Both the position numbers and the translations under genes were made by a program. DNA of 63,996 bases, counting the filler, from Asterionella formosa (Eukaryota), in assembly GCA_002256025.1 (NCBI GenBank). It is 18 parts of 18 records of this genome, joined end to end, with 100 filler letters (N's around TTAATTAATTAA, not from the genome) between each part and the next. Parts side by side here need not be neighbours in the genome. Positions count along the whole stretch, not along the records: positions 1 to 20,891 come from NKIB01003202.1; positions 20,992 to 41,876 come from NKIB01003209.1; positions 41,977 to 43,261 come from NKIB01003215.1; positions 43,362 to 44,646 come from NKIB01003216.1; positions 44,747 to 46,031 come from NKIB01003217.1; positions 46,132 to 47,420 come from NKIB01003218.1; 12 more parts are not named here. One strand, given 5' to 3'. Each line of letters starts with the position of its first letter. Position 1 is the first letter of the stretch. Below are positions 1 through 63,996 of this stretch, piece after piece. The notes below the pieces were generated by a model. It was not told the DNA's origin. It saw only the letters and a program-made list of their open reading frames with translations, and ran no database searches.

Positions 1-773
1 TGTAGCTCTGTTGAGGAGAACCTTATTGTTGATAAAGGTGAGCTACAATATTGTGATTATTTGATTGCGATCATGAGTTCATTGTTCTTGGCATTCACGC
101 ATGTACAACTGTACCTTATCTGGTGGCCAACCCGGTATTGTTCGACGCATGAACAACATGTATCAATTTGGTATTGGAATAAGTATGCTGGAACGAAGTC
201 GTACGTGGAACTACCGGTAGATACTGGTAAATATCAAAAATACCGTGAGTTCTTGCTATAAGTAATACTGCAGCTACCGGTACTGGGTATAATGTGAAAG
301 GTTCGGTACCTGGTTCCTGGTACCAGTACTGTACTTCATTTGTTCGCCCTGTTCTATTAAAGCATAATAAAAACCGTCTTTCTACCTGACGCACCTCCGC
401 CAGAGGTTGTTATACCTCGACATACGTCGTCGTACCGGTACCTGTTACCACTTGCCACTGTGTATAGATATGTTCATATCATACCTGTGGCGAAAGTGTA
501 CCTGGTACCTGGTACGAGGTACCAGGTATCAGATCACGGTACGAACCGTAAGGATTCATGTATCGCATCACTGATGGATGTGACACCATTTCTTCACAGA
601 TCCAACCATCAACCGCACATCATCGTCCATCGGATTTTTCGCTTCTTTACAAATCAACGACAGCAAGTGACGATTACATTCTGAATCACATCACACTCGT
701 ACAGTTGGAGTAAGGCAGTTATTAACAGTACAAATTCATTCATTCACTCAATCAAGTTTCTCCTACATTCGCA

Positions 774-2795
774 ATGATGTATTCCATCGTTGGACAACTG
801 CTCCATGCACTTCTCGGTAGCCTCATCGTACTGCAATGCAAATCAACAACCGCCTTCACGTCCTCATCGATTGCCCTTCATATGGTCATGATTCAACCTT
901 CCCACGCCATGAAGTTGCCTACACTCAAGAGTATTGGACGACTTGGTACTGGTAAGGAATTGCACATGAGCACGGCTGCTACGGTTTCGGCTGATGGAGA
1001 AAAGGAGGTCAATGGTTTCTTTGGCAAGGTACGTTGGAAAACAGAAGGCTTTTACCTCGAAAAACGCCATCATCTCACGCTCATCAATTATTGTTGAATC
1101 AAACTCTGCGTCTTCATAATTCATATAAATTGAAGTTCAAAGCTGCGATCCCGCCAGCGCAAGAACGAAAGAAGCTCATTCCACTGGCAATCATGTTCTT
1201 CTGCATTCTCTTCAACTACACAGTGCTAAGGGATACCAAAGATGTGCTGATGGTAACGGCACCAAAGTCAGGGGCTGAGGTGATTCCTTTCATCAAAACT
1301 TATTGTAACCTTCCTTCTGCGATTGGATTCACCGCAATCTATGCTACCTTATGTGACAAACTTGAACAGAAGAATGTATTTTATGCATGCGTCGTGCCCT
1401 TTCTATTGTTCTTTGCATCATTCGCCTTGATAATCTATCCAAATAATGGTGTTCTGCATCCTCATGTGTTTGTTGATTCGCTGCAAGCCTTGCTTCCAGC
1501 GGGATTTGGAGCACCGTTGGCGATTGTGAGAAATTGGTCCTTCGCCGTCTTTTACGTACTGGCGGAAATGTGGGGAAGTGTTGTGACATCCTTGCTGTTT
1601 TGGGGGTTCGCCAATGAAGTTACGACAGTTGACGAAGCGAAAAAATACTGTAAGTCATGTATTCTGGCATTTCAAACTTTGCAACGGAGCACAAGTACCC
1701 CCCCCCCCTGCGTCATCTGTGGTCCCGCTTGCTAACAATAATATATTCCCGTCGTTGTTTCGTAGACCCACTTTTTGGAATGGGTGCAAACGTTGCCTTG
1801 ATCTTTTCGGGTCAATATGTACGCTGGGTCTCGGGCTTACGTGCCAGCTTAGCTCCTGGTGTCGATCCCTGGACAGTCTCGTTGCGCTACCTCATGGGGG
1901 CCGTCGTAGCTTCGGGAGGTGTCTTGATCGCCACGTACGCATGGATGCAAAAGAACGTGGTACCTTACTTGGATTCCACAAAATTAAAGGCAGCAGCCCC
2001 AAAAAAGAAGAAGCCTAAAATGAGTTTGGCTGATTCAGCCAAATTTTTGCTGAAATCGCCTTATATTCGAAATCTGGCCGTCTTGGTTATCGCCTATGGC
2101 ATGTGCATTAATTTGGTCGAAGTGAGTTGGAAAGCCAAGATTAAGGTGGCCTTCCCAAACCCCAACGACTATTCCGCATTCATGGGCAACTTCTCTTCTG
2201 CTATGGGCAGTGTGACATTGCTTATGATGTTGGTGGGCCGGTCGATCTTTCAACGATTTGGGTGGAGATCCGCAGCACTTGTCACCCCTACGGTAAGTTT
2301 ATTTCTTGGTGATATTTTATTGCTGATTCAACAGTTTTTAAATCAATCTCACAACCGTTTGCGCATTAGATGATTGGAGCAACTGGATTAGGATTTTTTG
2401 CCTTAAACATGTTCTCCGGGTCTCTCGGTCCAGTCGCTAAGGTTCTCGGAACCACTCCACTTATGCTTGCCGTCTTGGTAGGAGCCGCACAAAATATTCT
2501 TTCCAAATCATCAAAATATTCTCTTTTTGACCCGTGCAAAGAAATGGCCTATATTCCTTTGGACCAGGAATCCAAAACTAAGGGCAAGGCTGCTATTGAT
2601 GTTGTCTGCAACCCATTGGGGAAGTCAGGCGGAGCAGTCATTCAACAGATTCTGATCTTCGCTGTCGGAAGTTTGGCCGCAGCAACACCGTACCTGGCGG
2701 TCATTTTGAGCGGACTGGTCTTCATGTGGTTTCGGTCGGCAAATTCACTAGCGACGCAATTCGAGGCCGCCATGGAAGGGGACGAATCAAGTTAA
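774..2795 (+). CDS. NTT: Plastid nucleotide transporter (TLC/NTT ATP:ADP antiporter family), 4 exons
   Basis: Exons 774-1028, 1136-1649, 1766-2292, 2370-2795 join in frame across GT-AG introns. NTT motifs FNYTVLRDTKD, LAEMWGSVVTSLLFWGFANE and SKYSLFDPCKEMAYIPLD..K.KGKAAIDV. Signal peptide followed by TAF (diatom bipartite plastid presequence). Confidence 0.95.
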
Positions 2796-3034
2796 TGGAG
2801 TCCAGGAATGCCAGTGTTAACGGGTAAACAGCTTGCCAAAATAATTGCATCATTATAGACTTTGATAAAGTATGTGACGAAAATTCATTTAACAATGACG
2901 AAGATAGTGTTACATTGACGTTCTTCACATATCGTGGTATCCAGTTGCTGATCGAGCGAACGGCCTATTATCACTACAGCATTAACTTGGTAACCCTCTT
3001 GGAATACCACTTGCGGCGTTCACTATCAACACAA

Positions 3035-4216
3035 TCACGTTTTGCTCGATGGTAGAATCTCCAACTTCCCCGACGGCCAACATCCTATAGCTTGCAATGT
3101 TCTATTATTCGAAGTGACATCGATAGGAGTCGCAGGGTAACGATTCAAATCCATCAAGCTCCACTCGTTGGCAATAAGATTTGTGAGAATACCAGGAGCA
3201 TGTCCGCCAAGCCAATGCAGGACATCTTGCAGAGTGTCGTCTCCATCAAACCGCCGTTTGTAAGTCGTGGAATTGGTTATTTTGACTTGAAGCAACGCCC
3301 CGGTGCCAGCTGCTGGTTCCGACGGCAATTGCTGCATGTAATTACTACGTGCTATGGATTCTTCTGTGGAGGAGTTGGACTCTACAATAATGGCTGCGAA
3401 GTCCTTTTCAAATTTCAACATAGCCTTGTTCTCCTTGTATTCACCTTTCAGTTTCACTTGTTCCAGTGCCGATATTCCCAAGTACAGCACCGCACTATCG
3501 ACATGTTCTCGCGGCAACCTTAATACTGCACCTTCATTTTGAAACCCCATTGATTTCAGCAATGCAGTGCTTCCAGGGGCACCAGCAACGCTGCGTTGGT
3601 AACCAGGATTATTCGTGTCGATTCTCCGGTACTTCTCCACGTTGGGATTGGCTTGTATTGTCACAAGTGTCTTATAAAGAGTATCGACCGCCATAGAGTT
3701 TGATTTGAGCCGATCTGCCGAGCGCAAAATTTGCTCTTCCTTGCTTTTGCGGTCGAGCGGGAGTGGGATAGTCACGTTCGGATGATGCGTCGCTAAAGTG
3801 TCAGAGTTGGAATGCTGTGGGAAAGGACCGACCCGTTGCTGCGCGGCGGCCGCGGCTCGCTGAGCCGCTGCAGTGCGAGTGATGCGCTGGACGCCGATCG
3901 CGTGAGCTTCTCGGGGCCTACCAGCTGTTGAATGGTGAAGGCTCAGGTGCTGGGCTTGTTGATAAAGGCGTTGTTCTTCCGACTGAAGAGATTCCACGAG
4001 TGCTGCTTGGAGGGCCTGGTCTGTACTCGCGTTGGCATTCGCTCCAGAAAGCAACAATTCTGTGGCCGCCTCGACATTGTCATTGCATTGAGACAAGGCA
4101 TGTCTAGCGGCATCGGTCGAGAATCCCATTTGCTCCAGTTGCCTGACGTTGTCGTCTCGCCCACTCGCCGAGGAATTCGCAGCCGAAGTCAAGCGGCTTG
4201 TCAGTCTCCGAAACAT
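3035..4216 (-). CDS. UBA-PUB-UBX domain protein (likely p97/CDC48 cofactor)
   Basis: ATG at 4216. UBA-like QLEQMGFSTDAARHALSQCNDNVEAATELLL, PUB-like NPNVEKYRRIDTNN...LLKSMGF, UBX-like KRRFDGDDTLQDVLHWL...TLQAIGCWPSGKL. Intronless. Confidence 0.82.
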   Translation of the reverse strand: MFRRLTSRLTSAANSSASGRDDNVRQLEQMGFSTDAARHALSQCNDNVEAATELLLSGANANASTDQALQAALVESLQSEEQRLYQQAQHLSLHHSTAGRPREAHAIGVQRITRTAAAQRAAAAAQQRVGPFPQHSNSDTLATHHPNVTIPLPLDRKSKEEQILRSADRLKSNSMAVDTLYKTLVTIQANPNVEKYRRIDTNNPGYQRSVAGAPGSTALLKSMGFQNEGAVLRLPREHVDSAVLYLGISALEQVKLKGEYKENKAMLKFEKDFAAIIVESNSSTEESIARSNYMQQLPSEPAAGTGALLQVKITNSTTYKRRFDGDDTLQDVLHWLGGHAPGILTNLIANEWSLMDLNRYPATPIDVTSNNRTLQAIGCWPSGKLEILPSSKT

Positions 4217-5074
4217 GATAGTAGAACCAATGAGACCTTGTAAAGGTTGATTTGTATGGAAGCGATAAGAAAGGCTGAGATGGTGTATAGGTAAGGTGCA
4301 CCGAGCAACCAGTTGCAACACTGCAACAACAAGCCACACCAACGAGAATATTGGACTTATCTCACTAAAATTATGTGCAGATCGATGTACCGGGTATACG
4401 ATGTCGTTTTGTGGCTCCTATATGCCAGGTAATACTGGTACACATGTATAGCGATCATAAACTGTGTCCACCATATTTGGCCTGTACTAGTCTGGTATAC
4501 CTGAATACATGGCGACTGGCTATGTACGGTACCTGGTACCCTGGTAGTTACCACGGGCGATGTAGCTATCGTACGAATTGAAGAGCAAAAACCCTATGTA
4601 TGTAGCCACCACCAAGCGAAAGCAGGAGAACTGTCGGTCGATGCCCGTCGTTGACGAGCGAAAGAAATCACTTGTTCGAAGAGGTTCGTTGAAAAGCTTC
4701 GAAAAGCAACCGCCCGGCAAGGACAGACTGCTTGACTCCAGACACGTACAAATACAAACCACAAGCAGCTGTGCATGAGCGATCACGCTAGTGAGGAATA
4801 TGTGTCAAACTATCCCTATCCCCAAAAATTGAAATGAGTTACGTCAGCTTGTCTGTGTTGAGAACCGCACATATGTACAGGCATCATCGAATGATGATCA
4901 TCGTCAAGCAAGGCTGTGTCAAGGCTGATGCGCCATGTGATCTCGCCCTTGTATTGTAGGATTACGGTTTACGGTACCAGGGGTACCTGGTATTATCCGT
5001 CGACATCATCATCGTCTGGTTTCAATGCCGATGTGTTCATCGCACCAAGGACGAGAATAGTAAGCCTCATAACA

Positions 5075-6334
5075 ATGGCAAAAACTACCGCGATGAGCAA
5101 GTCATCTATCCTCCTGTCTCTCCTCTTCTTGCTCGCAATCAGCGCTGATGCTTTGGTACTGCCAAATCGTGCTGTCGCAAGAGCGTCTTGTGCACCACGA
5201 GGCAAGCCTCGTTTCATGAATGATGCATTGGTGGGGGCTGCTCCCGATGATGTCAAATCGAGCAAGAAAATGCAGCTCGCGTCCCAAATTCGCAAGGAAG
5301 GCGGTTTATTTGCATTTAATACCAAATTCGGAGCCTTGAATCCCTACGCACTGTGGTATGGAGTAACTTCAATAGTTTTGGGCTTGTTTTGGTTCGTCGC
5401 ATTGATAGGGTGCGAGTTGTTGTATAAGGTCACTAATGGCAAAGTGGACAAGTTGAAGCGATTGCCAACGTTTTTTAGTCAAATCTGGGGAGAGACATTG
5501 ATCAAGGTGGCTCGTGTGCAACCGGAAGTGGTGGGAAGGGACGCCCTCAAGACATTTTTCGAAAGGTAGGTGAATGACTGACACATGATTGAATTGCTTT
5601 GCATTTTATTGCATCTGATGGTTCGATGAAATTGTAGCAATCGCGCAGGTATGTTTGTCGCAAATCACAATTCATGGCTGGACATCCCCTTCATTGGACA
5701 CACCATTGGATGGCGGAATTACAAGCTGGTGAGCAAGGCGGAACTGGGCAAGGTGCCTATTCTCGGAAGAGCCATTAAAACGGGGGGACACATTATGGTG
5801 GACCGAACAGATCGACGATCGCAGCTCATGACGTTGAAAAGCGGGATTCAAATGTTGAAGGTACGTCGTGACCTGGGGTTCAATGGAAACGAGGGTTTCA
5901 CGAAGTGACTATTTTACCCTCCAACGCTCACCCGCTTTTTGTGCTCCTTTTAAAAATCAAATGCGGCGAAGGATGGTGTCCACTTGTGCACATTTCCTGA
6001 AGGAACCCGTTCCAAATCCGGCCGTCTTGGGAAGTTTAAGAATGGTGCATTCAAAATGGCTCACAAGGTAGGCGCTCCCGTTGTTCCTATATCCATCGTC
6101 GGAGCCTCCAAAGCGATGCCATATTATTGGATGTTTCCCTTCCGGCCAGCGTCTGGTCTCTGCAAAGTGGTGGTCCATGAACCAATTGAGAGTGTGGATA
6201 AGACGGAAGAAGAGTTGGCCACCGCAGTGCGGGAGGCAATTATTTCGGGATTGCCAGAGGATCAAAAGCCGTTGGACCGTTTGAAGAGTGCAAATGAGAG
6301 CGTTGAGGAGGACAACAACAGTAGCAGCAATTGA
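5075..6334 (+). CDS. 1-acyl-sn-glycerol-3-phosphate acyltransferase (LPAAT/PlsC family), probably plastid-targeted, 3 exons
   Basis: Exons 5075-5565, 5638-5860, 5972-6334 join in frame across GT-AG introns. Acyltransferase motifs ANHNSWLD and FPEGTRS. Hydrophobic signal peptide plus a basic transit-like segment. Start could instead be the ATG at 5093. Confidence 0.92.
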
Positions 6335-6880
6335 AGTACTTTGAGAAGAAGGGTTAATTATTGCTACTCAAAAAATGAAAGTTATTTCTTGAACTAAATG
6401 CTAAATGGAGGCCTTAAATAGAATCATATAAAATACACACTATCAGTCCGAGGTTTGTATAGCATTTGCTCTGATTCTGTGTTACGCTTCTAATCAATAG
6501 CATTTCATTGACTTCGACCTTGTCTTTGATTCCCGTCGTCTTTTTTCGCTTCTGCGAAGTGAACAGTTGTACCGGTAAACTTTAAAACTTGGGATGAGTA
6601 ACGAAAAGCCAGAAGTATCAGCCATTTTGTGAATACAAGCGTGGTTGATCGATGCATAGTCCGACCTCGAGTTTTTAACTACTTGTGACGTATACCGCAC
6701 ATCGTGCTCCAGAGTGCAATGAGCGGCAATTTCAAGCAATATTTTCAATAATAATTCTTTCACGACCGAAATTAGTAATAACAGGAAAAGGATTACACAG
6801 TTATTGGGAACTGCATCAAACCTTACATGGCAGTTTGCATTCAAAGAAATGTAACTTGTGTCTTTCGCCGTGTTTTCGAA

Positions 6881-8002
6881 TCAAAATTCCCCTCGTTTGA
6901 TATGAAAAAGATGATCCCCATTCGAATTCGTGATAAGCTGGCAATGATTGATCCATTCATCTCCTCCTATTTGCGACACTAATTCTGCCTTGGACCAACC
7001 ATCCTTGATAGTAAAGAGATGGCCTAATCGTTCAAGGATCGTCATGTTGGCAACATACATCCACTTATCATTTTGGAGAGAAATGGCAATTCCCTGAAGC
7101 ATGTGTACACCAACCTTGTGGTGGACACCAGGCATATGAAGTTGCCACTCTATCAAGAGGTGGTTTGTGTCCCAAATTCCTTGCTTTCGGAAGACACGAT
7201 GAACCACACATTGAGCCACCTTGGTCACGTCTAATGATATTTTGATATTGGATTGATCGTCGTCCTTTTTCAGCGTGAGGAGAGTGTGTCGAATCACCTC
7301 CGGTAAGTACTCGTATTTTTCTTCTGTTCGGGTCACAGCTTGTCGGACAAAATCTTCTACTTCAATATCCAAAAAATCATGGAACTTCTCCACTTCAGTC
7401 AATGTTGCCACAATGCTAGCTTGAGCTTCCGTCAATCCCTCTTCTGACAACAGCCCATATCGGTTCGTCAAAACGAGAGCATTCAACTGGGCCAACCCAG
7501 CCATCAGTTGTTTCTCGCTTACTTGAAGCGGCAAAGCAAGATCATTAACCGAAAGTCCCTTCCATCTACATATCGGATCAAAAGGATCCAAGACATGCTG
7601 TTTCAACAATGCATGCAAAGCCTCAACATTAAGCGGGTGTTCTTTCAACTCCAAAAAACTAGCACCTGATCCACCTCGTTGTAGAAGTTGGACCTGCTGC
7701 ATGCGCATGGAGTGTTTAACTTTCTTGGTGGGTCGCTCGGCACTAGGCTTGATCATTATGTAGGCGTTGGATGTTTCTACCCTCGAAACGGCATAGCTGA
7801 CCCCCTTCGTTTCATTGATCCAGCATGCTTGTTGTGTGGGAGTGGAAGCGACGAGTCGACTACCTGGTAAATCCATCAAATCAATCTGGTCAGGAAGTTG
7901 AAACAAAACAAGATCGTCATTTTCAGAGGGAACCGCCGTGTCAAGATCCGAACGATAGATGGTAAGTAGAGAATGACATTCGGTGGGAATTACAGTAGAC
8001 AT
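6881..8002 (-). CDS. DCC1: Sister chromatid cohesion protein DCC1 (Ctf18-RFC subunit)
   Basis: 373-aa intronless ORF with DCC1-like LVLFQLP, SYAVSRVETSNAYIM, LQVSEKQLMAGL and C-terminal ERLGHLFTIKDGWSKAEL. Confidence 0.78.
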   Translation of the reverse strand: MSTVIPTECHSLLTIYRSDLDTAVPSENDDLVLFQLPDQIDLMDLPGSRLVASTPTQQACWINETKGVSYAVSRVETSNAYIMIKPSAERPTKKVKHSMRMQQVQLLQRGGSGASFLELKEHPLNVEALHALLKQHVLDPFDPICRWKGLSVNDLALPLQVSEKQLMAGLAQLNALVLTNRYGLLSEEGLTEAQASIVATLTEVEKFHDFLDIEVEDFVRQAVTRTEEKYEYLPEVIRHTLLTLKKDDDQSNIKISLDVTKVAQCVVHRVFRKQGIWDTNHLLIEWQLHMPGVHHKVGVHMLQGIAISLQNDKWMYVANMTILERLGHLFTIKDGWSKAELVSQIGGDEWINHCQLITNSNGDHLFHIKRGEF

Positions 8003-9913
8003 TGGAGAGTGCTTCGGCTTGCTTTAGAGAACGGTTTTGCTGCTTTCTCAATTAAGGCCTTGTCGCGTTGGCCGATGAATAATACCGTTAGCCAGCAGTC
8101 ACCGAGGAGGAGGAGCGCTTTGGTTTTATCTTGTGCAAATTTGCTGTTGTTTCCTCTTACATAGCATCATGTGATCTTGTGTTCATTCGTAACGCAATTT
8201 TTAAAGGCCGTATGGGCTCGTAGTAAATCCGGGGGTTCACCCAGCTAACTAAAAAATTCGACGTCAGTAGAATCACAATTTATCGTTTCTGGACGCCTGC
8301 GCTCGAAATCGTTCAACGAAGATGGTGAAACTTACTTGGCAAAAACAGAAGTGGCTGGGAGAGATGTAAAATACTCACCTGGAGATATTATAGAAGCCAG
8401 CTGTCTAGTTCTTACATCACCATCAGTGACAGGCAAAACTTACCACACATTGGCTCAGAAGGTTGGTCTTCCAAGGCATTTTGACTCTTGTTTTTTTGTA
8501 TTTGTTCTCAGACACTCTTGATTATCGCATACTACTGCATGTAGAGCAAAACAACTATGCTGGCTAACGAAATTCAAGTAAATTCAAAAGCCCTAAACGA
8601 TGCACATGTATCACTATTAGCGTTATACTCACCCAAGTATACTAACCTAACCAATGTACTACTACCCTCCTTAGCCTGCATCGTCTGGCATAGAAAATGT
8701 ATATTGCTTCTACCAAGTGCTTTTTTGAAGGATGTGGATCGAGCCAGGTTAGTCACTGAGCATATTGAAACTAAACTGGAACAGAGGGAGAACTCCATTG
8801 TTGTTGTTACCAACAAGACTGGCAAGTTGCATGTAAGTGCAATAGGAATGGTTTATTGACAATTTTCGAGGAGATATTCAGCCAGTTCATTAATCTCATC
8901 ATGGTCAAGTCGAAGTTGCTGTCTCATCATCCCCCTGCCTACTACAGCAGTACAAAACCAAATGCCGGTGTGCATAACCATATGCCACACCCGCAATGTA
9001 GCTATGTAGGAAATTTACACACTGGTGCTGATACTATCTGGTGGGCATATGTGCAACAAATTAAACCTGGTACTCGTAATAGAAATGCATATACAGGTTG
9101 TCCCAATTGTTCTATGTCTGTATTTGTGTCTATATTTAACTTCAAAGTGACATGCCCAAGATTCAATAGAAACATTATCCACAACAATGAGTATCTACAT
9201 GATAGTCAGTACAAAATTATACATTGAGGTAATTTCTTGTGTTTTGAGATGTTGCGCCCTCTCCGCGATTTCTCTTGGTCAAGTTTCTCATCTAATTGTA
9301 CAGAAGATAGAAATAATTATCTATCAGAAGCTATCAAGCTAGCTAGTGAAATTCCGCAGTGTTGGAGCAAGCTGATCAAGTGGTGGGCATGGTTCTACCA
9401 CCATGTACATGCGTTCACAACTGCAGATACCCCATCTGGGACTTGGCATGTCCACCACCTCGCAAGTTGGCCCTGTCATGCCACCATTTGATTCCGATTG
9501 CTATCTATTGATGATTGACAGTTGTTGCTCCAAGTGGCTGCATGACAAATTGTTGTATGGATTTCGTTGGAGAACCTACCTACTCCCATTCATGCTAAAA
9601 TAAGTGGAGTGGGGGGTCCTATAGCGGTATTGCTGAAAGGGATGGTCATGAGTATAGAGGAAGATTTCGGTCGGACTCACAGTTTTCGTATTCCAGGAAT
9701 ACAGGAAAATGCTACTTTGGTAGAATTTAACCAATAATGTACAGGAAGACTATGATGTGCAGCCAACCATCAGGAACTCCCGACAAAAGATACCTACCGG
9801 TATGAATACGTATTCATTACCGGTACCAGTACTAGGTAGCTGCTCCGAACTGGAATACCGGTACTGGTTCCGGTAGGTGATCTCATCATTACGGTACCAG
9901 GTACCAACCAGGG

Positions 9914-9965
9914 TACCAGCAAGTTGCGGTAATTTTAATCCCAGAATGACCGCAACTTGCAGGTA
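9914..9965. mobile_element. Minimal TA-flanked inverted-repeat element (MITE-like)
   Basis: TA + CCAGCAAGTTGCGGTAATT (9916-9934), a 10-nt spacer, then AATGACCGCAACTTGCAGG (9945-9963) + TA. Arms are 17/19 complementary. Related sequences occur at 19471, 20665, 28474-28585, 46195-46230 and 63072. Confidence 0.6.
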
Positions 9966-10194
9966 CCTGGTACATCTTTTGTGCTCCGAGTAGACCACCA
10001 CCGGGATAGGAATGCTGGTACTGGTACCAGGTACCCGGTACCAGGTACCAGGGTAAACTATTTCATAGACTACTGCCGGTATGGGTAATAATAAACACAT
10101 ACTGGTTTGGCGTACATGTCCAATATTGCAATGATGATGAGGAAATCGAAATATAGATACCGGTACCGTTTATGAATGACAGCTTCCATTGACA

Positions 10195-12132
10195 ATGACG
10201 CTACGAACAACACGAAGCACCGTAACTTCCGGCAAAGCACAACCTTCAAAGCCTAAATTGAAAGCCAAATATTTACTTGGTGGACTGATGTCGATTTTTT
10301 TAATGCTTTTTAGCTTCGTTCAGATCGCGTTTCATAGGCAAGCAAGGAACAGTAGCGGCAAACAACAAGGAGTCCGACACACCAGAGCAGGAGACCATGC
10401 CAATCATGATCCGGCCGTATTGGATAACACCGGGGTTCAGAAAAGCATAAAGACTGGAAAGAAATCGAAGTTGACAGAAGTTGACCAGACCACAAGTCGT
10501 ATTGAAAGACAAATTCAGGAAAGCTTCGGGGCGACCAATGTCAAGGCGTGCAAATCGTTCGAGAGATCAATAGAAATTTTTGATGAAGCCTGTAAGCAAA
10601 CATCCAACTTGGTGGTATATAACCCTATCGCACAAGTACGGTATCTTTGCGGAAAAGAAATACGAACTGAAAAACCCGAGCGTCTTTCCCATCCTTGCAT
10701 GGAAGGCAGTCGAGTTTTTCCAAAAGATCCGCCGTTACACCCAAGCCCTGATTTTGAGCCACGCATGGGAGTGATTGCGGGTATAAAGGAGGGTAACCCA
10801 CAAAAGTTTGACTGCAATATTCCTTGTGACCAATGGGGAAACAATTTAGGAAGCATTTCAATTGATAACTCCAACTGGCGCTTCACCTACTCAATGGAAG
10901 GTTCAGGATATTACCCGGACCTAAGGGTCGACGAGGAGGCTTGGAAGTACAATCAATTTTACGCGACAACCTCTTTCAAGAGTGACGTACCTTTACCGTA
11001 CTTTTCATGGGCTGAATACTCGATTCAGAAGCCTGGAGTCGATTTTAAAAAGGTTATCAAGGGAGCATCGTTCATTGCTCGAAACTGTGGATCCACGAAT
11101 GATCGAGAAACTCTAGTTCGAAATCTCACCCGGATATTTAGGGTTGATTCGCTGTCGTCGTGCCTTCACAATGCTGATCCTCCCAATGGAAGTAGCATGA
11201 GCAATAAGATTGATGTACAAAGAAATTACCTCTTCCATTTGGCTTTTGAGAATACTTGCGAAAACGACTACATCACCGAGAAATTATGGGGAACTTTAGA
11301 AAGTGGTACAGTGCCAGTATACTACGGAGCACCCAACGTTAAAGATCATGCGCCGGAAAACTCGATCATTTCGTGGCATGATTTCAACGACACGATCAAA
11401 CTAGGAGAGTATCTAATTAAGGTGGCAAGCAATCAGCAGCTATACGAGTCATATCATGCTTGGCGATACAAGCCTTTGGCTGACGTTTTTGTTAACAAGT
11501 ACAATTTTACTCATACGCACTCGATTTGCCGCCTTTGTCGTTGGGGCTATGCTCGACGTTACGGATTTGGATGGAATACGACCACTCAGAATGTGCAAGA
11601 TACTCGAATCTCACGGAAAGTGTATACAGATTCTCAGGGATTGTTGATACACCCCATTAATGAGAGATGGATGCAAGGTGGAAACACAATTATGGAGACT
11701 AAGGGCGAAAATGTCGCTTCCGGAAAAATTGAAACTCTTCTTCAGATCGGAAACGGTTCTAGATCACTATGGATCCATGATGGTGTTTTAGACATGATAG
11801 TGGATGAATGGCCTGGAGAGGGTTTTGAGATGGAAGTATGTACCCCGATCAAAACGTATCTCCAAGAGAAGGCGCCAAATCATTTTGTGTTCCAAAACAA
11901 TTACTCTCGGTACACCATCGTGACTCGTCAGACAGTTCCAGCACAATCTGTCAACCCTGGAGTGATTAGCTTCAGTAATTTTCAGGCTGGATTCGCGCTA
12001 CGAGTCATCGTTGAAGACTTGGACACATTTCATCAAGGGGCGACTGAGCAGATTAGTTATTTTGCTGAAAATATGATTTCCGATTTCATGAATCCACTCC
12101 AGTTTTTCCTAGTTTCAGACCCCTCGAAGTGA
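10195..12132 (+). CDS. Alpha-1,3-fucosyltransferase (GT10), type II membrane protein
   Basis: N-terminal TM helix (YLLGGLMSIFLMLFSFVQIAF). GT10 motifs ASFIARNC and YLFHLAFENTCENDYITEKLWGTLESGTVPVYYGAPNV. Intronless. Confidence 0.92.
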   Translation: MTLRTTRSTVTSGKAQPSKPKLKAKYLLGGLMSIFLMLFSFVQIAFHRQARNSSGKQQGVRHTRAGDHANHDPAVLDNTGVQKSIKTGKKSKLTEVDQTTSRIERQIQESFGATNVKACKSFERSIEIFDEACKQTSNLVVYNPIAQVRYLCGKEIRTEKPERLSHPCMEGSRVFPKDPPLHPSPDFEPRMGVIAGIKEGNPQKFDCNIPCDQWGNNLGSISIDNSNWRFTYSMEGSGYYPDLRVDEEAWKYNQFYATTSFKSDVPLPYFSWAEYSIQKPGVDFKKVIKGASFIARNCGSTNDRETLVRNLTRIFRVDSLSSCLHNADPPNGSSMSNKIDVQRNYLFHLAFENTCENDYITEKLWGTLESGTVPVYYGAPNVKDHAPENSIISWHDFNDTIKLGEYLIKVASNQQLYESYHAWRYKPLADVFVNKYNFTHTHSICRLCRWGYARRYGFGWNTTTQNVQDTRISRKVYTDSQGLLIHPINERWMQGGNTIMETKGENVASGKIETLLQIGNGSRSLWIHDGVLDMIVDEWPGEGFEMEVCTPIKTYLQEKAPNHFVFQNNYSRYTIVTRQTVPAQSVNPGVISFSNFQAGFALRVIVEDLDTFHQGATEQISYFAENMISDFMNPLQFFLVSDPSK

Positions 12133-12999
12133 TTGTGCACATATCCCTGAAGACTTTCAGTCTAGTAGAAGGCTCTGTAATAATTTTTGCCATACTTCGC
12201 ACTTTATCTCGTTGCCGCTAGCAAGTGTATGAATTAATGTTCCTGGATTTGAACCCCTAGCTCGAGGTAGGGTTTTGTTTGAATCAGACTTATCAAGCAC
12301 ATAGTTTTCACATTAAAAATAAATGTGTGTAATGCTTCACGGAGCTTTCACCATTAGACGCCCTTTCCATATGCTTCCAAAGGGTCTTCAGACAAAGTAG
12401 GGGTGTACATAGGTCCACTCTATATATTGTCAGGATATAAGATCTGGCAAGAAACTGCAGAAAGGAACTTCTTTTCTTTACTATGCTAAAACGACTAGAA
12501 AATTCGGGGGAGATCTGTTTGTTTGGCATAGTAAAAAACCAAAGTTTCTCTTCTGCAGTTTCTCACTGGAAGGTAAATACTGATGCTATTTGAAGGCTAC
12601 CAATGTATTTAAATCTCCTTCAGAACCAGCCAACATAGAGCTATTGCTGTCCAAAAAATTGACAAAATTGGCCTTTTTACGGTCTCCAAAATCGGAATCA
12701 GAATGACTATGAGCCAAAACATCATAATTGGAATAGTATTCATGTGCCGGAGTTTTTAGTCCTAAAATCTCCTGTCAAGCACATTCATATGTGACTGCTT
12801 CCAGATAATAATATGATTTGTCAACATGAGTTACTTACCTCCATTTGATTTACTTACATCCATTTGATTGGCCTGACCTGCATGGCATTGCAAACCTAAG
12901 CTGGCCACACTTGATGCTGCACATGTATCTTTTTGGGGTGTTTGCCAATACTGTATCCTCTAACATATGAGTACCAGTACTTCTATAATGCAAATTTAC

Positions 13000-14340
13000 T
13001 TGAAAGAATGGAAAGGGAGCATTGCTTTTTCGCTGATGATCATGCATTATGGCCACACTGCTTGCATTGCACATTTGCTTTCCGGATTGCTGTGGTTGTG
13101 ACCTCTGGATCTCCTGTTAACGCCACACCAGCTCTGAAAGTCTTGCCTGATTTATAAACTTGCCTTTCTTGCCGCGAAGTTTCAAATTGTGCTGCAGGTA
13201 TTTTTGTTTTGTTTTCTTTTCCGTTTGAATTGCGCTGTGTAGACTGCATCGTTGTTCCATCGCTTTTCCTTTTGTTTCCAGATGGATTCTTGCAGTTGTG
13301 CATGACATTACCATTCCACATCGTTTGTAGAGATCTTTCATGTTCATTGTGACTCCTTGTGTCTGTTGTCAAGCAACCGAAGCCACTCTATATTTTAGGC
13401 CACCAGATCCTGCAAACACTTTGTTTTTTGGACATCTTCTCGAAACCGCGTTGTTTATTGCTTCATTTATCGGTGTCTTGAAGGGATGATACAACGCTAG
13501 AAGCAGCTTTTCGCCTTCAACTTTTGCTACAACATAAACCATTAACCAATCATACAATGCATTTTCTTTTTTCATGTTGTTCGATTGCTCACATTTTTCC
13601 TGCTTTTACGGTACACCATGTCACAGAACAATAGTCATGGCAGCCAAACAAGTGGTTGATTGGTGCCTTCGAGGATTTGGTGAATTTGCTGAAAGAGATG
13701 TTACGATTTTTCTGGATCCAGGATCCATAATAAACCTTGAGTCGGAGAAAATTTGCTTTTGAAGGTCACTCTAAGGAGACTGGGCCATTGAATTTCAGGA
13801 AAGCAGGGCGGAGAAGGATACAGACCCTGTGCGATGGATCAGAAAGAAAACATGGTCTGGAATATGTAGTGGAAAGCATCTTCAGTCAGGATCTTTTCAT
13901 TTAGTGTTCTTCGCCATTCAAATGCAGACTGTAGAGTCAATAAATCCTTATTGAACCAAGTGGTGACAGCTCAAATTGTAGAATCATCATCACAGTTGAT
14001 TGTATAGTAGTTAACATTGTATTTAGTAATGACATCAACCATCATTTCCACACCCGCATCTGGTTTCGTTGCCTTTGAACTTCCAGTTACATGATTATTG
14101 GAGCAAGAAATTTCATTTCCTTTGAACTTCCAGTTACATGATTCTTGGAACAAAAATGATGCTTGATAGGTTCTTGTACTTTACAGCCCTGTCACACACA
14201 TTACAGACCTTTGATTTTACTCAATTTTCAAGTATCTTTCTTCTGTAGCCACCAATACAGAATGCATGTCCACTTATGGAGTTGCACCTATTCCCACTGG
14301 ATCGATGCTGCCAGCCTATATTGTAGCTAACTAATGGTGA
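13000..14340 (-). mobile_element. Decayed Mutator-like (MULE) transposase pseudogene
   Basis: Collinear minus-strand motifs broken by stops and frameshifts: SYNIGWQHRSSGNRCNSISGHAFCIGG, KSKVCNVC, NHVTGSSKATKPDAGVEM...CDDDST, FLSDPSHR, INHLFGCHDYCSVTWC, HPFKTPINEAINNAVSRRCPKNKVFAGSGGLKYRV, and a C-terminal CKQCGH zinc knuckle. Boundaries approximate. Confidence 0.8.
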
Positions 14341-15857
14341 GTTGCAGCTTATTGAGTACTGACAAGTGTTCTGTACCAGATAGAGTTTTCCACCATGGGG
14401 AATCGCTCAGTTGGATGGGCACTTTGTCTTCATTTTGAAGTTTTGTGGTTCAATTTCCGCAATTGTTTTGAGAAGCAGTTATTGGGTTCAACTCCCACAC
14501 TCCTCACCTTCCCGCGCGGTCTTGCCTAGTGTGAAAGGAAAAGTGGGTTGCCCCCCTAGAAGCAGTGCGACGCCTTCCTAGGCGGTCGGAGTTTCCCCTA
14601 ATACTGCGGCTAAGATGATCACCTTTCGCAAAAGATGATTGGGGACTCCCCTATGCTAACAAAACTAGGGAAGCCCATGGACTTGTTGGCTGGTTGGGCA
14701 ATGAAATTCCACATGTAGCTCCGTGGTCTTAGAAAGCGCGTTATACATTTGTTTCAATTTAGAGTGTTCCAGCACCACTCGAAATCTCGTTCATTTTCAG
14801 CCCAACTGACCTGTTCATGCACATTGAGTGTTTAAAATATTACTTGTCCCATTCCAGCTTCATGACAACCAAGATTAAACTGCTTGTTTATTGCAAAGTG
14901 TTTCGCTTTTATCTTTCTTTTCAAGGATATCGAAAAATTGTTGTCATTGGTTCTTTTCTTGCAGATTCAAGTTTAACAACCTGTTTTTGGCAGCCCAAAT
15001 ACATAATTTTGATGGCGCTTGCCAACCCATATGTCTCCAAGCAACTACACAACAATCAACGGTTACTTTGCTGTGGTTTCGTTGAAGGCCTATTCCAAGA
15101 AGAATTCTCATTTCTCTTCCATTGTAATGTGGTAGGCATTGTTGCTACGAAGGTAAGTTTGCAAAGTCACAAATATTTTGTTGCTATATTCTTCGACAAA
15201 TGTATTAACATAACTTTTGCAAAACACATTTTCCTGCAGCACTGTCGACAATGAAGGATAATTGATGCCTTGATTCGATCTCTGTTGAAAATCTGGTTGA
15301 ATGGTAGATGTTAATATTGCAGTAAGAGGTTCATTTATCGGAATCATCATTTTTCTGAAGAAATAAGCACAATGCTACTACATGAATACCACAAGAAGAT
15401 GAGCAAACGAACAACCAACTACGTCCATTTGATGATGAATTGCTCCAGGCATCATCAATGAACTCATGTTGCTTCAGACTGGGCATGATGGATCATGATT
15501 GGCATTGTAGAAGTGAATTGCTGTACTTTTCAGGTGACAAACTAAAACAAGGTGAATACTAGATATATTATTATTCAAATCTGTGGAGTATATAAAATGG
15601 TTTCCTGATGCAGACCCCCTGCAAATTTTGGCAATCCCAGAATCCCAGGCATGATAAAAAATACATTTTAATGATGGGGTATATTGGACCCATTGCAAAT
15701 GTTGCTGTGAGGATAGTAAATATACAAATTACATTTTATATGATGGGCAACAGCCAGCTAAAAATGGTATTTATGCTCAATGAGTGGGCAGAAGGTGAGC
15801 AAATGGCGCAAAGATAGCTAGGTTGTGAATTGCCTCAACAATAACCTTCTCAATAGC

Positions 15858-16019
15858 TACATGCCTTCTTGTTTACATGTGTGCTTGGCTGGGTTGGCAC
15901 TCATAGGGTAACCTTCTCATAGTGCTGGAGGTGCCACTCATTCGGTCAACCTACTCATGCCAGCACTCAACCTGCTCATGCCACCCAGCCTCAAACACAT
16001 GTATACTTGCAGGCATGTA
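15858..16019. repeat. Imperfect inverted repeat of about 42 bp enclosing about 80 bp (MITE-like foldback)
   Basis: Left arm tacatgccttcttgtttacatgtgtgcttggctgggttggca matches the reverse complement of 15979-16019, tacatgcctgcaagtatacatgtgtttgaggctgggtggca. Confidence 0.6.
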
Positions 16020-16205
16020 TTGCCTTCAGAATTAATGGCTTATGTTGAACATCATCATCAACAACCAGTGGAAGGTAGGCAAACAAGACTATCGTAGTTG
16101 CATCATCTGAAAGTTAAATGTTACACATATAGCTGTATGCCAAAGAGTATTGTCACTTCAGGTAATATTGCTTTTCATGCCAGTCAAGGAAGATACTGTT
16201 TCCAA

Positions 16206-17648
16206 CTAACTCGCCCATAGTGCTGGATGTTCCAAGAGCAATCCAAAGATGCACCTTATGTCATCCAATCCCACAAGCAACTCCACCAAATCACCTTTTG
16301 TTGCCTCTGAATCTCTTACTATTCCTCGTCCCACCTTGTTCAAGGCAGTATAGTACTCAGCCTGGGAATTTTCTTGTAACATGCACTCAACCAAACTGCA
16401 ATTGGATTCGGAGAGCACTTTGACGATTGGAGCAGATGACACATGAATGTTGGTGGCATATAGTAGCTTAAGCTGGGTATTGATGGAGAGAGCCTCGGCC
16501 AAAAATTGCATTGATTCTGTATCTAATCGATTGGCAGTTATATTCAGACTCTCCAAGTGCGATTGCTTTGATCGTAAGAGTGCCGCCACAGCTGGAATAA
16601 AAGTAGATTTTCCATGGCAAGCCATAATGGCCAAGCGACGCAAATTGTTCAAGAGGGGCAGGTCTTCAAAGTCGGATGAGTGTACTGGATTCGACCAATA
16701 CAAATCATACATAAAAATGTAGTTTAATGATGGTAGTTTTAGCATAGTCTTCCAGAATAATCGAATCAAAGCGGAGCTCATTGTCGTTGACATTATCTGA
16801 ACTTGCATTAGCTTGGTCAATTTGCATATTTTGGGCAAAAGTGATTGTTCCAATAGGCTTGCATTACATTCTTGCAACAAGACCTTTGTCACTGGTATAG
16901 ACAGGGAGGAAAAGGCTTTTATCAATTGAGGCAAATTGTCGCTTGCAGCCTCCCATTTTATGGATAATATCCGATTGCCATCGTGCTCCGCTCGCGCAAT
17001 CTCCATAATATTGTCCCCCTGGTGTAGCAATATCAACGAAACTTCCTCGCACTTGAACAGAGTAACTAGTGATTGAATCACATTAAATAAAGAATTCAAT
17101 GCTAGCGGGGTCCATTTTAGAGTGACAAAGGAGTCCAGAGCAGGCCCTGTTGCCAGTATCGGCAGCAATCGCGCACAGTCGCTATGATGCATCAGCGCGT
17201 AGCACAGTGGAAGCTGATTTTGAAAGTCGACTATGGCACTGCCTTCTGAATGACACTTGTGTAGATATTGAATCAACTCCACGCTTGCGTGACTGTAGCA
17301 TGCCATGTGCAGTGGTAATGAATACACAAGCTTGGTAGAGAAGTCATTGCTCCTTACAGAGAGCGGACACGCGGAAACGACAATCTCGATCAGTGGGAGC
17401 GACGCGTTCCAAGCGCACAGTAGGAGCAAGAGTGAAGTTTCACCCAAATTATCGTCCACTCTGTATTTCTCACTTCTTCCGGCCAGTTCTGGATGTTGTG
17501 CGATGCAATCTTTGATTTCAGCTTCAACACTTTGATGCATCCCCTTTCCATGTTTGAGGAGACTCAATAAACGACGCTTTTGTCCTTCCAGGAACTCAAC
17601 GTAATCCCTTCGACGTGATGTGATTTCGAAATCATGAGAGAATTCCAT
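16206..17648 (-). CDS. Ankyrin-like repeat plus RNI-type LRR protein (family expanded in diatoms)
   Basis: 480-aa intronless ORF. LPLHMACYSHASVELIQYL and QLPLCYAL repeats, LRR segments LESLNITANRLD and LAEALSINTQLKLL, C-terminal YYTALNKVGRGIVRD...IFGLLLEHPALW. Confidence 0.75.
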   Translation of the reverse strand: MEFSHDFEITSRRRDYVEFLEGQKRRLLSLLKHGKGMHQSVEAEIKDCIAQHPELAGRSEKYRVDDNLGETSLLLLLCAWNASLPLIEIVVSACPLSVRSNDFSTKLVYSLPLHMACYSHASVELIQYLHKCHSEGSAIVDFQNQLPLCYALMHHSDCARLLPILATGPALDSFVTLKWTPLALNSLFNVIQSLVTLFKCEEVSLILLHQGDNIMEIARAEHDGNRILSIKWEAASDNLPQLIKAFSSLSIPVTKVLLQECNASLLEQSLLPKICKLTKLMQVQIMSTTMSSALIRLFWKTMLKLPSLNYIFMYDLYWSNPVHSSDFEDLPLLNNLRRLAIMACHGKSTFIPAVAALLRSKQSHLESLNITANRLDTESMQFLAEALSINTQLKLLYATNIHVSSAPIVKVLSESNCSLVECMLQENSQAEYYTALNKVGRGIVRDSEATKGDLVELLVGLDDIRCIFGLLLEHPALWAS

Positions 17649-18697
17649 GGTGCTGAGATAACCAATTGATCCGTTCTCTTGCTTGTTGATTCCAAAGCCA
17701 TGGGCGCAGTAACAAATACTTGTTCAAAGCGATGAAGAACGATGTATGCCTGATGCCTTATACACCACGAGTAATAAGGCAATACCACCTGTTGGAGATA
17801 TTATTTTAGGAGAAATCCGGTATTCAAATTACACACAATACTACGAATATTGTCTGCGTACAAACAAGGTGACGTCACCATGTTCCAGGGATTAACAATA
17901 TATTTATGTATTCATATGTACATGTGTAGTTGTTGAATGAAAAAGAATATTGAGGTGGCCCCTCTGCTTAACCGTAGTTTGGAGAAAACGTCACTACCGG
18001 AAGGGTTGTTAAAATGGCATGGAACAGGGAGTTTGCTGCTATGAGCTCCCATGATTCGAGTGTCCATTTGAATATTTGAATTAAATTGGAGTCGGCGCCA
18101 GATAGACAGAGTTCCATTTCAAACAAACAAAAATGATATTTAAACGTTTATGCTATTTCTACGTTGCTGAGTGTAGACAAAATTTTGTTCCACGCCAAAC
18201 ACATATATGAATCAGGAGTATTCTCATGATATTTTTTATTCGTTTCCATCGAATCTCAGTTGCTTTTTGTAGATTTAATATTTCTGGTAGTACATAATCT
18301 CGGTTAATGAGGATGGATGATGAAACTACCGTTGGTACTTATTTTTCCTACCAGGTACCGGTATAAAGAGCATCTAATACATGTGGTTCAAGTATGGCTG
18401 GCGTATTTTTACAAGACCGGGATACTCCAGCCGATCTGGAGCAGGTGAGTAATTCAATTCAACCAATCAGAATATGTGTAGTGACGCGGGAACTTACCCT
18501 GGAGTCTTTTCGGACAGAATTATTCAGCAAAACATACCTACGCAAGACTCTAAGTCTACGACAACGTCTTGCTCGTGCTAATTCCGATTCCAATATTTTG
18601 GTGACTGTTGAAAAAACCGATTGGGTCGACTTTTTGGAAGAGGATTGCTCTACATCTACGGGGTTTCATGACGATGAAAATAACGTCAGGAGTTAAC

Positions 18698-18818
18698 TTC
18701 TGGAGAGAAGTGGCAGTTACGTATCGTGCATTTTTTGAAAAGCTTCGTAGCCCCTTTTTTTGACTAGTTTTGCGGTAGTTATGAATCTATGATACATAAC
18801 TGCCACCTCTCTCCAGAA
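18698..18818. repeat. 28-bp inverted repeat enclosing 65 bp (MITE-like or hairpin)
   Basis: ttctggagagaagtggcagttacgtatc (18698-18725) versus gatacataactgccacctctctccagaa (18791-18818): 26/28 complementary. Confidence 0.7.
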
Positions 18819-20459
18819 ATGTGGTCCTTAACATATCTGTATATAGATCATACCCCAAAGTCGAGCAATGACAGTATCTAAGCATATGCAAAGTGGTCGT
18901 AATGGTGAAAGCTAATTTTCCCTTTAACTATTTTATTTACTTGTACGTGATGGATGGATTGAGGTACATCATAAAAAATGTTGGGAAAAAAGGACCTCGC
19001 AATTTGTAACAGCGGGACCGCAACCTTAAGATCAGAAGAATGCGAAAACAATCTGCACCACCAGTATAACCCAAAATTGTATTAAAACTTTTAGGAACAA
19101 TTACAATCAATCTGTGACATTGTTGTTGTTCATATCTACAGCCTATTTGGTCCCTGACGTATTCTTACAGGATACAAGAAAGCAATAGAGGGCTTCGGGA
19201 CACAATCTCAACACCAGTATCAGGGTACCAGGTAGTCATCTACCACCAGGTAGTATGTTTGTGCATCATGGTATATGATTGCTTCCACATGAAAAACAAG
19301 TCGTTCATGTGGTGCATCTTATTGCAAACACGAGCAAGGTTTACGGGAAATGAAAGATTACAATGATGCAGGGTGGATGGTGGTAAGTGTAGATGGAGCT
19401 CCAGACTGTACTAAAGAAAGTACAACCAGGCAGCAGGTATCTGGTACCAAAATATGGAATACTGGTACATTACCTGCAAGTTGCAGTCATTTTGCTGAAA
19501 TGGACAATAGTTGACACATGGCAGGAGCTAAGTTCAACAGCTAAATCAAGAACATCATCAATTCTCCATTTTCAATTGACTGTCCAGTGACATACGCAGC
19601 TTTTATCTATGCTAAATAATTTGTCTAAATGTGAAAATTTCAAAACAAAGGCAAATGCATAAAGATTGACAATGACAGGTGCATCAAGAGTCTACCATTA
19701 GTGATTATTGCTATTATCTGTAAAATCGTAGTTGGGGATGTCAATTTATATGAATGAAGATGATGATGAAAATGTTCATACATTTAAATACATGTACAGG
19801 CGGAATACCATATAATTCAGTGTTCTGGCCCCCTCAATGTACAAAGCCATGACTGAATTTGACTGATTTTACTTAAGGGGGGGGAGGAAAATGAAGAGAT
19901 TTACCTTACAATGGACCTACCTAAATTTTATCGGATCTACAGGATGGGGCGCATTTTTCTAATATGTATTAGCTAATATGACAACTATTTCCGTCCGGTG
20001 AAAAATGAGAGACTTGCAAGCAAAACACGACTTCATGTTGCTATTGGCAATCTCAATTTTCGTTGTCATTATTAGTGTTATTACTTTAATTCTTTCAGAA
20101 TTGTATTTTCTATGTCGTGCTTAATGTGTGTAGCAAGCAGGAAAGCGTTGTTCTCAATTTTCGCGGAGATAATTCGTATTTTCGACATGGTCAAGATTGC
20201 GACAACATGATGCAGGATTCTCCAGCTGCTCACAACCACTACCTTCGCACTCTAGTGTTTAATATGTACAAAGTAATCGCAAAATCGTAGCTATATATTT
20301 ATGTACCAGTGCCTACGAAGAAAAACCGAATTACAGTACGTTACTTTGTCCATGTCTAGAAAATTATTGTGAGTTTGTTGCCACCACGAAAAAATGTACA
20401 GGGGGGGGGGGGGGGGGGGGGGGGCCGGCGGGGGGGGGGGGGCNNNNNNNNNNCCCCCG

Positions 20460-20498
<39 letters not shown>

Positions 20499-20891
20499 CC
20501 CCCCCCCCCCCCCCCCGCCCCCCGGGGAGGCCAGGACTCTGAATTATACGGTACACAAATCACGTCAGATTTCTTTATGATGGATACATGCCACCTGTCT
20601 ATGGTTTGCATCTAGTCTTGGGCATTTGTTTTTATTCAATGTTTGGGGGCAAATGATACCACACACCAGCAAGTTAAGGTAATTTTGTTGATTCAGGTTA
20701 GCGGCTGACAGGCAGTCACAGGAATTCAAACAAAAATGCTTGGCACAGACCCGTGAAATTGACTCTCACCAAATCAAACTGAGCGGAACGTTTTGGTCCA
20801 AAATATGTCATTTAGATGAACCATAGTGTAAAACGGTTCAATTTACAAGGATTTAGGATGAGATATGTACAATCATTATTTTAACTAGTCA

Positions 20892-20991
20892 NNNNNNNNN
20901 NNNNNNNNNNNNNNNNNNNNNNNNNNNNNNNNNNNTTAATTAATTAANNNNNNNNNNNNNNNNNNNNNNNNNNNNNNNNNNNNNNNNNNNN
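20892..20991. other. Artificial contig spacer N44-TTAATTAATTAA-N44 (first of 17)
   Basis: Identical 100-bp spacers start at 20892, 41877, 43262, 44647, 46032, 47421, 48806, 50191, 51575, 52959, 54343, 55727, 57111, 58494, 59877, 61260 and 62643. TTAATTAATTAA places stops in all six frames. Confidence 0.98.
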
Positions 20992-21298
20992 ATATTATAG
21001 AATTACGTGAACAAAAATTTAAGGCAATGTGAACTGAATTACAGAATTAATTGAAGTATTTCAAATAATTATGTGAAGTATTTCAAATAATTATGTGAAG
21101 GTGATCATGTAATATAGTGATGATCAGGAATGCATGCATGATACTCTTATCAAATAATGAACGTGATGTATTCAGATAATATAAAGAAATATTCAAGTAA
21201 GCATTTTGATGTATTCAACTAATTCATGTGATCCATTCAAAATCAACTAGGCTTATTTACGTGATGGTCACTTCACGTAATACGCGGCTTAGATGTAG
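20992..21298 (+). repeat. Dispersed repeat, copy 1 (two 22-bp units, terminal hairpin)
   Basis: Highly similar to 54580-54966. Unit atttcaaataattatgtgaagt. Both copies end in ttacgtgatggtcacttcacgtaatacgcggcttagatgt. Confidence 0.85.
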
Positions 21299-23769
21299 GA
21301 AACAACCATCCAGATGGCAAGCAAGGGCAAGGAGCCCACATAAGGCCTTAGTGTGTGTGTGTAGACCAGCCAGTATAGGTAGGAACTGAGAGCAGAGAGG
21401 AGGGCCTGTCTGATTCATTGACATTGAAAGATCTAGGGTATATCCTCTGTTACAAGCTGTCTCTCTTCAAAAGTCAAACAATCAAAGCAACAGTGAAAGC
21501 CTTCTTCGCATTTTTGTATCTGACGCAAATTTTTCGGAGAACCTTGACCGAGATCTGCTTTATTGCAACACCTTTGATGAAAATCACCTGTGTCCTTTCA
21601 CTATCAAGCACAAAGTCATCAGGAACAAGTATGAGGGAGTCAACAAATTGATCGACTTCAGTATCTGTAGTAAGAGACTGCATTGTGTTGTTGAAGGTGG
21701 TGGGTCAATCTTGATATACAGTGGTCTCCACTTCAACAGTTGTTGTCTGCATTTGTGTGACTGGTTCCATTTGCAGTTTCATTTGCCTTGCTTGTAGTAT
21801 CTTCGGGGAGACTCCAATGACTGATCTGTTGTAAAAACTACACAAAAACACTTGGGAGTTATAAGATCGCCAATATAAGTAAGTGGCAAGTATAAGTTTC
21901 TGTCTGGTGCCATATAATTCTATCAATGGTGTTGCTTGGATGTACGCAGCCAGCATAAAATTGAAGGAATAGTATATGCCATTAATATTATTGGGGCCTT
22001 GTTGCCTTGCAGGCTTATTTTCGGTTATTTTATTAGTGACAATGGAAATGATACCTGTGTGAAAACGTCAGTATCACTGATACCATTTTTGGAGGGGGCA
22101 AAAAAAGATATCAATTTTGTATCATTGATACAAAATTGATACCATCAAGTTACCGTTGCTGATACCGTGTTTTGATACCAACCGTCACTTTTTGCCCGCA
22201 ACCCGGAAATGATACAGCAATCTCGGAATGATAAGAACGACCCTAAGAGTAAAGTTTTCCAAAATTACTCAAGGAACATTATATTTTCATCGGAAGCTGG
22301 CCTATCTTGTTTGTCAGGCATGGGATGTATCATTGGGAGTGAATTGTAACTGAAAAGGTGCGCATGAAACGTGCACTTCCAGACCTTCCTTGTTGCCCTG
22401 TGCCTATAGGGCACAATTATAGACAGTTCTAAGTTGCACCTGGCGCCTGGTACTCCAATTCTACAAAAACCCAGGGGGTGAGGTATAGTAAATACACAGG
22501 GGCTGTTCTGCTGCACGAATGCGAGTACCAGGTACCCTCACTAGTAGTATCAGGAACAAGTGATTCTATACATTTTATATCAATAGTTTCTGAGACATTT
22601 TGTCGTCAATATTATTTAGATTTGCTTACTATGTAGCGTACTGTGATGCATTACCAAATGATGGAATAAAACTTAGCTGCCGCAGCAGGAGTTCTTTCCG
22701 TTTGCCTGTTCATGATACCGGTACCGTTGGTACTGGCAGGCAATAGTTCGTTGAACATTACATCGAGAGGTCCTCCTGAAGTACCTGGGTACCGCATCTT
22801 TTACACAATACCTGAAGCAGGGCTCTATTGAGTTCCACCTGCTCTTACGCCGTACAGATGGAAAAATCATTCCAGACAGTCAGTCCGTACATTGTATTGC
22901 TACATAGATGCATCGCATTGTCTGGAGGACAGGCGAGCACGAGCTGAAAGAAGCACGGTATTTGTTGATGACTGCATGGACATGGCAGGCATGAATTCGC
23001 AGGAAGCAGGAAAAGACCGCAACCCAAGGAGCCACCAATGACTGCAACTTCCAGCACTTTGACGAACAAGGAAGCCTTTCTCCAGCTGTTCCACATGGCT
23101 TCCCGGAATATTGCTGTTTTTGACACAGTTCCGAAAGCATCCTCCTGATTTGTACCACGTTGGTATTTGTTTATGATTTATTTAGTACTCCAGTACTAAG
23201 GAACATTCTACAAGACCCCAAAGTGCGGGTCGAACGGGCTTCCCATAAATCAAACGTTTTGTCCAATTGAAATGAATCGCATCTTTGTTTCGACGTATGG
23301 TTCAAAATTGCCCCTTTTCCGACGTAGTTAAATGATATACTTCTCACGCATTGTTGGCCATATGTCCTTTTCGGATGTATCATCGCCTGCTGCAGATCGG
23401 CATTATACGTACAGTATTCACAAACGTTAGTATTCTTTAACGGGACATTTATATATGTACGTACCTTCTTACATAATTGAACCGTTACGTGGCCAATAAC
23501 TTGAATGCAGTATCTTTTCTGTACAAAAAATTGGGAATGCTTTTTCTTTTTTCAGTTCAGCGTTCGCTTTCCAACAAAATTATAGTACCAGGTACCAATA
23601 CTCTCATGGTTTACTGGTAACTTTCTTATATTTCATATTTTTATTAATTGTTAGTATTAGAAATTAGTGACAGGGTGGTCATCATTTTTTATATCCCCCT
23701 TTTCAACAGGATTTGCTTAGATTGTTTGTTGTCTTAAAAAACCCGTGAAACCTTGTCAGCAATCTCGCA

Positions 23770-24405
23770 ATGAATCGAAGGAATGCTGCACCTCGCAGCT
23801 TTAGACCTCCATTCTCTCGAGCCTTGAATCGCAGAGGTGATAAGAAGCGAGCTCCATCGATCGATGAAACTGTCGTCTCTCACGATAGCGCCAGATCCCT
23901 CGATGTGTCCTCATCACGAAGCAAAAGCAATGCTGGACCATTGATGAGTCAATCCAATATTTTCAAGACGACTGCAGTGCCGGCTGTCGAGATTCCTTCT
24001 ATCAAGGAAGTGAAGGAGTTTGAGATTCCCAAAAACGTTGAAGCTGTTTCCAGGCTTCCAGACTCCGATTTCCGTATATCTGAAACTTTCAGTGTTTACC
24101 AACAGTCACCTGTTACAATTATTACAAGAGATGATGGTCTTGAAGATCCTGACTACGATGAAATCAAACGTCGTTCTCGCTTGCAGGCCTTGAGAGTTCA
24201 AGAAATGCACTACGGCGAAGCGCATCCCGACGTGGTCTTCTCATTGCAGGGACTGTGTAACTTTCACTGTAAACGAGGTGAATTCCGGCAAGCTCAGAGA
24301 GTTCATGACGAAGCCTGTCGACGCGCACCACGTGGTACAATTGCAGGACCTCCCGTGGAAATTACTCTGCACTTTCCCTTTGCTGAACCATCACTTTCTT
24401 CCTGA
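23770..24405 (+). CDS. Hypothetical protein with one kinesin-light-chain-type TPR repeat
   Basis: 211-aa ATG-started ORF, low-complexity N-terminus, C-terminal QALRVQEMHYGEAHPDVVFSLQGLCNFHCKRGEFRQAQ. Confidence 0.65.
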   Translation: MNRRNAAPRSFRPPFSRALNRRGDKKRAPSIDETVVSHDSARSLDVSSSRSKSNAGPLMSQSNIFKTTAVPAVEIPSIKEVKEFEIPKNVEAVSRLPDSDFRISETFSVYQQSPVTIITRDDGLEDPDYDEIKRRSRLQALRVQEMHYGEAHPDVVFSLQGLCNFHCKRGEFRQAQRVHDEACRRAPRGTIAGPPVEITLHFPFAEPSLSS

Positions 24406-25452
24406 AACTTTTGTCTGAATTTTTCTTCCACAAGGAATTTTGATGTTTTCCTTTTTGAATCTCTGATTTTCACTCAAAGCTGCTGTTGTTCTTTCGGAGA
24501 CGTAGTTTCCGCTCCCTCTTTTGCAACCTACCATTTTTCGCAGACATGTCATTTGTTTCATGTTTTTCATTAGTTTGACACAAGTTGAGATTCGTTCCCC
24601 TACTCTCAAGCTGATTGCTTTGGCCCACGCAACGGATTATTACTTGCCGGAGACACAGGATACTGACTCATTCATTGAATTTTCTATAAATATCAATTTT
24701 CCAATCTTTACTGTTGCTATGATAGTTAACTATCCAGTCTAATGCCATGTATTGTTTGTGTGTAGTACCAGGAACCGGTACCGTAAAGTGAGAGTGACTT
24801 TAAGAGATGCTTGTCGCTTGCCAGCGCGCACATTTGATGCCGTACCCGGCAATGTCTACACATGACGATCCATGGCTCCAAGCGGCCAAAGACTGAAAAA
24901 TTCAAATGGCTTTCTTGTGGTGTCGCTCGACAAAAATAAATCAATGCCTGCCTTGGGGTCGACACAAGTTCTCCACTATTTCATACCAGTACTATTTATA
25001 TAATCTATTTTTATGTAGATATATATCGCTTTCGCGACGAGTGATGAAACATAAGATGGCTTGTTTCAGCTTGTCTTTAATTATTTACTTGTTAGACTCA
25101 CATATATTTTTAGACTTGATATTTTAATCTTCTCGTTGAGTCTATGCTCTCTCCCTGTCTCCCCATAGAAAGGTCAGCCTAGTATGCAATAAATCATACT
25201 GCGGCACAGATAAGAGTATGGCAATAGATATAGTTTGTTTGTCACACCATTGCCAGCTGATAAATAATAGTACCGGTAACCAATTTGTTCCATATTGAAT
25301 GGCGTATATGAAGCAAACTGTTGGTCAAGAATCCGAATGCCACTATTGTCTAAAGTATGTATGAAAGTGTCGACGATAACATGTCTCCCGCTATTACCAA
25401 AAGCATATCTATTCTATTCTAGTATGTAGGTGAACATCAACCCTTGCCTAAA

Positions 25453-26727
25453 TTATCGCCCTAAAACTGGCGCACCACTAAACCATTTTCTAATGGTGTA
25501 TACTTGAAATCCCGTAACTAGCATGAATAGAATAGTTTGGAGCAAATTGCTGAGCACCATGCGAGAATGCGAATGCTCATTGGTTGCAGCATGGATGACG
25601 ATGCGATGACGCTCAGCCTGTTGCTTGGTCTGAATCTCTGTCAAGAGACGACGAAGATTCCGCAACATTTCTCTGGTCTTTTCAAAGTCCTTTTCATCAA
25701 TGCCTTTTTCATCTGCCGCCTTGTCTGCAGTCAAAAGTCTTTCTTCTGCTAGAGATGCCTGCTTTTCATATGTCAGGACATGCCCAGTGTCCGGGTCCAA
25801 TGTGCCATCACTTTCTTTCCGCATTTCAATTTCGGCAACGATCTTGTTTGGCAACAACAAATTTTTGAGTAAGAAATGAAAGATTCAACAAATGTAGTAT
25901 TTCCAGCGCCAAGGCGGGAGTTCCATTTTTATTTTCTCACCTGGTACCACGTCCCTTTCACACACGCTCGATACCAGCCAGGCGATTCCGCTTTAAAGGT
26001 GGCCTCAAATGGTTCCCCTTCCTCTCTCACTTTCTTATGCGTTTCTTCTCTAATTTGCTCTCTTCGTTTTCTAGCCTCCCGAGCTCTGGCATGAGCCAAC
26101 TGCGCACGACGACGACGCTCTTCTAATTTAATTTGAAAATCCGTACTGTTCATGTCCATCCCTTCAATCGTATCATCTCCTTCATTGGTATCGAGATCGT
26201 CATCATCTTCTTCCAGCAACAATGCACTATGGGCTTGCAAATGTTCAAAGTCCACTACATCTTGTACAAACTGATGCACTCCATAGTCATGGTTCCCAGT
26301 ATATGCATCCATCGCACGTTGTAATTCAGCACCAGTCTTGACGCTCATGGGTGCTACAGGTCCCTCCATGGTCATGGTGGCTCGAAGTTCAGCTCCAGAC
26401 AAGATGAAAACACTCATTGTTACAGATTCCCTGTACAATGGAAAATGTAGGAGCCAGTGTGTGGGTTAGATTCTCTCCTATTCTAGCATTAGGTGTATAG
26501 TTGCAGCTGCAGCATCAATGATGCAGCAACAAGACGACGTATCAACAAGCCAGTAAACAAACAATATAACAGCGACAGCAACAACATGTCATAACTTACC
26601 CCTTCTCGAGAGTGTCGTACAGACATTCAACTCCTCGCTGATTAATGGTAAATTGCATCGGCATAGCAGACGCCATTGCCACAGCCATCAAAAGCCTAAC
26701 GACTGCCATAGTAAAGGAACTCAACAT
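25453..26727 (-). CDS. p24/emp24/gp25L (GOLD) family cargo receptor, 3 exons
   Basis: Exons 26727-26600, 26430-25941, 25842-25453 join in frame across GT-AG introns. Signal peptide, GOLD cysteines (VECLYD and GWYRAC), coiled coil, and C-terminal TNEHSHSRMVLSNLLQTILFMLVTGFQVYTIRKWF. Confidence 0.88.
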
Positions 26728-27877
26728 ACAAGGAGTACGACGAGAGACGACAAGAACGAAGAGGAATGCTGGACAATTATGTTATTGTCGCTGCCGCCGA
26801 TAAAATTTTCAACTGAACAACAAAAATTAAATATGGATGATCATTGCGTCTTGCGAAATTACCGGTATACATATACACTACGGAACCTGCCTTGTAATAC
26901 GGTATATATACTAGAAGTAAAATATATATTAAAATGATTCCATGTACCGGGTAGTTCTTTGTATACCGGTACCAGTATGTACCCCTATGAATATGTGGAC
27001 TCAATCAGTCCAATCGTCCATACCGGTATTAGCCAAATGTCCTGTAAACGCCAAATACCTGTTCTACTGGTAGTTCCTAGCACATCTTATATTTGCTAGA
27101 CCTATTATTTTGTTAAATTCTTCTGCAGTCTGACTGCTATGCTAGCTCTTTCTAGACAAGCTCAGTGTGCTAAGACCTTTTGTTCTAGTCCCACGTTATT
27201 GCAAGCTTATTTGATCTATATTATAATTGTTCATTTGACCAATTACTAAGGTTCTCTTCCCAAATTTGTATATTGATATTCATTGTTCAGTTAGACATTC
27301 AACTCTCAACTGACAACTCAACTCCACTTACTTAGTAGAACAATTGCGAATATTCGATGCTATCTGAATTGCATATATACCTTTCCTTCAGTGAAATATT
27401 GATTGCTTAGAACATTCTCCATTCGCATATTTATCATGGTTTGCTGATATAGTTCTTGGCAATCAATGCTGTTCAAATTCTCACAACAATTCAATACAGG
27501 ATTTTGGCTGGAATGTTATTCAAGATTTTTAGTTTGACTGAACTAATTTACATGCAGTACTAAATCTCAACATTATATTAGGCAAACATTTCAAGAACCG
27601 ATATGATAGCACCAGTTCCACTCATTTACACTATTAGAGTCCATGTCCACAATTTGTTCCCATAGCACATTGTTATTGTCCTAAACAATGATGGATGAAG
27701 TAGACCTGATCAGTACAATGTGTACAAGGTGCTGTCTTGAATAGTGTGCTAACCAACTGTAGACTATTATTGACTACTAGCTACCGGAGTACCAGGCAGT
27801 AAAATTCGTTGAAACTGGACGTTTCTAAATATCTGATACTTTCCGTATGTTCCAAAACAACAAGCCATGTGCGCTCA

Positions 27878-28198
27878 TCATGCCGAAATAAACGAACAAA
27901 TGTATTGACAGGGTTCGCCATCGGCAACAGTAATGGTAAAGCCACTGTTGGCTCCCACTGAAAAGGAAGATCCCTCTGCCACAGAGATGACCTCGGTTGT
28001 TCCATCCAAGACATATGAACAAGATCCCGCAGTAATTTCCATAAGCTCCGCCAACTCTGTTCCAAAGTGATATTCGCCAGGGAGAATGACCCCAAAGGAC
28101 TTTTTTTCTCCCGTGGGAAGGAGAATCACATGAGAAATCACTTTCCCATTGAAATAAACATTTCCCTTGGCAAGAGCAGTCACGTTTTCAAATTGCAT
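27878..28198 (-). CDS. ppnP: Pyrimidine/purine nucleoside phosphorylase PpnP/YaiE (DUF1255, cupin-like), bacterial type
   Basis: 106-aa intronless ORF with the family pattern along its full length: KGNVYFNGKVISH, GEKKSFGVILPGEYHFGT..AELMEITAGSC, F.V.ANSGF, QYICSF. Confidence 0.9.
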   Translation of the reverse strand: MQFENVTALAKGNVYFNGKVISHVILLPTGEKKSFGVILPGEYHFGTELAELMEITAGSCSYVLDGTTEVISVAEGSSFSVGANSGFTITVADGEPCQYICSFISA

Positions 28199-28473
28199 GA
28201 TGGAGGTTTATATGGATGGGGGAATGACGGTAGTGGTGTTTGATGACAAGGATATGAAAAGATTGTGACGCTGAATGAATATGTAGGATAAAATCACACA
28301 TACCGGTAGCGGAAAGATAGGATGGATGCGGCATCGTCTCAGTGAACCTGGTACCTGGTAGTAGAAGTATACACTGGTAACTGATGTTGCATCCATCTTG
28401 AGTAAGTTGGCGGTATTCCACTACCGGTATTCAGGGATACATGGTACTGAGTACCAGGTACCCTTGTACCAGG

Positions 28474-28585
28474 TACCAGCAAGTTGCGGACATGTTGCTT
28501 AAATAAATAATTTAATTTTCAGGATAAAGTAAGCTAAATAAAGCGTTATGTAGGTTCTGGAAAATCAAAGCAACTTGCACAGGTA
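28474..28585. mobile_element. TA-flanked inverted-repeat element, same family as 9914-9965
   Basis: TA-CCAGCAAGTTGC (28474-28487), an AT-rich core, then GCAACTTGCacAGG-TA (28570-28585). Confidence 0.55.
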
Positions 28586-28850
28586 CCAGGTGCCGGTATG
28601 GTACCTGAAAAGCTTTTTTGTGGTCGTCCTACTTGTAATTCAGTAGGAGCTGGAAATAAACACAACAAATATACATTTCAAAAACAGCAATGGGCTATAT
28701 TTGCTAAATATTGTTATGATCATCATCATTCATCCGCTATTGTTCACCTTCGAATTCCATACTCCCAATCAAGCAATCTAAGAAACTAACGAACGAGCAA
28801 CGAAACGATCGAACAAACGAACAACGAAACGATCGATCCATCACAAAAGC

Positions 28851-31800
28851 ATGGGAAAAACAGAAAAGAAACCACTAACGGCGGTCGAAAAACTACAGGC
28901 TCTGAATTTAGTCTCTCGAGTGACAGCCATTTTATCAGAAACGTTGGGACTTAAGGATAAAACGGTATCTGAATTTGTTATTTCCTTGGCAGAAACTGAA
29001 TTGCGTGCCGCTATCAAGCAAGGTACGATAGCAACAGCGAATGCTATGCCATCGTTGGAGGTGGCACAATCGCTTCGAACCAAATTGATGGACTTGGGAG
29101 TGACGACTGACATGCCATTGTCGTCCATTCAGCATATTTTACAACTGGTGACGGAATCCAGCCCGAAAATAGCAAGATCGATAGACACCTTGAAGATGAA
29201 GCAGCAAGCATTAAAAGCTCAGGGTACTTCCGGTAGTACATCATCATTAAGGATGGCTGAATCAGAACTTGCTAAATCGTTTCCTGGGTTGGCTGCTCCG
29301 AATTTAGAGCACTCGGTGGCTTTGGAAGATGGATTCTATGAACATTCAAAAAATGAACTGGAACAGCAAAAGATTGGGGAATCCAGCCAACGTAGGGGTA
29401 TTTCGAATGTGCCGGCATGGATGACCAACAAGGATACACAAGGTACGACGACTACCAACAACAAACGACCTAGGGACTCGGAACCCATGTTGCATGAAAT
29501 TTATAGGGGGAAAATCAGCAAAATATTAGAGTTTGGTATCATTGTGGACTTGCCAGAATTTGAAAAAGATGGAGTGGTGTACAATGCGGCCATTTCGAAG
29601 CAACGTATAACCCATGCGTCGGATGCTGGCTTCAAAAGAGGAAACGATGTGTGGGTCAAAGTCATATCCATGAGAAATGGGAAAATATTACTAAGTATCA
29701 AAGATGCAGACCAAGAGAGCGGGAAGGATTTAATGCCTTACCGTTCGGTGGCTCGAGCCGATATCGGGAATGAGTCATCGTCGAAACCTACGACAGCCAT
29801 TATTCATCCTGGACTTGATGTTGCAGCCTTGAAGAAACGAGAAGACGACGAACAAGTTCGCACATCTCAGCTTCAAAGCGGAAATCACTATGGTCCGCAA
29901 CGGGGAGATCCAGCATCAAGGAACGATGCCGGACCCACAGTCAGGCGTACGAAGCAATTGACAGAGCAAGAGCTATTTGAAGCACAGCAGCTCATTCGCT
30001 CTGGAGTGTTACCAGTTGAACAATATCCAACATTTGACTCGGAAGGTGGCTTGGGGATGCTAGCTGTTGAGCAGACGGAGGAAGAAACCGACGTTGAACT
30101 TGCGGAAGTGGAACCAGCATTTTTGAAAGGACAGACTAGGCGAAGTGGGCGTGATTTGGAGCCCATCAAGATCGTCAAGAACCCAGACGGTTCCATGCAA
30201 CGTGCAGCAATGCAGCAAGCAGCTTTGTCCAAGGAAAGAAGAGAGCTACGGCAAGCTCAAACAAATCAGCTTATTGACTCAATTCCCAAGGACTTGAATC
30301 GACCATGGGAAGATCCTCTCCCAGAAGCTGGCGAACGTCATTTCGCTCAAGAATTAAGAAGTATCAATATGAGTTCCTTCGAAGGGGCACCCGAATGGAA
30401 ACAAAAGGCAGAAAGCAAGACCCTTTCCTATGGAATTATTTCCAATAAGAGCATCACGGAGCAAAGAAAGACTTTGCCGATTGCCAAGTTAAAGAATGAG
30501 CTAATGGGAGCCATTGTTAATAATCAAGTATTAGTCGTCATTGGTGAAACAGGTTCTGGCAAGGTGAGAAAAACTTTGTTGCAATGGCATCGTTTCCATT
30601 GAATATTGTTAGCAAAATACTAACAAATCCTTGTTGTTACTTTGCTTCAGACTACACAAATGACACAATATATGGCTGAACTTGGGTTTGCAAAGACGGG
30701 AATGATTGGATGTACACAACCAAGACGTGTCGCTGCAGTGAGTGTAGCGAAACGCGTCTCAGAAGAGTATGGTTGTGCTCTAGGAGAGCAAGTTGGTTAT
30801 TCTATTCGTTTTGAAGATGTCACGTCCAAAGAGACTATTATAAAATACATGACCGATGGTATGCTGATGAGGGAATATCTTGCTGACAATGACTTGAATC
30901 GATATTCAGCATTGATGTTGGACGAAGGTGAGTGAATACTGCAATAAGATACAACAAGCTTTATGATTACAGCGACTGGCGACATGATACTCACAAAAGC
31001 CTCTCGATACAATATTGATTTGTAAGCCCACGAACGGACTATTCACACTGATGTTTTATTTGGACTGTTAAAAGATTTATGTCGTCGTCGCCCAAGTTTG
31101 AAGATTATTGTGACAAGTGCCACTTTGGACGCAGAGAAGTTCTCGACCTACTTTTTTAAGTGTCCGATCTTCACAATTCCAGGAAGGACCTTTCCTGTCG
31201 AAATCTTGTACACAAAAGAACCTGAAAGTGACTATCTCGATGCCGCCATGATTACTGTAATGCAAATCCATCTCTCTGAGCCTGCAGGGGATATTCTTGT
31301 CTTCTTGACAGGACAAGAAGAGATTGACACTTGCTGTGAAACTTTGTTCACCCGTATGCAAGCGTTGGGGGATCTCGCTCCAGAGCTCATTGTTCTGCCA
31401 GTATATTCGTCCCTGCCTTCCGAAATGCAATCCCGAATCTTTGAGCCTGCTCCGCTTGGCGCCCGAAAGTGTGTGGTTGCTACTAACATTGCTGAAGCGT
31501 CACTTACTATAGATGGAGTGTTCTATGTTATTGACCCTGGTATGGCAAAGGTAAAGGCTTTCAACCCAAAGCTAGGTATGGATTCCCTGATTGTCACGCC
31601 AATTTCTCAAGCTTCGGCGAGACAACGCGCAGGTCGTGCAGGTAGAACCGGACCAGGAAAATGCTACCGACTCTATACGGAACAAGCATACAAGATGGAA
31701 ATGCTTCCAACCAATATTCCTGAAATTCAGCGAACAAATCTGGGCAACGTTGTACTTCAAATGAAAGCAATGGGAATCAACGACTTGATTGGTTTTGATT

Positions 31801-32624
31801 TTATGGATCCTCCCCCAGTAGCTACGTTGGTTGGAGCCATGGAGTCATTGTATGCGCTTGGTGCCCTTGATGACGAGGGATTGCTGACCAGATTAGGCAG
31901 AAAGATGGCAGAATTTCCGTTGGAGCCTAACTTATCAAAAATGTTAATTCTTTCCGTTGATCTTGGATGCTCAGACGAAATTCTCACTATAACATCAATG
32001 CTCAGTGTTGAAAACCCATTCTACCGTCCCCGCGACAAGCAAGCTCAAGCTGACATGAGGAAAGCAAAGTTTCACCAAGCAGAAGGTGATCACCTAACGC
32101 TACTAACCGTCTACAAAGGTTGGGAAGCTGCCAAATTCTCCAATCCTTGGTGTTTTGAGAACTTTGTACAAGCGCGGAGTATGCGACGAGCCCAAGACGT
32201 GAGGAAGCAATTAGTTACTATCATGGACAGATATAAACTTGACTTGACAAGTGCTGGGAAAAACTACAAGATAATTTGCAAAGCAATTGTTGCTGGTTTC
32301 TTCACCAATGCTGCAAAGAAGGATCCGCAAGAGGGATATCGTACCCTTGTTGATCAAAATCCGGTCTACATTCATCCTTCTTCGGCTGTCTTCAACAAAA
32401 ATCCCGAATTCGTAATCTACCATGAATTGGTTCTCACTTCGAAGGAGTACATGCGAAATATTTTAGTGATTGATGCAAAGTGGTTGATCGAGCTCGCCCC
32501 CGCTTTTTACAAATCTGCCGATCCAAACAAAATTTCCAGGGCTAAGCGCAAAGAGAAAATTGAGCCCCTCTTTGACCGATTCAATCCCAAGGATTCTTGG
32601 CGGCTCTCCAGGCGAAAGGGCTAG
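28851..32624 (+). CDS. PRP22: Pre-mRNA splicing DEAH-box RNA helicase PRP22/DHX8, 3 exons
   Basis: Exons 28851-30563, 30651-30927, 31027-32624. S1 domain, [22 protein letters not shown] formed across intron 2, [13 protein letters not shown]2 region, and the PRP22-type [12 protein letters not shown] motif. Confidence 0.96.
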
Positions 32625-33265
32625 TAATTTTCTCACATGACTCAAATAGATGCCTATGGGTGAGTAGTACATAAATAGCCGCCAGAAGGAGCTGCAAATC
32701 GCCAGAAAGAGCTCCGTGAGTGGTATGAAAAGCACTCCGATGTCTTGTGTCTGCTGTAGTGTCATGAAACAGAGTTCATGTCGTGCGAAATAATGGAAGG
32801 ACAGGTAGTGATTTGTGCACGTGTGAGAAAACTTAAAATCATCATTAACAAAAATATTGTTAATTTAATAACATGATGTTGTTGGCTTAGCCTGTGTCGG
32901 CAATTATTATGCACCATAGTTACAGCATATTTACAGATACCGGTAGTCAGCTCATAGTGCAACTTGGATTAATGTGTCGGACTGGATGGTCAAATATTAT
33001 ACCCTGTTAGGAGCACGAACACTCTCCTCTGCATAGGGGGGAAGTCCAAATATACAAAAAGTGAAGTGAACCCTTTGCTCTCGCACGCTTCGTGAATCGA
33101 CGATTGGAGTGATGTAATGAGTTTCCCCAATTAGTATCTGACCATGATGGTCTTCAAACATTAATTTGAAACGTCAACCATTCAATAGGGCTCCTGATTC
33201 TCCATCACTAGAATCTATTGACGTTAGCTACCGATGGAATGAAAACTGACACCATTGATTATACG

Positions 33266-35827
33266 CTAAAAGTCTACATCAACCATAGAATCAAGTTCGT
33301 CCGTTTGGCAAAACTTAACGGCTGCCTTCAAGTTCGCACGAAACTTTGACTTCTTCTTGTTTTTTGGGCTGGACTTTAAAGTCTTGAGAAAGAAAACAGA
33401 TAAGCTCTCCTTCATACCTTCCGAGTCTCTGTGGTGTTCAGCCACTTCGCTGGTGGCTCCTTTGGAATCGCCAATTCTTCGACGCGGAAGACTGCGGTCG
33501 AAAATCTGTTGAATTTCAAATGGGTCGTCAAAACTTTCAAACATTGTAGAAAAGAAAACAGTAAGAAAAATCATAGCCGGCTCTTCCATAGTATTCGGAG
33601 CCATATCAATGACTTTCAGGACTGTGAGCCGCAAGCTGTTGTGAACTACCACCAGATGGTATAATAACTTGGCAAGGTTGGCGGCCTTTCGTAGCTTGAC
33701 TTCTTCAAACTGTTTGAATACATCCCAGAAAGCCAGCTGAAAAGTGAACTTGCACTGGGGTTGATAGTCACAGATTCGAGCAGCCAGATGAGAGTAGAAG
33801 GGATTGTACGTGGTTTCGTTGCCGCAGCATTCCATGAGAACACGAACAGTTTCTCTCTCAGTCCTGTTCGTCAGCATACTCATACGCACCAACTTTTCAA
33901 ATGCATCGTCACAGTCGGCACTTCCCATCACGATACAAAAAGCAGACCGTCGAGAATCAGTATTCATTCGATATTTCGACGCTAGCTTCAGAAGCTCTTC
34001 CTCGTCGGCTGTGTCCTTCTGGTCACGACTCATTTCTTCGCTCCGGTCGCCACTTTCGTCCTTGTTGTCATCGGCGTCGTCACCATCATGATGCGTATAT
34101 TGGTTCCCAACCCACGAAGCCCCAACCTTCCACCAGCGACCCTTGCTCTCTACACTCAAAATATCCTCCAGAGAGATACGCAAGCAAGAGTCTGCGGCCC
34201 TAGATATCCCAGCCGAAGCCGCGCTGGACTTGATTCGACCAATCTGCTTTCGGAGTTTGGCAGTTTTTTCACTAAATACCGTGTCTTGCTTTCTTTTTTT
34301 ATTATTCTTCAAATCCGTCATTGCCGAAATCATGTAACCCAACCGTGAGGATGTGGGACGTCCCTGATTTGTGTCTTCTTGCGTTCGTTTTTGCACCATC
34401 AAGACAATCTCCTTCAAAGATGATGGATCGTCAGAACGGAGGGAATGACCACAGTGACTCAGCGTTAGTAGAAGGAGTTCCACATCGAGCTCGGAGAAGT
34501 GATTGATAAAGTGCCGAATCACGTCATACATGAAAGTGGAATGAACCATGCTGTAATTGTATAAATAGCAAAGTACCAGCATTAGGTTACAAACTTGCTT
34601 ATTGACTTCCACATCGCTTGGAGTGACGGCAGCATCATGGCTTGATGATAGTCGCGATGATTGCAATTCACTCCATAATTTCGTTACAACATGTTCTATC
34701 AAGAATCCACCAAGTTGTACAGTGTCACCTGTCTGAACATGCACACCCACCAGACACGCGACGTACACGGGTATCATTCCAGTCATGAGAGTCGGACGAT
34801 CCACTGAAGCATTAAAAACATTCGTCCACAAGCACTCATTGACATCTGATGTGGCATGCAATGGATAGAGGCCAGTGACGGACTGAGCCACGGAGATGAG
34901 AGTATCTTCCGAGAGTCGATTCAAAGCATTGTTGAGAGATCGCTGCAACCCTCTAAGTTTCTCCTTTCGGTCTTGATTATCCTGTTGGTTGTTTCTCAAA
35001 TGTGGGGGAACATACTTCTTTGTCTGTGTAGCTGCTTTATTATTATCGATTTTGTTGCCATAAATATCTTCACCAACGGTTGGTCGATAAATGTGAGTGA
35101 CATCGTGATCGGGCTCTGCATTTGATGCATCTCCCTTAATTGGTTCGCCAACTTCAGAAGCGTCGTCATCCACTGAACTACGATCCATTTGTTGAAGCGT
35201 GGGAATATCATCATCGTCACTACTTTGTTCGTGTTCCATGCTCCCCTCGTCACTTAATTCGGCGACGACGCTCTCGTCGTCATTATCAAAATCCTGTGCG
35301 TCCATTGGTCCTTTCATAGGGACAAGCTCTTCGTCCTCAGAAGAATCGTCATAGTTGTCCGCAGCGTCGTCGGATGGATCCTCTGCACTTTCACTGTTAT
35401 CCCGATCAGAAATCCCATGAGTCATGAGATGGTCCAGACCGTCCAAAAAGTCACCAAAGTCATCACCAAATCCTTCTAGTTTAGCATATTCTCGATGTAA
35501 GCGCGCTTTTTCCTTACTACCAGCTTTCAATCCCATTTTTTCTTCCAGTTCCGCAATCTCATCATCATCTCGTTTCATCGCAGCTGCCGTTTCAGCATCC
35601 AGGCCGGCATATTTGTTTTTGGACTTGGCTGAACCCTCATCTCGAGCCTGAGGTGCTTGGATTTTGCCAGGTGTCGTTTTGGATGGACGAACCATCACTT
35701 TCTGTTTCTTTTGGACAAGTGGCGGTGGTGGTGCGGACTCGTCATTTGGCTTTCTTTTCTTGGCATGTCTGTCTTCTTTTCGACGAGCCTTGCGGCTTGC
35801 AATGTTGGTGTTTGAGATTTTCGCCAT
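33266..35827 (-). CDS. NOM1: Nucleolar MIF4G/MA3 domain protein NOM1/SGD1
   Basis: ATG at 35827. Basic then acidic N-terminus, KKYVPPHLR, LNRLSEDTL, LRSDDPSSLKEI, KGRWWKVGASW, KYRMNTDSRRSAFCIVM..DCDDAFEKL, YNPFYSHLA. Confidence 0.9.
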   Translation of the reverse strand: MAKISNTNIASRKARRKEDRHAKKRKPNDESAPPPPLVQKKQKVMVRPSKTTPGKIQAPQARDEGSAKSKNKYAGLDAETAAAMKRDDDEIAELEEKMGLKAGSKEKARLHREYAKLEGFGDDFGDFLDGLDHLMTHGISDRDNSESAEDPSDDAADNYDDSSEDEELVPMKGPMDAQDFDNDDESVVAELSDEGSMEHEQSSDDDDIPTLQQMDRSSVDDDASEVGEPIKGDASNAEPDHDVTHIYRPTVGEDIYGNKIDNNKAATQTKKYVPPHLRNNQQDNQDRKEKLRGLQRSLNNALNRLSEDTLISVAQSVTGLYPLHATSDVNECLWTNVFNASVDRPTLMTGMIPVYVACLVGVHVQTGDTVQLGGFLIEHVVTKLWSELQSSRLSSSHDAAVTPSDVEVNKQVCNLMLVLCYLYNYSMVHSTFMYDVIRHFINHFSELDVELLLLTLSHCGHSLRSDDPSSLKEIVLMVQKRTQEDTNQGRPTSSRLGYMISAMTDLKNNKKRKQDTVFSEKTAKLRKQIGRIKSSAASAGISRAADSCLRISLEDILSVESKGRWWKVGASWVGNQYTHHDGDDADDNKDESGDRSEEMSRDQKDTADEEELLKLASKYRMNTDSRRSAFCIVMGSADCDDAFEKLVRMSMLTNRTERETVRVLMECCGNETTYNPFYSHLAARICDYQPQCKFTFQLAFWDVFKQFEEVKLRKAANLAKLLYHLVVVHNSLRLTVLKVIDMAPNTMEEPAMIFLTVFFSTMFESFDDPFEIQQIFDRSLPRRRIGDSKGATSEVAEHHRDSEGMKESLSVFFLKTLKSSPKNKKKSKFRANLKAAVKFCQTDELDSMVDVDF

Positions 35828-36305
35828 GTTCCACAACCTTACCCCGGGTTAACGGGTGTCGAATGATATATCGGTTAATTCTGAGAGGAGAGCAGAAAGA
35901 TCAGATCACTGTTCACAGTACACTCTTGCTTTAATTCTTTATTACCCGTGGTGTCGCATTGAATTTATTCTTTTGTTACATCATTTCTGCAGATTTTAGT
36001 CGATTGGAAGCCAGCATCGTACGTCTGTCCAGCGTCAGCGTTTCGTCCAATGATCGCCTGGGCGGAGCTGGTAAATCGATTCACGAGATTCCAGCTGGAA
36101 TCTTCATATCATGATCATAAAGCGAGTTTGATGCAGACTCACAGCACAGCCATGTTTTTAGTAACCTACTACTACTACCTGGTACCGTGTGTATGAAATA
36201 TGATGTGGAGTACCAGAAAATAGTTGTGTACGTATTTACCGGTATATATCATGTTGAGGATGTTCATATCTCGGAATCTGCTACCGGTAGTTTTCTATTG
36301 ACACC

Positions 36306-36918
36306 ATGAAGCTCTCTGTTCCCCTTGTTGCTCTCTTTGTTGTGGGCACAAATGCCTTTTGTCCTTCTGCCTTTCATCGACCCTCCACATGTTTGAATCT
36401 ATTTGGTGGTGGAAATAAGGATGGCGGAGGTGCCAAGAAACAACCAAATATGATGGATCAATTGGCCATGTTCAAAAAAGCGCAAGAGATTGCTCAAAAG
36501 AAGAAAGATATTGAAAACGAATTAGCAAAGATGGATTACTCGGGATCTGCTGCAGACGGCAAGGTGACTGCGACAATTAAAGTAAGTAATTCACCCCAAA
36601 AAATGACAAAGGATTATACAACATTGAATTATGCTCATGGACCTTCCTTCCTTCCCCTCTTGCAATAATCCACCACGATGTACATAATAGTTTGTCCCTA
36701 GTACCAGCCCTATGGACCCTAACCCAGAGTACGCAGTGAAATCATTTAAATTTGATGAAGCATTTTATGAGGCAGCAACAACGGAAGAATTGAGCCAAGC
36801 TATCACGGACTCGTACCGATCTGGTATTGTGGCTGCCAAGGTAGATTCAGAAGACAAATTCAAGGTGCTAGGAATGGAATTACAAGCCATGATGCAAGGT
36901 ATGGGAGGCCAGAAGTAG
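36306..36918 (+). CDS. Plastid-targeted YbaB/EbfC-like protein, 2 exons
   Basis: Exons 36306-36581 and 36691-36918 join in frame. Signal peptide plus NAF motif. MDQLAMFKKAQEI...ELAKMDYSGSAADGKVTATI and EELSQAITDSY resemble YbaB/EbfC. Confidence 0.75.
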
Positions 36919-37463
36919 GACAAGAAAGTTCCTTCAAACNNNNNNNNNNNNNNNNNNNNNNNNNNNNNNNNNNNNNNNNNNNNNNNNNNNNNNNNNNNNN
37001 NNNNNNNNNNNNNNNNNNNNNNNNNNNNNNNNNNNNNNNNNNNNNNNNNNNNNNNNNNNNNNNNNNNNNNNNNNNNNNNNNNNNNNNNNNNNNNNNNNNN
37101 NNNNNNNNNNNNNNNNNNNNNNNNNNNNNNNNNNNNNNNNNNNNNNNNNNNNNNNNNNNNNNNNNNNNNNNNNNNNNNNNNNNNNNNNNNNNNNNNNNNN
37201 NNNNNNNNNNNNNNNNNNNNNNNNNNNNNNNNNNNNNNNNNNNNNNNNNNNNNNNNNNNNNNNNNNNNNNNNNNNNNNNNNNNNNNNNNNNNNNNNNNNN
37301 NNNNNNNNNNNNNNNNNNNNNNNNNNNNNNNNNNNNNNNNNNNNNNNNNNNNNNNNNNNNNNNNNNNNNNNNNNNNNTGCACCAAGAGCGAAAGCGAAAT
37401 GAAGGTGCTACCTTTCGTCATTTTTCATTTTTTGTTGCCTCCTCACACCAGATAATTCTTGCA

Positions 37464-38846
37464 CTATCGGATGTCGGATCGTCCATTCGTCACGAGTGTG
37501 TGAGCATGGTCCGGGATGATATGATTGGAAAAGTCGTGAAAGCTAGAAGCCTTAATATTTTCCAATATCGAATCTGGATGTGTAATAGCATATCCAGTCA
37601 ATCGAAAGGGCAGGATCCGATGTTCTTCCATTACCCGTTCGAATTCCAGAATTATGGAGCCGGACGGAGGAATCCTTACTATGCGAATCATGTGCACAAT
37701 GTGAATATTGTGTCCATCTAGGGCTTCCACAACAGGATTGATTTCGACCCGTGGGAATTCTGGATGGTCTCGTAAAGTGATTCTTACCTTCTGATAAATT
37801 CCAGGTGGGGGTCCTGTCACCATGTACGCCAAGTGCAGCATTTGCACTTCTTGAAAGGGATTCTTGAATTTGATCCATCCTCGTGGGCTCAACAAATCGA
37901 GTCCATATTTTGGCCCCTCCGGTACGAAATTCTCCATTTTCCATTCGGGTCCATGAGAAATTGATGACTTTCCAGTGGAAAACCAGGATTCGCACGAATC
38001 GTGCTGAGCCCAAGGAATGACAAGATTTTGCCGTTTTAAATTCAGTTCTTTGAAGATGGCTTTGATACCATCTGCCACAACCTGATGACCTGCAGCAGAT
38101 AGATGATGCCAATCCATGGCAAAAAGGTTTTTGACACTTAAAAGCGTTTGAATGGGATCACTATCTCGGGGGAATTCCCACAATATGCCATCGACAATTT
38201 TCACTACCTCATCTTGGATAGTTGTCGCTGTTGCCACAATAGGACGAAATGTCCAATCTGTTTCTGAGTTCGTAGTTCTTATTAGAACTTGAAAATCCTT
38301 GGAGTTCAGATCTTGAGAGACCCCGTTTGATATTACCCAATCTCTCAGACGAAGTTGGCTTGGATTGTGTACGAACATCTCGGGGAACCACAATCTGAGA
38401 AAAATAATGGCGGCATGAGGAAACCGTTGCCTGATCCTACTGGCCAATGTCATCAAGCCTTCCTGGGCCCGAATAAAATATTCTAGAATAATCACATCAT
38501 ACACCGTGTCAATCCCAATCATAGTTTCAGTGCATACAGCAGGGAAATTGGGCCCATTGGCTCGGATTGCCAAGTTTGTCACCTGTGTCGATACGAGATA
38601 CGGGAACGCCTCGGTTAGCCGATCCTTGAGAGTGGCTCCCCACGCAATGCTATCGCCCAAAGTGAGAACTCGAAGTCCTTCCGTCGAATGAGCATCAAAC
38701 TTTCGAATGATGGTTTTCGGATCGACGAGCTTTGTTAATTGTCTGGAGGTTATAGCGTCCTGCTGCAGCGATGACCAATTTAGAACGAGAATGGTACTTG
38801 CCAAAATTAAGGCTACAATTACCAACCAACTCAATTTTCGTTGCAT
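37464..38846 (-). CDS. SGNH/GDSL hydrolase-like type II membrane protein
   Basis: 460-aa intronless ORF. N-terminal TM helix, block I VLTLGDSIAWG, block II NLAIRANG, block V DWHHLSAAGH (DxxH). Confidence 0.75.
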   Translation of the reverse strand: MQRKLSWLVIVALILASTILVLNWSSLQQDAITSRQLTKLVDPKTIIRKFDAHSTEGLRVLTLGDSIAWGATLKDRLTEAFPYLVSTQVTNLAIRANGPNFPAVCTETMIGIDTVYDVIILEYFIRAQEGLMTLASRIRQRFPHAAIIFLRLWFPEMFVHNPSQLRLRDWVISNGVSQDLNSKDFQVLIRTTNSETDWTFRPIVATATTIQDEVVKIVDGILWEFPRDSDPIQTLLSVKNLFAMDWHHLSAAGHQVVADGIKAIFKELNLKRQNLVIPWAQHDSCESWFSTGKSSISHGPEWKMENFVPEGPKYGLDLLSPRGWIKFKNPFQEVQMLHLAYMVTGPPPGIYQKVRITLRDHPEFPRVEINPVVEALDGHNIHIVHMIRIVRIPPSGSIILEFERVMEEHRILPFRLTGYAITHPDSILENIKASSFHDFSNHIIPDHAHTLVTNGRSDIR

Positions 38847-39363
38847 TTTAAAGCATCACTATCCAAGACTCTTCCTCATCTGCTTGTAAGAGGGATATGT
38901 TTGCAGGATGAACAAGTTTTAATGCTTTTATACCGGTAGTCTTTTCGGATCGGTAAATAAGCTCGCATGCGGTGTTTTTGATGCAATGTTTGCAATTCCT
39001 AGCATATTTATTAGCCATACATGGAGTGACTGACAATCGGGCGATGCTCATGTCCGATATGAACTTCCATCAGCAAGGAAATTATCATGTCCGAATTGCG
39101 ATTAGGTATCAGGTACCTGGTACTGTATGCCTGGAGTATCAGCTACCAGTACAAAGTACTTCAAATCAATCCTGCTTGCGCTTACTTATACTACCGGTAC
39201 CAGTACTGAATTTTACGATTTTACGATGATGATTAAATGTTCCACACAACGATGCCATTATGATAGCATGAAATTTTCTGGTACTGGTACCAGGTAAAGG
39301 TAATGGAAGGAATGACTATTAATTTGTTCTTATAACAAACTTTCAGTCAGTTATAGTATTGAA

Positions 39364-39444
39364 GACACATTGTCCGAGTGGTTAAGGAGTCTGACTTGAA
39401 ATCAGATGCCGTAAGGCTCGTAGGTTCGAATCCTGCATGTGTCG
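39364..39444 (+). tRNA. tRNA-Ser, anticodon TGA
   Basis: Acceptor stem GACACAT/ATGTGTC with discriminator G, D-arm TCCGAGTGGTTAAGGAG, anticodon arm TCTGA-CTTGAAA-TCAGA, long variable arm GCC-GTAA-GGC, T-loop GGTTCGAATCC, followed by a T-run terminator. Confidence 0.96.
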
Positions 39445-39850
39445 TACTTTTTGGTTTGGCGAGAGATCGCCACTTCAATCCTGATCTAGCCAGTCACCTA
39501 CTTTTGGTTTTGATTTATAGCTTCTTGAGCATGGAAAGGGATCAAACACTAGTTGATTTTCTTGCAATGCAGGATTGTTANNNNNNNNNNNNNNNNNNNN
39601 NNNNNNNNNNNNNNNNNNNNNNNNNNNNNNNNNNNNNNNNNNNNNNNNNNNNNNNNNNNNNNNNNNNNNNNNNNNNNNNNNNNNNNNNNNNNNNNNNNNN
39701 NNNNNNTTTTCTTGCAATGCAGGATTGTTATTATCTTTCAAATGACAGAGAAGGAACTGATGGGAGCATGTTGTGTCTAACTGGGTATTTCCCATTAAGG
39801 ATGAACAAGGAGAAAACCTCAAAGCATGCTGCTATAACCGATTATGTTGG

Positions 39851-41479
39851 CTATTTTCGACGAGCATGTTGAATACAAGTATGTAGCAAGGCTGGGTACC
39901 TTCCCACCAAAAGATCTCCAGGTATACTTGAAAGTCCACATGCCAATGCGATTATGGGACTTGCCAGAGACTCCCAAAGGATTGCCATGAAGGAAATAGG
40001 AACTCTCTGTAGTCTTGTCACAATGACACCATCAAATTGCTCCTTGTTTGGAGGCAGAACTAGAACATCCTCCAAGTAAACAGATTGAGTGAACCATTCT
40101 GGACTCTTCATTCGAAGGATCCATTTGCCAGTTGGAACATATGTTATCCCAACATATACGATCCACATTGCAGCAGACAGCAATTGTACCAAAAGGTGAA
40201 GAATAGCAAAAAACACATAATATACCAACACTGTAGTAACCAAAAATAAAACACTGGAAAATACCAGTATTCCAAACAGCAATTGCATATAATCATATTC
40301 CATTGTATCTGTGCGTTGACGTAACGTATTGTATTTTTTGCCACAAAAGAGTCTCCAGGATGCTGCCAAGAGGTACCATTGTGCATTGTGCACTTGACGA
40401 AAACATGTTGCCATAATTGTCACATGCCATGTTACAACAGTGATGAGGTCAATACTCATGGCTATCAAGGTAGTAAGGCCCATGATAACTGACACAAACC
40501 CTAGTGCCATCAGCAATATCTCCATGGCAGTATTGGTCCAAACAATTTCAGATATTGAATCATAGATCGTCATGAGCGTAGTTATTTCTCGTCCCATATT
40601 ATAGGTGAGCGGGACATTTAGTTTAAATCCCACTGGAAATGTTTCTAACCATCGAATATTGTCTCTTAGTAGCCGATCATGACCCAAGGACCAAACAAAG
40701 CGTAACAGTGGAAGTATCATGTTGTTTGGACTTTGTAACATGAGTATTCCCACAATACCACCAAGTATTACATCAAGTGCTGCCTGCATCCATGCATTGA
40801 AGGAACTAATAAAATAGGAACCATCAGGATCTTCAATTTTACTCCTCGTGGATATAGTTATCAATCTCCACAGAGCCGATTTTTTCAGAACCGACTTGAC
40901 AGAGCATTGTTTGGACTGTGTATCGTATGCATGTGCTATCATCATGGAGTTTCGTGCAATTGCATAAATCATTTTGTTGTTGTCGGTTTCAGGGATTTCA
41001 TTCTTGGGATCATTTTTGCTATTCGTATTACTGGGTTGAATGTGCCATTTTGGTACAATAATTTCGACATTGGTCAACATGCCCTGTATCCAATAGTTTG
41101 CATAATTTAACCGCTTCATCAACCTGCTGAAGTACGTAGGTTCATCATCGACATTCTGATAAGAATGAGAATAGGTATCGAATCTTTGGCAAGGCTTGTA
41201 AAGTATCACTTGTCCAGCGATTTTTTCAATACTAAAGAGTTGTAATTGACAAATGTCACAAGAATTTTCCTGACAATTGCTTCCATGTCGAGTCACGAAA
41301 TTCTTGATTTTTTCTTCTTGTTCGTGATTTACAATTTGGATACAGACGGTGTAATCTTTATCTTTCCAACCCACAACACGTTGCTGCCCATCATCCGTAA
41401 CTATTCTTGGACAACACTGATTGTTCCAGGATTTGGTATCTACTGATGGCCAGAGCAGAACTGTTGAAGGAACAATCAT
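39851..41479 (-). CDS. PIGQ: GPI-GlcNAc transferase subunit PIG-Q/GPI1
   Basis: 542-aa intronless ORF with Gpi1 motifs WLETFPVGFKLNVPL and WRLFCGKKYNTLRQRTDTMEYDYMQLLFGILVF, and several TM helices. Confidence 0.9.
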   Translation of the reverse strand: MIVPSTVLLWPSVDTKSWNNQCCPRIVTDDGQQRVVGWKDKDYTVCIQIVNHEQEEKIKNFVTRHGSNCQENSCDICQLQLFSIEKIAGQVILYKPCQRFDTYSHSYQNVDDEPTYFSRLMKRLNYANYWIQGMLTNVEIIVPKWHIQPSNTNSKNDPKNEIPETDNNKMIYAIARNSMMIAHAYDTQSKQCSVKSVLKKSALWRLITISTRSKIEDPDGSYFISSFNAWMQAALDVILGGIVGILMLQSPNNMILPLLRFVWSLGHDRLLRDNIRWLETFPVGFKLNVPLTYNMGREITTLMTIYDSISEIVWTNTAMEILLMALGFVSVIMGLTTLIAMSIDLITVVTWHVTIMATCFRQVHNAQWYLLAASWRLFCGKKYNTLRQRTDTMEYDYMQLLFGILVFSSVLFLVTTVLVYYVFFAILHLLVQLLSAAMWIVYVGITYVPTGKWILRMKSPEWFTQSVYLEDVLVLPPNKEQFDGVIVTRLQRVPISFMAILWESLASPIIALACGLSSIPGDLLVGRYPALLHTCIQHARRK

Positions 41480-42394
41480 GATGGACTAAGATTGGTTGTA
41501 CGGAATCCTGTAGTTACTCTATCAAGTCTGCTTTGATTGTGCTCAAATAATTGGTTCGATCATGCAACCGCAGGATCCATGATCGAATGATGAAGTGCAA
41601 TAGTAAATGTAGTATCGATACAATGATTGAATCTACATGCGTTCCTTGTTATCATCCAACCGCATTCCATCAGAGGATCCAACGACGGCACAACCATTCC
41701 TTACCATTGGTCTTCGCTCAGTGAAATGGTTGGATGCCGTAAACGGGAATATATGATGGGTATTACACAGACATGCACACAAGTAGTTTGGCGCGCCAAA
41801 TGATGGTACTGGAACACACCGGTAGCTGGTACCACCACCCACGACCAGCTATTAATTAAGTAATTTAGCCATAATANNNNNNNNNNNNNNNNNNNNNNNN
41901 NNNNNNNNNNNNNNNNNNNNTTAATTAATTAANNNNNNNNNNNNNNNNNNNNNNNNNNNNNNNNNNNNNNNNNNNNGACAAAGGTGAGCCGTGGCAAACT
42001 GTAGACCGACCATATGGTTTCGCAATATTTAATGACAAGGACAAAGAAAAGTTCATGCCGACAAGATTCTACAACACACCGGTACTTACTGACATGTATG
42101 TATCCGCATCCATCAGGTACCAGGTACCTGGTACCTCGTACCGGTTTTAGTACATACTCCATAATATCATAGTAAGTCATAACTACCGTCCAGTATAATT
42201 CTCTATTTATCTACCGGTGTACATCAATGCTCTATGTCAGGTGCGTATCAGGTACCAGGTACCTGGTACCAGGGGACCAGGTACCGGTACATCCAATGCA
42301 TCACGTACCGACCTCAAGCTAAGTACGGTATGAACCATCAGAATCCGTCATCCGTTTTACACTGTAAAAAAGTATTGAATGCAGGGAGTCATTA

Positions 42395-42531
42395 TTAGGT
42401 TTTCCCGCACCTAAAATTCCAAAAACTGAAAAGGAAGTTTAACTTCGTCTGTAGCCTTGTACCAACATTTGTCTGTAGGACAAGAAGATATTCTCAATCA
42501 TTTCCTGAATTTTAGGTGCGGAATAACCTAA
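42395..42531. repeat. 25-bp inverted repeat enclosing about 87 bp (MITE-like)
   Basis: ttaggttttcccgcacctaaaattc (42395-42419) versus gaattttaggtgcggaataacctaa (42507-42531): 23/25 complementary, with weaker outward extension. Confidence 0.65.
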
Positions 42532-43599
42532 AATGACCCTCAGGGCCAATTAATTTAACCTAAAATTCCCCACCTTCTTTGCCAGTTATTGTATGATACC
42601 CCTGATCTTATAAGTACGATATTTTTATTTGCAGATGCAGGTGGCATAGGCAGTGGGGGGACACAGGGTGAGCGGTTGGTAAGGGTATAATCTCCGAAGA
42701 TACAGACGCTGCCGCCCATGCGTCAATCAAGTGTGGCATTAAGCTGATGGCCAGAAAAGGGATGGTTACAGGTGGCACTGGTGTGGTCAGGGTGCTTGGT
42801 GAGACCATGAGTCCAACAATATCCTAATTGTACATTGTTGTAAACATATCCAGTCAGATCGAGCAAACGCAGGCAATCGGTGGTGTACAGGTGCGTGAAA
42901 ACAGCGATGGCTCCGCCAATGTAGGCTGCAATAGCACGAGTTCAGACAACAGAGAGAACAGCTATTTTAACTCCGTTGAGGGGAACCTTATTGTGAATAA
43001 ATGTGAGTTACAATATTATGGCTATTCTATTGCTGTCATGAGTGCATTGTTGTTAGCACTCATGCATGTATCTAATCTGGTGGTTACGCTGGTATGTTTT
43101 GTATGTTGCGCATATGGAATACCATACGTAGATATTAACAAGTTTAGCTCTGACTCAAGCGTTAATTTTTCGTTGGCCATGACGATGAAAAGCAACAACA
43201 ACATTTGAATGGCAAGCAATGAATTCCACTAGATATTGTTTGAATTCACGTACATCATGCANNNNNNNNNNNNNNNNNNNNNNNNNNNNNNNNNNNNNNN
43301 NNNNNTTAATTAATTAANNNNNNNNNNNNNNNNNNNNNNNNNNNNNNNNNNNNNNNNNNNNCCCCCCCCCCCTGCTCCTCTAGACTCTTTGATGTTTCAA
43401 TGATCTGAGGAGTAGGAGCAAAATGAACTAGACGAATAGGATCGTGATCCTCTGGTTCATCTAGAGGTTCAGGAATAGGACTGGTGGGAGCGTTCCTTTG
43501 GCGATTACGATCCTTCATTTTTGTTATTCTGGACTTGAGCGTAAGGTCATCATAAGGTACCTCATCACTGTAAGGCTCAGCCGAAGTTTCCTTTTGTGG

Positions 43600-44250
43600 T
43601 CAAACAATATTACGAATGAGTTCAACACATTTTTCCCAAATACCATCAGGACATGTCCAAATGCGATAAGTGAATGCATCTCCATGGTTCCATGCGATAC
43701 CAACAAACCTTCCTAGAAGAAAGTTTGGGTTGGGGTACTTGGCTGTTCGCTCATAGTAATAGATTGCTTGCCAGAAGGAAAATCGAAACACAGAAATGTC
43801 TGGAGTTCTTCCATAAAGTTTCTCAATGGGAGTCCTCCAATCCAGTCCCTTATGTGCTGAATGATTTAGGCAATCAATAACCCACATCATGCAATAGCAC
43901 CAGAACGTCAGTGGAGCTTTTGCCAAGCTTAGAGATAAAATAGTTCGAGATTTAATGTCCCGGATCTTGAGCTCTGCCTGGTTCTGGTTTTGGTTGTGTG
44001 GGACAGAATGGATTTGTTTTGTGATGTTTTCCCGGCTTATTTTAGTCCACAATGTGCCAGACTGAGTTTGAGAGTTATCAGTCAACAAAATGTTGGGAGC
44101 TCCAACCTCACGTATAAAATCCTGGTATACTCCATGTGAATGTGCCTCTCTAAACATACAACGTGCAAACAGATATTGCGATGGAATATGAATGAGTAGT
44201 TCCAGATAGACTTGATAGATGAGAAAACGTATCCAAATCTGTCCTGCCAT
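43600..44250 (-). mobile_element. Ty1/Copia (CoDi-type) integrase fragment
   Basis: DFIREVGAPNILLTDNS, SVPHNQNQNQAE, APLTFWCYCM, RTPIEKLYGRTPDISVFRFSFW and LGRFVGIAWNHGDAFTY. Flanks degenerate. Confidence 0.88.
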
Positions 44251-47199
44251 CGAGTCGATTAGGATGAAGAAGAATTAGACGCTTCTTTCGATGCTGTCTG
44301 GGTGCTTCTCTATTCTCCATTTCAACTGTTTGGGTGCAGAGCTGTGTTGTTGCTTCGAGTGTCTTCTTGGTTACAGTTTCAGTTGAATTTGCAAGACATT
44401 TCTCCCATAGAGTTGGCTCCTCTTCAACAATGCTTCCGCGTCCCCTCCTAGATGACTGCTGAAGGCAATACACGCCCGAGGTGGTCTCTTGCCTGCGAGT
44501 ATACATGTGTTCGAGGCTGGGTGGCGCGAGTAGGTTGACCGTACGAGTGGCGCCCCCGGCGCTGCGAGAAAGTCACCCTACGAGTGCCATCCCAGTCGAG
44601 TACACATGTATACGAGAAGGCAAGTAGCCGCCGAGAAGGGTATTGTNNNNNNNNNNNNNNNNNNNNNNNNNNNNNNNNNNNNNNNNNNNNTTAATTAATT
44701 AANNNNNNNNNNNNNNNNNNNNNNNNNNNNNNNNNNNNNNNNNNNNTGTACTTGCTGGTGTCATGATAGACAATGATGAGGGAAGTAAAAAAAGTTGAGT
44801 TGCCATCCCAAAAACCGCTTTGTTGTATTTGACTATGGCATCTTTGTTGTTCAACTTGCAAATCAGATAGTAAACTTTCTCATTGCTTTGTCAAAGGTAG
44901 AATAACCTTTCTTTTTTCGATGATTTCCTTGACATTCCATTTGAGACTCCAACAATACACCTCCAAATGTCCAATCTCTATATCAAGTTGAACGCTGTTT
45001 CCATATGTTTATGGGGAGAACAGTCTCCCCAAAAGCCGTTTCTGATGGGGCCACCGCAGAAAAAATACATGCTAAAAGGCTAGGGAGGAAGAAATCATCC
45101 TATGATGGTACAAAATTGAATGCTGTTTATACATGTTTATGGGAAAAAATAAACTCTAGCCAAAAAGCCGTTTCTGACAGGGCTGCTGAAAATATATGTG
45201 TAAAAGCTAGAGGGGAATAAACCTTGTCATGGAAAAAAGGGGAGAATTTCTCCTCACAAATGTTGGAGAATTTTTTTCTCCTACATTCTCCCCATTTTTC
45301 CACCTTCTTGTTCAGCTACTATTATGCATGGACATTTCAGATTTGTGAAAAATTAGAAATTTGTTGCAAAACGTCGTGTTATTTTACATATGGAGGTTTC
45401 AATGTGGTAAAATAATTTCGATGGGTTCAAAGCAGTTTTTAACTGTTTCACCAGGTGCTTTGCTTCGACTTGATGTGTACATGTCGTACATACGGACATG
45501 TCCGATTATGTACACGTAAGCTTCGTATCCGACCTCCACTTGGCAATAATAGTTAATCAAGACTGCCTTTTGCTGTACCTTCAAACAACCCGGAAACTCA
45601 CGTTTTTGGAGTACCAGCACCTCTTATTACCCGGTACCTGGAAACGGGTACCCCCTGGTATACCTGTTGCTGTTGTCATTCACAACGTTATGCATAAAAG
45701 CTATTAATTAATACAACAATTCTTTCAAATATCATATGGGATTGCTTGCCTTAAAAAAATGTTCTTATGAAATAATATAAAATACACATAAATTATAAAG
45801 CCTACCAGTGTAATTCATGCCACGATATAAATAATCATATCCAGCTACTGTGTGTCATTCACTTCCGTTCTCAAAAGTCTCGCTGCCTTGGATTGAGCAG
45901 TGTTTCAATTATGAGACGAGCTACCACCATGAGAGTCTCTACTGTCACCAGCTTAAGCATTATATTGCGATTGGCAGCAGCTATATCGTCATTACCGTCC
46001 GTCGCTGATGCCTCGTGTTGGCATTCATGGGNNNNNNNNNNNNNNNNNNNNNNNNNNNNNNNNNNNNNNNNNNNNTTAATTAATTAANNNNNNNNNNNNN
46101 NNNNNNNNNNNNNNNNNNNNNNNNNNNNNNNTACTGGTTGGTAATCTGCTGAGAGAATAGGAGCTACCAGTACCTGGTACCGGTAACTCTTGGGTTCAGC
46201 AAAATTACAGCAACGCACTTGCAAGCGGTATATACTGGTACTGGTACTGGTACTGGTATTGGTACCAGTACCAGTACCGGTAGACTACCAGAACCAGAAC
46301 CACAACCTGGTACAAGTTTTTACGTGGGTGTATATTGATTTTCTTATCCAATCATTCTATATAGTTTAATACCACGTACGCACGCACACACTGAACTGAA
46401 CCTCCACCTACTGGTAGACAACAAACCAGTAAGTAATCACCAGCCAAGGAGATCATGGTGAAGAGAAACTTTGCGACCTCTAGGTACCAGGTACCAGGTA
46501 CCGCCCGGAATCTTAAACTACCGGTACCTGGTACCGGAATACCGGATGCGTAGGTAAAACCGTCCTTCCCCAGTCAGCCAACCCAGCAGCAGCAGCAGCA
46601 GCAGCAGCAGACAATGATGTACCTACTCGGAGTAAGTTGTTGGTCGTCAAGGGACGAATTCCCCTGAATTCGCTCTTACGCACCTCTTTTTTGCACAACA
46701 TTCGCACTTGAAATTGCGCATAAAATCCACAGGGCGCTTTTCATGGCGGCGGGGTGTGACAAATTGAACCAGCAAAAGATGCTCGATGCTCGATGCACGA
46801 TGCACGATACAAGGACAAGTCTGAATTTCTCGTTTGAATCCTTCCATGAATGCAAATTCTTCCATTCACTCAAATTGCTGCGCTAACTCCTCCTCCTCCT
46901 CCTTGTCCTGTCGCCTTGACAGAGGCTGCTCTATTGCTACCGGTATTATAGTCGAATACGCGAGCGTGCGGTCACATCAGCTCCGCAGCTTCCATGGGAG
47001 TTCTCGATATTATGTGTGTTGTGTCCATCCACTGTCCACTGTCCATTGTATGTATCAAAATGGTTCCATTCTATTACCATCACCCGGTAGCGAAGTGTCC
47101 AAGGCCTCCTATCAACAACTGTTCAACAAATATGTAATTCAAGTTGGAACATGGGAACACGAGAAGAGCATGGTGTGGTACGAGATGATTATTTCGTGA

Positions 47200-47413
47200 G
47201 ATCTGATATCATTTCATCTGATCTGATTTCATGTCATTTGATTTCATTTTATATGATCTGATTTCATGTCATGTCATCTGATTTTATCTGATCTGATTTC
47301 ATTTCTTTTCATTTCATCTCATCTCGTCTCATCTGATTTATTTCATCTGATCTGATCTGATTTCATCTCATTTTATTTCATCTGCTCATCTGCTCATCTG
47401 CTCATCTGCTCAC
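47200..47413. repeat. Degenerate pentameric microsatellite (TCTGA/TTTCA/TCTCA) ending in TCTGCTCA repeats
   Basis: Directly visible low-complexity array at a contig end. Confidence 0.9.
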
Positions 47414-47840
47414 TATTGGANNNNNNNNNNNNNNNNNNNNNNNNNNNNNNNNNNNNNNNNNNNNTTAATTAATTAANNNNNNNNNNNNNNNNNNNNNNNN
47501 NNNNNNNNNNNNNNNNNNNNGCATTTTGATTTGCTCCAGATTTACGAAGTCTTGACTATTTTTGGTGGGTCTAACCGATGCAGACTGATGCACATGTAAA
47601 GTCACATTTTGTTTTGACTCCGCCACATAAAAACCTGCCTGAGGGAATAAATATGGCCACGGTGGAGTCCACTCTCCGGAAAGAGTGAAAATAATTCTGA
47701 AAACAAGTTATCTCGATCGAGAAAGGAGTTGTCATTAAAATTCGTTGCATCAAAGGAGTTGCTGCGCTGCTAAATCTTCTTCATCTTAAATCGTTTCCAT
47801 AATGATGAAATTGTAGCAATTTCCAAAACGCCAAATTTAG

Positions 47841-48805
47841 ATGAGTTTAAACGAGGAGGACCAAAGTCAAGTGGGTGAACAGGGCGACATCAGCTATTAC
47901 CATGGATCGCCCCTTCGAAGCCCTGTGGGAAATGATGACATGGTAAGGCCCCACTGCGTAATCCAAAGTTGTGATTCTGACCATCGTTTAACAAAGTTTT
48001 GACGTTGTTGTAGAGCCCAGCAGGGGGTGGTACACCAATCGGATTTTTGTCTCCCGTGCATCGCGGCATTTTCCACGACCATCAGCCTTCTCCAGAACAT
48101 CCTGAAATTAATTCACCCCCAAATTTCCATGGTAGAACAGTTGACCAGCGAAGGTTCACTTTCAAGGACATAGGACGGACGTCCCGAGAAGGGGCCACAA
48201 ATGCTTCGTTTCATCGTCAATCTCATCACATGCCCGACCCAGACTATAGGACACATAATTCAGGATATCCGCCGATTGAGCCGCGGTCCTATACAATGCC
48301 AAAATATTCCGAGGGCAAGAAAGATCAAAGTTATCACGGTTATGTTGTTCCGACTCAGCAATCTATGTCTAATGTGAGCTTTGAATCACATGGAAGCGGG
48401 CATTTCCCTCATCCTTACAATATACCTCCACAACCATATCCAGCTTATTCCCACGGACCAATGAGTTCTCATGGATACTACAATTGGGTATCTGAACCAC
48501 TTCAAAAACCAGTTGAATATATTCGTGATATCAAGCCAAGCGATGTTCTTTGTGGCCGCGGAGGCGCCACCAATTCCCATTCAGGTATGTAACATTTGAT
48601 CTGCATGCTGAAGAAAAGTACACATCCAATTTCACTCTTTAATGCCTCTAGGAAATCGATCATTTCGTGCGCTGGTCAAGCGCTATCAAGAACAATATTT
48701 GAAAGCCAAGAAACGCGACAAGCCATCAGTTGCAGACAAGCTTATTGATATAGTTCGGGAGCGTGGAGGACGATTCTTGAAACGTGCGGAAAGCCAGCAA
48801 TATGG
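47841..48805 (+). CDS. DUF6824-domain protein, 3' truncated by contig end
   Basis: Exons 47841-47942, 48014-48584, 48652->48805 join in frame. Motif DVLCGRGGATNSHS|GNRSFRALVK...KKRDKPSVA...RGGRFLKR. The start ATG is tentative. Confidence 0.85.
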
Positions 48806-49214
48806 NNNNNNNNNNNNNNNNNNNNNNNNNNNNNNNNNNNNNNNNNNNNTTAATTAATTAANNNNNNNNNNNNNNNNNNNNNNNNNNNNNNNNNNNNNNN
48901 NNNNNACAATAATTGCGGTTGTCGATACAGAAATTATATGATCGGCCATAAAAAAATATTGTTAGTTTGCCCCAAAATTTATGTGGGTTTATAAAAAATT
49001 TAGGAAGTTGTCGAAAATATCTTAGTTCACTCCTATCATATATATTCTATGATGCATCACATTTTATATTTTATATCATACCCTTAAATTATGTATATAG
49101 CCCAATTTGTCATAGTGGGCCACCCAAAATTTTAATTTGGGTGATCATATTTGACTAGCGTTTTTTTTGTGGTGGCTGTACCAATAATCGGCGTTGTAGA
49201 TGTAGGACCACTGC

Positions 49215-50190
49215 TTTAACAACCAAACTTCCAATTCATCTTTCTCTACCAATTCATTGTCAATTTCTATCTAGCATAGTATTCGATTTATACGAGATAT
49301 CAATGCCAATATTTCGAATGTCGATATGCTCGCTCAGAACGAACATAATTTGATCAAATTGCTCATCAGGATGGTGTGTAAATTTTCGGTACTTGTAGCT
49401 TGATCATTAGTGCAGTAGCAACAGAAATTACAAACAACCCTTCTCAACCAATTTAAGACCGATTTCTATCTAGCATAGTACTTGATGTATCAATGCAGTC
49501 GTGTCGAATGTTCATATGCTCAGAACGAACGTATATTGATCAAAGGAGGCCTCCGGATGTGTAAATTTTCGGATGCTTGTGGACTGATCATCAGTGCTGT
49601 GGCAACAAAAATTCCAAACCATCTTTCTCCACCAATTTAATTCTAATTTTTATCAATCATAGTATTCGATGATCACGAAATCAATGGCGTCATAATGAAT
49701 GTCGATAAACTAAGAACGAACATATTTTGATCAAATTGTTCATCAGGATGTGAAATAAAATTTTCGGTGCTTGTGGACTGATTGTAATTCCAGTGGCAAC
49801 AAAAATTCTTAACCATCTTGCTCCACCATTTTACGGCTGATTTCTATCTAGAAAATATTCGATGTACACGAGATCAATGCCGACATATATTGATCAAATT
49901 GGTCATCAGGATGTGTACGATTTCAGTTCTTGTGGACTGCTGCATGACCAGTATTCCAAACCATCTTTCTCCACCAATTTAAGACCGATTTCTATCAAGC
50001 AAAGTTTTCGATGTACACGAGATCAAAGTCGTCATGGACAATGTCGATATTCTCAGAGTGAACATATATTGATCAATGGAGGCATCAGGATGAGTAAAAT
50101 TTTCGGATGCTTGTGGACTGATCATCAGTGCTGTGGCAACAAGAATTCCAAACCTCCTTTCTCCACCAATTTAAGGCCGATTTCTATCCA
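49215..50190 (+). repeat. Diverged tandem satellite, unit about 150-200 bp, about 5 copies
   Basis: Recurring blocks catctttctccaccaattt, atttctatctagcatagtattcgat, gaacatatattgatcaaa, catcaggatg and cttgtggactgatcat, with anchors near 49249, 49448, 49631, 49826, 49974 and 50166. Confidence 0.9.
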
Positions 50191-51797
50191 NNNNNNNNNN
50201 NNNNNNNNNNNNNNNNNNNNNNNNNNNNNNNNNNTTAATTAATTAANNNNNNNNNNNNNNNNNNNNNNNNNNNNNNNNNNNNNNNNNNNNTCTTGAATCA
50301 GCAACGAGACGAATGATAAGAGTTCGACAGCCTTTTGTAGTTCCAGTAGCATCCTTTTAGTTCGCTCTGACACTTGTCTCAACAATATGTCATGTCCATC
50401 ACTACTACCAAATGTAGTATGACATCGTTGTTGTCATAGACTACTTCTTATTGTATTTTGCAGAGAAGGGTGAAACGATCAAAAGTTGAGTTTAAGATTC
50501 TGCAGAACCATGATTGAAAGAGGGATGGGATTGCTGGCATTACATCACAAAATATTCAGTTGAATTAGACTTTGTACAATGAAGGAGAAAGGATTTAATT
50601 TTCGAGTCAACTAATGTATATGCTGTTATAGTTATTATTGATTTCAATTTATTTGTCATCACTTAGTTTCTACTTCTAACTAGTAAGTAATTGTTGCTAA
50701 TTGAAGTGTTTCTAGAAGGCCTCATAACAAAAATGGAACAACTATTTTAGACCAGGAAGTGTTATAAGAATGTCATCAGCTATAAAGCAATTATAGTTTG
50801 CCTAGAAAGAAAAACTCTGCATAATATGTAATATCGTCCACCAGGTCTCAAATAACATGATTCCTGGTGGTAGGTGTCCATCCCATGACTTTGCCAACAA
50901 CAGCTTCATCCAAAAAGTGCACAAAGAAGATGAAATTTAAGTCTTTATGTTTTTGCTGCGATTTTGATTTCGATGGGTTTTTTGCTCAAGCGATACCAAA
51001 GTTAGTCAACAAAAACAAAAAATTACAGCATTATAAATAACAGTGTCATATGTAAAAATATGTTTATTTTTATGAATGACAACATTTCATTTTCTGGAAA
51101 ATATCTGCTTGCTCCTCCTACCTAAAAGTATGGCTTGCTCTACTTCCCAGAAAATGTATTCATGTTCATATACACGTGAATCGTCCTCAAAGGTATACCC
51201 GTATATCGGTATATACATATACATGTACATAAATATATACCCATCTTCCGTTTATATTGCGACGATGGCCCTTCCTTCTTGCTTCTGGTCGAAGGAGACA
51301 AGCCCGAGAGGGCTTCCCTTCTTTTCAAAGGTTGCTAATAATTATGGCAAACCGGTAGCTAACCTCCCATCACATCTCGATAATCTCATGATGATCGCAT
51401 CCACTATTTGTCAATCTTCTATTGTTTAGAGGATATATGTATGAATGGAAACGGAACATGTCTCATCAATCTCAACTCGCCAAAAGGAGAAACAAGGGAA
51501 TCTCAAATGTTTCCTTCGCATGTCGATTTCTGAGTGTTCTCGTTTTTACCATTGCGGGCCTTGTTGTCTGCTCTNNNNNNNNNNNNNNNNNNNNNNNNNN
51601 NNNNNNNNNNNNNNNNNNTTAATTAATTAANNNNNNNNNNNNNNNNNNNNNNNNNNNNNNNNNNNNNNNNNNNNGGTGCAGTGATAGGCGTAACAAGCAG
51701 ATATATTACAGGACACGAGCAATGGATCCTGATAGAGTTTTACAAATAGTGTCTAAAGGTGGAAATGTTCGGCTTGTCATCCATTTTTGCGTACTTT

Positions 51798-52913
51798 TTA
51801 TTCGTTAGGGTTGTGGAAATGGAACTTGGATGCCCCCAAAGCAGACATAACTGTATCGAAAATACCGAATTGTCCAGCAGTCAGGGTACCAATCATGACA
51901 CAACGAGGGACGAGCCCGACAGTGCAAAGCTTCCAGAAGCCAACTTCTCTGGCAATGTTACCAAGACGAGATAGCATGCCTCCGGATCCACCAGCTCCAC
52001 TCTTATTGATCTTCGAGAGGAGTGTATCGGCAGGGTGGGAGATGATCGCGGAGGCAACTCCGGCAATAACACCAGACGAAAGTGAAATGGCCATGTTAGT
52101 ACCAGCAGTCTGTTGACCGGGGCTGCTGCCCATTGAGGCATAAATGGCATCAGCAGTATTTCCCTGGACCGCAAACTTGGCCATTGTGTAAGGGATCTGT
52201 TTGGCGAGAATAGGAAGTAGGCCAGAATAGAATCCTCCAATGCCTTCTAGCTTTAGGATCTTTCCAAATCCATCAGCTAGTCCGTCGCAAAACGTAGGAT
52301 CAGATACGGAACGGATACGAACAGCCTCAAGAGGACACAAGAAAATATCCGCAATGAACTCTGCGCAAGCAGCGGCACCAAGATAGATTGCGGTCTTATT
52401 TTCCCATGCCTTCACTTCGCCCATGGACTGGACGGCGGTGACCTTGAAGAACTCGACCCCACCAAACTTGAACCATCCCTGAACAAAGTATCCGAAAGCG
52501 GTTGCTCCCAAACCAGTGGTTAAGGCCATGGCTCCCTCCTCGGCAATGATTTGACGGAATCCTCCAACGAGACCCTTATTGTACTACAGCATTGCGAAAG
52601 GAAGCAAGTTTGATGCGTGAGAGACTTCGTTTTTGTAGGTGACGTCATGGGTAAATAATTTTTGCTAGGCTGGAAAATTGATTTCCGAATTTCCTAGATC
52701 CATCGTCATTCGCCAAATCAGCCACAAGCACGCAGTACTAACCTTGACTGGATCCAGCTGAACTCGCGTTTTAACGACGTCGACAGGCGTAAGAGCGCCG
52801 TGAGTGATAGAGCAGCAGATGCCACCAGCTGCGGCACCCTTCAAGTAGTACATCATGTCATACTTGGTATCGGCCGAAGGAGCGAGGAGGACGGCACCGG
52901 GAACGTTCATCAT
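51798..52913 (-). CDS. Mitochondrial phosphate carrier (SLC25A3/MIR1 family), 2 exons
   Basis: Exons 52913-52743 and 52583-51798. Motifs GGICCSITHGALTPVDVVKTRVQ, GYFVQGWFKFGGVEFFK, AEFIADIFLCPLEAVRIR, KQIPYTMAKF, SHPADTLLSK. Confidence 0.95.
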
Positions 52914-53063
52914 GGTCAATGTATTTTTGATTTAGGCGGAAGCGAAAAATGACACATTNNNNNNNNNNNNNNNNNNNNNNNNNNNNNNNNNNNNNNNNNN
53001 NNTTAATTAATTAANNNNNNNNNNNNNNNNNNNNNNNNNNNNNNNNNNNNNNNNNNNNCAGGT

Positions 53064-53600
53064 ATGACGAAGAGCAAGATCGACCCTATGTTATTTATGC
53101 ACCGGAACAAGGATGGACAAATTGATGGTCTACTTGTTAATTACGTGGATGACGGTATTGTATGTGGGACTCCAAGTGCAGTGGAGTATATGAAAAATGT
53201 TATCAAGGAAGATTTCAATATTACCGAGCAGGGTATTCCACAGAAACACCTAGGAGTGGAATATGTTTGGAAAGAGGACAAGTATGGTGAATACGTGAAG
53301 GAACAGATTCATACGAGATTGTCCGAACCAGTTCAGAGTGGAACGATGTTACAGCCTCTTGAGCGTGGCAATGGGGAGGATGTCAAGAATATTAGCCCGA
53401 GTCACAAGGATTGTGGACTCGATTGTAATCGAACGAGTCGAATATTGCATTGCCACGTCAATCAGCTGTCTAACGAGATCAGAGATTGAAGATTTCTATG
53501 GAAATGTTAAGTGGAAACTCGAAGAGAGTCTTAGAATGACTTTGCAGGAAGCAAAGATGCATGGAAAGGAAACATTTAGTTTAGCTTATAATTTAATTTG
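53064..53600 (+). mobile_element. Ty1/Copia reverse transcriptase fragment, degenerate downstream
   Basis: KIDPMLF...LLVNYVDDGIVCG...FNITEQGIPQKHLGVEY (catalytic YVDD). Similarity is lost after about 53300. Confidence 0.8.
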
Positions 53601-54579
53601 AGATTTAGATTATCAACCGAGGAAACATGTCAGAATGTGTCTGTTAGGCTGTTGATGTCGACAGGTGTCCGAAGACTAGGTAGTCTGAGGAATGTCTAAA
53701 CGGAAATAGACAGGATTTATATAGCAGAAGAATCTGCAGACGAGCGGCGTGAGAAAGATCTTGACCGGTCATTCCAGGGCAGTACTGGAGCGCGCTAGAG
53801 TAGCGCCATATATTTCAACAGAAACAGTGTGTTAATTGACAGGAAGGTCAATTAGTCTATCTAGCAGGAAGGCTAGAAGCAGAGACAAGAGAGAAAGTGA
53901 GTGGTACTAGGTAGTACTACGATCACGTAAGAGTCTACGTGAAGAGAGACCCAACCCGCGGGAAGGAGTACGGACCATTTCAACATCATGGTGGGGGTGC
54001 ACAGAGGGAGCGAGGATGTCGAGTGCCGGCTGCCTTGTGATGTGAACGTCAAGACATACGTAATGTCGTTCCGGTGCCTGCAGTGGTATGATACCTGTGT
54101 TACTACCGTTATACGCATATCCAGATGCATATATTCTATATGCCTGCCCAAGGTGCAGTGGTAAAAGACGGTTCGCACTATGAATATAATTTGAATACAT
54201 ATATACCGGTAGATATCTTATATAGCACTGGTACAGTACATGGTGGTCCACAGCCATAACAATGAATTGTGAAACTGGTAAACCTGGCTAATAATAATAG
54301 GACAACTGCTATTCTACCACTGGAATGGTACCTTGTACTCCANNNNNNNNNNNNNNNNNNNNNNNNNNNNNNNNNNNNNNNNNNNNTTAATTAATTAANN
54401 NNNNNNNNNNNNNNNNNNNNNNNNNNNNNNNNNNNNNNNNNNAACTCACACTGATCTTCCTCTACATTCAATTGACATTGCAGCAAACCCTTTCAGTGCA
54501 GGAGCATTCGCATGCCGTTCCGAATGAGCAGGCTTTATTTCATTAATGAAACTCTTCAATTTAGTTGAATGAGCTCCAG

Positions 54580-54966
54580 AAAATTACGTAAACAAATTTA
54601 ACATATTAAGTGAACTTTATTCTACAATTATGTGAACGAAATTACAGAATTACGTGAAGGATTTCAAATAATTATGTGAAGTATTTCAAATAATTATGTG
54701 AAGTATTTCAAATAATTATGTGAAGTATTTCAAATAATTATGTGAAGTATTTCAAATAATTATGTGAAGGTGATCACATAATATAGTGATGATCAGGAAT
54801 GCATGCATGATACTTTGATCAAATATTTAACGTGATGTATTCAGATAATATATAGACATGTTCAACTACGTATTTTGATGTATTCAACTAATTCATGTGA
54901 TGCATTCAAAATCAACTAGGCTTATTTACGTGATGGTCACTTCACGTAATACGCGGCTTAGATGTG
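54580..54966 (+). repeat. Dispersed repeat, copy 2, with a 5 x 22-bp tandem array
   Basis: atttcaaataattatgtgaagt repeated five times at 54661-54769. The remainder matches 20992-21298. Confidence 0.88.
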
Positions 54967-56845
54967 GATCTCGGTCATTTTGGTGTATTTCTATGAGTTA
55001 CTTGTCAAATCTTGTGCTTCTTTCATCTTTTTAATGTTCAGTATGTACTGAACCTGTAGGGTGGGATGGAAACAGTCTGTGGATCTGATTTGGATGCTTG
55101 GATATTGTCAATAGCCTTACTCAATCTACTGATGCTGTTTGGTGGATCTCTGTCATTTTGGTGTCTCTCTATGTGTTACTTGTCAAAGCTTGTGCTTCTT
55201 CCATCTGCTTGTAGCATGTTGTATACTTTGTACCCGCTATGGCGCTGAAACGGACTCATTTGATGGTGTAGCTGTAAATATACGTCGCCCTCCATGGTGA
55301 GGGAGGCTGCTTACCAGTTACTTGAATTTCTTTAAATTTTGTAGATAGAAAACTATAGATTCTACTATGTTACACAGAATTATGTTCAAAAAATATAATA
55401 TACCGGTAATACACATTAATGGTCCATATTATTTTTGATATTTGTTGTCACATCATGTTCAATGCATTGTTCTTGGTTTCAAAAAACGCAGTCATTATTC
55501 ATTGAACAGTGGATAATGACAAATATTTAACACACTGACAGAGATCAAACAAAAAGACCTCAAAAGAACGCGAAGTTTGCAAAAGACCACATAAGTTTGC
55601 AAAAGACCGCAAAACACTGCAAAAGAACAGGAAAACACGGATATACAATGTTTTTCTGCTGAATTTTGCAGTCTTTTGCAAACTTTGCTTTCTTTTGCAT
55701 TCTTTTTTGCTCTTTTGCTCTTTTGCNNNNNNNNNNNNNNNNNNNNNNNNNNNNNNNNNNNNNNNNNNNNTTAATTAATTAANNNNNNNNNNNNNNNNNN
55801 NNNNNNNNNNNNNNNNNNNNNNNNNNTTTGTTGTGTTGCGCAGGAAGTCACAAATAGGCGGGAGACATCCATCGACCAAGTCGGACAGAAGTGTCAGGTC
55901 AGTTCTTGTCACATCTCTTCGTTCCAACTCCTCTTATTCGAAACCGTTTGATACGGCGGGATACAACCTTCCTCGCTGTTTCCCAAGTCCAATGGTACCA
56001 CCAGAATGCAGCAAAGTTTTCTTCCCATTCATGATCCTTGGGACTTCGTCATGTTGTGGCGTTCTACCCCCTGCTCCATAACCACAGCCACCCTGTCGCT
56101 TTTTGCAGTTGCTGAGCAATGAACGACTATAACAATAACATGATTAGTTGAAGCAAAAAATTGTTAAAATAGTTATTCATCAAATAAGAATGATTGATTG
56201 TACCAACGGCATTTGTGGATGCGGATATCGGCGCCAACAACTGCTTGTGCTGTTTGTTCTTTGGCAGTCGATATCAAGGGAAAATGTGATAGAGGAAAAA
56301 ATAATAATTGAATCGAAATTAGGTACTCTTTACTTAATTATGTGGTGAGACCAGCATAATATTGCCGTGAAGTGGCGTAATTTCGCCATTATACCGTTAT
56401 GAGGGCTAGTTGGAAAAAAATATTGTTGCGAACTCACATAATTATTGGTTTGATCACATAATTATTAGATAAGTAGAATAAATTTTGTTTTAGAACACAT
56501 AAATTTTGGTTTGACCCAAATAAATTCCCAAAAAAGTAGCATAATATTTTAGAAAAGTAGCATAAATACGTCACTTTAGACATAAATTTGAAAAAGTGCC
56601 GTAAACGGCGTCTTAGATGCACTGCAGTAGCAACAGTCCTGAACATATGGTGTTCTGTTGCTAGTTTACTACTCCGACTACCCCCACCAGCATATCACTT
56701 ACTACCTGCTACTGGTACTCTGTATATATATATGATATATTGTTATTGTCATATGATGTACCGGTACACATGAAGAGCTCCCGCCCAAAAAGGGGGCTTA
56801 AACAATTTGCCACCATAACCCTGGCGGTTATGACTTACACGGTTC

Positions 56846-57110
56846 ACGTAGTCGTGGAAAACAATGGACATATAGTGCATTGAGTATTTTCGAATTATGT
56901 ATATGCGAGTATGATCATCTCAACCATATCAGATGTTCCATATCGAGAGCGCCTTTGAATTTTATAAAATGTATTACGCTATATATATATATATATATTT
57001 ACAAATTTTATTACTATATTCATGGCCAATATATTTTTCAAATCGTTCTGTCACGTTAACAATCAATGCCTGCTGCTTCATGAAAAGATACGTCGTAGTA
57101 AAGCACATGA
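56846..57110 (+). repeat. Dispersed repeat of about 265 bp, second copy at about 59996-60258
   Basis: cacgtagtcgtggaaaacaatg...gatgttccatatcgagagcgc...cgtcgtagtaaagcacatga is near-identical in two different contigs. Confidence 0.88.
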
Positions 57111-57210
57111 NNNNNNNNNNNNNNNNNNNNNNNNNNNNNNNNNNNNNNNNNNNNTTAATTAATTAANNNNNNNNNNNNNNNNNNNNNNNNNNNNNNNNNN
57201 NNNNNNNNNN

Positions 57211-57675
57211 GAACTGTTGTCCTCCTCGAATGCCATCAGGAATGGTAACCATGTAAGCAGTAGGCCCTCCTTGATGTCCATCTTGAATGGGTTGAACATT
57301 TGGTGAATCTTGTAGTAGACTGTTGTTGTTGGCATTGCCATCAGGAAGAGGAGGAGTAGTAGTAGGAGGAGCTGCTGCTGCTGGGACTGCAATTTGCAAG
57401 GCTTGTCCAGGTCTAGAATCTAATGGACAACGAATTCTAACAATTCGACCTCCAGCATAGACTAGAAATTCTTCTCCAGGTTGGACACTTTCTGGAACAG
57501 TTACACGAAAGACAGTAGAGTTCCCTCTCACACTTACGGCACCAGGACGAGAGGTAGCAGTCGTTGTTGTTGTTGTTGTTTGTTTGATGCTACCATCATC
57601 GGACTTGGAATGGATTGTAGAAGCGGAATTGGAAACTTCGCCACTCTTTTTGCGTTTGATGAAAGCTGACGACAT
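57211..57675 (-). CDS. N-terminal part of a protein with VTVPxGxxPGxxF repeats, truncated by contig end
   Basis: ATG at 57675. Repeats FRVTVPESVQPGEEF, RCPLDSRPGQALQIAVP, YMVTIPDGIRGGQQF. I recall such repeats at the N-terminus of diatom HECT E3 ligases, but no HECT domain is in the window. Confidence 0.65.
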
Positions 57676-58995
57676 CGTGTGTGTGTGTTTTGTTCAGTTC
57701 TGTTTCGGTCTTTCTTTTGATGTAGCTGGTATGTTGTACTATTACTGACTAGTACCGGTACAGCAGACTCAAAGTTCTACTGATAGATGGATGGATAGAT
57801 AGATGGATGGAGAACTAATGTTTGTCGTCGTTTGGTTGTTGTTTGTTCTCCAAAGTATTTTTTCCATATATTTATTTCCTGTGTTGTTCCTCTGCTCCTT
57901 GCTTGCTGCTTTTTCAAAGCCTGCATCGCTTTTTTTTCCCCTGTCTGAAAGGAAGAATCATGTTCCATTCATGCATGCTGTGGAGGACTGTAAAATAGGT
58001 ACCACGTAAAACCTGTATGCCATCGTTATTTTTCTCTATCTTCCGACTAAAAATATTTATGTAAGACAACAATCAAAACTTGATGCAAGTACAAAGTATT
58101 TGTTAGACGATGCTCTCTGCTATACTATTAAGGAATCAGTGTTGATTCAGTGTATCTAGTCATGAGATAAAAAATTTCCAAAGTCACTAAGATTATCGCA
58201 TAGCGGTGGCTTACAGTGCAAATTTTTCTATCTGTATATGAATATATTTTCCGCCGGAACCGTGTTTATTTCTACTCCGTTTATACTTCAAAAATTCTTT
58301 TCTTTTTACTCAAATGGCCTTTTCTTCAAAGGCCTTGACTTGTGCATTGGCAATGTCTGAGTAGGTGATTGTCTGCTGATTTGATTCTCGAGTCTACAAC
58401 TGCATCACTGGCAGGTACAAGAGAGAGTATCCCAGTTCTAATTCTTGGATCATCGCCAGGTCTAAATTCCAGTTTCCTGACATATGCCGACTTNNNNNNN
58501 NNNNNNNNNNNNNNNNNNNNNNNNNNNNNNNNNNNNNTTAATTAATTAANNNNNNNNNNNNNNNNNNNNNNNNNNNNNNNNNNNNNNNNNNNNCCCCCAC
58601 CCACCCACATTTGGCCAAAATCATATGATAAATTTGATTCTCCACTTCGAAAACAGGACTAGTATCGTTAGTTTGATGGCATCTACTTAGTCGTATATTA
58701 GTGCCGAATATCCACCATGTATTTCGTTTTCTATTTATTGGTCTGTGAATATGTTAGGTGCCCAGCACACCAGTGCATTAAACGAAATCGTCAGTTGTAA
58801 ATAAATATCAGTTCTGGGAAACAATTCGAGAAAATAAAATTCTCATGGGCTATATTATTAATGATTGTCTTAGTTTATTGAGATTTTTGGTTAACAGAAT
58901 AATACAAAAACAAAATGAAGCACTGCTTGCGGTATATGAATTTGTGGGCTCGTCGACAAAGCCAATGATGGTATGTGCTTTTTTCCCGCTAGCTT

Positions 58996-59388
58996 TCATC
59001 CACGTCCACGCGAAGAATTACCAAATGCACGGCTCTTCTTACGTCGGGATCGACGATTGCAGGGTCTCTGACCTTTGTTGGCCCGTTTGACAACGCGATT
59101 GTTTCGATTCATCACTTGAAGAATCATCGTGTTCCAAAAGGATGTGTCAGAATTGTAAGGTGTGCGCTGGTATTTAAAAGTAGCCGATTGGAGAGGAATA
59201 AGTTTGCTCTTGTCCACCGTTGGTTTGGCGGGAAGAAGAGGTGTGGGAAGAACCCAACGTGTTGGCTGCTTTGGAAGTGGCATCATAGAAAAGAATCGAG
59301 GGAACGAGCAACGAACAGGATACCATGCTGCTGCTGGTGCTGATCGAAGCGTTGCCGGTGTCAATCTGGAAAGAATAGAAGACATCAT
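58996..59388 (-). CDS. Small protein with a mitochondrial-type presequence and a very basic C-terminal peptide (candidate mitoribosomal protein)
   Basis: ATG at 59388. Acid-free Ser/Arg/Leu-rich N-terminus (MMSSILSRLTPATLRS). C-terminus MNRNNRVVKRANKGQRPCNRRSRRKKSRAFG. Confidence 0.65.
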   Translation of the reverse strand: MMSSILSRLTPATLRSAPAAAWYPVRCSFPRFFSMMPLPKQPTRWVLPTPLLPAKPTVDKSKLIPLQSATFKYQRTPYNSDTSFWNTMILQVMNRNNRVVKRANKGQRPCNRRSRRKKSRAFGNSSRGRG

Positions 59389-59789
59389 TTTGCAAGCAGG
59401 GTTGCGTTGTTTCGGACAATGCAACTAGGGACCTTATTGTTTCTATTGACAGAATTGTATACTAGTGATAGTAACGGTTGCAATTGAGGACAACCTTACG
59501 ACTACACTATCCGAACAAAGCGAAGCTGTGCCCCCACATTCACGTGGAGTTGCGATGGAAATTTTGTTCTGGTATGTTGTCAACGGAAACGTCATGTAGC
59601 CCAATTGATATTTAGGAATTCGATTACTAGGAGTCAGTATATCACTTGATGATGTAGTGATATATATAAGAGATTGAGTCTTAAATGGAAGGTAATGAAA
59701 ACTAGAAATTTCCAGAAGATTACAGATTGTAGAAGGATCCAAGGTTGTATAGAACTTAAGTGACAAACTGTGTGAAAGGTCAAGAAGAG

Positions 59790-59876
59790 TGAATCTTGTA
59801 GGGATTTAGGGTGGTGGATCTTGTAGGGATCCAAGGTGGTGGATCTTGTAGGGATCCAAGGTGGTGGATCTTGTAG
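59790..59876 (+). repeat. 25-bp tandem repeat running into the contig end
   Basis: Unit ggtggtggatcttgtagggatccaa, about 3 copies plus a diverged upstream copy. Confidence 0.85.
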
Positions 59877-60768
59877 NNNNNNNNNNNNNNNNNNNNNNNN
59901 NNNNNNNNNNNNNNNNNNNNTTAATTAATTAANNNNNNNNNNNNNNNNNNNNNNNNNNNNNNNNNNNNNNNNNNNNTTCAGAAACAATTCCGGTACACGT
60001 AGTCGTGGAAAACAATGAACATATAATGCATTGAGTATTTTCGAATTATGTATATGCGAGTATGATCATTTAAACCATATCAGATGTTCCATATCGAGAG
60101 CGCATTTGAATTTTATAAATGTATAAGGCTTAATATATATATATATTTACAAATTTTATTACTATATTCATGGCATATATATTTTTGAAATCGTTCTGTC
60201 ATGTTAACAAACAATGCCTGCTGCTTCATGAAAAGATACGTCGTAGTAAAGCACATGACAAGAAAAGAAAGTTTTCGCAATACATAACGAAAAACATTGT
60301 GACTTCGACACATTGCGCCTTCGAAGGATGGAGAATGTCTAAGGTAATGAAGCCATCAATGTGGTACTTGGATGACAATCGTTGGGAGACAGGCAGCAAA
60401 ACAACAAATTGTTAACTAATCGCAGCCACATTTCCTTTTTTCTCAGTTGATTCAACAGCTCGTTTCGCTTGTTGGGGAGCACCAATGTAAAACAAAACCA
60501 AACCAAATTGCATAAGTGCTCTTGTCGCTCGTTGGACCTGTTCACTTCTGTTGGAACAAAACTAACAAAACGTTTATATTCTCTCAAAGTTAAGATGAGA
60601 AAAATGAATCGGTAAGTTTTATTCCACAACATTGGATACCCGAAACTTACTTATTCAAGAATTTGGCTTACTGACAAGTTACTATTACAGACTTATGCAT
60701 CAGTTGCATTGATTTGTGGTAAGTGAAGCAAGAGGATACGATGGAATTGCGTGTTCTTGTGTCAATGT

Positions 60769-60894
60769 AACATGACTAGCTAACAAACCATTCCTTCTCA
60801 TTGTAACTGTAACTGCATGCATAGGAAAATAAACATGACTAGCTAACAAACCATTCCTTCTCATTGTAACTGTAACAGCATGCATAGGAAAATA
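60769..60894 (+). repeat. 63-bp tandem duplication
   Basis: aacatgactagctaacaaaccattcc...cataggaaaata at 60769 and 60832, one mismatch. Confidence 0.9.
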
Positions 60895-61359
60895 AAAACA
60901 ATCAAACAACGGAATAGTCGGCAAGTTCAGAATGACACTTACAGCAGGGAAAGAGACGCAGCATCAGTAGGGCACTGCCTCGCACACGATTCAGATCAGA
61001 GGAAGACAGAGCGAGAAAGGGATATACATTGAGCCGAGTAGAGAGAGAAACGTTGGGTCGCTGGCATGTAGATTAATAGATAGCATTGCTTAATTTGATA
61101 GTTAAATTACGATCCATTTCAATCTATTTTGAGCAATGCTTGTGATTAGAATTATGATCATGTTTACAATAGATTTACGATGAAACAATTCACATGATAG
61201 CATAGAGTTGAGCTGGTTTCCAGGATACGTTGTAGTTATAATTTACATCGGGCGATCACNNNNNNNNNNNNNNNNNNNNNNNNNNNNNNNNNNNNNNNNN
61301 NNNTTAATTAATTAANNNNNNNNNNNNNNNNNNNNNNNNNNNNNNNNNNNNNNNNNNNN

Positions 61360-62642
61360 CACTATAATTGCAGGCATGACCATTGACTACAACCATCACT
61401 GTAAACTTGAGTTTGGAACATACGCACAAGTCCACGAGGAACACGATAACAGCATGACTGCACGCACGGTTGGGGCCATTGCCCTATGCCCAACAGGAAA
61501 CCACCAGGGAGGACACTTCTTTTTCAGCCTAAGCACAGGTCGCGTCCTAAACCGCAGCCATTGGACTGTGCTGCCAATGCCCACTGATGTTATCGATCGC
61601 GTTCACAAAATGTCACGTCGGGATGAAACTGAAGTCACCCTATATTTTGCCACAAAACGCGGTCAGATTGAAGATGAGATGCATGACGATGTGGACGATG
61701 ACACCTTTGATCCAGCCAACAATGACAATACTGACGAAGATGATGACGACAACGCTGATGCCGCAGCACCCGTCCACATCGTAGGAGTGAATGACAATAG
61801 CGATGTAGAAGATGTAGAAGATGGAGACGAATACGATCTCGAAGCCACGGAACCAGGCAACGAACTAAACGAAAACACTGCCGAACTCAACGATGAAGAA
61901 GAAGTCGACAAGGAACCCAACCCGCCTGATAATGATGAACCAAGAGCTGACAACAGCGATGTAGATGGTGAAGACAAACACGATCCCGAAGCCACGGAAC
62001 CAGGCAACGGAATAAACGAAAACACTGCCGAACCCAACAATGAAGAAGAGGTCGATGAGGAACCCAGTATCGAACAACGGATTCAACAAATGGACGCCGC
62101 ATATGGCCAGAGACAACACCAATACGATCTGCGGGCTTGCAAGCCTCGCGACTATAGTCACCTACATGTCATACTAGAAGGCACCGTCATGACCCAACAC
62201 AACATAAAGAAAGGGCTACAAGTATTCGGCGAAGCCGGTGTGGAGGCTGTGCTTAAGGAATTGAACCAATTACATGAACGTGGAGTACTCAAACCAACAA
62301 AAAACTTATCACATGAGAAGCGCACAGATGCACTACAATACCTCATGTTTTTGAAACAAAAACGCAATGGAACAATTAAGGGCCGTGGCTGTGCTGATGG
62401 TCGGAAGCAACGTCAGTACACAACTAAGGAAGAAGCTAGCTCTCCAACTGTCGCAATTGAATCTGTCATGCTGTCATGCGTACTTGATGCGCTAGAAGAG
62501 CGCGACGTAGCCACGGTTGATATTCCTGGCGCATTCATGCAAGCTGACATGGATGATCTAGTTCATATGAAGCTTGAAGGAAAAATGGCCGAGCTCCTGG
62601 TGCGCATTGACCCAAAATTATATCGCCAACATATACAAATCG
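61360..62642 (+). mobile_element. Ty1/Copia (CoDi-type) Pol fragment: integrase C-terminus, acidic linker, RT N-terminus
   Basis: Open through the contig. FGTYAQVHEE...RTVGAIALCPTGNHQGGHFFFSLSTGR, then FLKQKRNGTIKGRGCADGRKQR...SPTVAIES...DIPGAFMQADMD. Integrase before RT is the Copia order. Confidence 0.93.
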
Positions 62643-63255
62643 NNNNNNNNNNNNNNNNNNNNNNNNNNNNNNNNNNNNNNNNNNNNTTAATTAATTAANN
62701 NNNNNNNNNNNNNNNNNNNNNNNNNNNNNNNNNNNNNNNNNNGACATGTGCCGACAGGAATGTAACAGCAAATCAATTTCCTTCCATATGTACCAGTGAC
62801 GTAAGCAGCATGTACGAATGAATTAAGGACTATGTTTATTTAGGTTAAGCAAAATTTTGCTTAAAATAGGTTTGCTTAAAGTAGAGTCCATTTGCTGAAA
62901 CTAACATAGTTCCTTAAGTACTTTAACCTAAAATTACAATTTGTCAAAACCTGTTCTTCCCTAATTATCTTTTGTCCAATCGTCTTTATGCGGCTGGTGG
63001 GCGCAAACCATTAGAAGTTTCATGCCATGATGTCGTAACGACTGCTGAGTCAGGAAATTTTCGTCGGTTTTGGTAATTTTGCTGAAATGGACAATGTGAC
63101 GCACCACCAGAAGGGACGACGCTCAAAAATACTAAACAGAGAACGTCATCAACTCTCTCTTTGAATCGACAGTATCACGACTTGTTAGTGACGTAAATGA
63201 CTATTTCGTGTAAACGCGGAAACGTCAAAACGAGGCAAATGGCTGAAAAAAGAAA

Positions 63256-63996
63256 ATGCAACTAACCGGGGCATTAGAGGGGCGGCCCGAAGGAAACGTA
63301 AGCAAGGAGTTGTACGCGTTGTGTCAATGGCGTGTGACTGCTGTTACAGAGTACCTGTTGTGCTTCCCACAGCTCTTCCAGGATGGGAATGGTATGCTAT
63401 TCCCAGGTCCCAAGCAAGAGGAACGATTTGGGGCTATCCTACTTCGTGTGCTAGAAAAAAACAAAGATGAGCTACTTGAACTTGGCTATGAACCTAATGA
63501 CATAGCTAGGTGTACATTCCATTCGGAAAGGTGCAGGCACATATGCTTCTAGTGGTACAACTGCAGCTCCTTCAAGTGTTTCAGTCAATAACCGGGGTGG
63601 GTGGACTTTGGGAGGTGTACGTGATGTTTATATGCTGTATGAGCGTGCTGGTGACCAGTATGTAGGTCGAATTTTGAGTGGTATGAATGTACTATCTGCT
63701 AAGTTTGGCGCTTCTGCACCGGATTTCTTTTATCATGGTACTGTTGGTGTTCCCGAGGCAGTGGCTATTGTGAAAAAAAACAGATGGATTTGAATCATAA
63801 GGTTTCTACCATGTTGAAAGCATGTTTTGGAGAACTACAGGATTTTGTGTGCATCAGAAAGACACTACGGTTTGGAATAGCATCAATGCTTGACCATTTT
63901 GATGCTGCAAATGAATTCCACACCAATTCACCACTTGCAATGTCACCTATTTTCAGGAAACAAGAATTTATTGAATTGCGGGATTCTGTCAGAGTA
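63256..63996 (+). mobile_element. Crypton-type tyrosine recombinase pseudogene fragment
   Basis: LFPGPKQEERF...LELGYEPNDI, a +1 frameshift near 63505, then GVHSIRKGAGTYASSGTTAAPS...RGGWTLGGVRDVYMLYERAGDQYVGRILSG. A second shift near the A-run at 63773-63780 leads to LRFGIASMLDH...SPLAMSPIF. Confidence 0.8.

Follow-up and report, generated by a model that had tools for sequence, protein, structure and literature searches.

Promoter-side palindromes of the diatom Asterionella formosa as probable excision footprints of TA-inserting transposons

Palindrome tracts in the window and in the genome

The DNA analysed here (the window) is a stretch of 63,996 nucleotides from Asterionella formosa in which several contigs are joined, only positions 1-20891 lying on contig C3202 of the assembly (G000). 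Next to its genes lie tracts of two palindromes, TACCWGGTA and TACCGGTA, together with transposable elements, several of them with CAAGTTGC ends. The features are given below, with the strand where one is assigned.

275..545: putative footprint tracts 5' of the ATP/ADP transporter (TLC) gene, which is read on the + strand; TACCGGTA at 275 and 433, TACCWGGTA at 499, 506 and 520
4526..4992: two TACCWGGTA tracts, at 4530 and at 4984, between ORFs 3035-4417 (-) and 4898-5569 (+), which are divergent
9795..10165: dense mixed tract 5' of ORF 10180-12132 (+); TACCGGTA at 9795, 9818, 9856 and 10158, TACCWGGTA at 9895, 9964, 10025 and 10039
9920..9959: 40-bp internally deleted CAAGTTGC MITE with a direct CAG duplication (9917-9919 and 9960-9962); predicted empty site TACCAGGTA
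19477..19500, + strand: one end, without its partner, of a longer CAAGTTGC-type element, flanked by TACCTG
19808..20551: non-autonomous pogo-like element with TA on both sides, containing a 10-N gap; a relative of the CCG-ended family C, with CCG at the right end and, probably through CpG decay, CCA at the left
20670..20700, + strand: degenerate end belonging to a further CAAGTTGC-type element, reaching the contig end; flank CACCAG
28301..28607: tract 5' of a DEAH-helicase gene (ORFs 28782-30602 and 31026-32624, +)
28480..28577: 98-bp CAAGTTGC MITE, flanked by CAG on the left and by CA-CAG on the right, where 2 nt are duplicated at the junction
36176..36290: tract 5' of ORF 33266-35848 (-), absent from the list of the sequence-only reading
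38931..39297: tract 5' of ORF 37464-38855 (-)
42115..42290: arrays (GGTACCAGGTACCTGGTACC, present twice) in which two CCWGG units are stacked, 5' of ORF 39851-41485 (-)
46165..46545: tracts in which CCWGG arrays occur together with TACCGGTA and a run of (TACTGG)n

All ten clusters that the sequence-only reading of this DNA had listed are present. The window contains 63 GGTACC, 28 TACCWGGTA and 30 TACCGGTA, about 5, 50 and 51 times the order-2 Markov expectation, respectively. Only one of 58 TACC(W)GGTA and five of 63 GGTACC fall within a set of 19 hand-picked long ORFs that represent 35% of the non-N bases, in agreement with the rarity inside CDS noticed by that reading. The genome-wide count that it had called for returned, in the G000 assembly, 26,886 TACCWGGTA as compared to 902 for the reversed control (~30-fold) and 28,528 TACCGGTA as compared to 1,718 (~17-fold), together ~55,000 exact copies in 68 Mb. 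The canonical 3-nt footprints show no excess over their reversed controls: TACCGTA occurs 155 times vs 193, TACCATA 113 vs 149 and TACAGTA 191 vs 219, the last despite the existence of a CAG-ended family, B.

The CAAGTTGC MITE family

An inverted-repeat family lying inside two of the clusters had been proposed as the source of the palindromes: CCWG-CAAGTTGC elements would duplicate TA and leave the palindromes behind upon excision. The family is indeed found at 9920-9959 and 28480-28577, its ends reading TACCWGCAAGTTGC in 857 matches in the assembly vs 0 for the control, and removal of one CWG with the element would leave TACCWGGTA in 16 of 37 direct-CWG copies. The flanks, however, speak against this origin. 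CC(A/T)G was wrongly taken as part of the inverted repeat, since it forms a direct repeat that flanks the element from outside: in 49 of 50 readable copies the CWG is duplicated directly, with the same W on both sides, and among 60 intact-ended copies the flanks are direct in 34 and inverted in none. The W carries no phylogenetic signal (p=0.57). TA is present on both sides of only 17 of the 37 direct-CWG copies, the other 20 lacking it on one or both, and at locus L012 two elements lie directly next to each other, separated by one CWG and no TA. No autonomous transposase bounded by these TIRs was found at the 50 PF13359 loci inspected (of 150 scored matches listed), which possess other TIRs, or at the 30 PF03184 loci inspected. 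The longer members (0.8-3.2 kb) harbor no recognisable transposase, and a PF13358 (DDE_3) profile search of the assembly returned nothing. A candidate autonomous partner, at L224, is a nested, separate element.

The MITE thus does not display the TA target duplication of a Tc1/mariner-type element, and that the CCWGCAAGTTGC family produced the footprints is largely refuted and very improbable. The best explanation is that it is a third party, inserting with direct duplication at the CWG centre of motifs that it did not create; alternatively, a G/C-ended element may duplicate the single base W. The CWG repeated directly around the MITE, within the palindromic core ACCWGGT, recalls NuwaI, of the PHIS superfamily, whose CWG target duplication the MITE shares, and Harbinger3_DR, whose target is AAACACCWGGTCTTT (accessible text of PMC3016246). 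NuwaI TIRs usually start with GGG and, in the accessible text of PMC4482050, NuwaI is found in animals only. Unlike them, the CAAGTTGC TIR starts with CAAG, or with GCAAG if the duplication is of 1 bp. Where NuwaI would carry a PHIS transposase and a Myb/SANT ORF inside the same TIRs, none of the same 50 of 150 listed PF13359 loci is bounded by the TIRs of the MITE.

TA-flanked families and paralogous sites

Cut-and-paste families with TA flanks, CC..GG ends and transposases, as the footprint idea had supposed, do exist in this genome. Family A ends with TA followed by CCGTAAAACC; its copies, 99.2-100% identical over ~1,955 nt, exhibit 21-22 bp TIRs and TA flanks and encode, in a ~400-aa ORF, a DD35D transposase matching DDE_1 (PF03184, E 1e-21). 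By its DDE_1 domain, DDxD triad, TA duplication and TIRs, family A belongs to the pogo superfamily. Passer, a DD35D group of this superfamily, is reported in stramenopiles (accessible parts of PMC7386202 and PMC9976928) and leaves 0-4 bp footprints (the latter source). Family A, a candidate member, resembles it in DDE_1, DD35D, TA duplication, short TIRs and ORF length; the DD35D spacing is shared by Fot-like elements as well. Families A and C are CCG-ended, and GG precedes none of 24 CCG-family ends (a subset, not a genome-wide count). Such ends decay to CCA, as in the window element at 19808 and at L213. Family E comprises CTCC-ended, TA-flanked MITEs that pair with TACTCSGAGTA (464 vs 86), a word chosen for the count after it had been seen in the data. 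The DDE_1 loci read were the top 30 of 93, so other end types may exist among the lower-ranked 63. To note, a CCTCGAGCTAGGGG word considered as a TA-CCT end is internal to a TTAA-flanked repeat.

Family D is CCA-ended (147 ends vs 0 for the control), and GG precedes 101 of the 147 (69%). Its transposase is a 939-aa, DD37D ORF adjoining the end at L247/L243, copies of which, 88-100% identical, lie next to D ends on contigs C14527, C14529, C11192 and C12738. A search of this protein returned no Pfam match. In the structure model (pLDDT 91.6), the nine fold matches with E<=0.001 are all to Mos1 or Metnase, with low TM-scores (0.24-0.36); this predicted Mos1-like DDD catalytic fold, together with the TIRs and TA flanks, places family D in the IS630-Tc1-mariner (ITm) group. 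Alignment with pogo by hhalign is weak (probability 0.7%, E 0.084), with the three Asp motifs all in register; one of 80 homologues has a DDE_1 match, and BLASTP between the A and D transposases yields nothing significant. At E<=1e-5, 390 homologues are retrieved, none of the 120 listed bearing a Pfam label. Homologues are present in Fragilaria crotonensis, and the related subfamilies are many (132 matches). Length, DD37D triad and the missing Pfam match make family D unlike Passer, whose 0-4 bp footprints are also exceeded by the 5-nt insert in TACCWGGTA.

ITm transposons are excised by staggered cuts inside the element, and NHEJ leaves footprints, CAG for Sleeping Beauty (accessible text of PMC8151067). 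Between paralogous repeat copies, TA-bounded inserts of 6 and 7 nt are present, as the footprint idea predicted. A plain-TA paralog exists for 13 of 352 TACCGGTA sites (one with CA in the paralog), as compared to 13 of 3,532 other TA-N4-TA sites, and for 8 of 464 TACCWGGTA sites; three of these eight, outside arrays, are clean cases, and the other five are array slippage or self-matches. One site occurs in three states: TA (L061), TACCGGTA (L224) and TACCAGTA (L183, L189). Seventeen of 33 six-nt indels between paralogs touch the motif, and slippage, which would have told against footprints, fits few cases, only 4 of 34 motif indels being tandem. Family D ends lie opposite an array in the paralog (L240/L219, L245/L159) or opposite plain TA (L136 vs three paralogs); among the paralogs compared for this family, empty, occupied and excised states never all occur at one site. 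When contigs of four public runs were compared with window positions 1-20000, repeat paralogs dominated and no tract alleles were resolved among the matches listed. Elements are also found in the TA of existing tracts, as re-insertion into a footprint's own TA implies. The motifs display two features of an ITm excision footprint: a TA-bounded insert with a homologous plain-TA state, and inserted bases equal to the tips of resident TA-flanked elements (families A, C, D and E).

As in Sleeping Beauty and Tc1/mariner, the TA duplication is kept with terminal bases of the element between the TAs, consistent with NHEJ; unlike there, the inserts are of 4 and 5 nt with bases kept from both ends, exact copies are counted in tens of thousands (~55,000), and 3-nt forms show no excess.

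Cyanobacterial genomes likewise carry a short palindrome in far greater number than chance would give: HIP1, for which a methylation/repair process has been proposed, occurs in coding DNA as well and is linked to methyltransferases. The analogy, drawn loosely by the sequence-only reading, holds for abundance and fails for ORF avoidance and for origin, which is here by insertion. TACCGGTA shows strong CpG decay (C4>T 274 vs 40), which points to CG methylation and could suggest that substitution at methylated sites creates the motif as in HIP1. It is scarcely credible that this is the origin, as the motif originates from insertions of 6-7 nt at TA and is excluded from ORFs, and methylation appears to erode it.

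Flank preference, arrays and promoter-side position

GG precedes 60% and CC follows 65% of TACCWGGTA (~62% overall), as compared to 14% and 12% of TACCGGTA; in a 929-kb sample, chosen around repeats and not random, GG precedes 8% of all TA. Arrays of two or more units are formed at 87 of 405 TACCWGGTA and at 4 of 405 TACCGGTA. These preferences match CCG-ended elements with solitary TACCGGTA, and family D with TACCWGGTA. Could both palindromes instead be footprints of mixed ITm origin, CC-ended elements leaving CC+GG, with W from an untemplated A or from decay of TACCSGGTA, and arrays reflecting open-chromatin hot spots and slippage without any ratchet? TACCSGGTA is enriched (40 vs 4), CCG ends do decay to CCA, and related subfamilies are numerous. 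Yet CpG decay of TACCSGGTA should yield TACTGGGTA as often, and this partner product is missing (12 vs 516), by which this route to TACCWGGTA was rejected; the two footprints are sharply unlike in flanks and array formation; and GG stands at 69% of D ends vs the 8% background. Such a mixed origin is improbable.

Counts, TA-versus-insert paralogs, element ends, transposases and matching flank preferences together make it likely that the palindromes have accumulated as excision footprints, left by TA-inserting ITm transposons of two or more sources, and that a ratchet is involved; we infer excision itself and the cut positions from sequence. Of the original idea, the footprints thus stand, and the MITE named as the source of TA-CC-GG-TA and TA-CCW-GG-TA does not. 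CCG-ended DD35D pogo elements (A, C) would insert at ordinary TA and leave TA-CCGG-TA, mostly single, many of these scars being turned by CpG decay into TACCAGTA/TACTGGTA. Family D would leave TA-CC(A/T)GG-TA and favour as its target a TA with GG in front (GG-TA-CC). An element inserted into GGTACC and excised again would then leave GGTACC-W-GGTACC, one preferred target becoming two, so that repeat visits would stack units into arrays, to which slippage may add. The cuts may leave 3-nt 3' overhangs, joined through 2-bp CG pairing for CCG ends and a 1-nt A:A mismatch for CCA ends; family D would land 5' of genes. Neighbouring array units share their W in 72 of 116 pairs (p=0.012), an excess suggesting that slippage or biased repair contributes; the 44 pairs that differ cannot be accounted for by exact duplication.

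In Triticeae, the footprints of Stowaway elements retain 1-4 bp of TIR on the inner side of each TA, and at one locus a new element occupies the same TA as the excised one (accessible text of PMC1925063). TIR-derived footprints and re-insertion at a scarred TA are common to both systems; unlike Stowaway, the A. formosa case extends over the whole genome and goes with a preference for GG-TA-CC, which is regenerated by the scar.

In non-ORF DNA (loci chosen near MITEs), 73 TACCWGGTA lie upstream and none downstream of ORFs; one lies within 500 nt upstream of 27 of 54 ORFs and downstream of 0 of 41, TA density being similar. This 5' bias, expected of a cis-regulatory element, is not explained by footprints alone and keeps promoter function a candidate. 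TACCWGGTA/GGTACC might accordingly be a host promoter element (factor-binding or nucleosome-positioning), grown by slippage and selected, which family D and the CAAGTTGC MITE only target, TACCGGTA being the only footprint. Exact copies far exceeding single-base variants, the same-W excess and the five slippage or self-matches among eight paralog matches would fit. The repeat unit, however, equals TA plus the two tips of family D, non-tandem TA to TACCWGGTA inserts occur in GG-free contexts (L186/L177, L189/L183), W differs in those 44 pairs, and TACCGGTA, the clearer footprint, shares the bias (42 vs 10). A purely host origin is thus unlikely, though less so than the mixed one.

Starting again from the footprint reading, a wider proposal may be made, though it is on balance doubtful: an undescribed diatom clade of large DD37D ITm transposases would target GG-TA-CC 5' of genes, and its target-doubling scars would have written arrays into a large share of promoters, made a landing site for an unrelated CWG-targeting MITE and perhaps become a functional promoter signal. 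No account of footprints accumulating across a diatom genome was found among the papers listed in literature searches, largely outside subscription journals. Family D flags a large unannotated transposase family. Footprints are usually deemed rare and invisible in genomes; here, ~55,000 exact copies would record past jumps by family and offer a direct measure of excision history. If the proposal is true, promoter grammar would derive from transposon scars, not transposon bodies. A target-regenerating scar amounts to a simple positive feedback: it could let repeats accumulate beside promoters, offer other elements safe places to land and serve as a seed for regulatory motifs.

Abundance of the two palindromes

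When the window is re-scanned, all ten palindrome clusters described by the sequence-only reading are found where it had placed them. The window contains 63 GGTACC, 28 TACCWGGTA (W, A or T) and 30 TACCGGTA, ~5x, ~50x and ~51x an order-2 Markov expectation, respectively. In the source assembly (68.4 Mb, 15,436 contigs), TACCWGGTA occurs 26,886 times vs 902 for the reversed word, and TACCGGTA 28,528 times vs 1,718; the enrichment holds on both scales. The motifs are also rare in coding sequence, as had been claimed: 1/58 TACCWGGTA and TACCGGTA lies inside the long ORFs of the window (19 hand-picked frames covering 35% of non-N bases). The observation is thus confirmed.

The window consists of joined contigs (1-20891 being the sole part on contig C3202), and the N44-TTAATTAATTAA-N44 linkers at 20892-20991, 41877-41976 and then every ~1.4 kb past 43262 account for its TTAATTAA excess and long inverted repeats. 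An ATTTC/ATCTG 5/10-nt tandem repeat and a diverged ~190-nt repeat array occupy 47171-47394 and 49180-50290. Named homologues of one window gene come nearly all from diatoms, and the public runs matching the window best are chiefly freshwater metagenomes.

The CAAGTTGC MITE and other repeats

The palindromes had been attributed to the CAAGTTGC MITE, whose end pattern TACCWGCAAGTTGC has 857 matches in the assembly vs 0 for the control. The window and loci L001-L150 supplied 73 complete copies (85-99 bp); a TACCWG flank at one end served to pick the first ~50 loci, and a flank-free pattern the others. Of 60 intact-ended copies, 34 are bordered by a direct 3-nt repeat (CTG 20, CAG 13, GAG 1), none by an inverted one and 26 by neither. 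Allowing 1-2 nt junction duplications, W is identical on both sides in 49/50 readable copies (23 unreadable); in fixed orientation both W states occur, unlinked to internal sequence (p=0.57). TA is present on both sides of just 17/37 direct-CWG copies, and at L012 two elements adjoin across a single CWG. Together, the direct flanks, W pattern, missing TAs and L012 abutment point to a CAAG..CTTG element with CWG duplication, or alternatively to GCAAG..CTTGC with a 1-bp duplication. The 34 direct vs 0 inverted flanks, the scarcity of TA-TA pairs and the abutment led to rejection of this family as footprint source: it duplicates CWG instead of TA, and the motif is only its target, the favourite one (TACCWGGTA, 16/37 empty sites).

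The suggested search for a transposase bounded by the MITE TIRs was run and revealed none in the loci inspected, longer members included. CWG duplication is common to the MITE and NuwaI, as described in PMC4482050; the MITE differs in its TIR, which does not start with GGG, and in that no transposase was found inside its ends. Its target resembles AAACACCWGGTCTTT, that of Harbinger3_DR (PMC3016246). Longer non-coding elements with CAAGTTGC ends (0.8-3.2 kb; L061, L062, L066, L067, L071, L074) comprise several sub-terminal types, most with direct CWG flanks, and no transposase was seen in them. Among the 73 copies, 23 junctions have 1-2 nt of the local target repeat in duplicate (left C-WG-WG or C-W-W-G, right CW-CW-G; e.g. 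window 28578-28582, L121, L128, L149); since the extra bases match the local W, they suggest staggered cutting with rejoining in place, or slippage in gap fill.

The PIF/Harbinger-like (PF13359) elements in L041-L060 and L220-L239 fall into at least four families, each with its own TIRs; one family is present in dozens of near-identical copies cut short by contig ends, which suggests that it was active recently. A TTAA-flanked family with CCC/GG-type ends (L079, L104, L179, L187; window ~12230-12270) is presumably piggyBac-like, judging by its flanks. Copies of a Gypsy-like retrotransposon segment (L151-L153, L129, L229, L232) stop at a common CACCTGGTAC position and run into unrelated DNA, often a tract or DNA-transposon end; this position may be a hot spot of breakage or insertion.

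Candidate source elements

The PF03184 profile has 93 matches in the assembly, of which the best 30 were inspected.

TA-flanked elements and the family D open frame
Family A, CCG-ended: TA followed by CCGTAAAACC; ~2.46 kb; DDE_1, DD35D
Family B, CAG-ended: TA followed by CAGTGAAACC; among the best 30 PF03184 loci
Family C, CCG-ended: TA followed by CCGTATACTTC; among the best 30 PF03184 loci
Family C-like element: 19808-20551, inside the window itself
Family D, CCA-ended: TA followed by CCACCTAAAAACTGAGAGTC; relaxed search of 929 kb
Family E, CTCC-ended, Stowaway-like: TA followed by CTCCCTCTG; relaxed search of 929 kb
Family D open frame: L247:181-2997, minus strand; homologues P0219-P0338

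Most family A copies are 99.2-100% identical across ~1,955 nt; the family also carries what seems to be a second reading frame, Cys/His-containing (L194:1340-1740, minus strand) and opposite in strand to the transposase. Pogo DD35D elements have been described in stramenopiles (PMC7386202), and the passages of PMC7325037 on such elements contain no diatom entry.

Family D ends number 147 in the assembly vs 0 for the control. A 939-aa open frame lies between such ends on metagenome contigs L247 and L243, and 88-100% identical transposase copies are located beside family D ends on four contigs of the assembly, where the clade has 132 matches. The protein exhibits DD37D spacing and has 390 homologues, those listed including Fragilaria crotonensis hypothetical proteins; a Pfam search with it returned no match, and the 120 of 390 homologues listed bear no Pfam label. 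Profile comparison with family A gives weak similarity (E 0.084) with the three Asp motifs in register; 9/9 matches of the predicted fold (pLDDT 91.6) at E<=0.001 are Mos1 or Metnase, with low TM-scores. The protein is an ITm-type transposase, possibly of the pogo superfamily, and with its homologues forms a large unannotated family with a predicted Mos1-like fold.

Probable scars, inserts at TA and the proposed ratchet

When a Tc1/mariner element is excised, its transposase cleaves the non-transferred strand a few bases in from the tip, and NHEJ of the overhangs leaves footprints (PMC8151067), of 0-4 bp for the pogo element Passer (PMC9976928); Stowaway re-inserts beside old footprints (PMC1925063) and TIR bases remain at Emigrant empty sites (PMC1636448). 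In the present families, CCG/CCG 3-nt overhangs would pair via CG to give TA-CCGG-TA, and CCA/CCA overhangs, unable to pair, would be joined over a single A:A mismatch into TA-CC(A/T)GG-TA.

GG precedes 101/147 family D ends and 0/24 CCG-family ends. Correspondingly, TACCWGGTA (516 sites) has GG before in 60% and CC after in 65%, vs 14% and 12% for TACCGGTA (406 sites; 8% for any TA), and 87/405 CCWGG runs comprise at least two units, vs 4/405 CCGG runs. TACTCSGAGTA, matching family E tips, occurs 464 times vs 86, though the word had been noticed before the count was made, which was therefore not blind. Each scar type matches one source, TACCWGGTA family D and TACCGGTA the CCG families; the excision-footprint idea was right in kind and wrong in the element blamed. 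W differs in 44/116 pairs of neighbouring array units, which exact duplication cannot give; its identity in 72/116 (p=0.012) implies that some slippage or biased repair adds to arrays. TACCAGGGTA/TACCCTGGTA are enriched as well (66 vs 0, 929-kb sample), and the simple overhang rule accounts for neither.

An all-against-all alignment of paralogous repeat copies in 190 sequences yields 213 distinct indels of 3-16 nt, certain events being counted in two registers; 34 touch GGTA/TACC, including 17/33 of the 6-nt indels, and just 4/34 are tandem copies. Site by site (801 kb), the anticipated TA and TA-insert states are both present: a plain-TA paralog exists for 13/352 TACCGGTA sites (one with CA) vs 13/3,532 other TA-N4-TA words, and for 8/464 TACCWGGTA vs 4/3,020 other words, 3 of these 8 being clean and 5 array slippage or self-matches. 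One site displays three states, TA (L061), TACCGGTA (L224) and TACCAGTA (L183, L189). Among single changes of TACCGGTA, C4>T leads by a wide margin (274 vs control 40), so that TACCAGTA/TACTGGTA read as its CpG-decayed forms. Aligning four public runs to window positions 1-20000 did not separate the alleles.

Against a footprint origin, no excision event was seen in the analysed sequences, and canonical 3-nt scars are not enriched over controls (TACCGTA 155 vs 193, TACCATA 113 vs 149, TACAGTA 191 vs 219), so that repair would have to depart from the Sleeping Beauty footprint rule. We nevertheless consider a footprint origin highly probable for TACCGGTA and likely for TACCWGGTA.

Excision footprints, stramenopile pogo DD35D elements and CWG-targeting elements are already known; in the part of the literature that was searched, neither footprints accumulating across a diatom genome nor a scar that rebuilds its own target is described. 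Because family D prefers GG-TA-CC, each cycle at GGTACC would leave GGTACC-W-GGTACC, turning one target into two, and at other TA sites two half-targets. This full two-source ratchet is probable, if slightly less so than either origin. An extreme 5' bias also weighs against footprints as the whole explanation: in non-ORF DNA up to 500 nt from 66 long ORFs, TACCWGGTA occurs 73 times upstream and 0 downstream (27/54 vs 0/41 ORFs) and TACCGGTA 42 vs 10 times, with TA density alike on both sides, the upstream share being inflated because ORF loci were chosen near MITEs. This may reflect promoter-directed insertion by family D or functional retention of the tracts at promoters.
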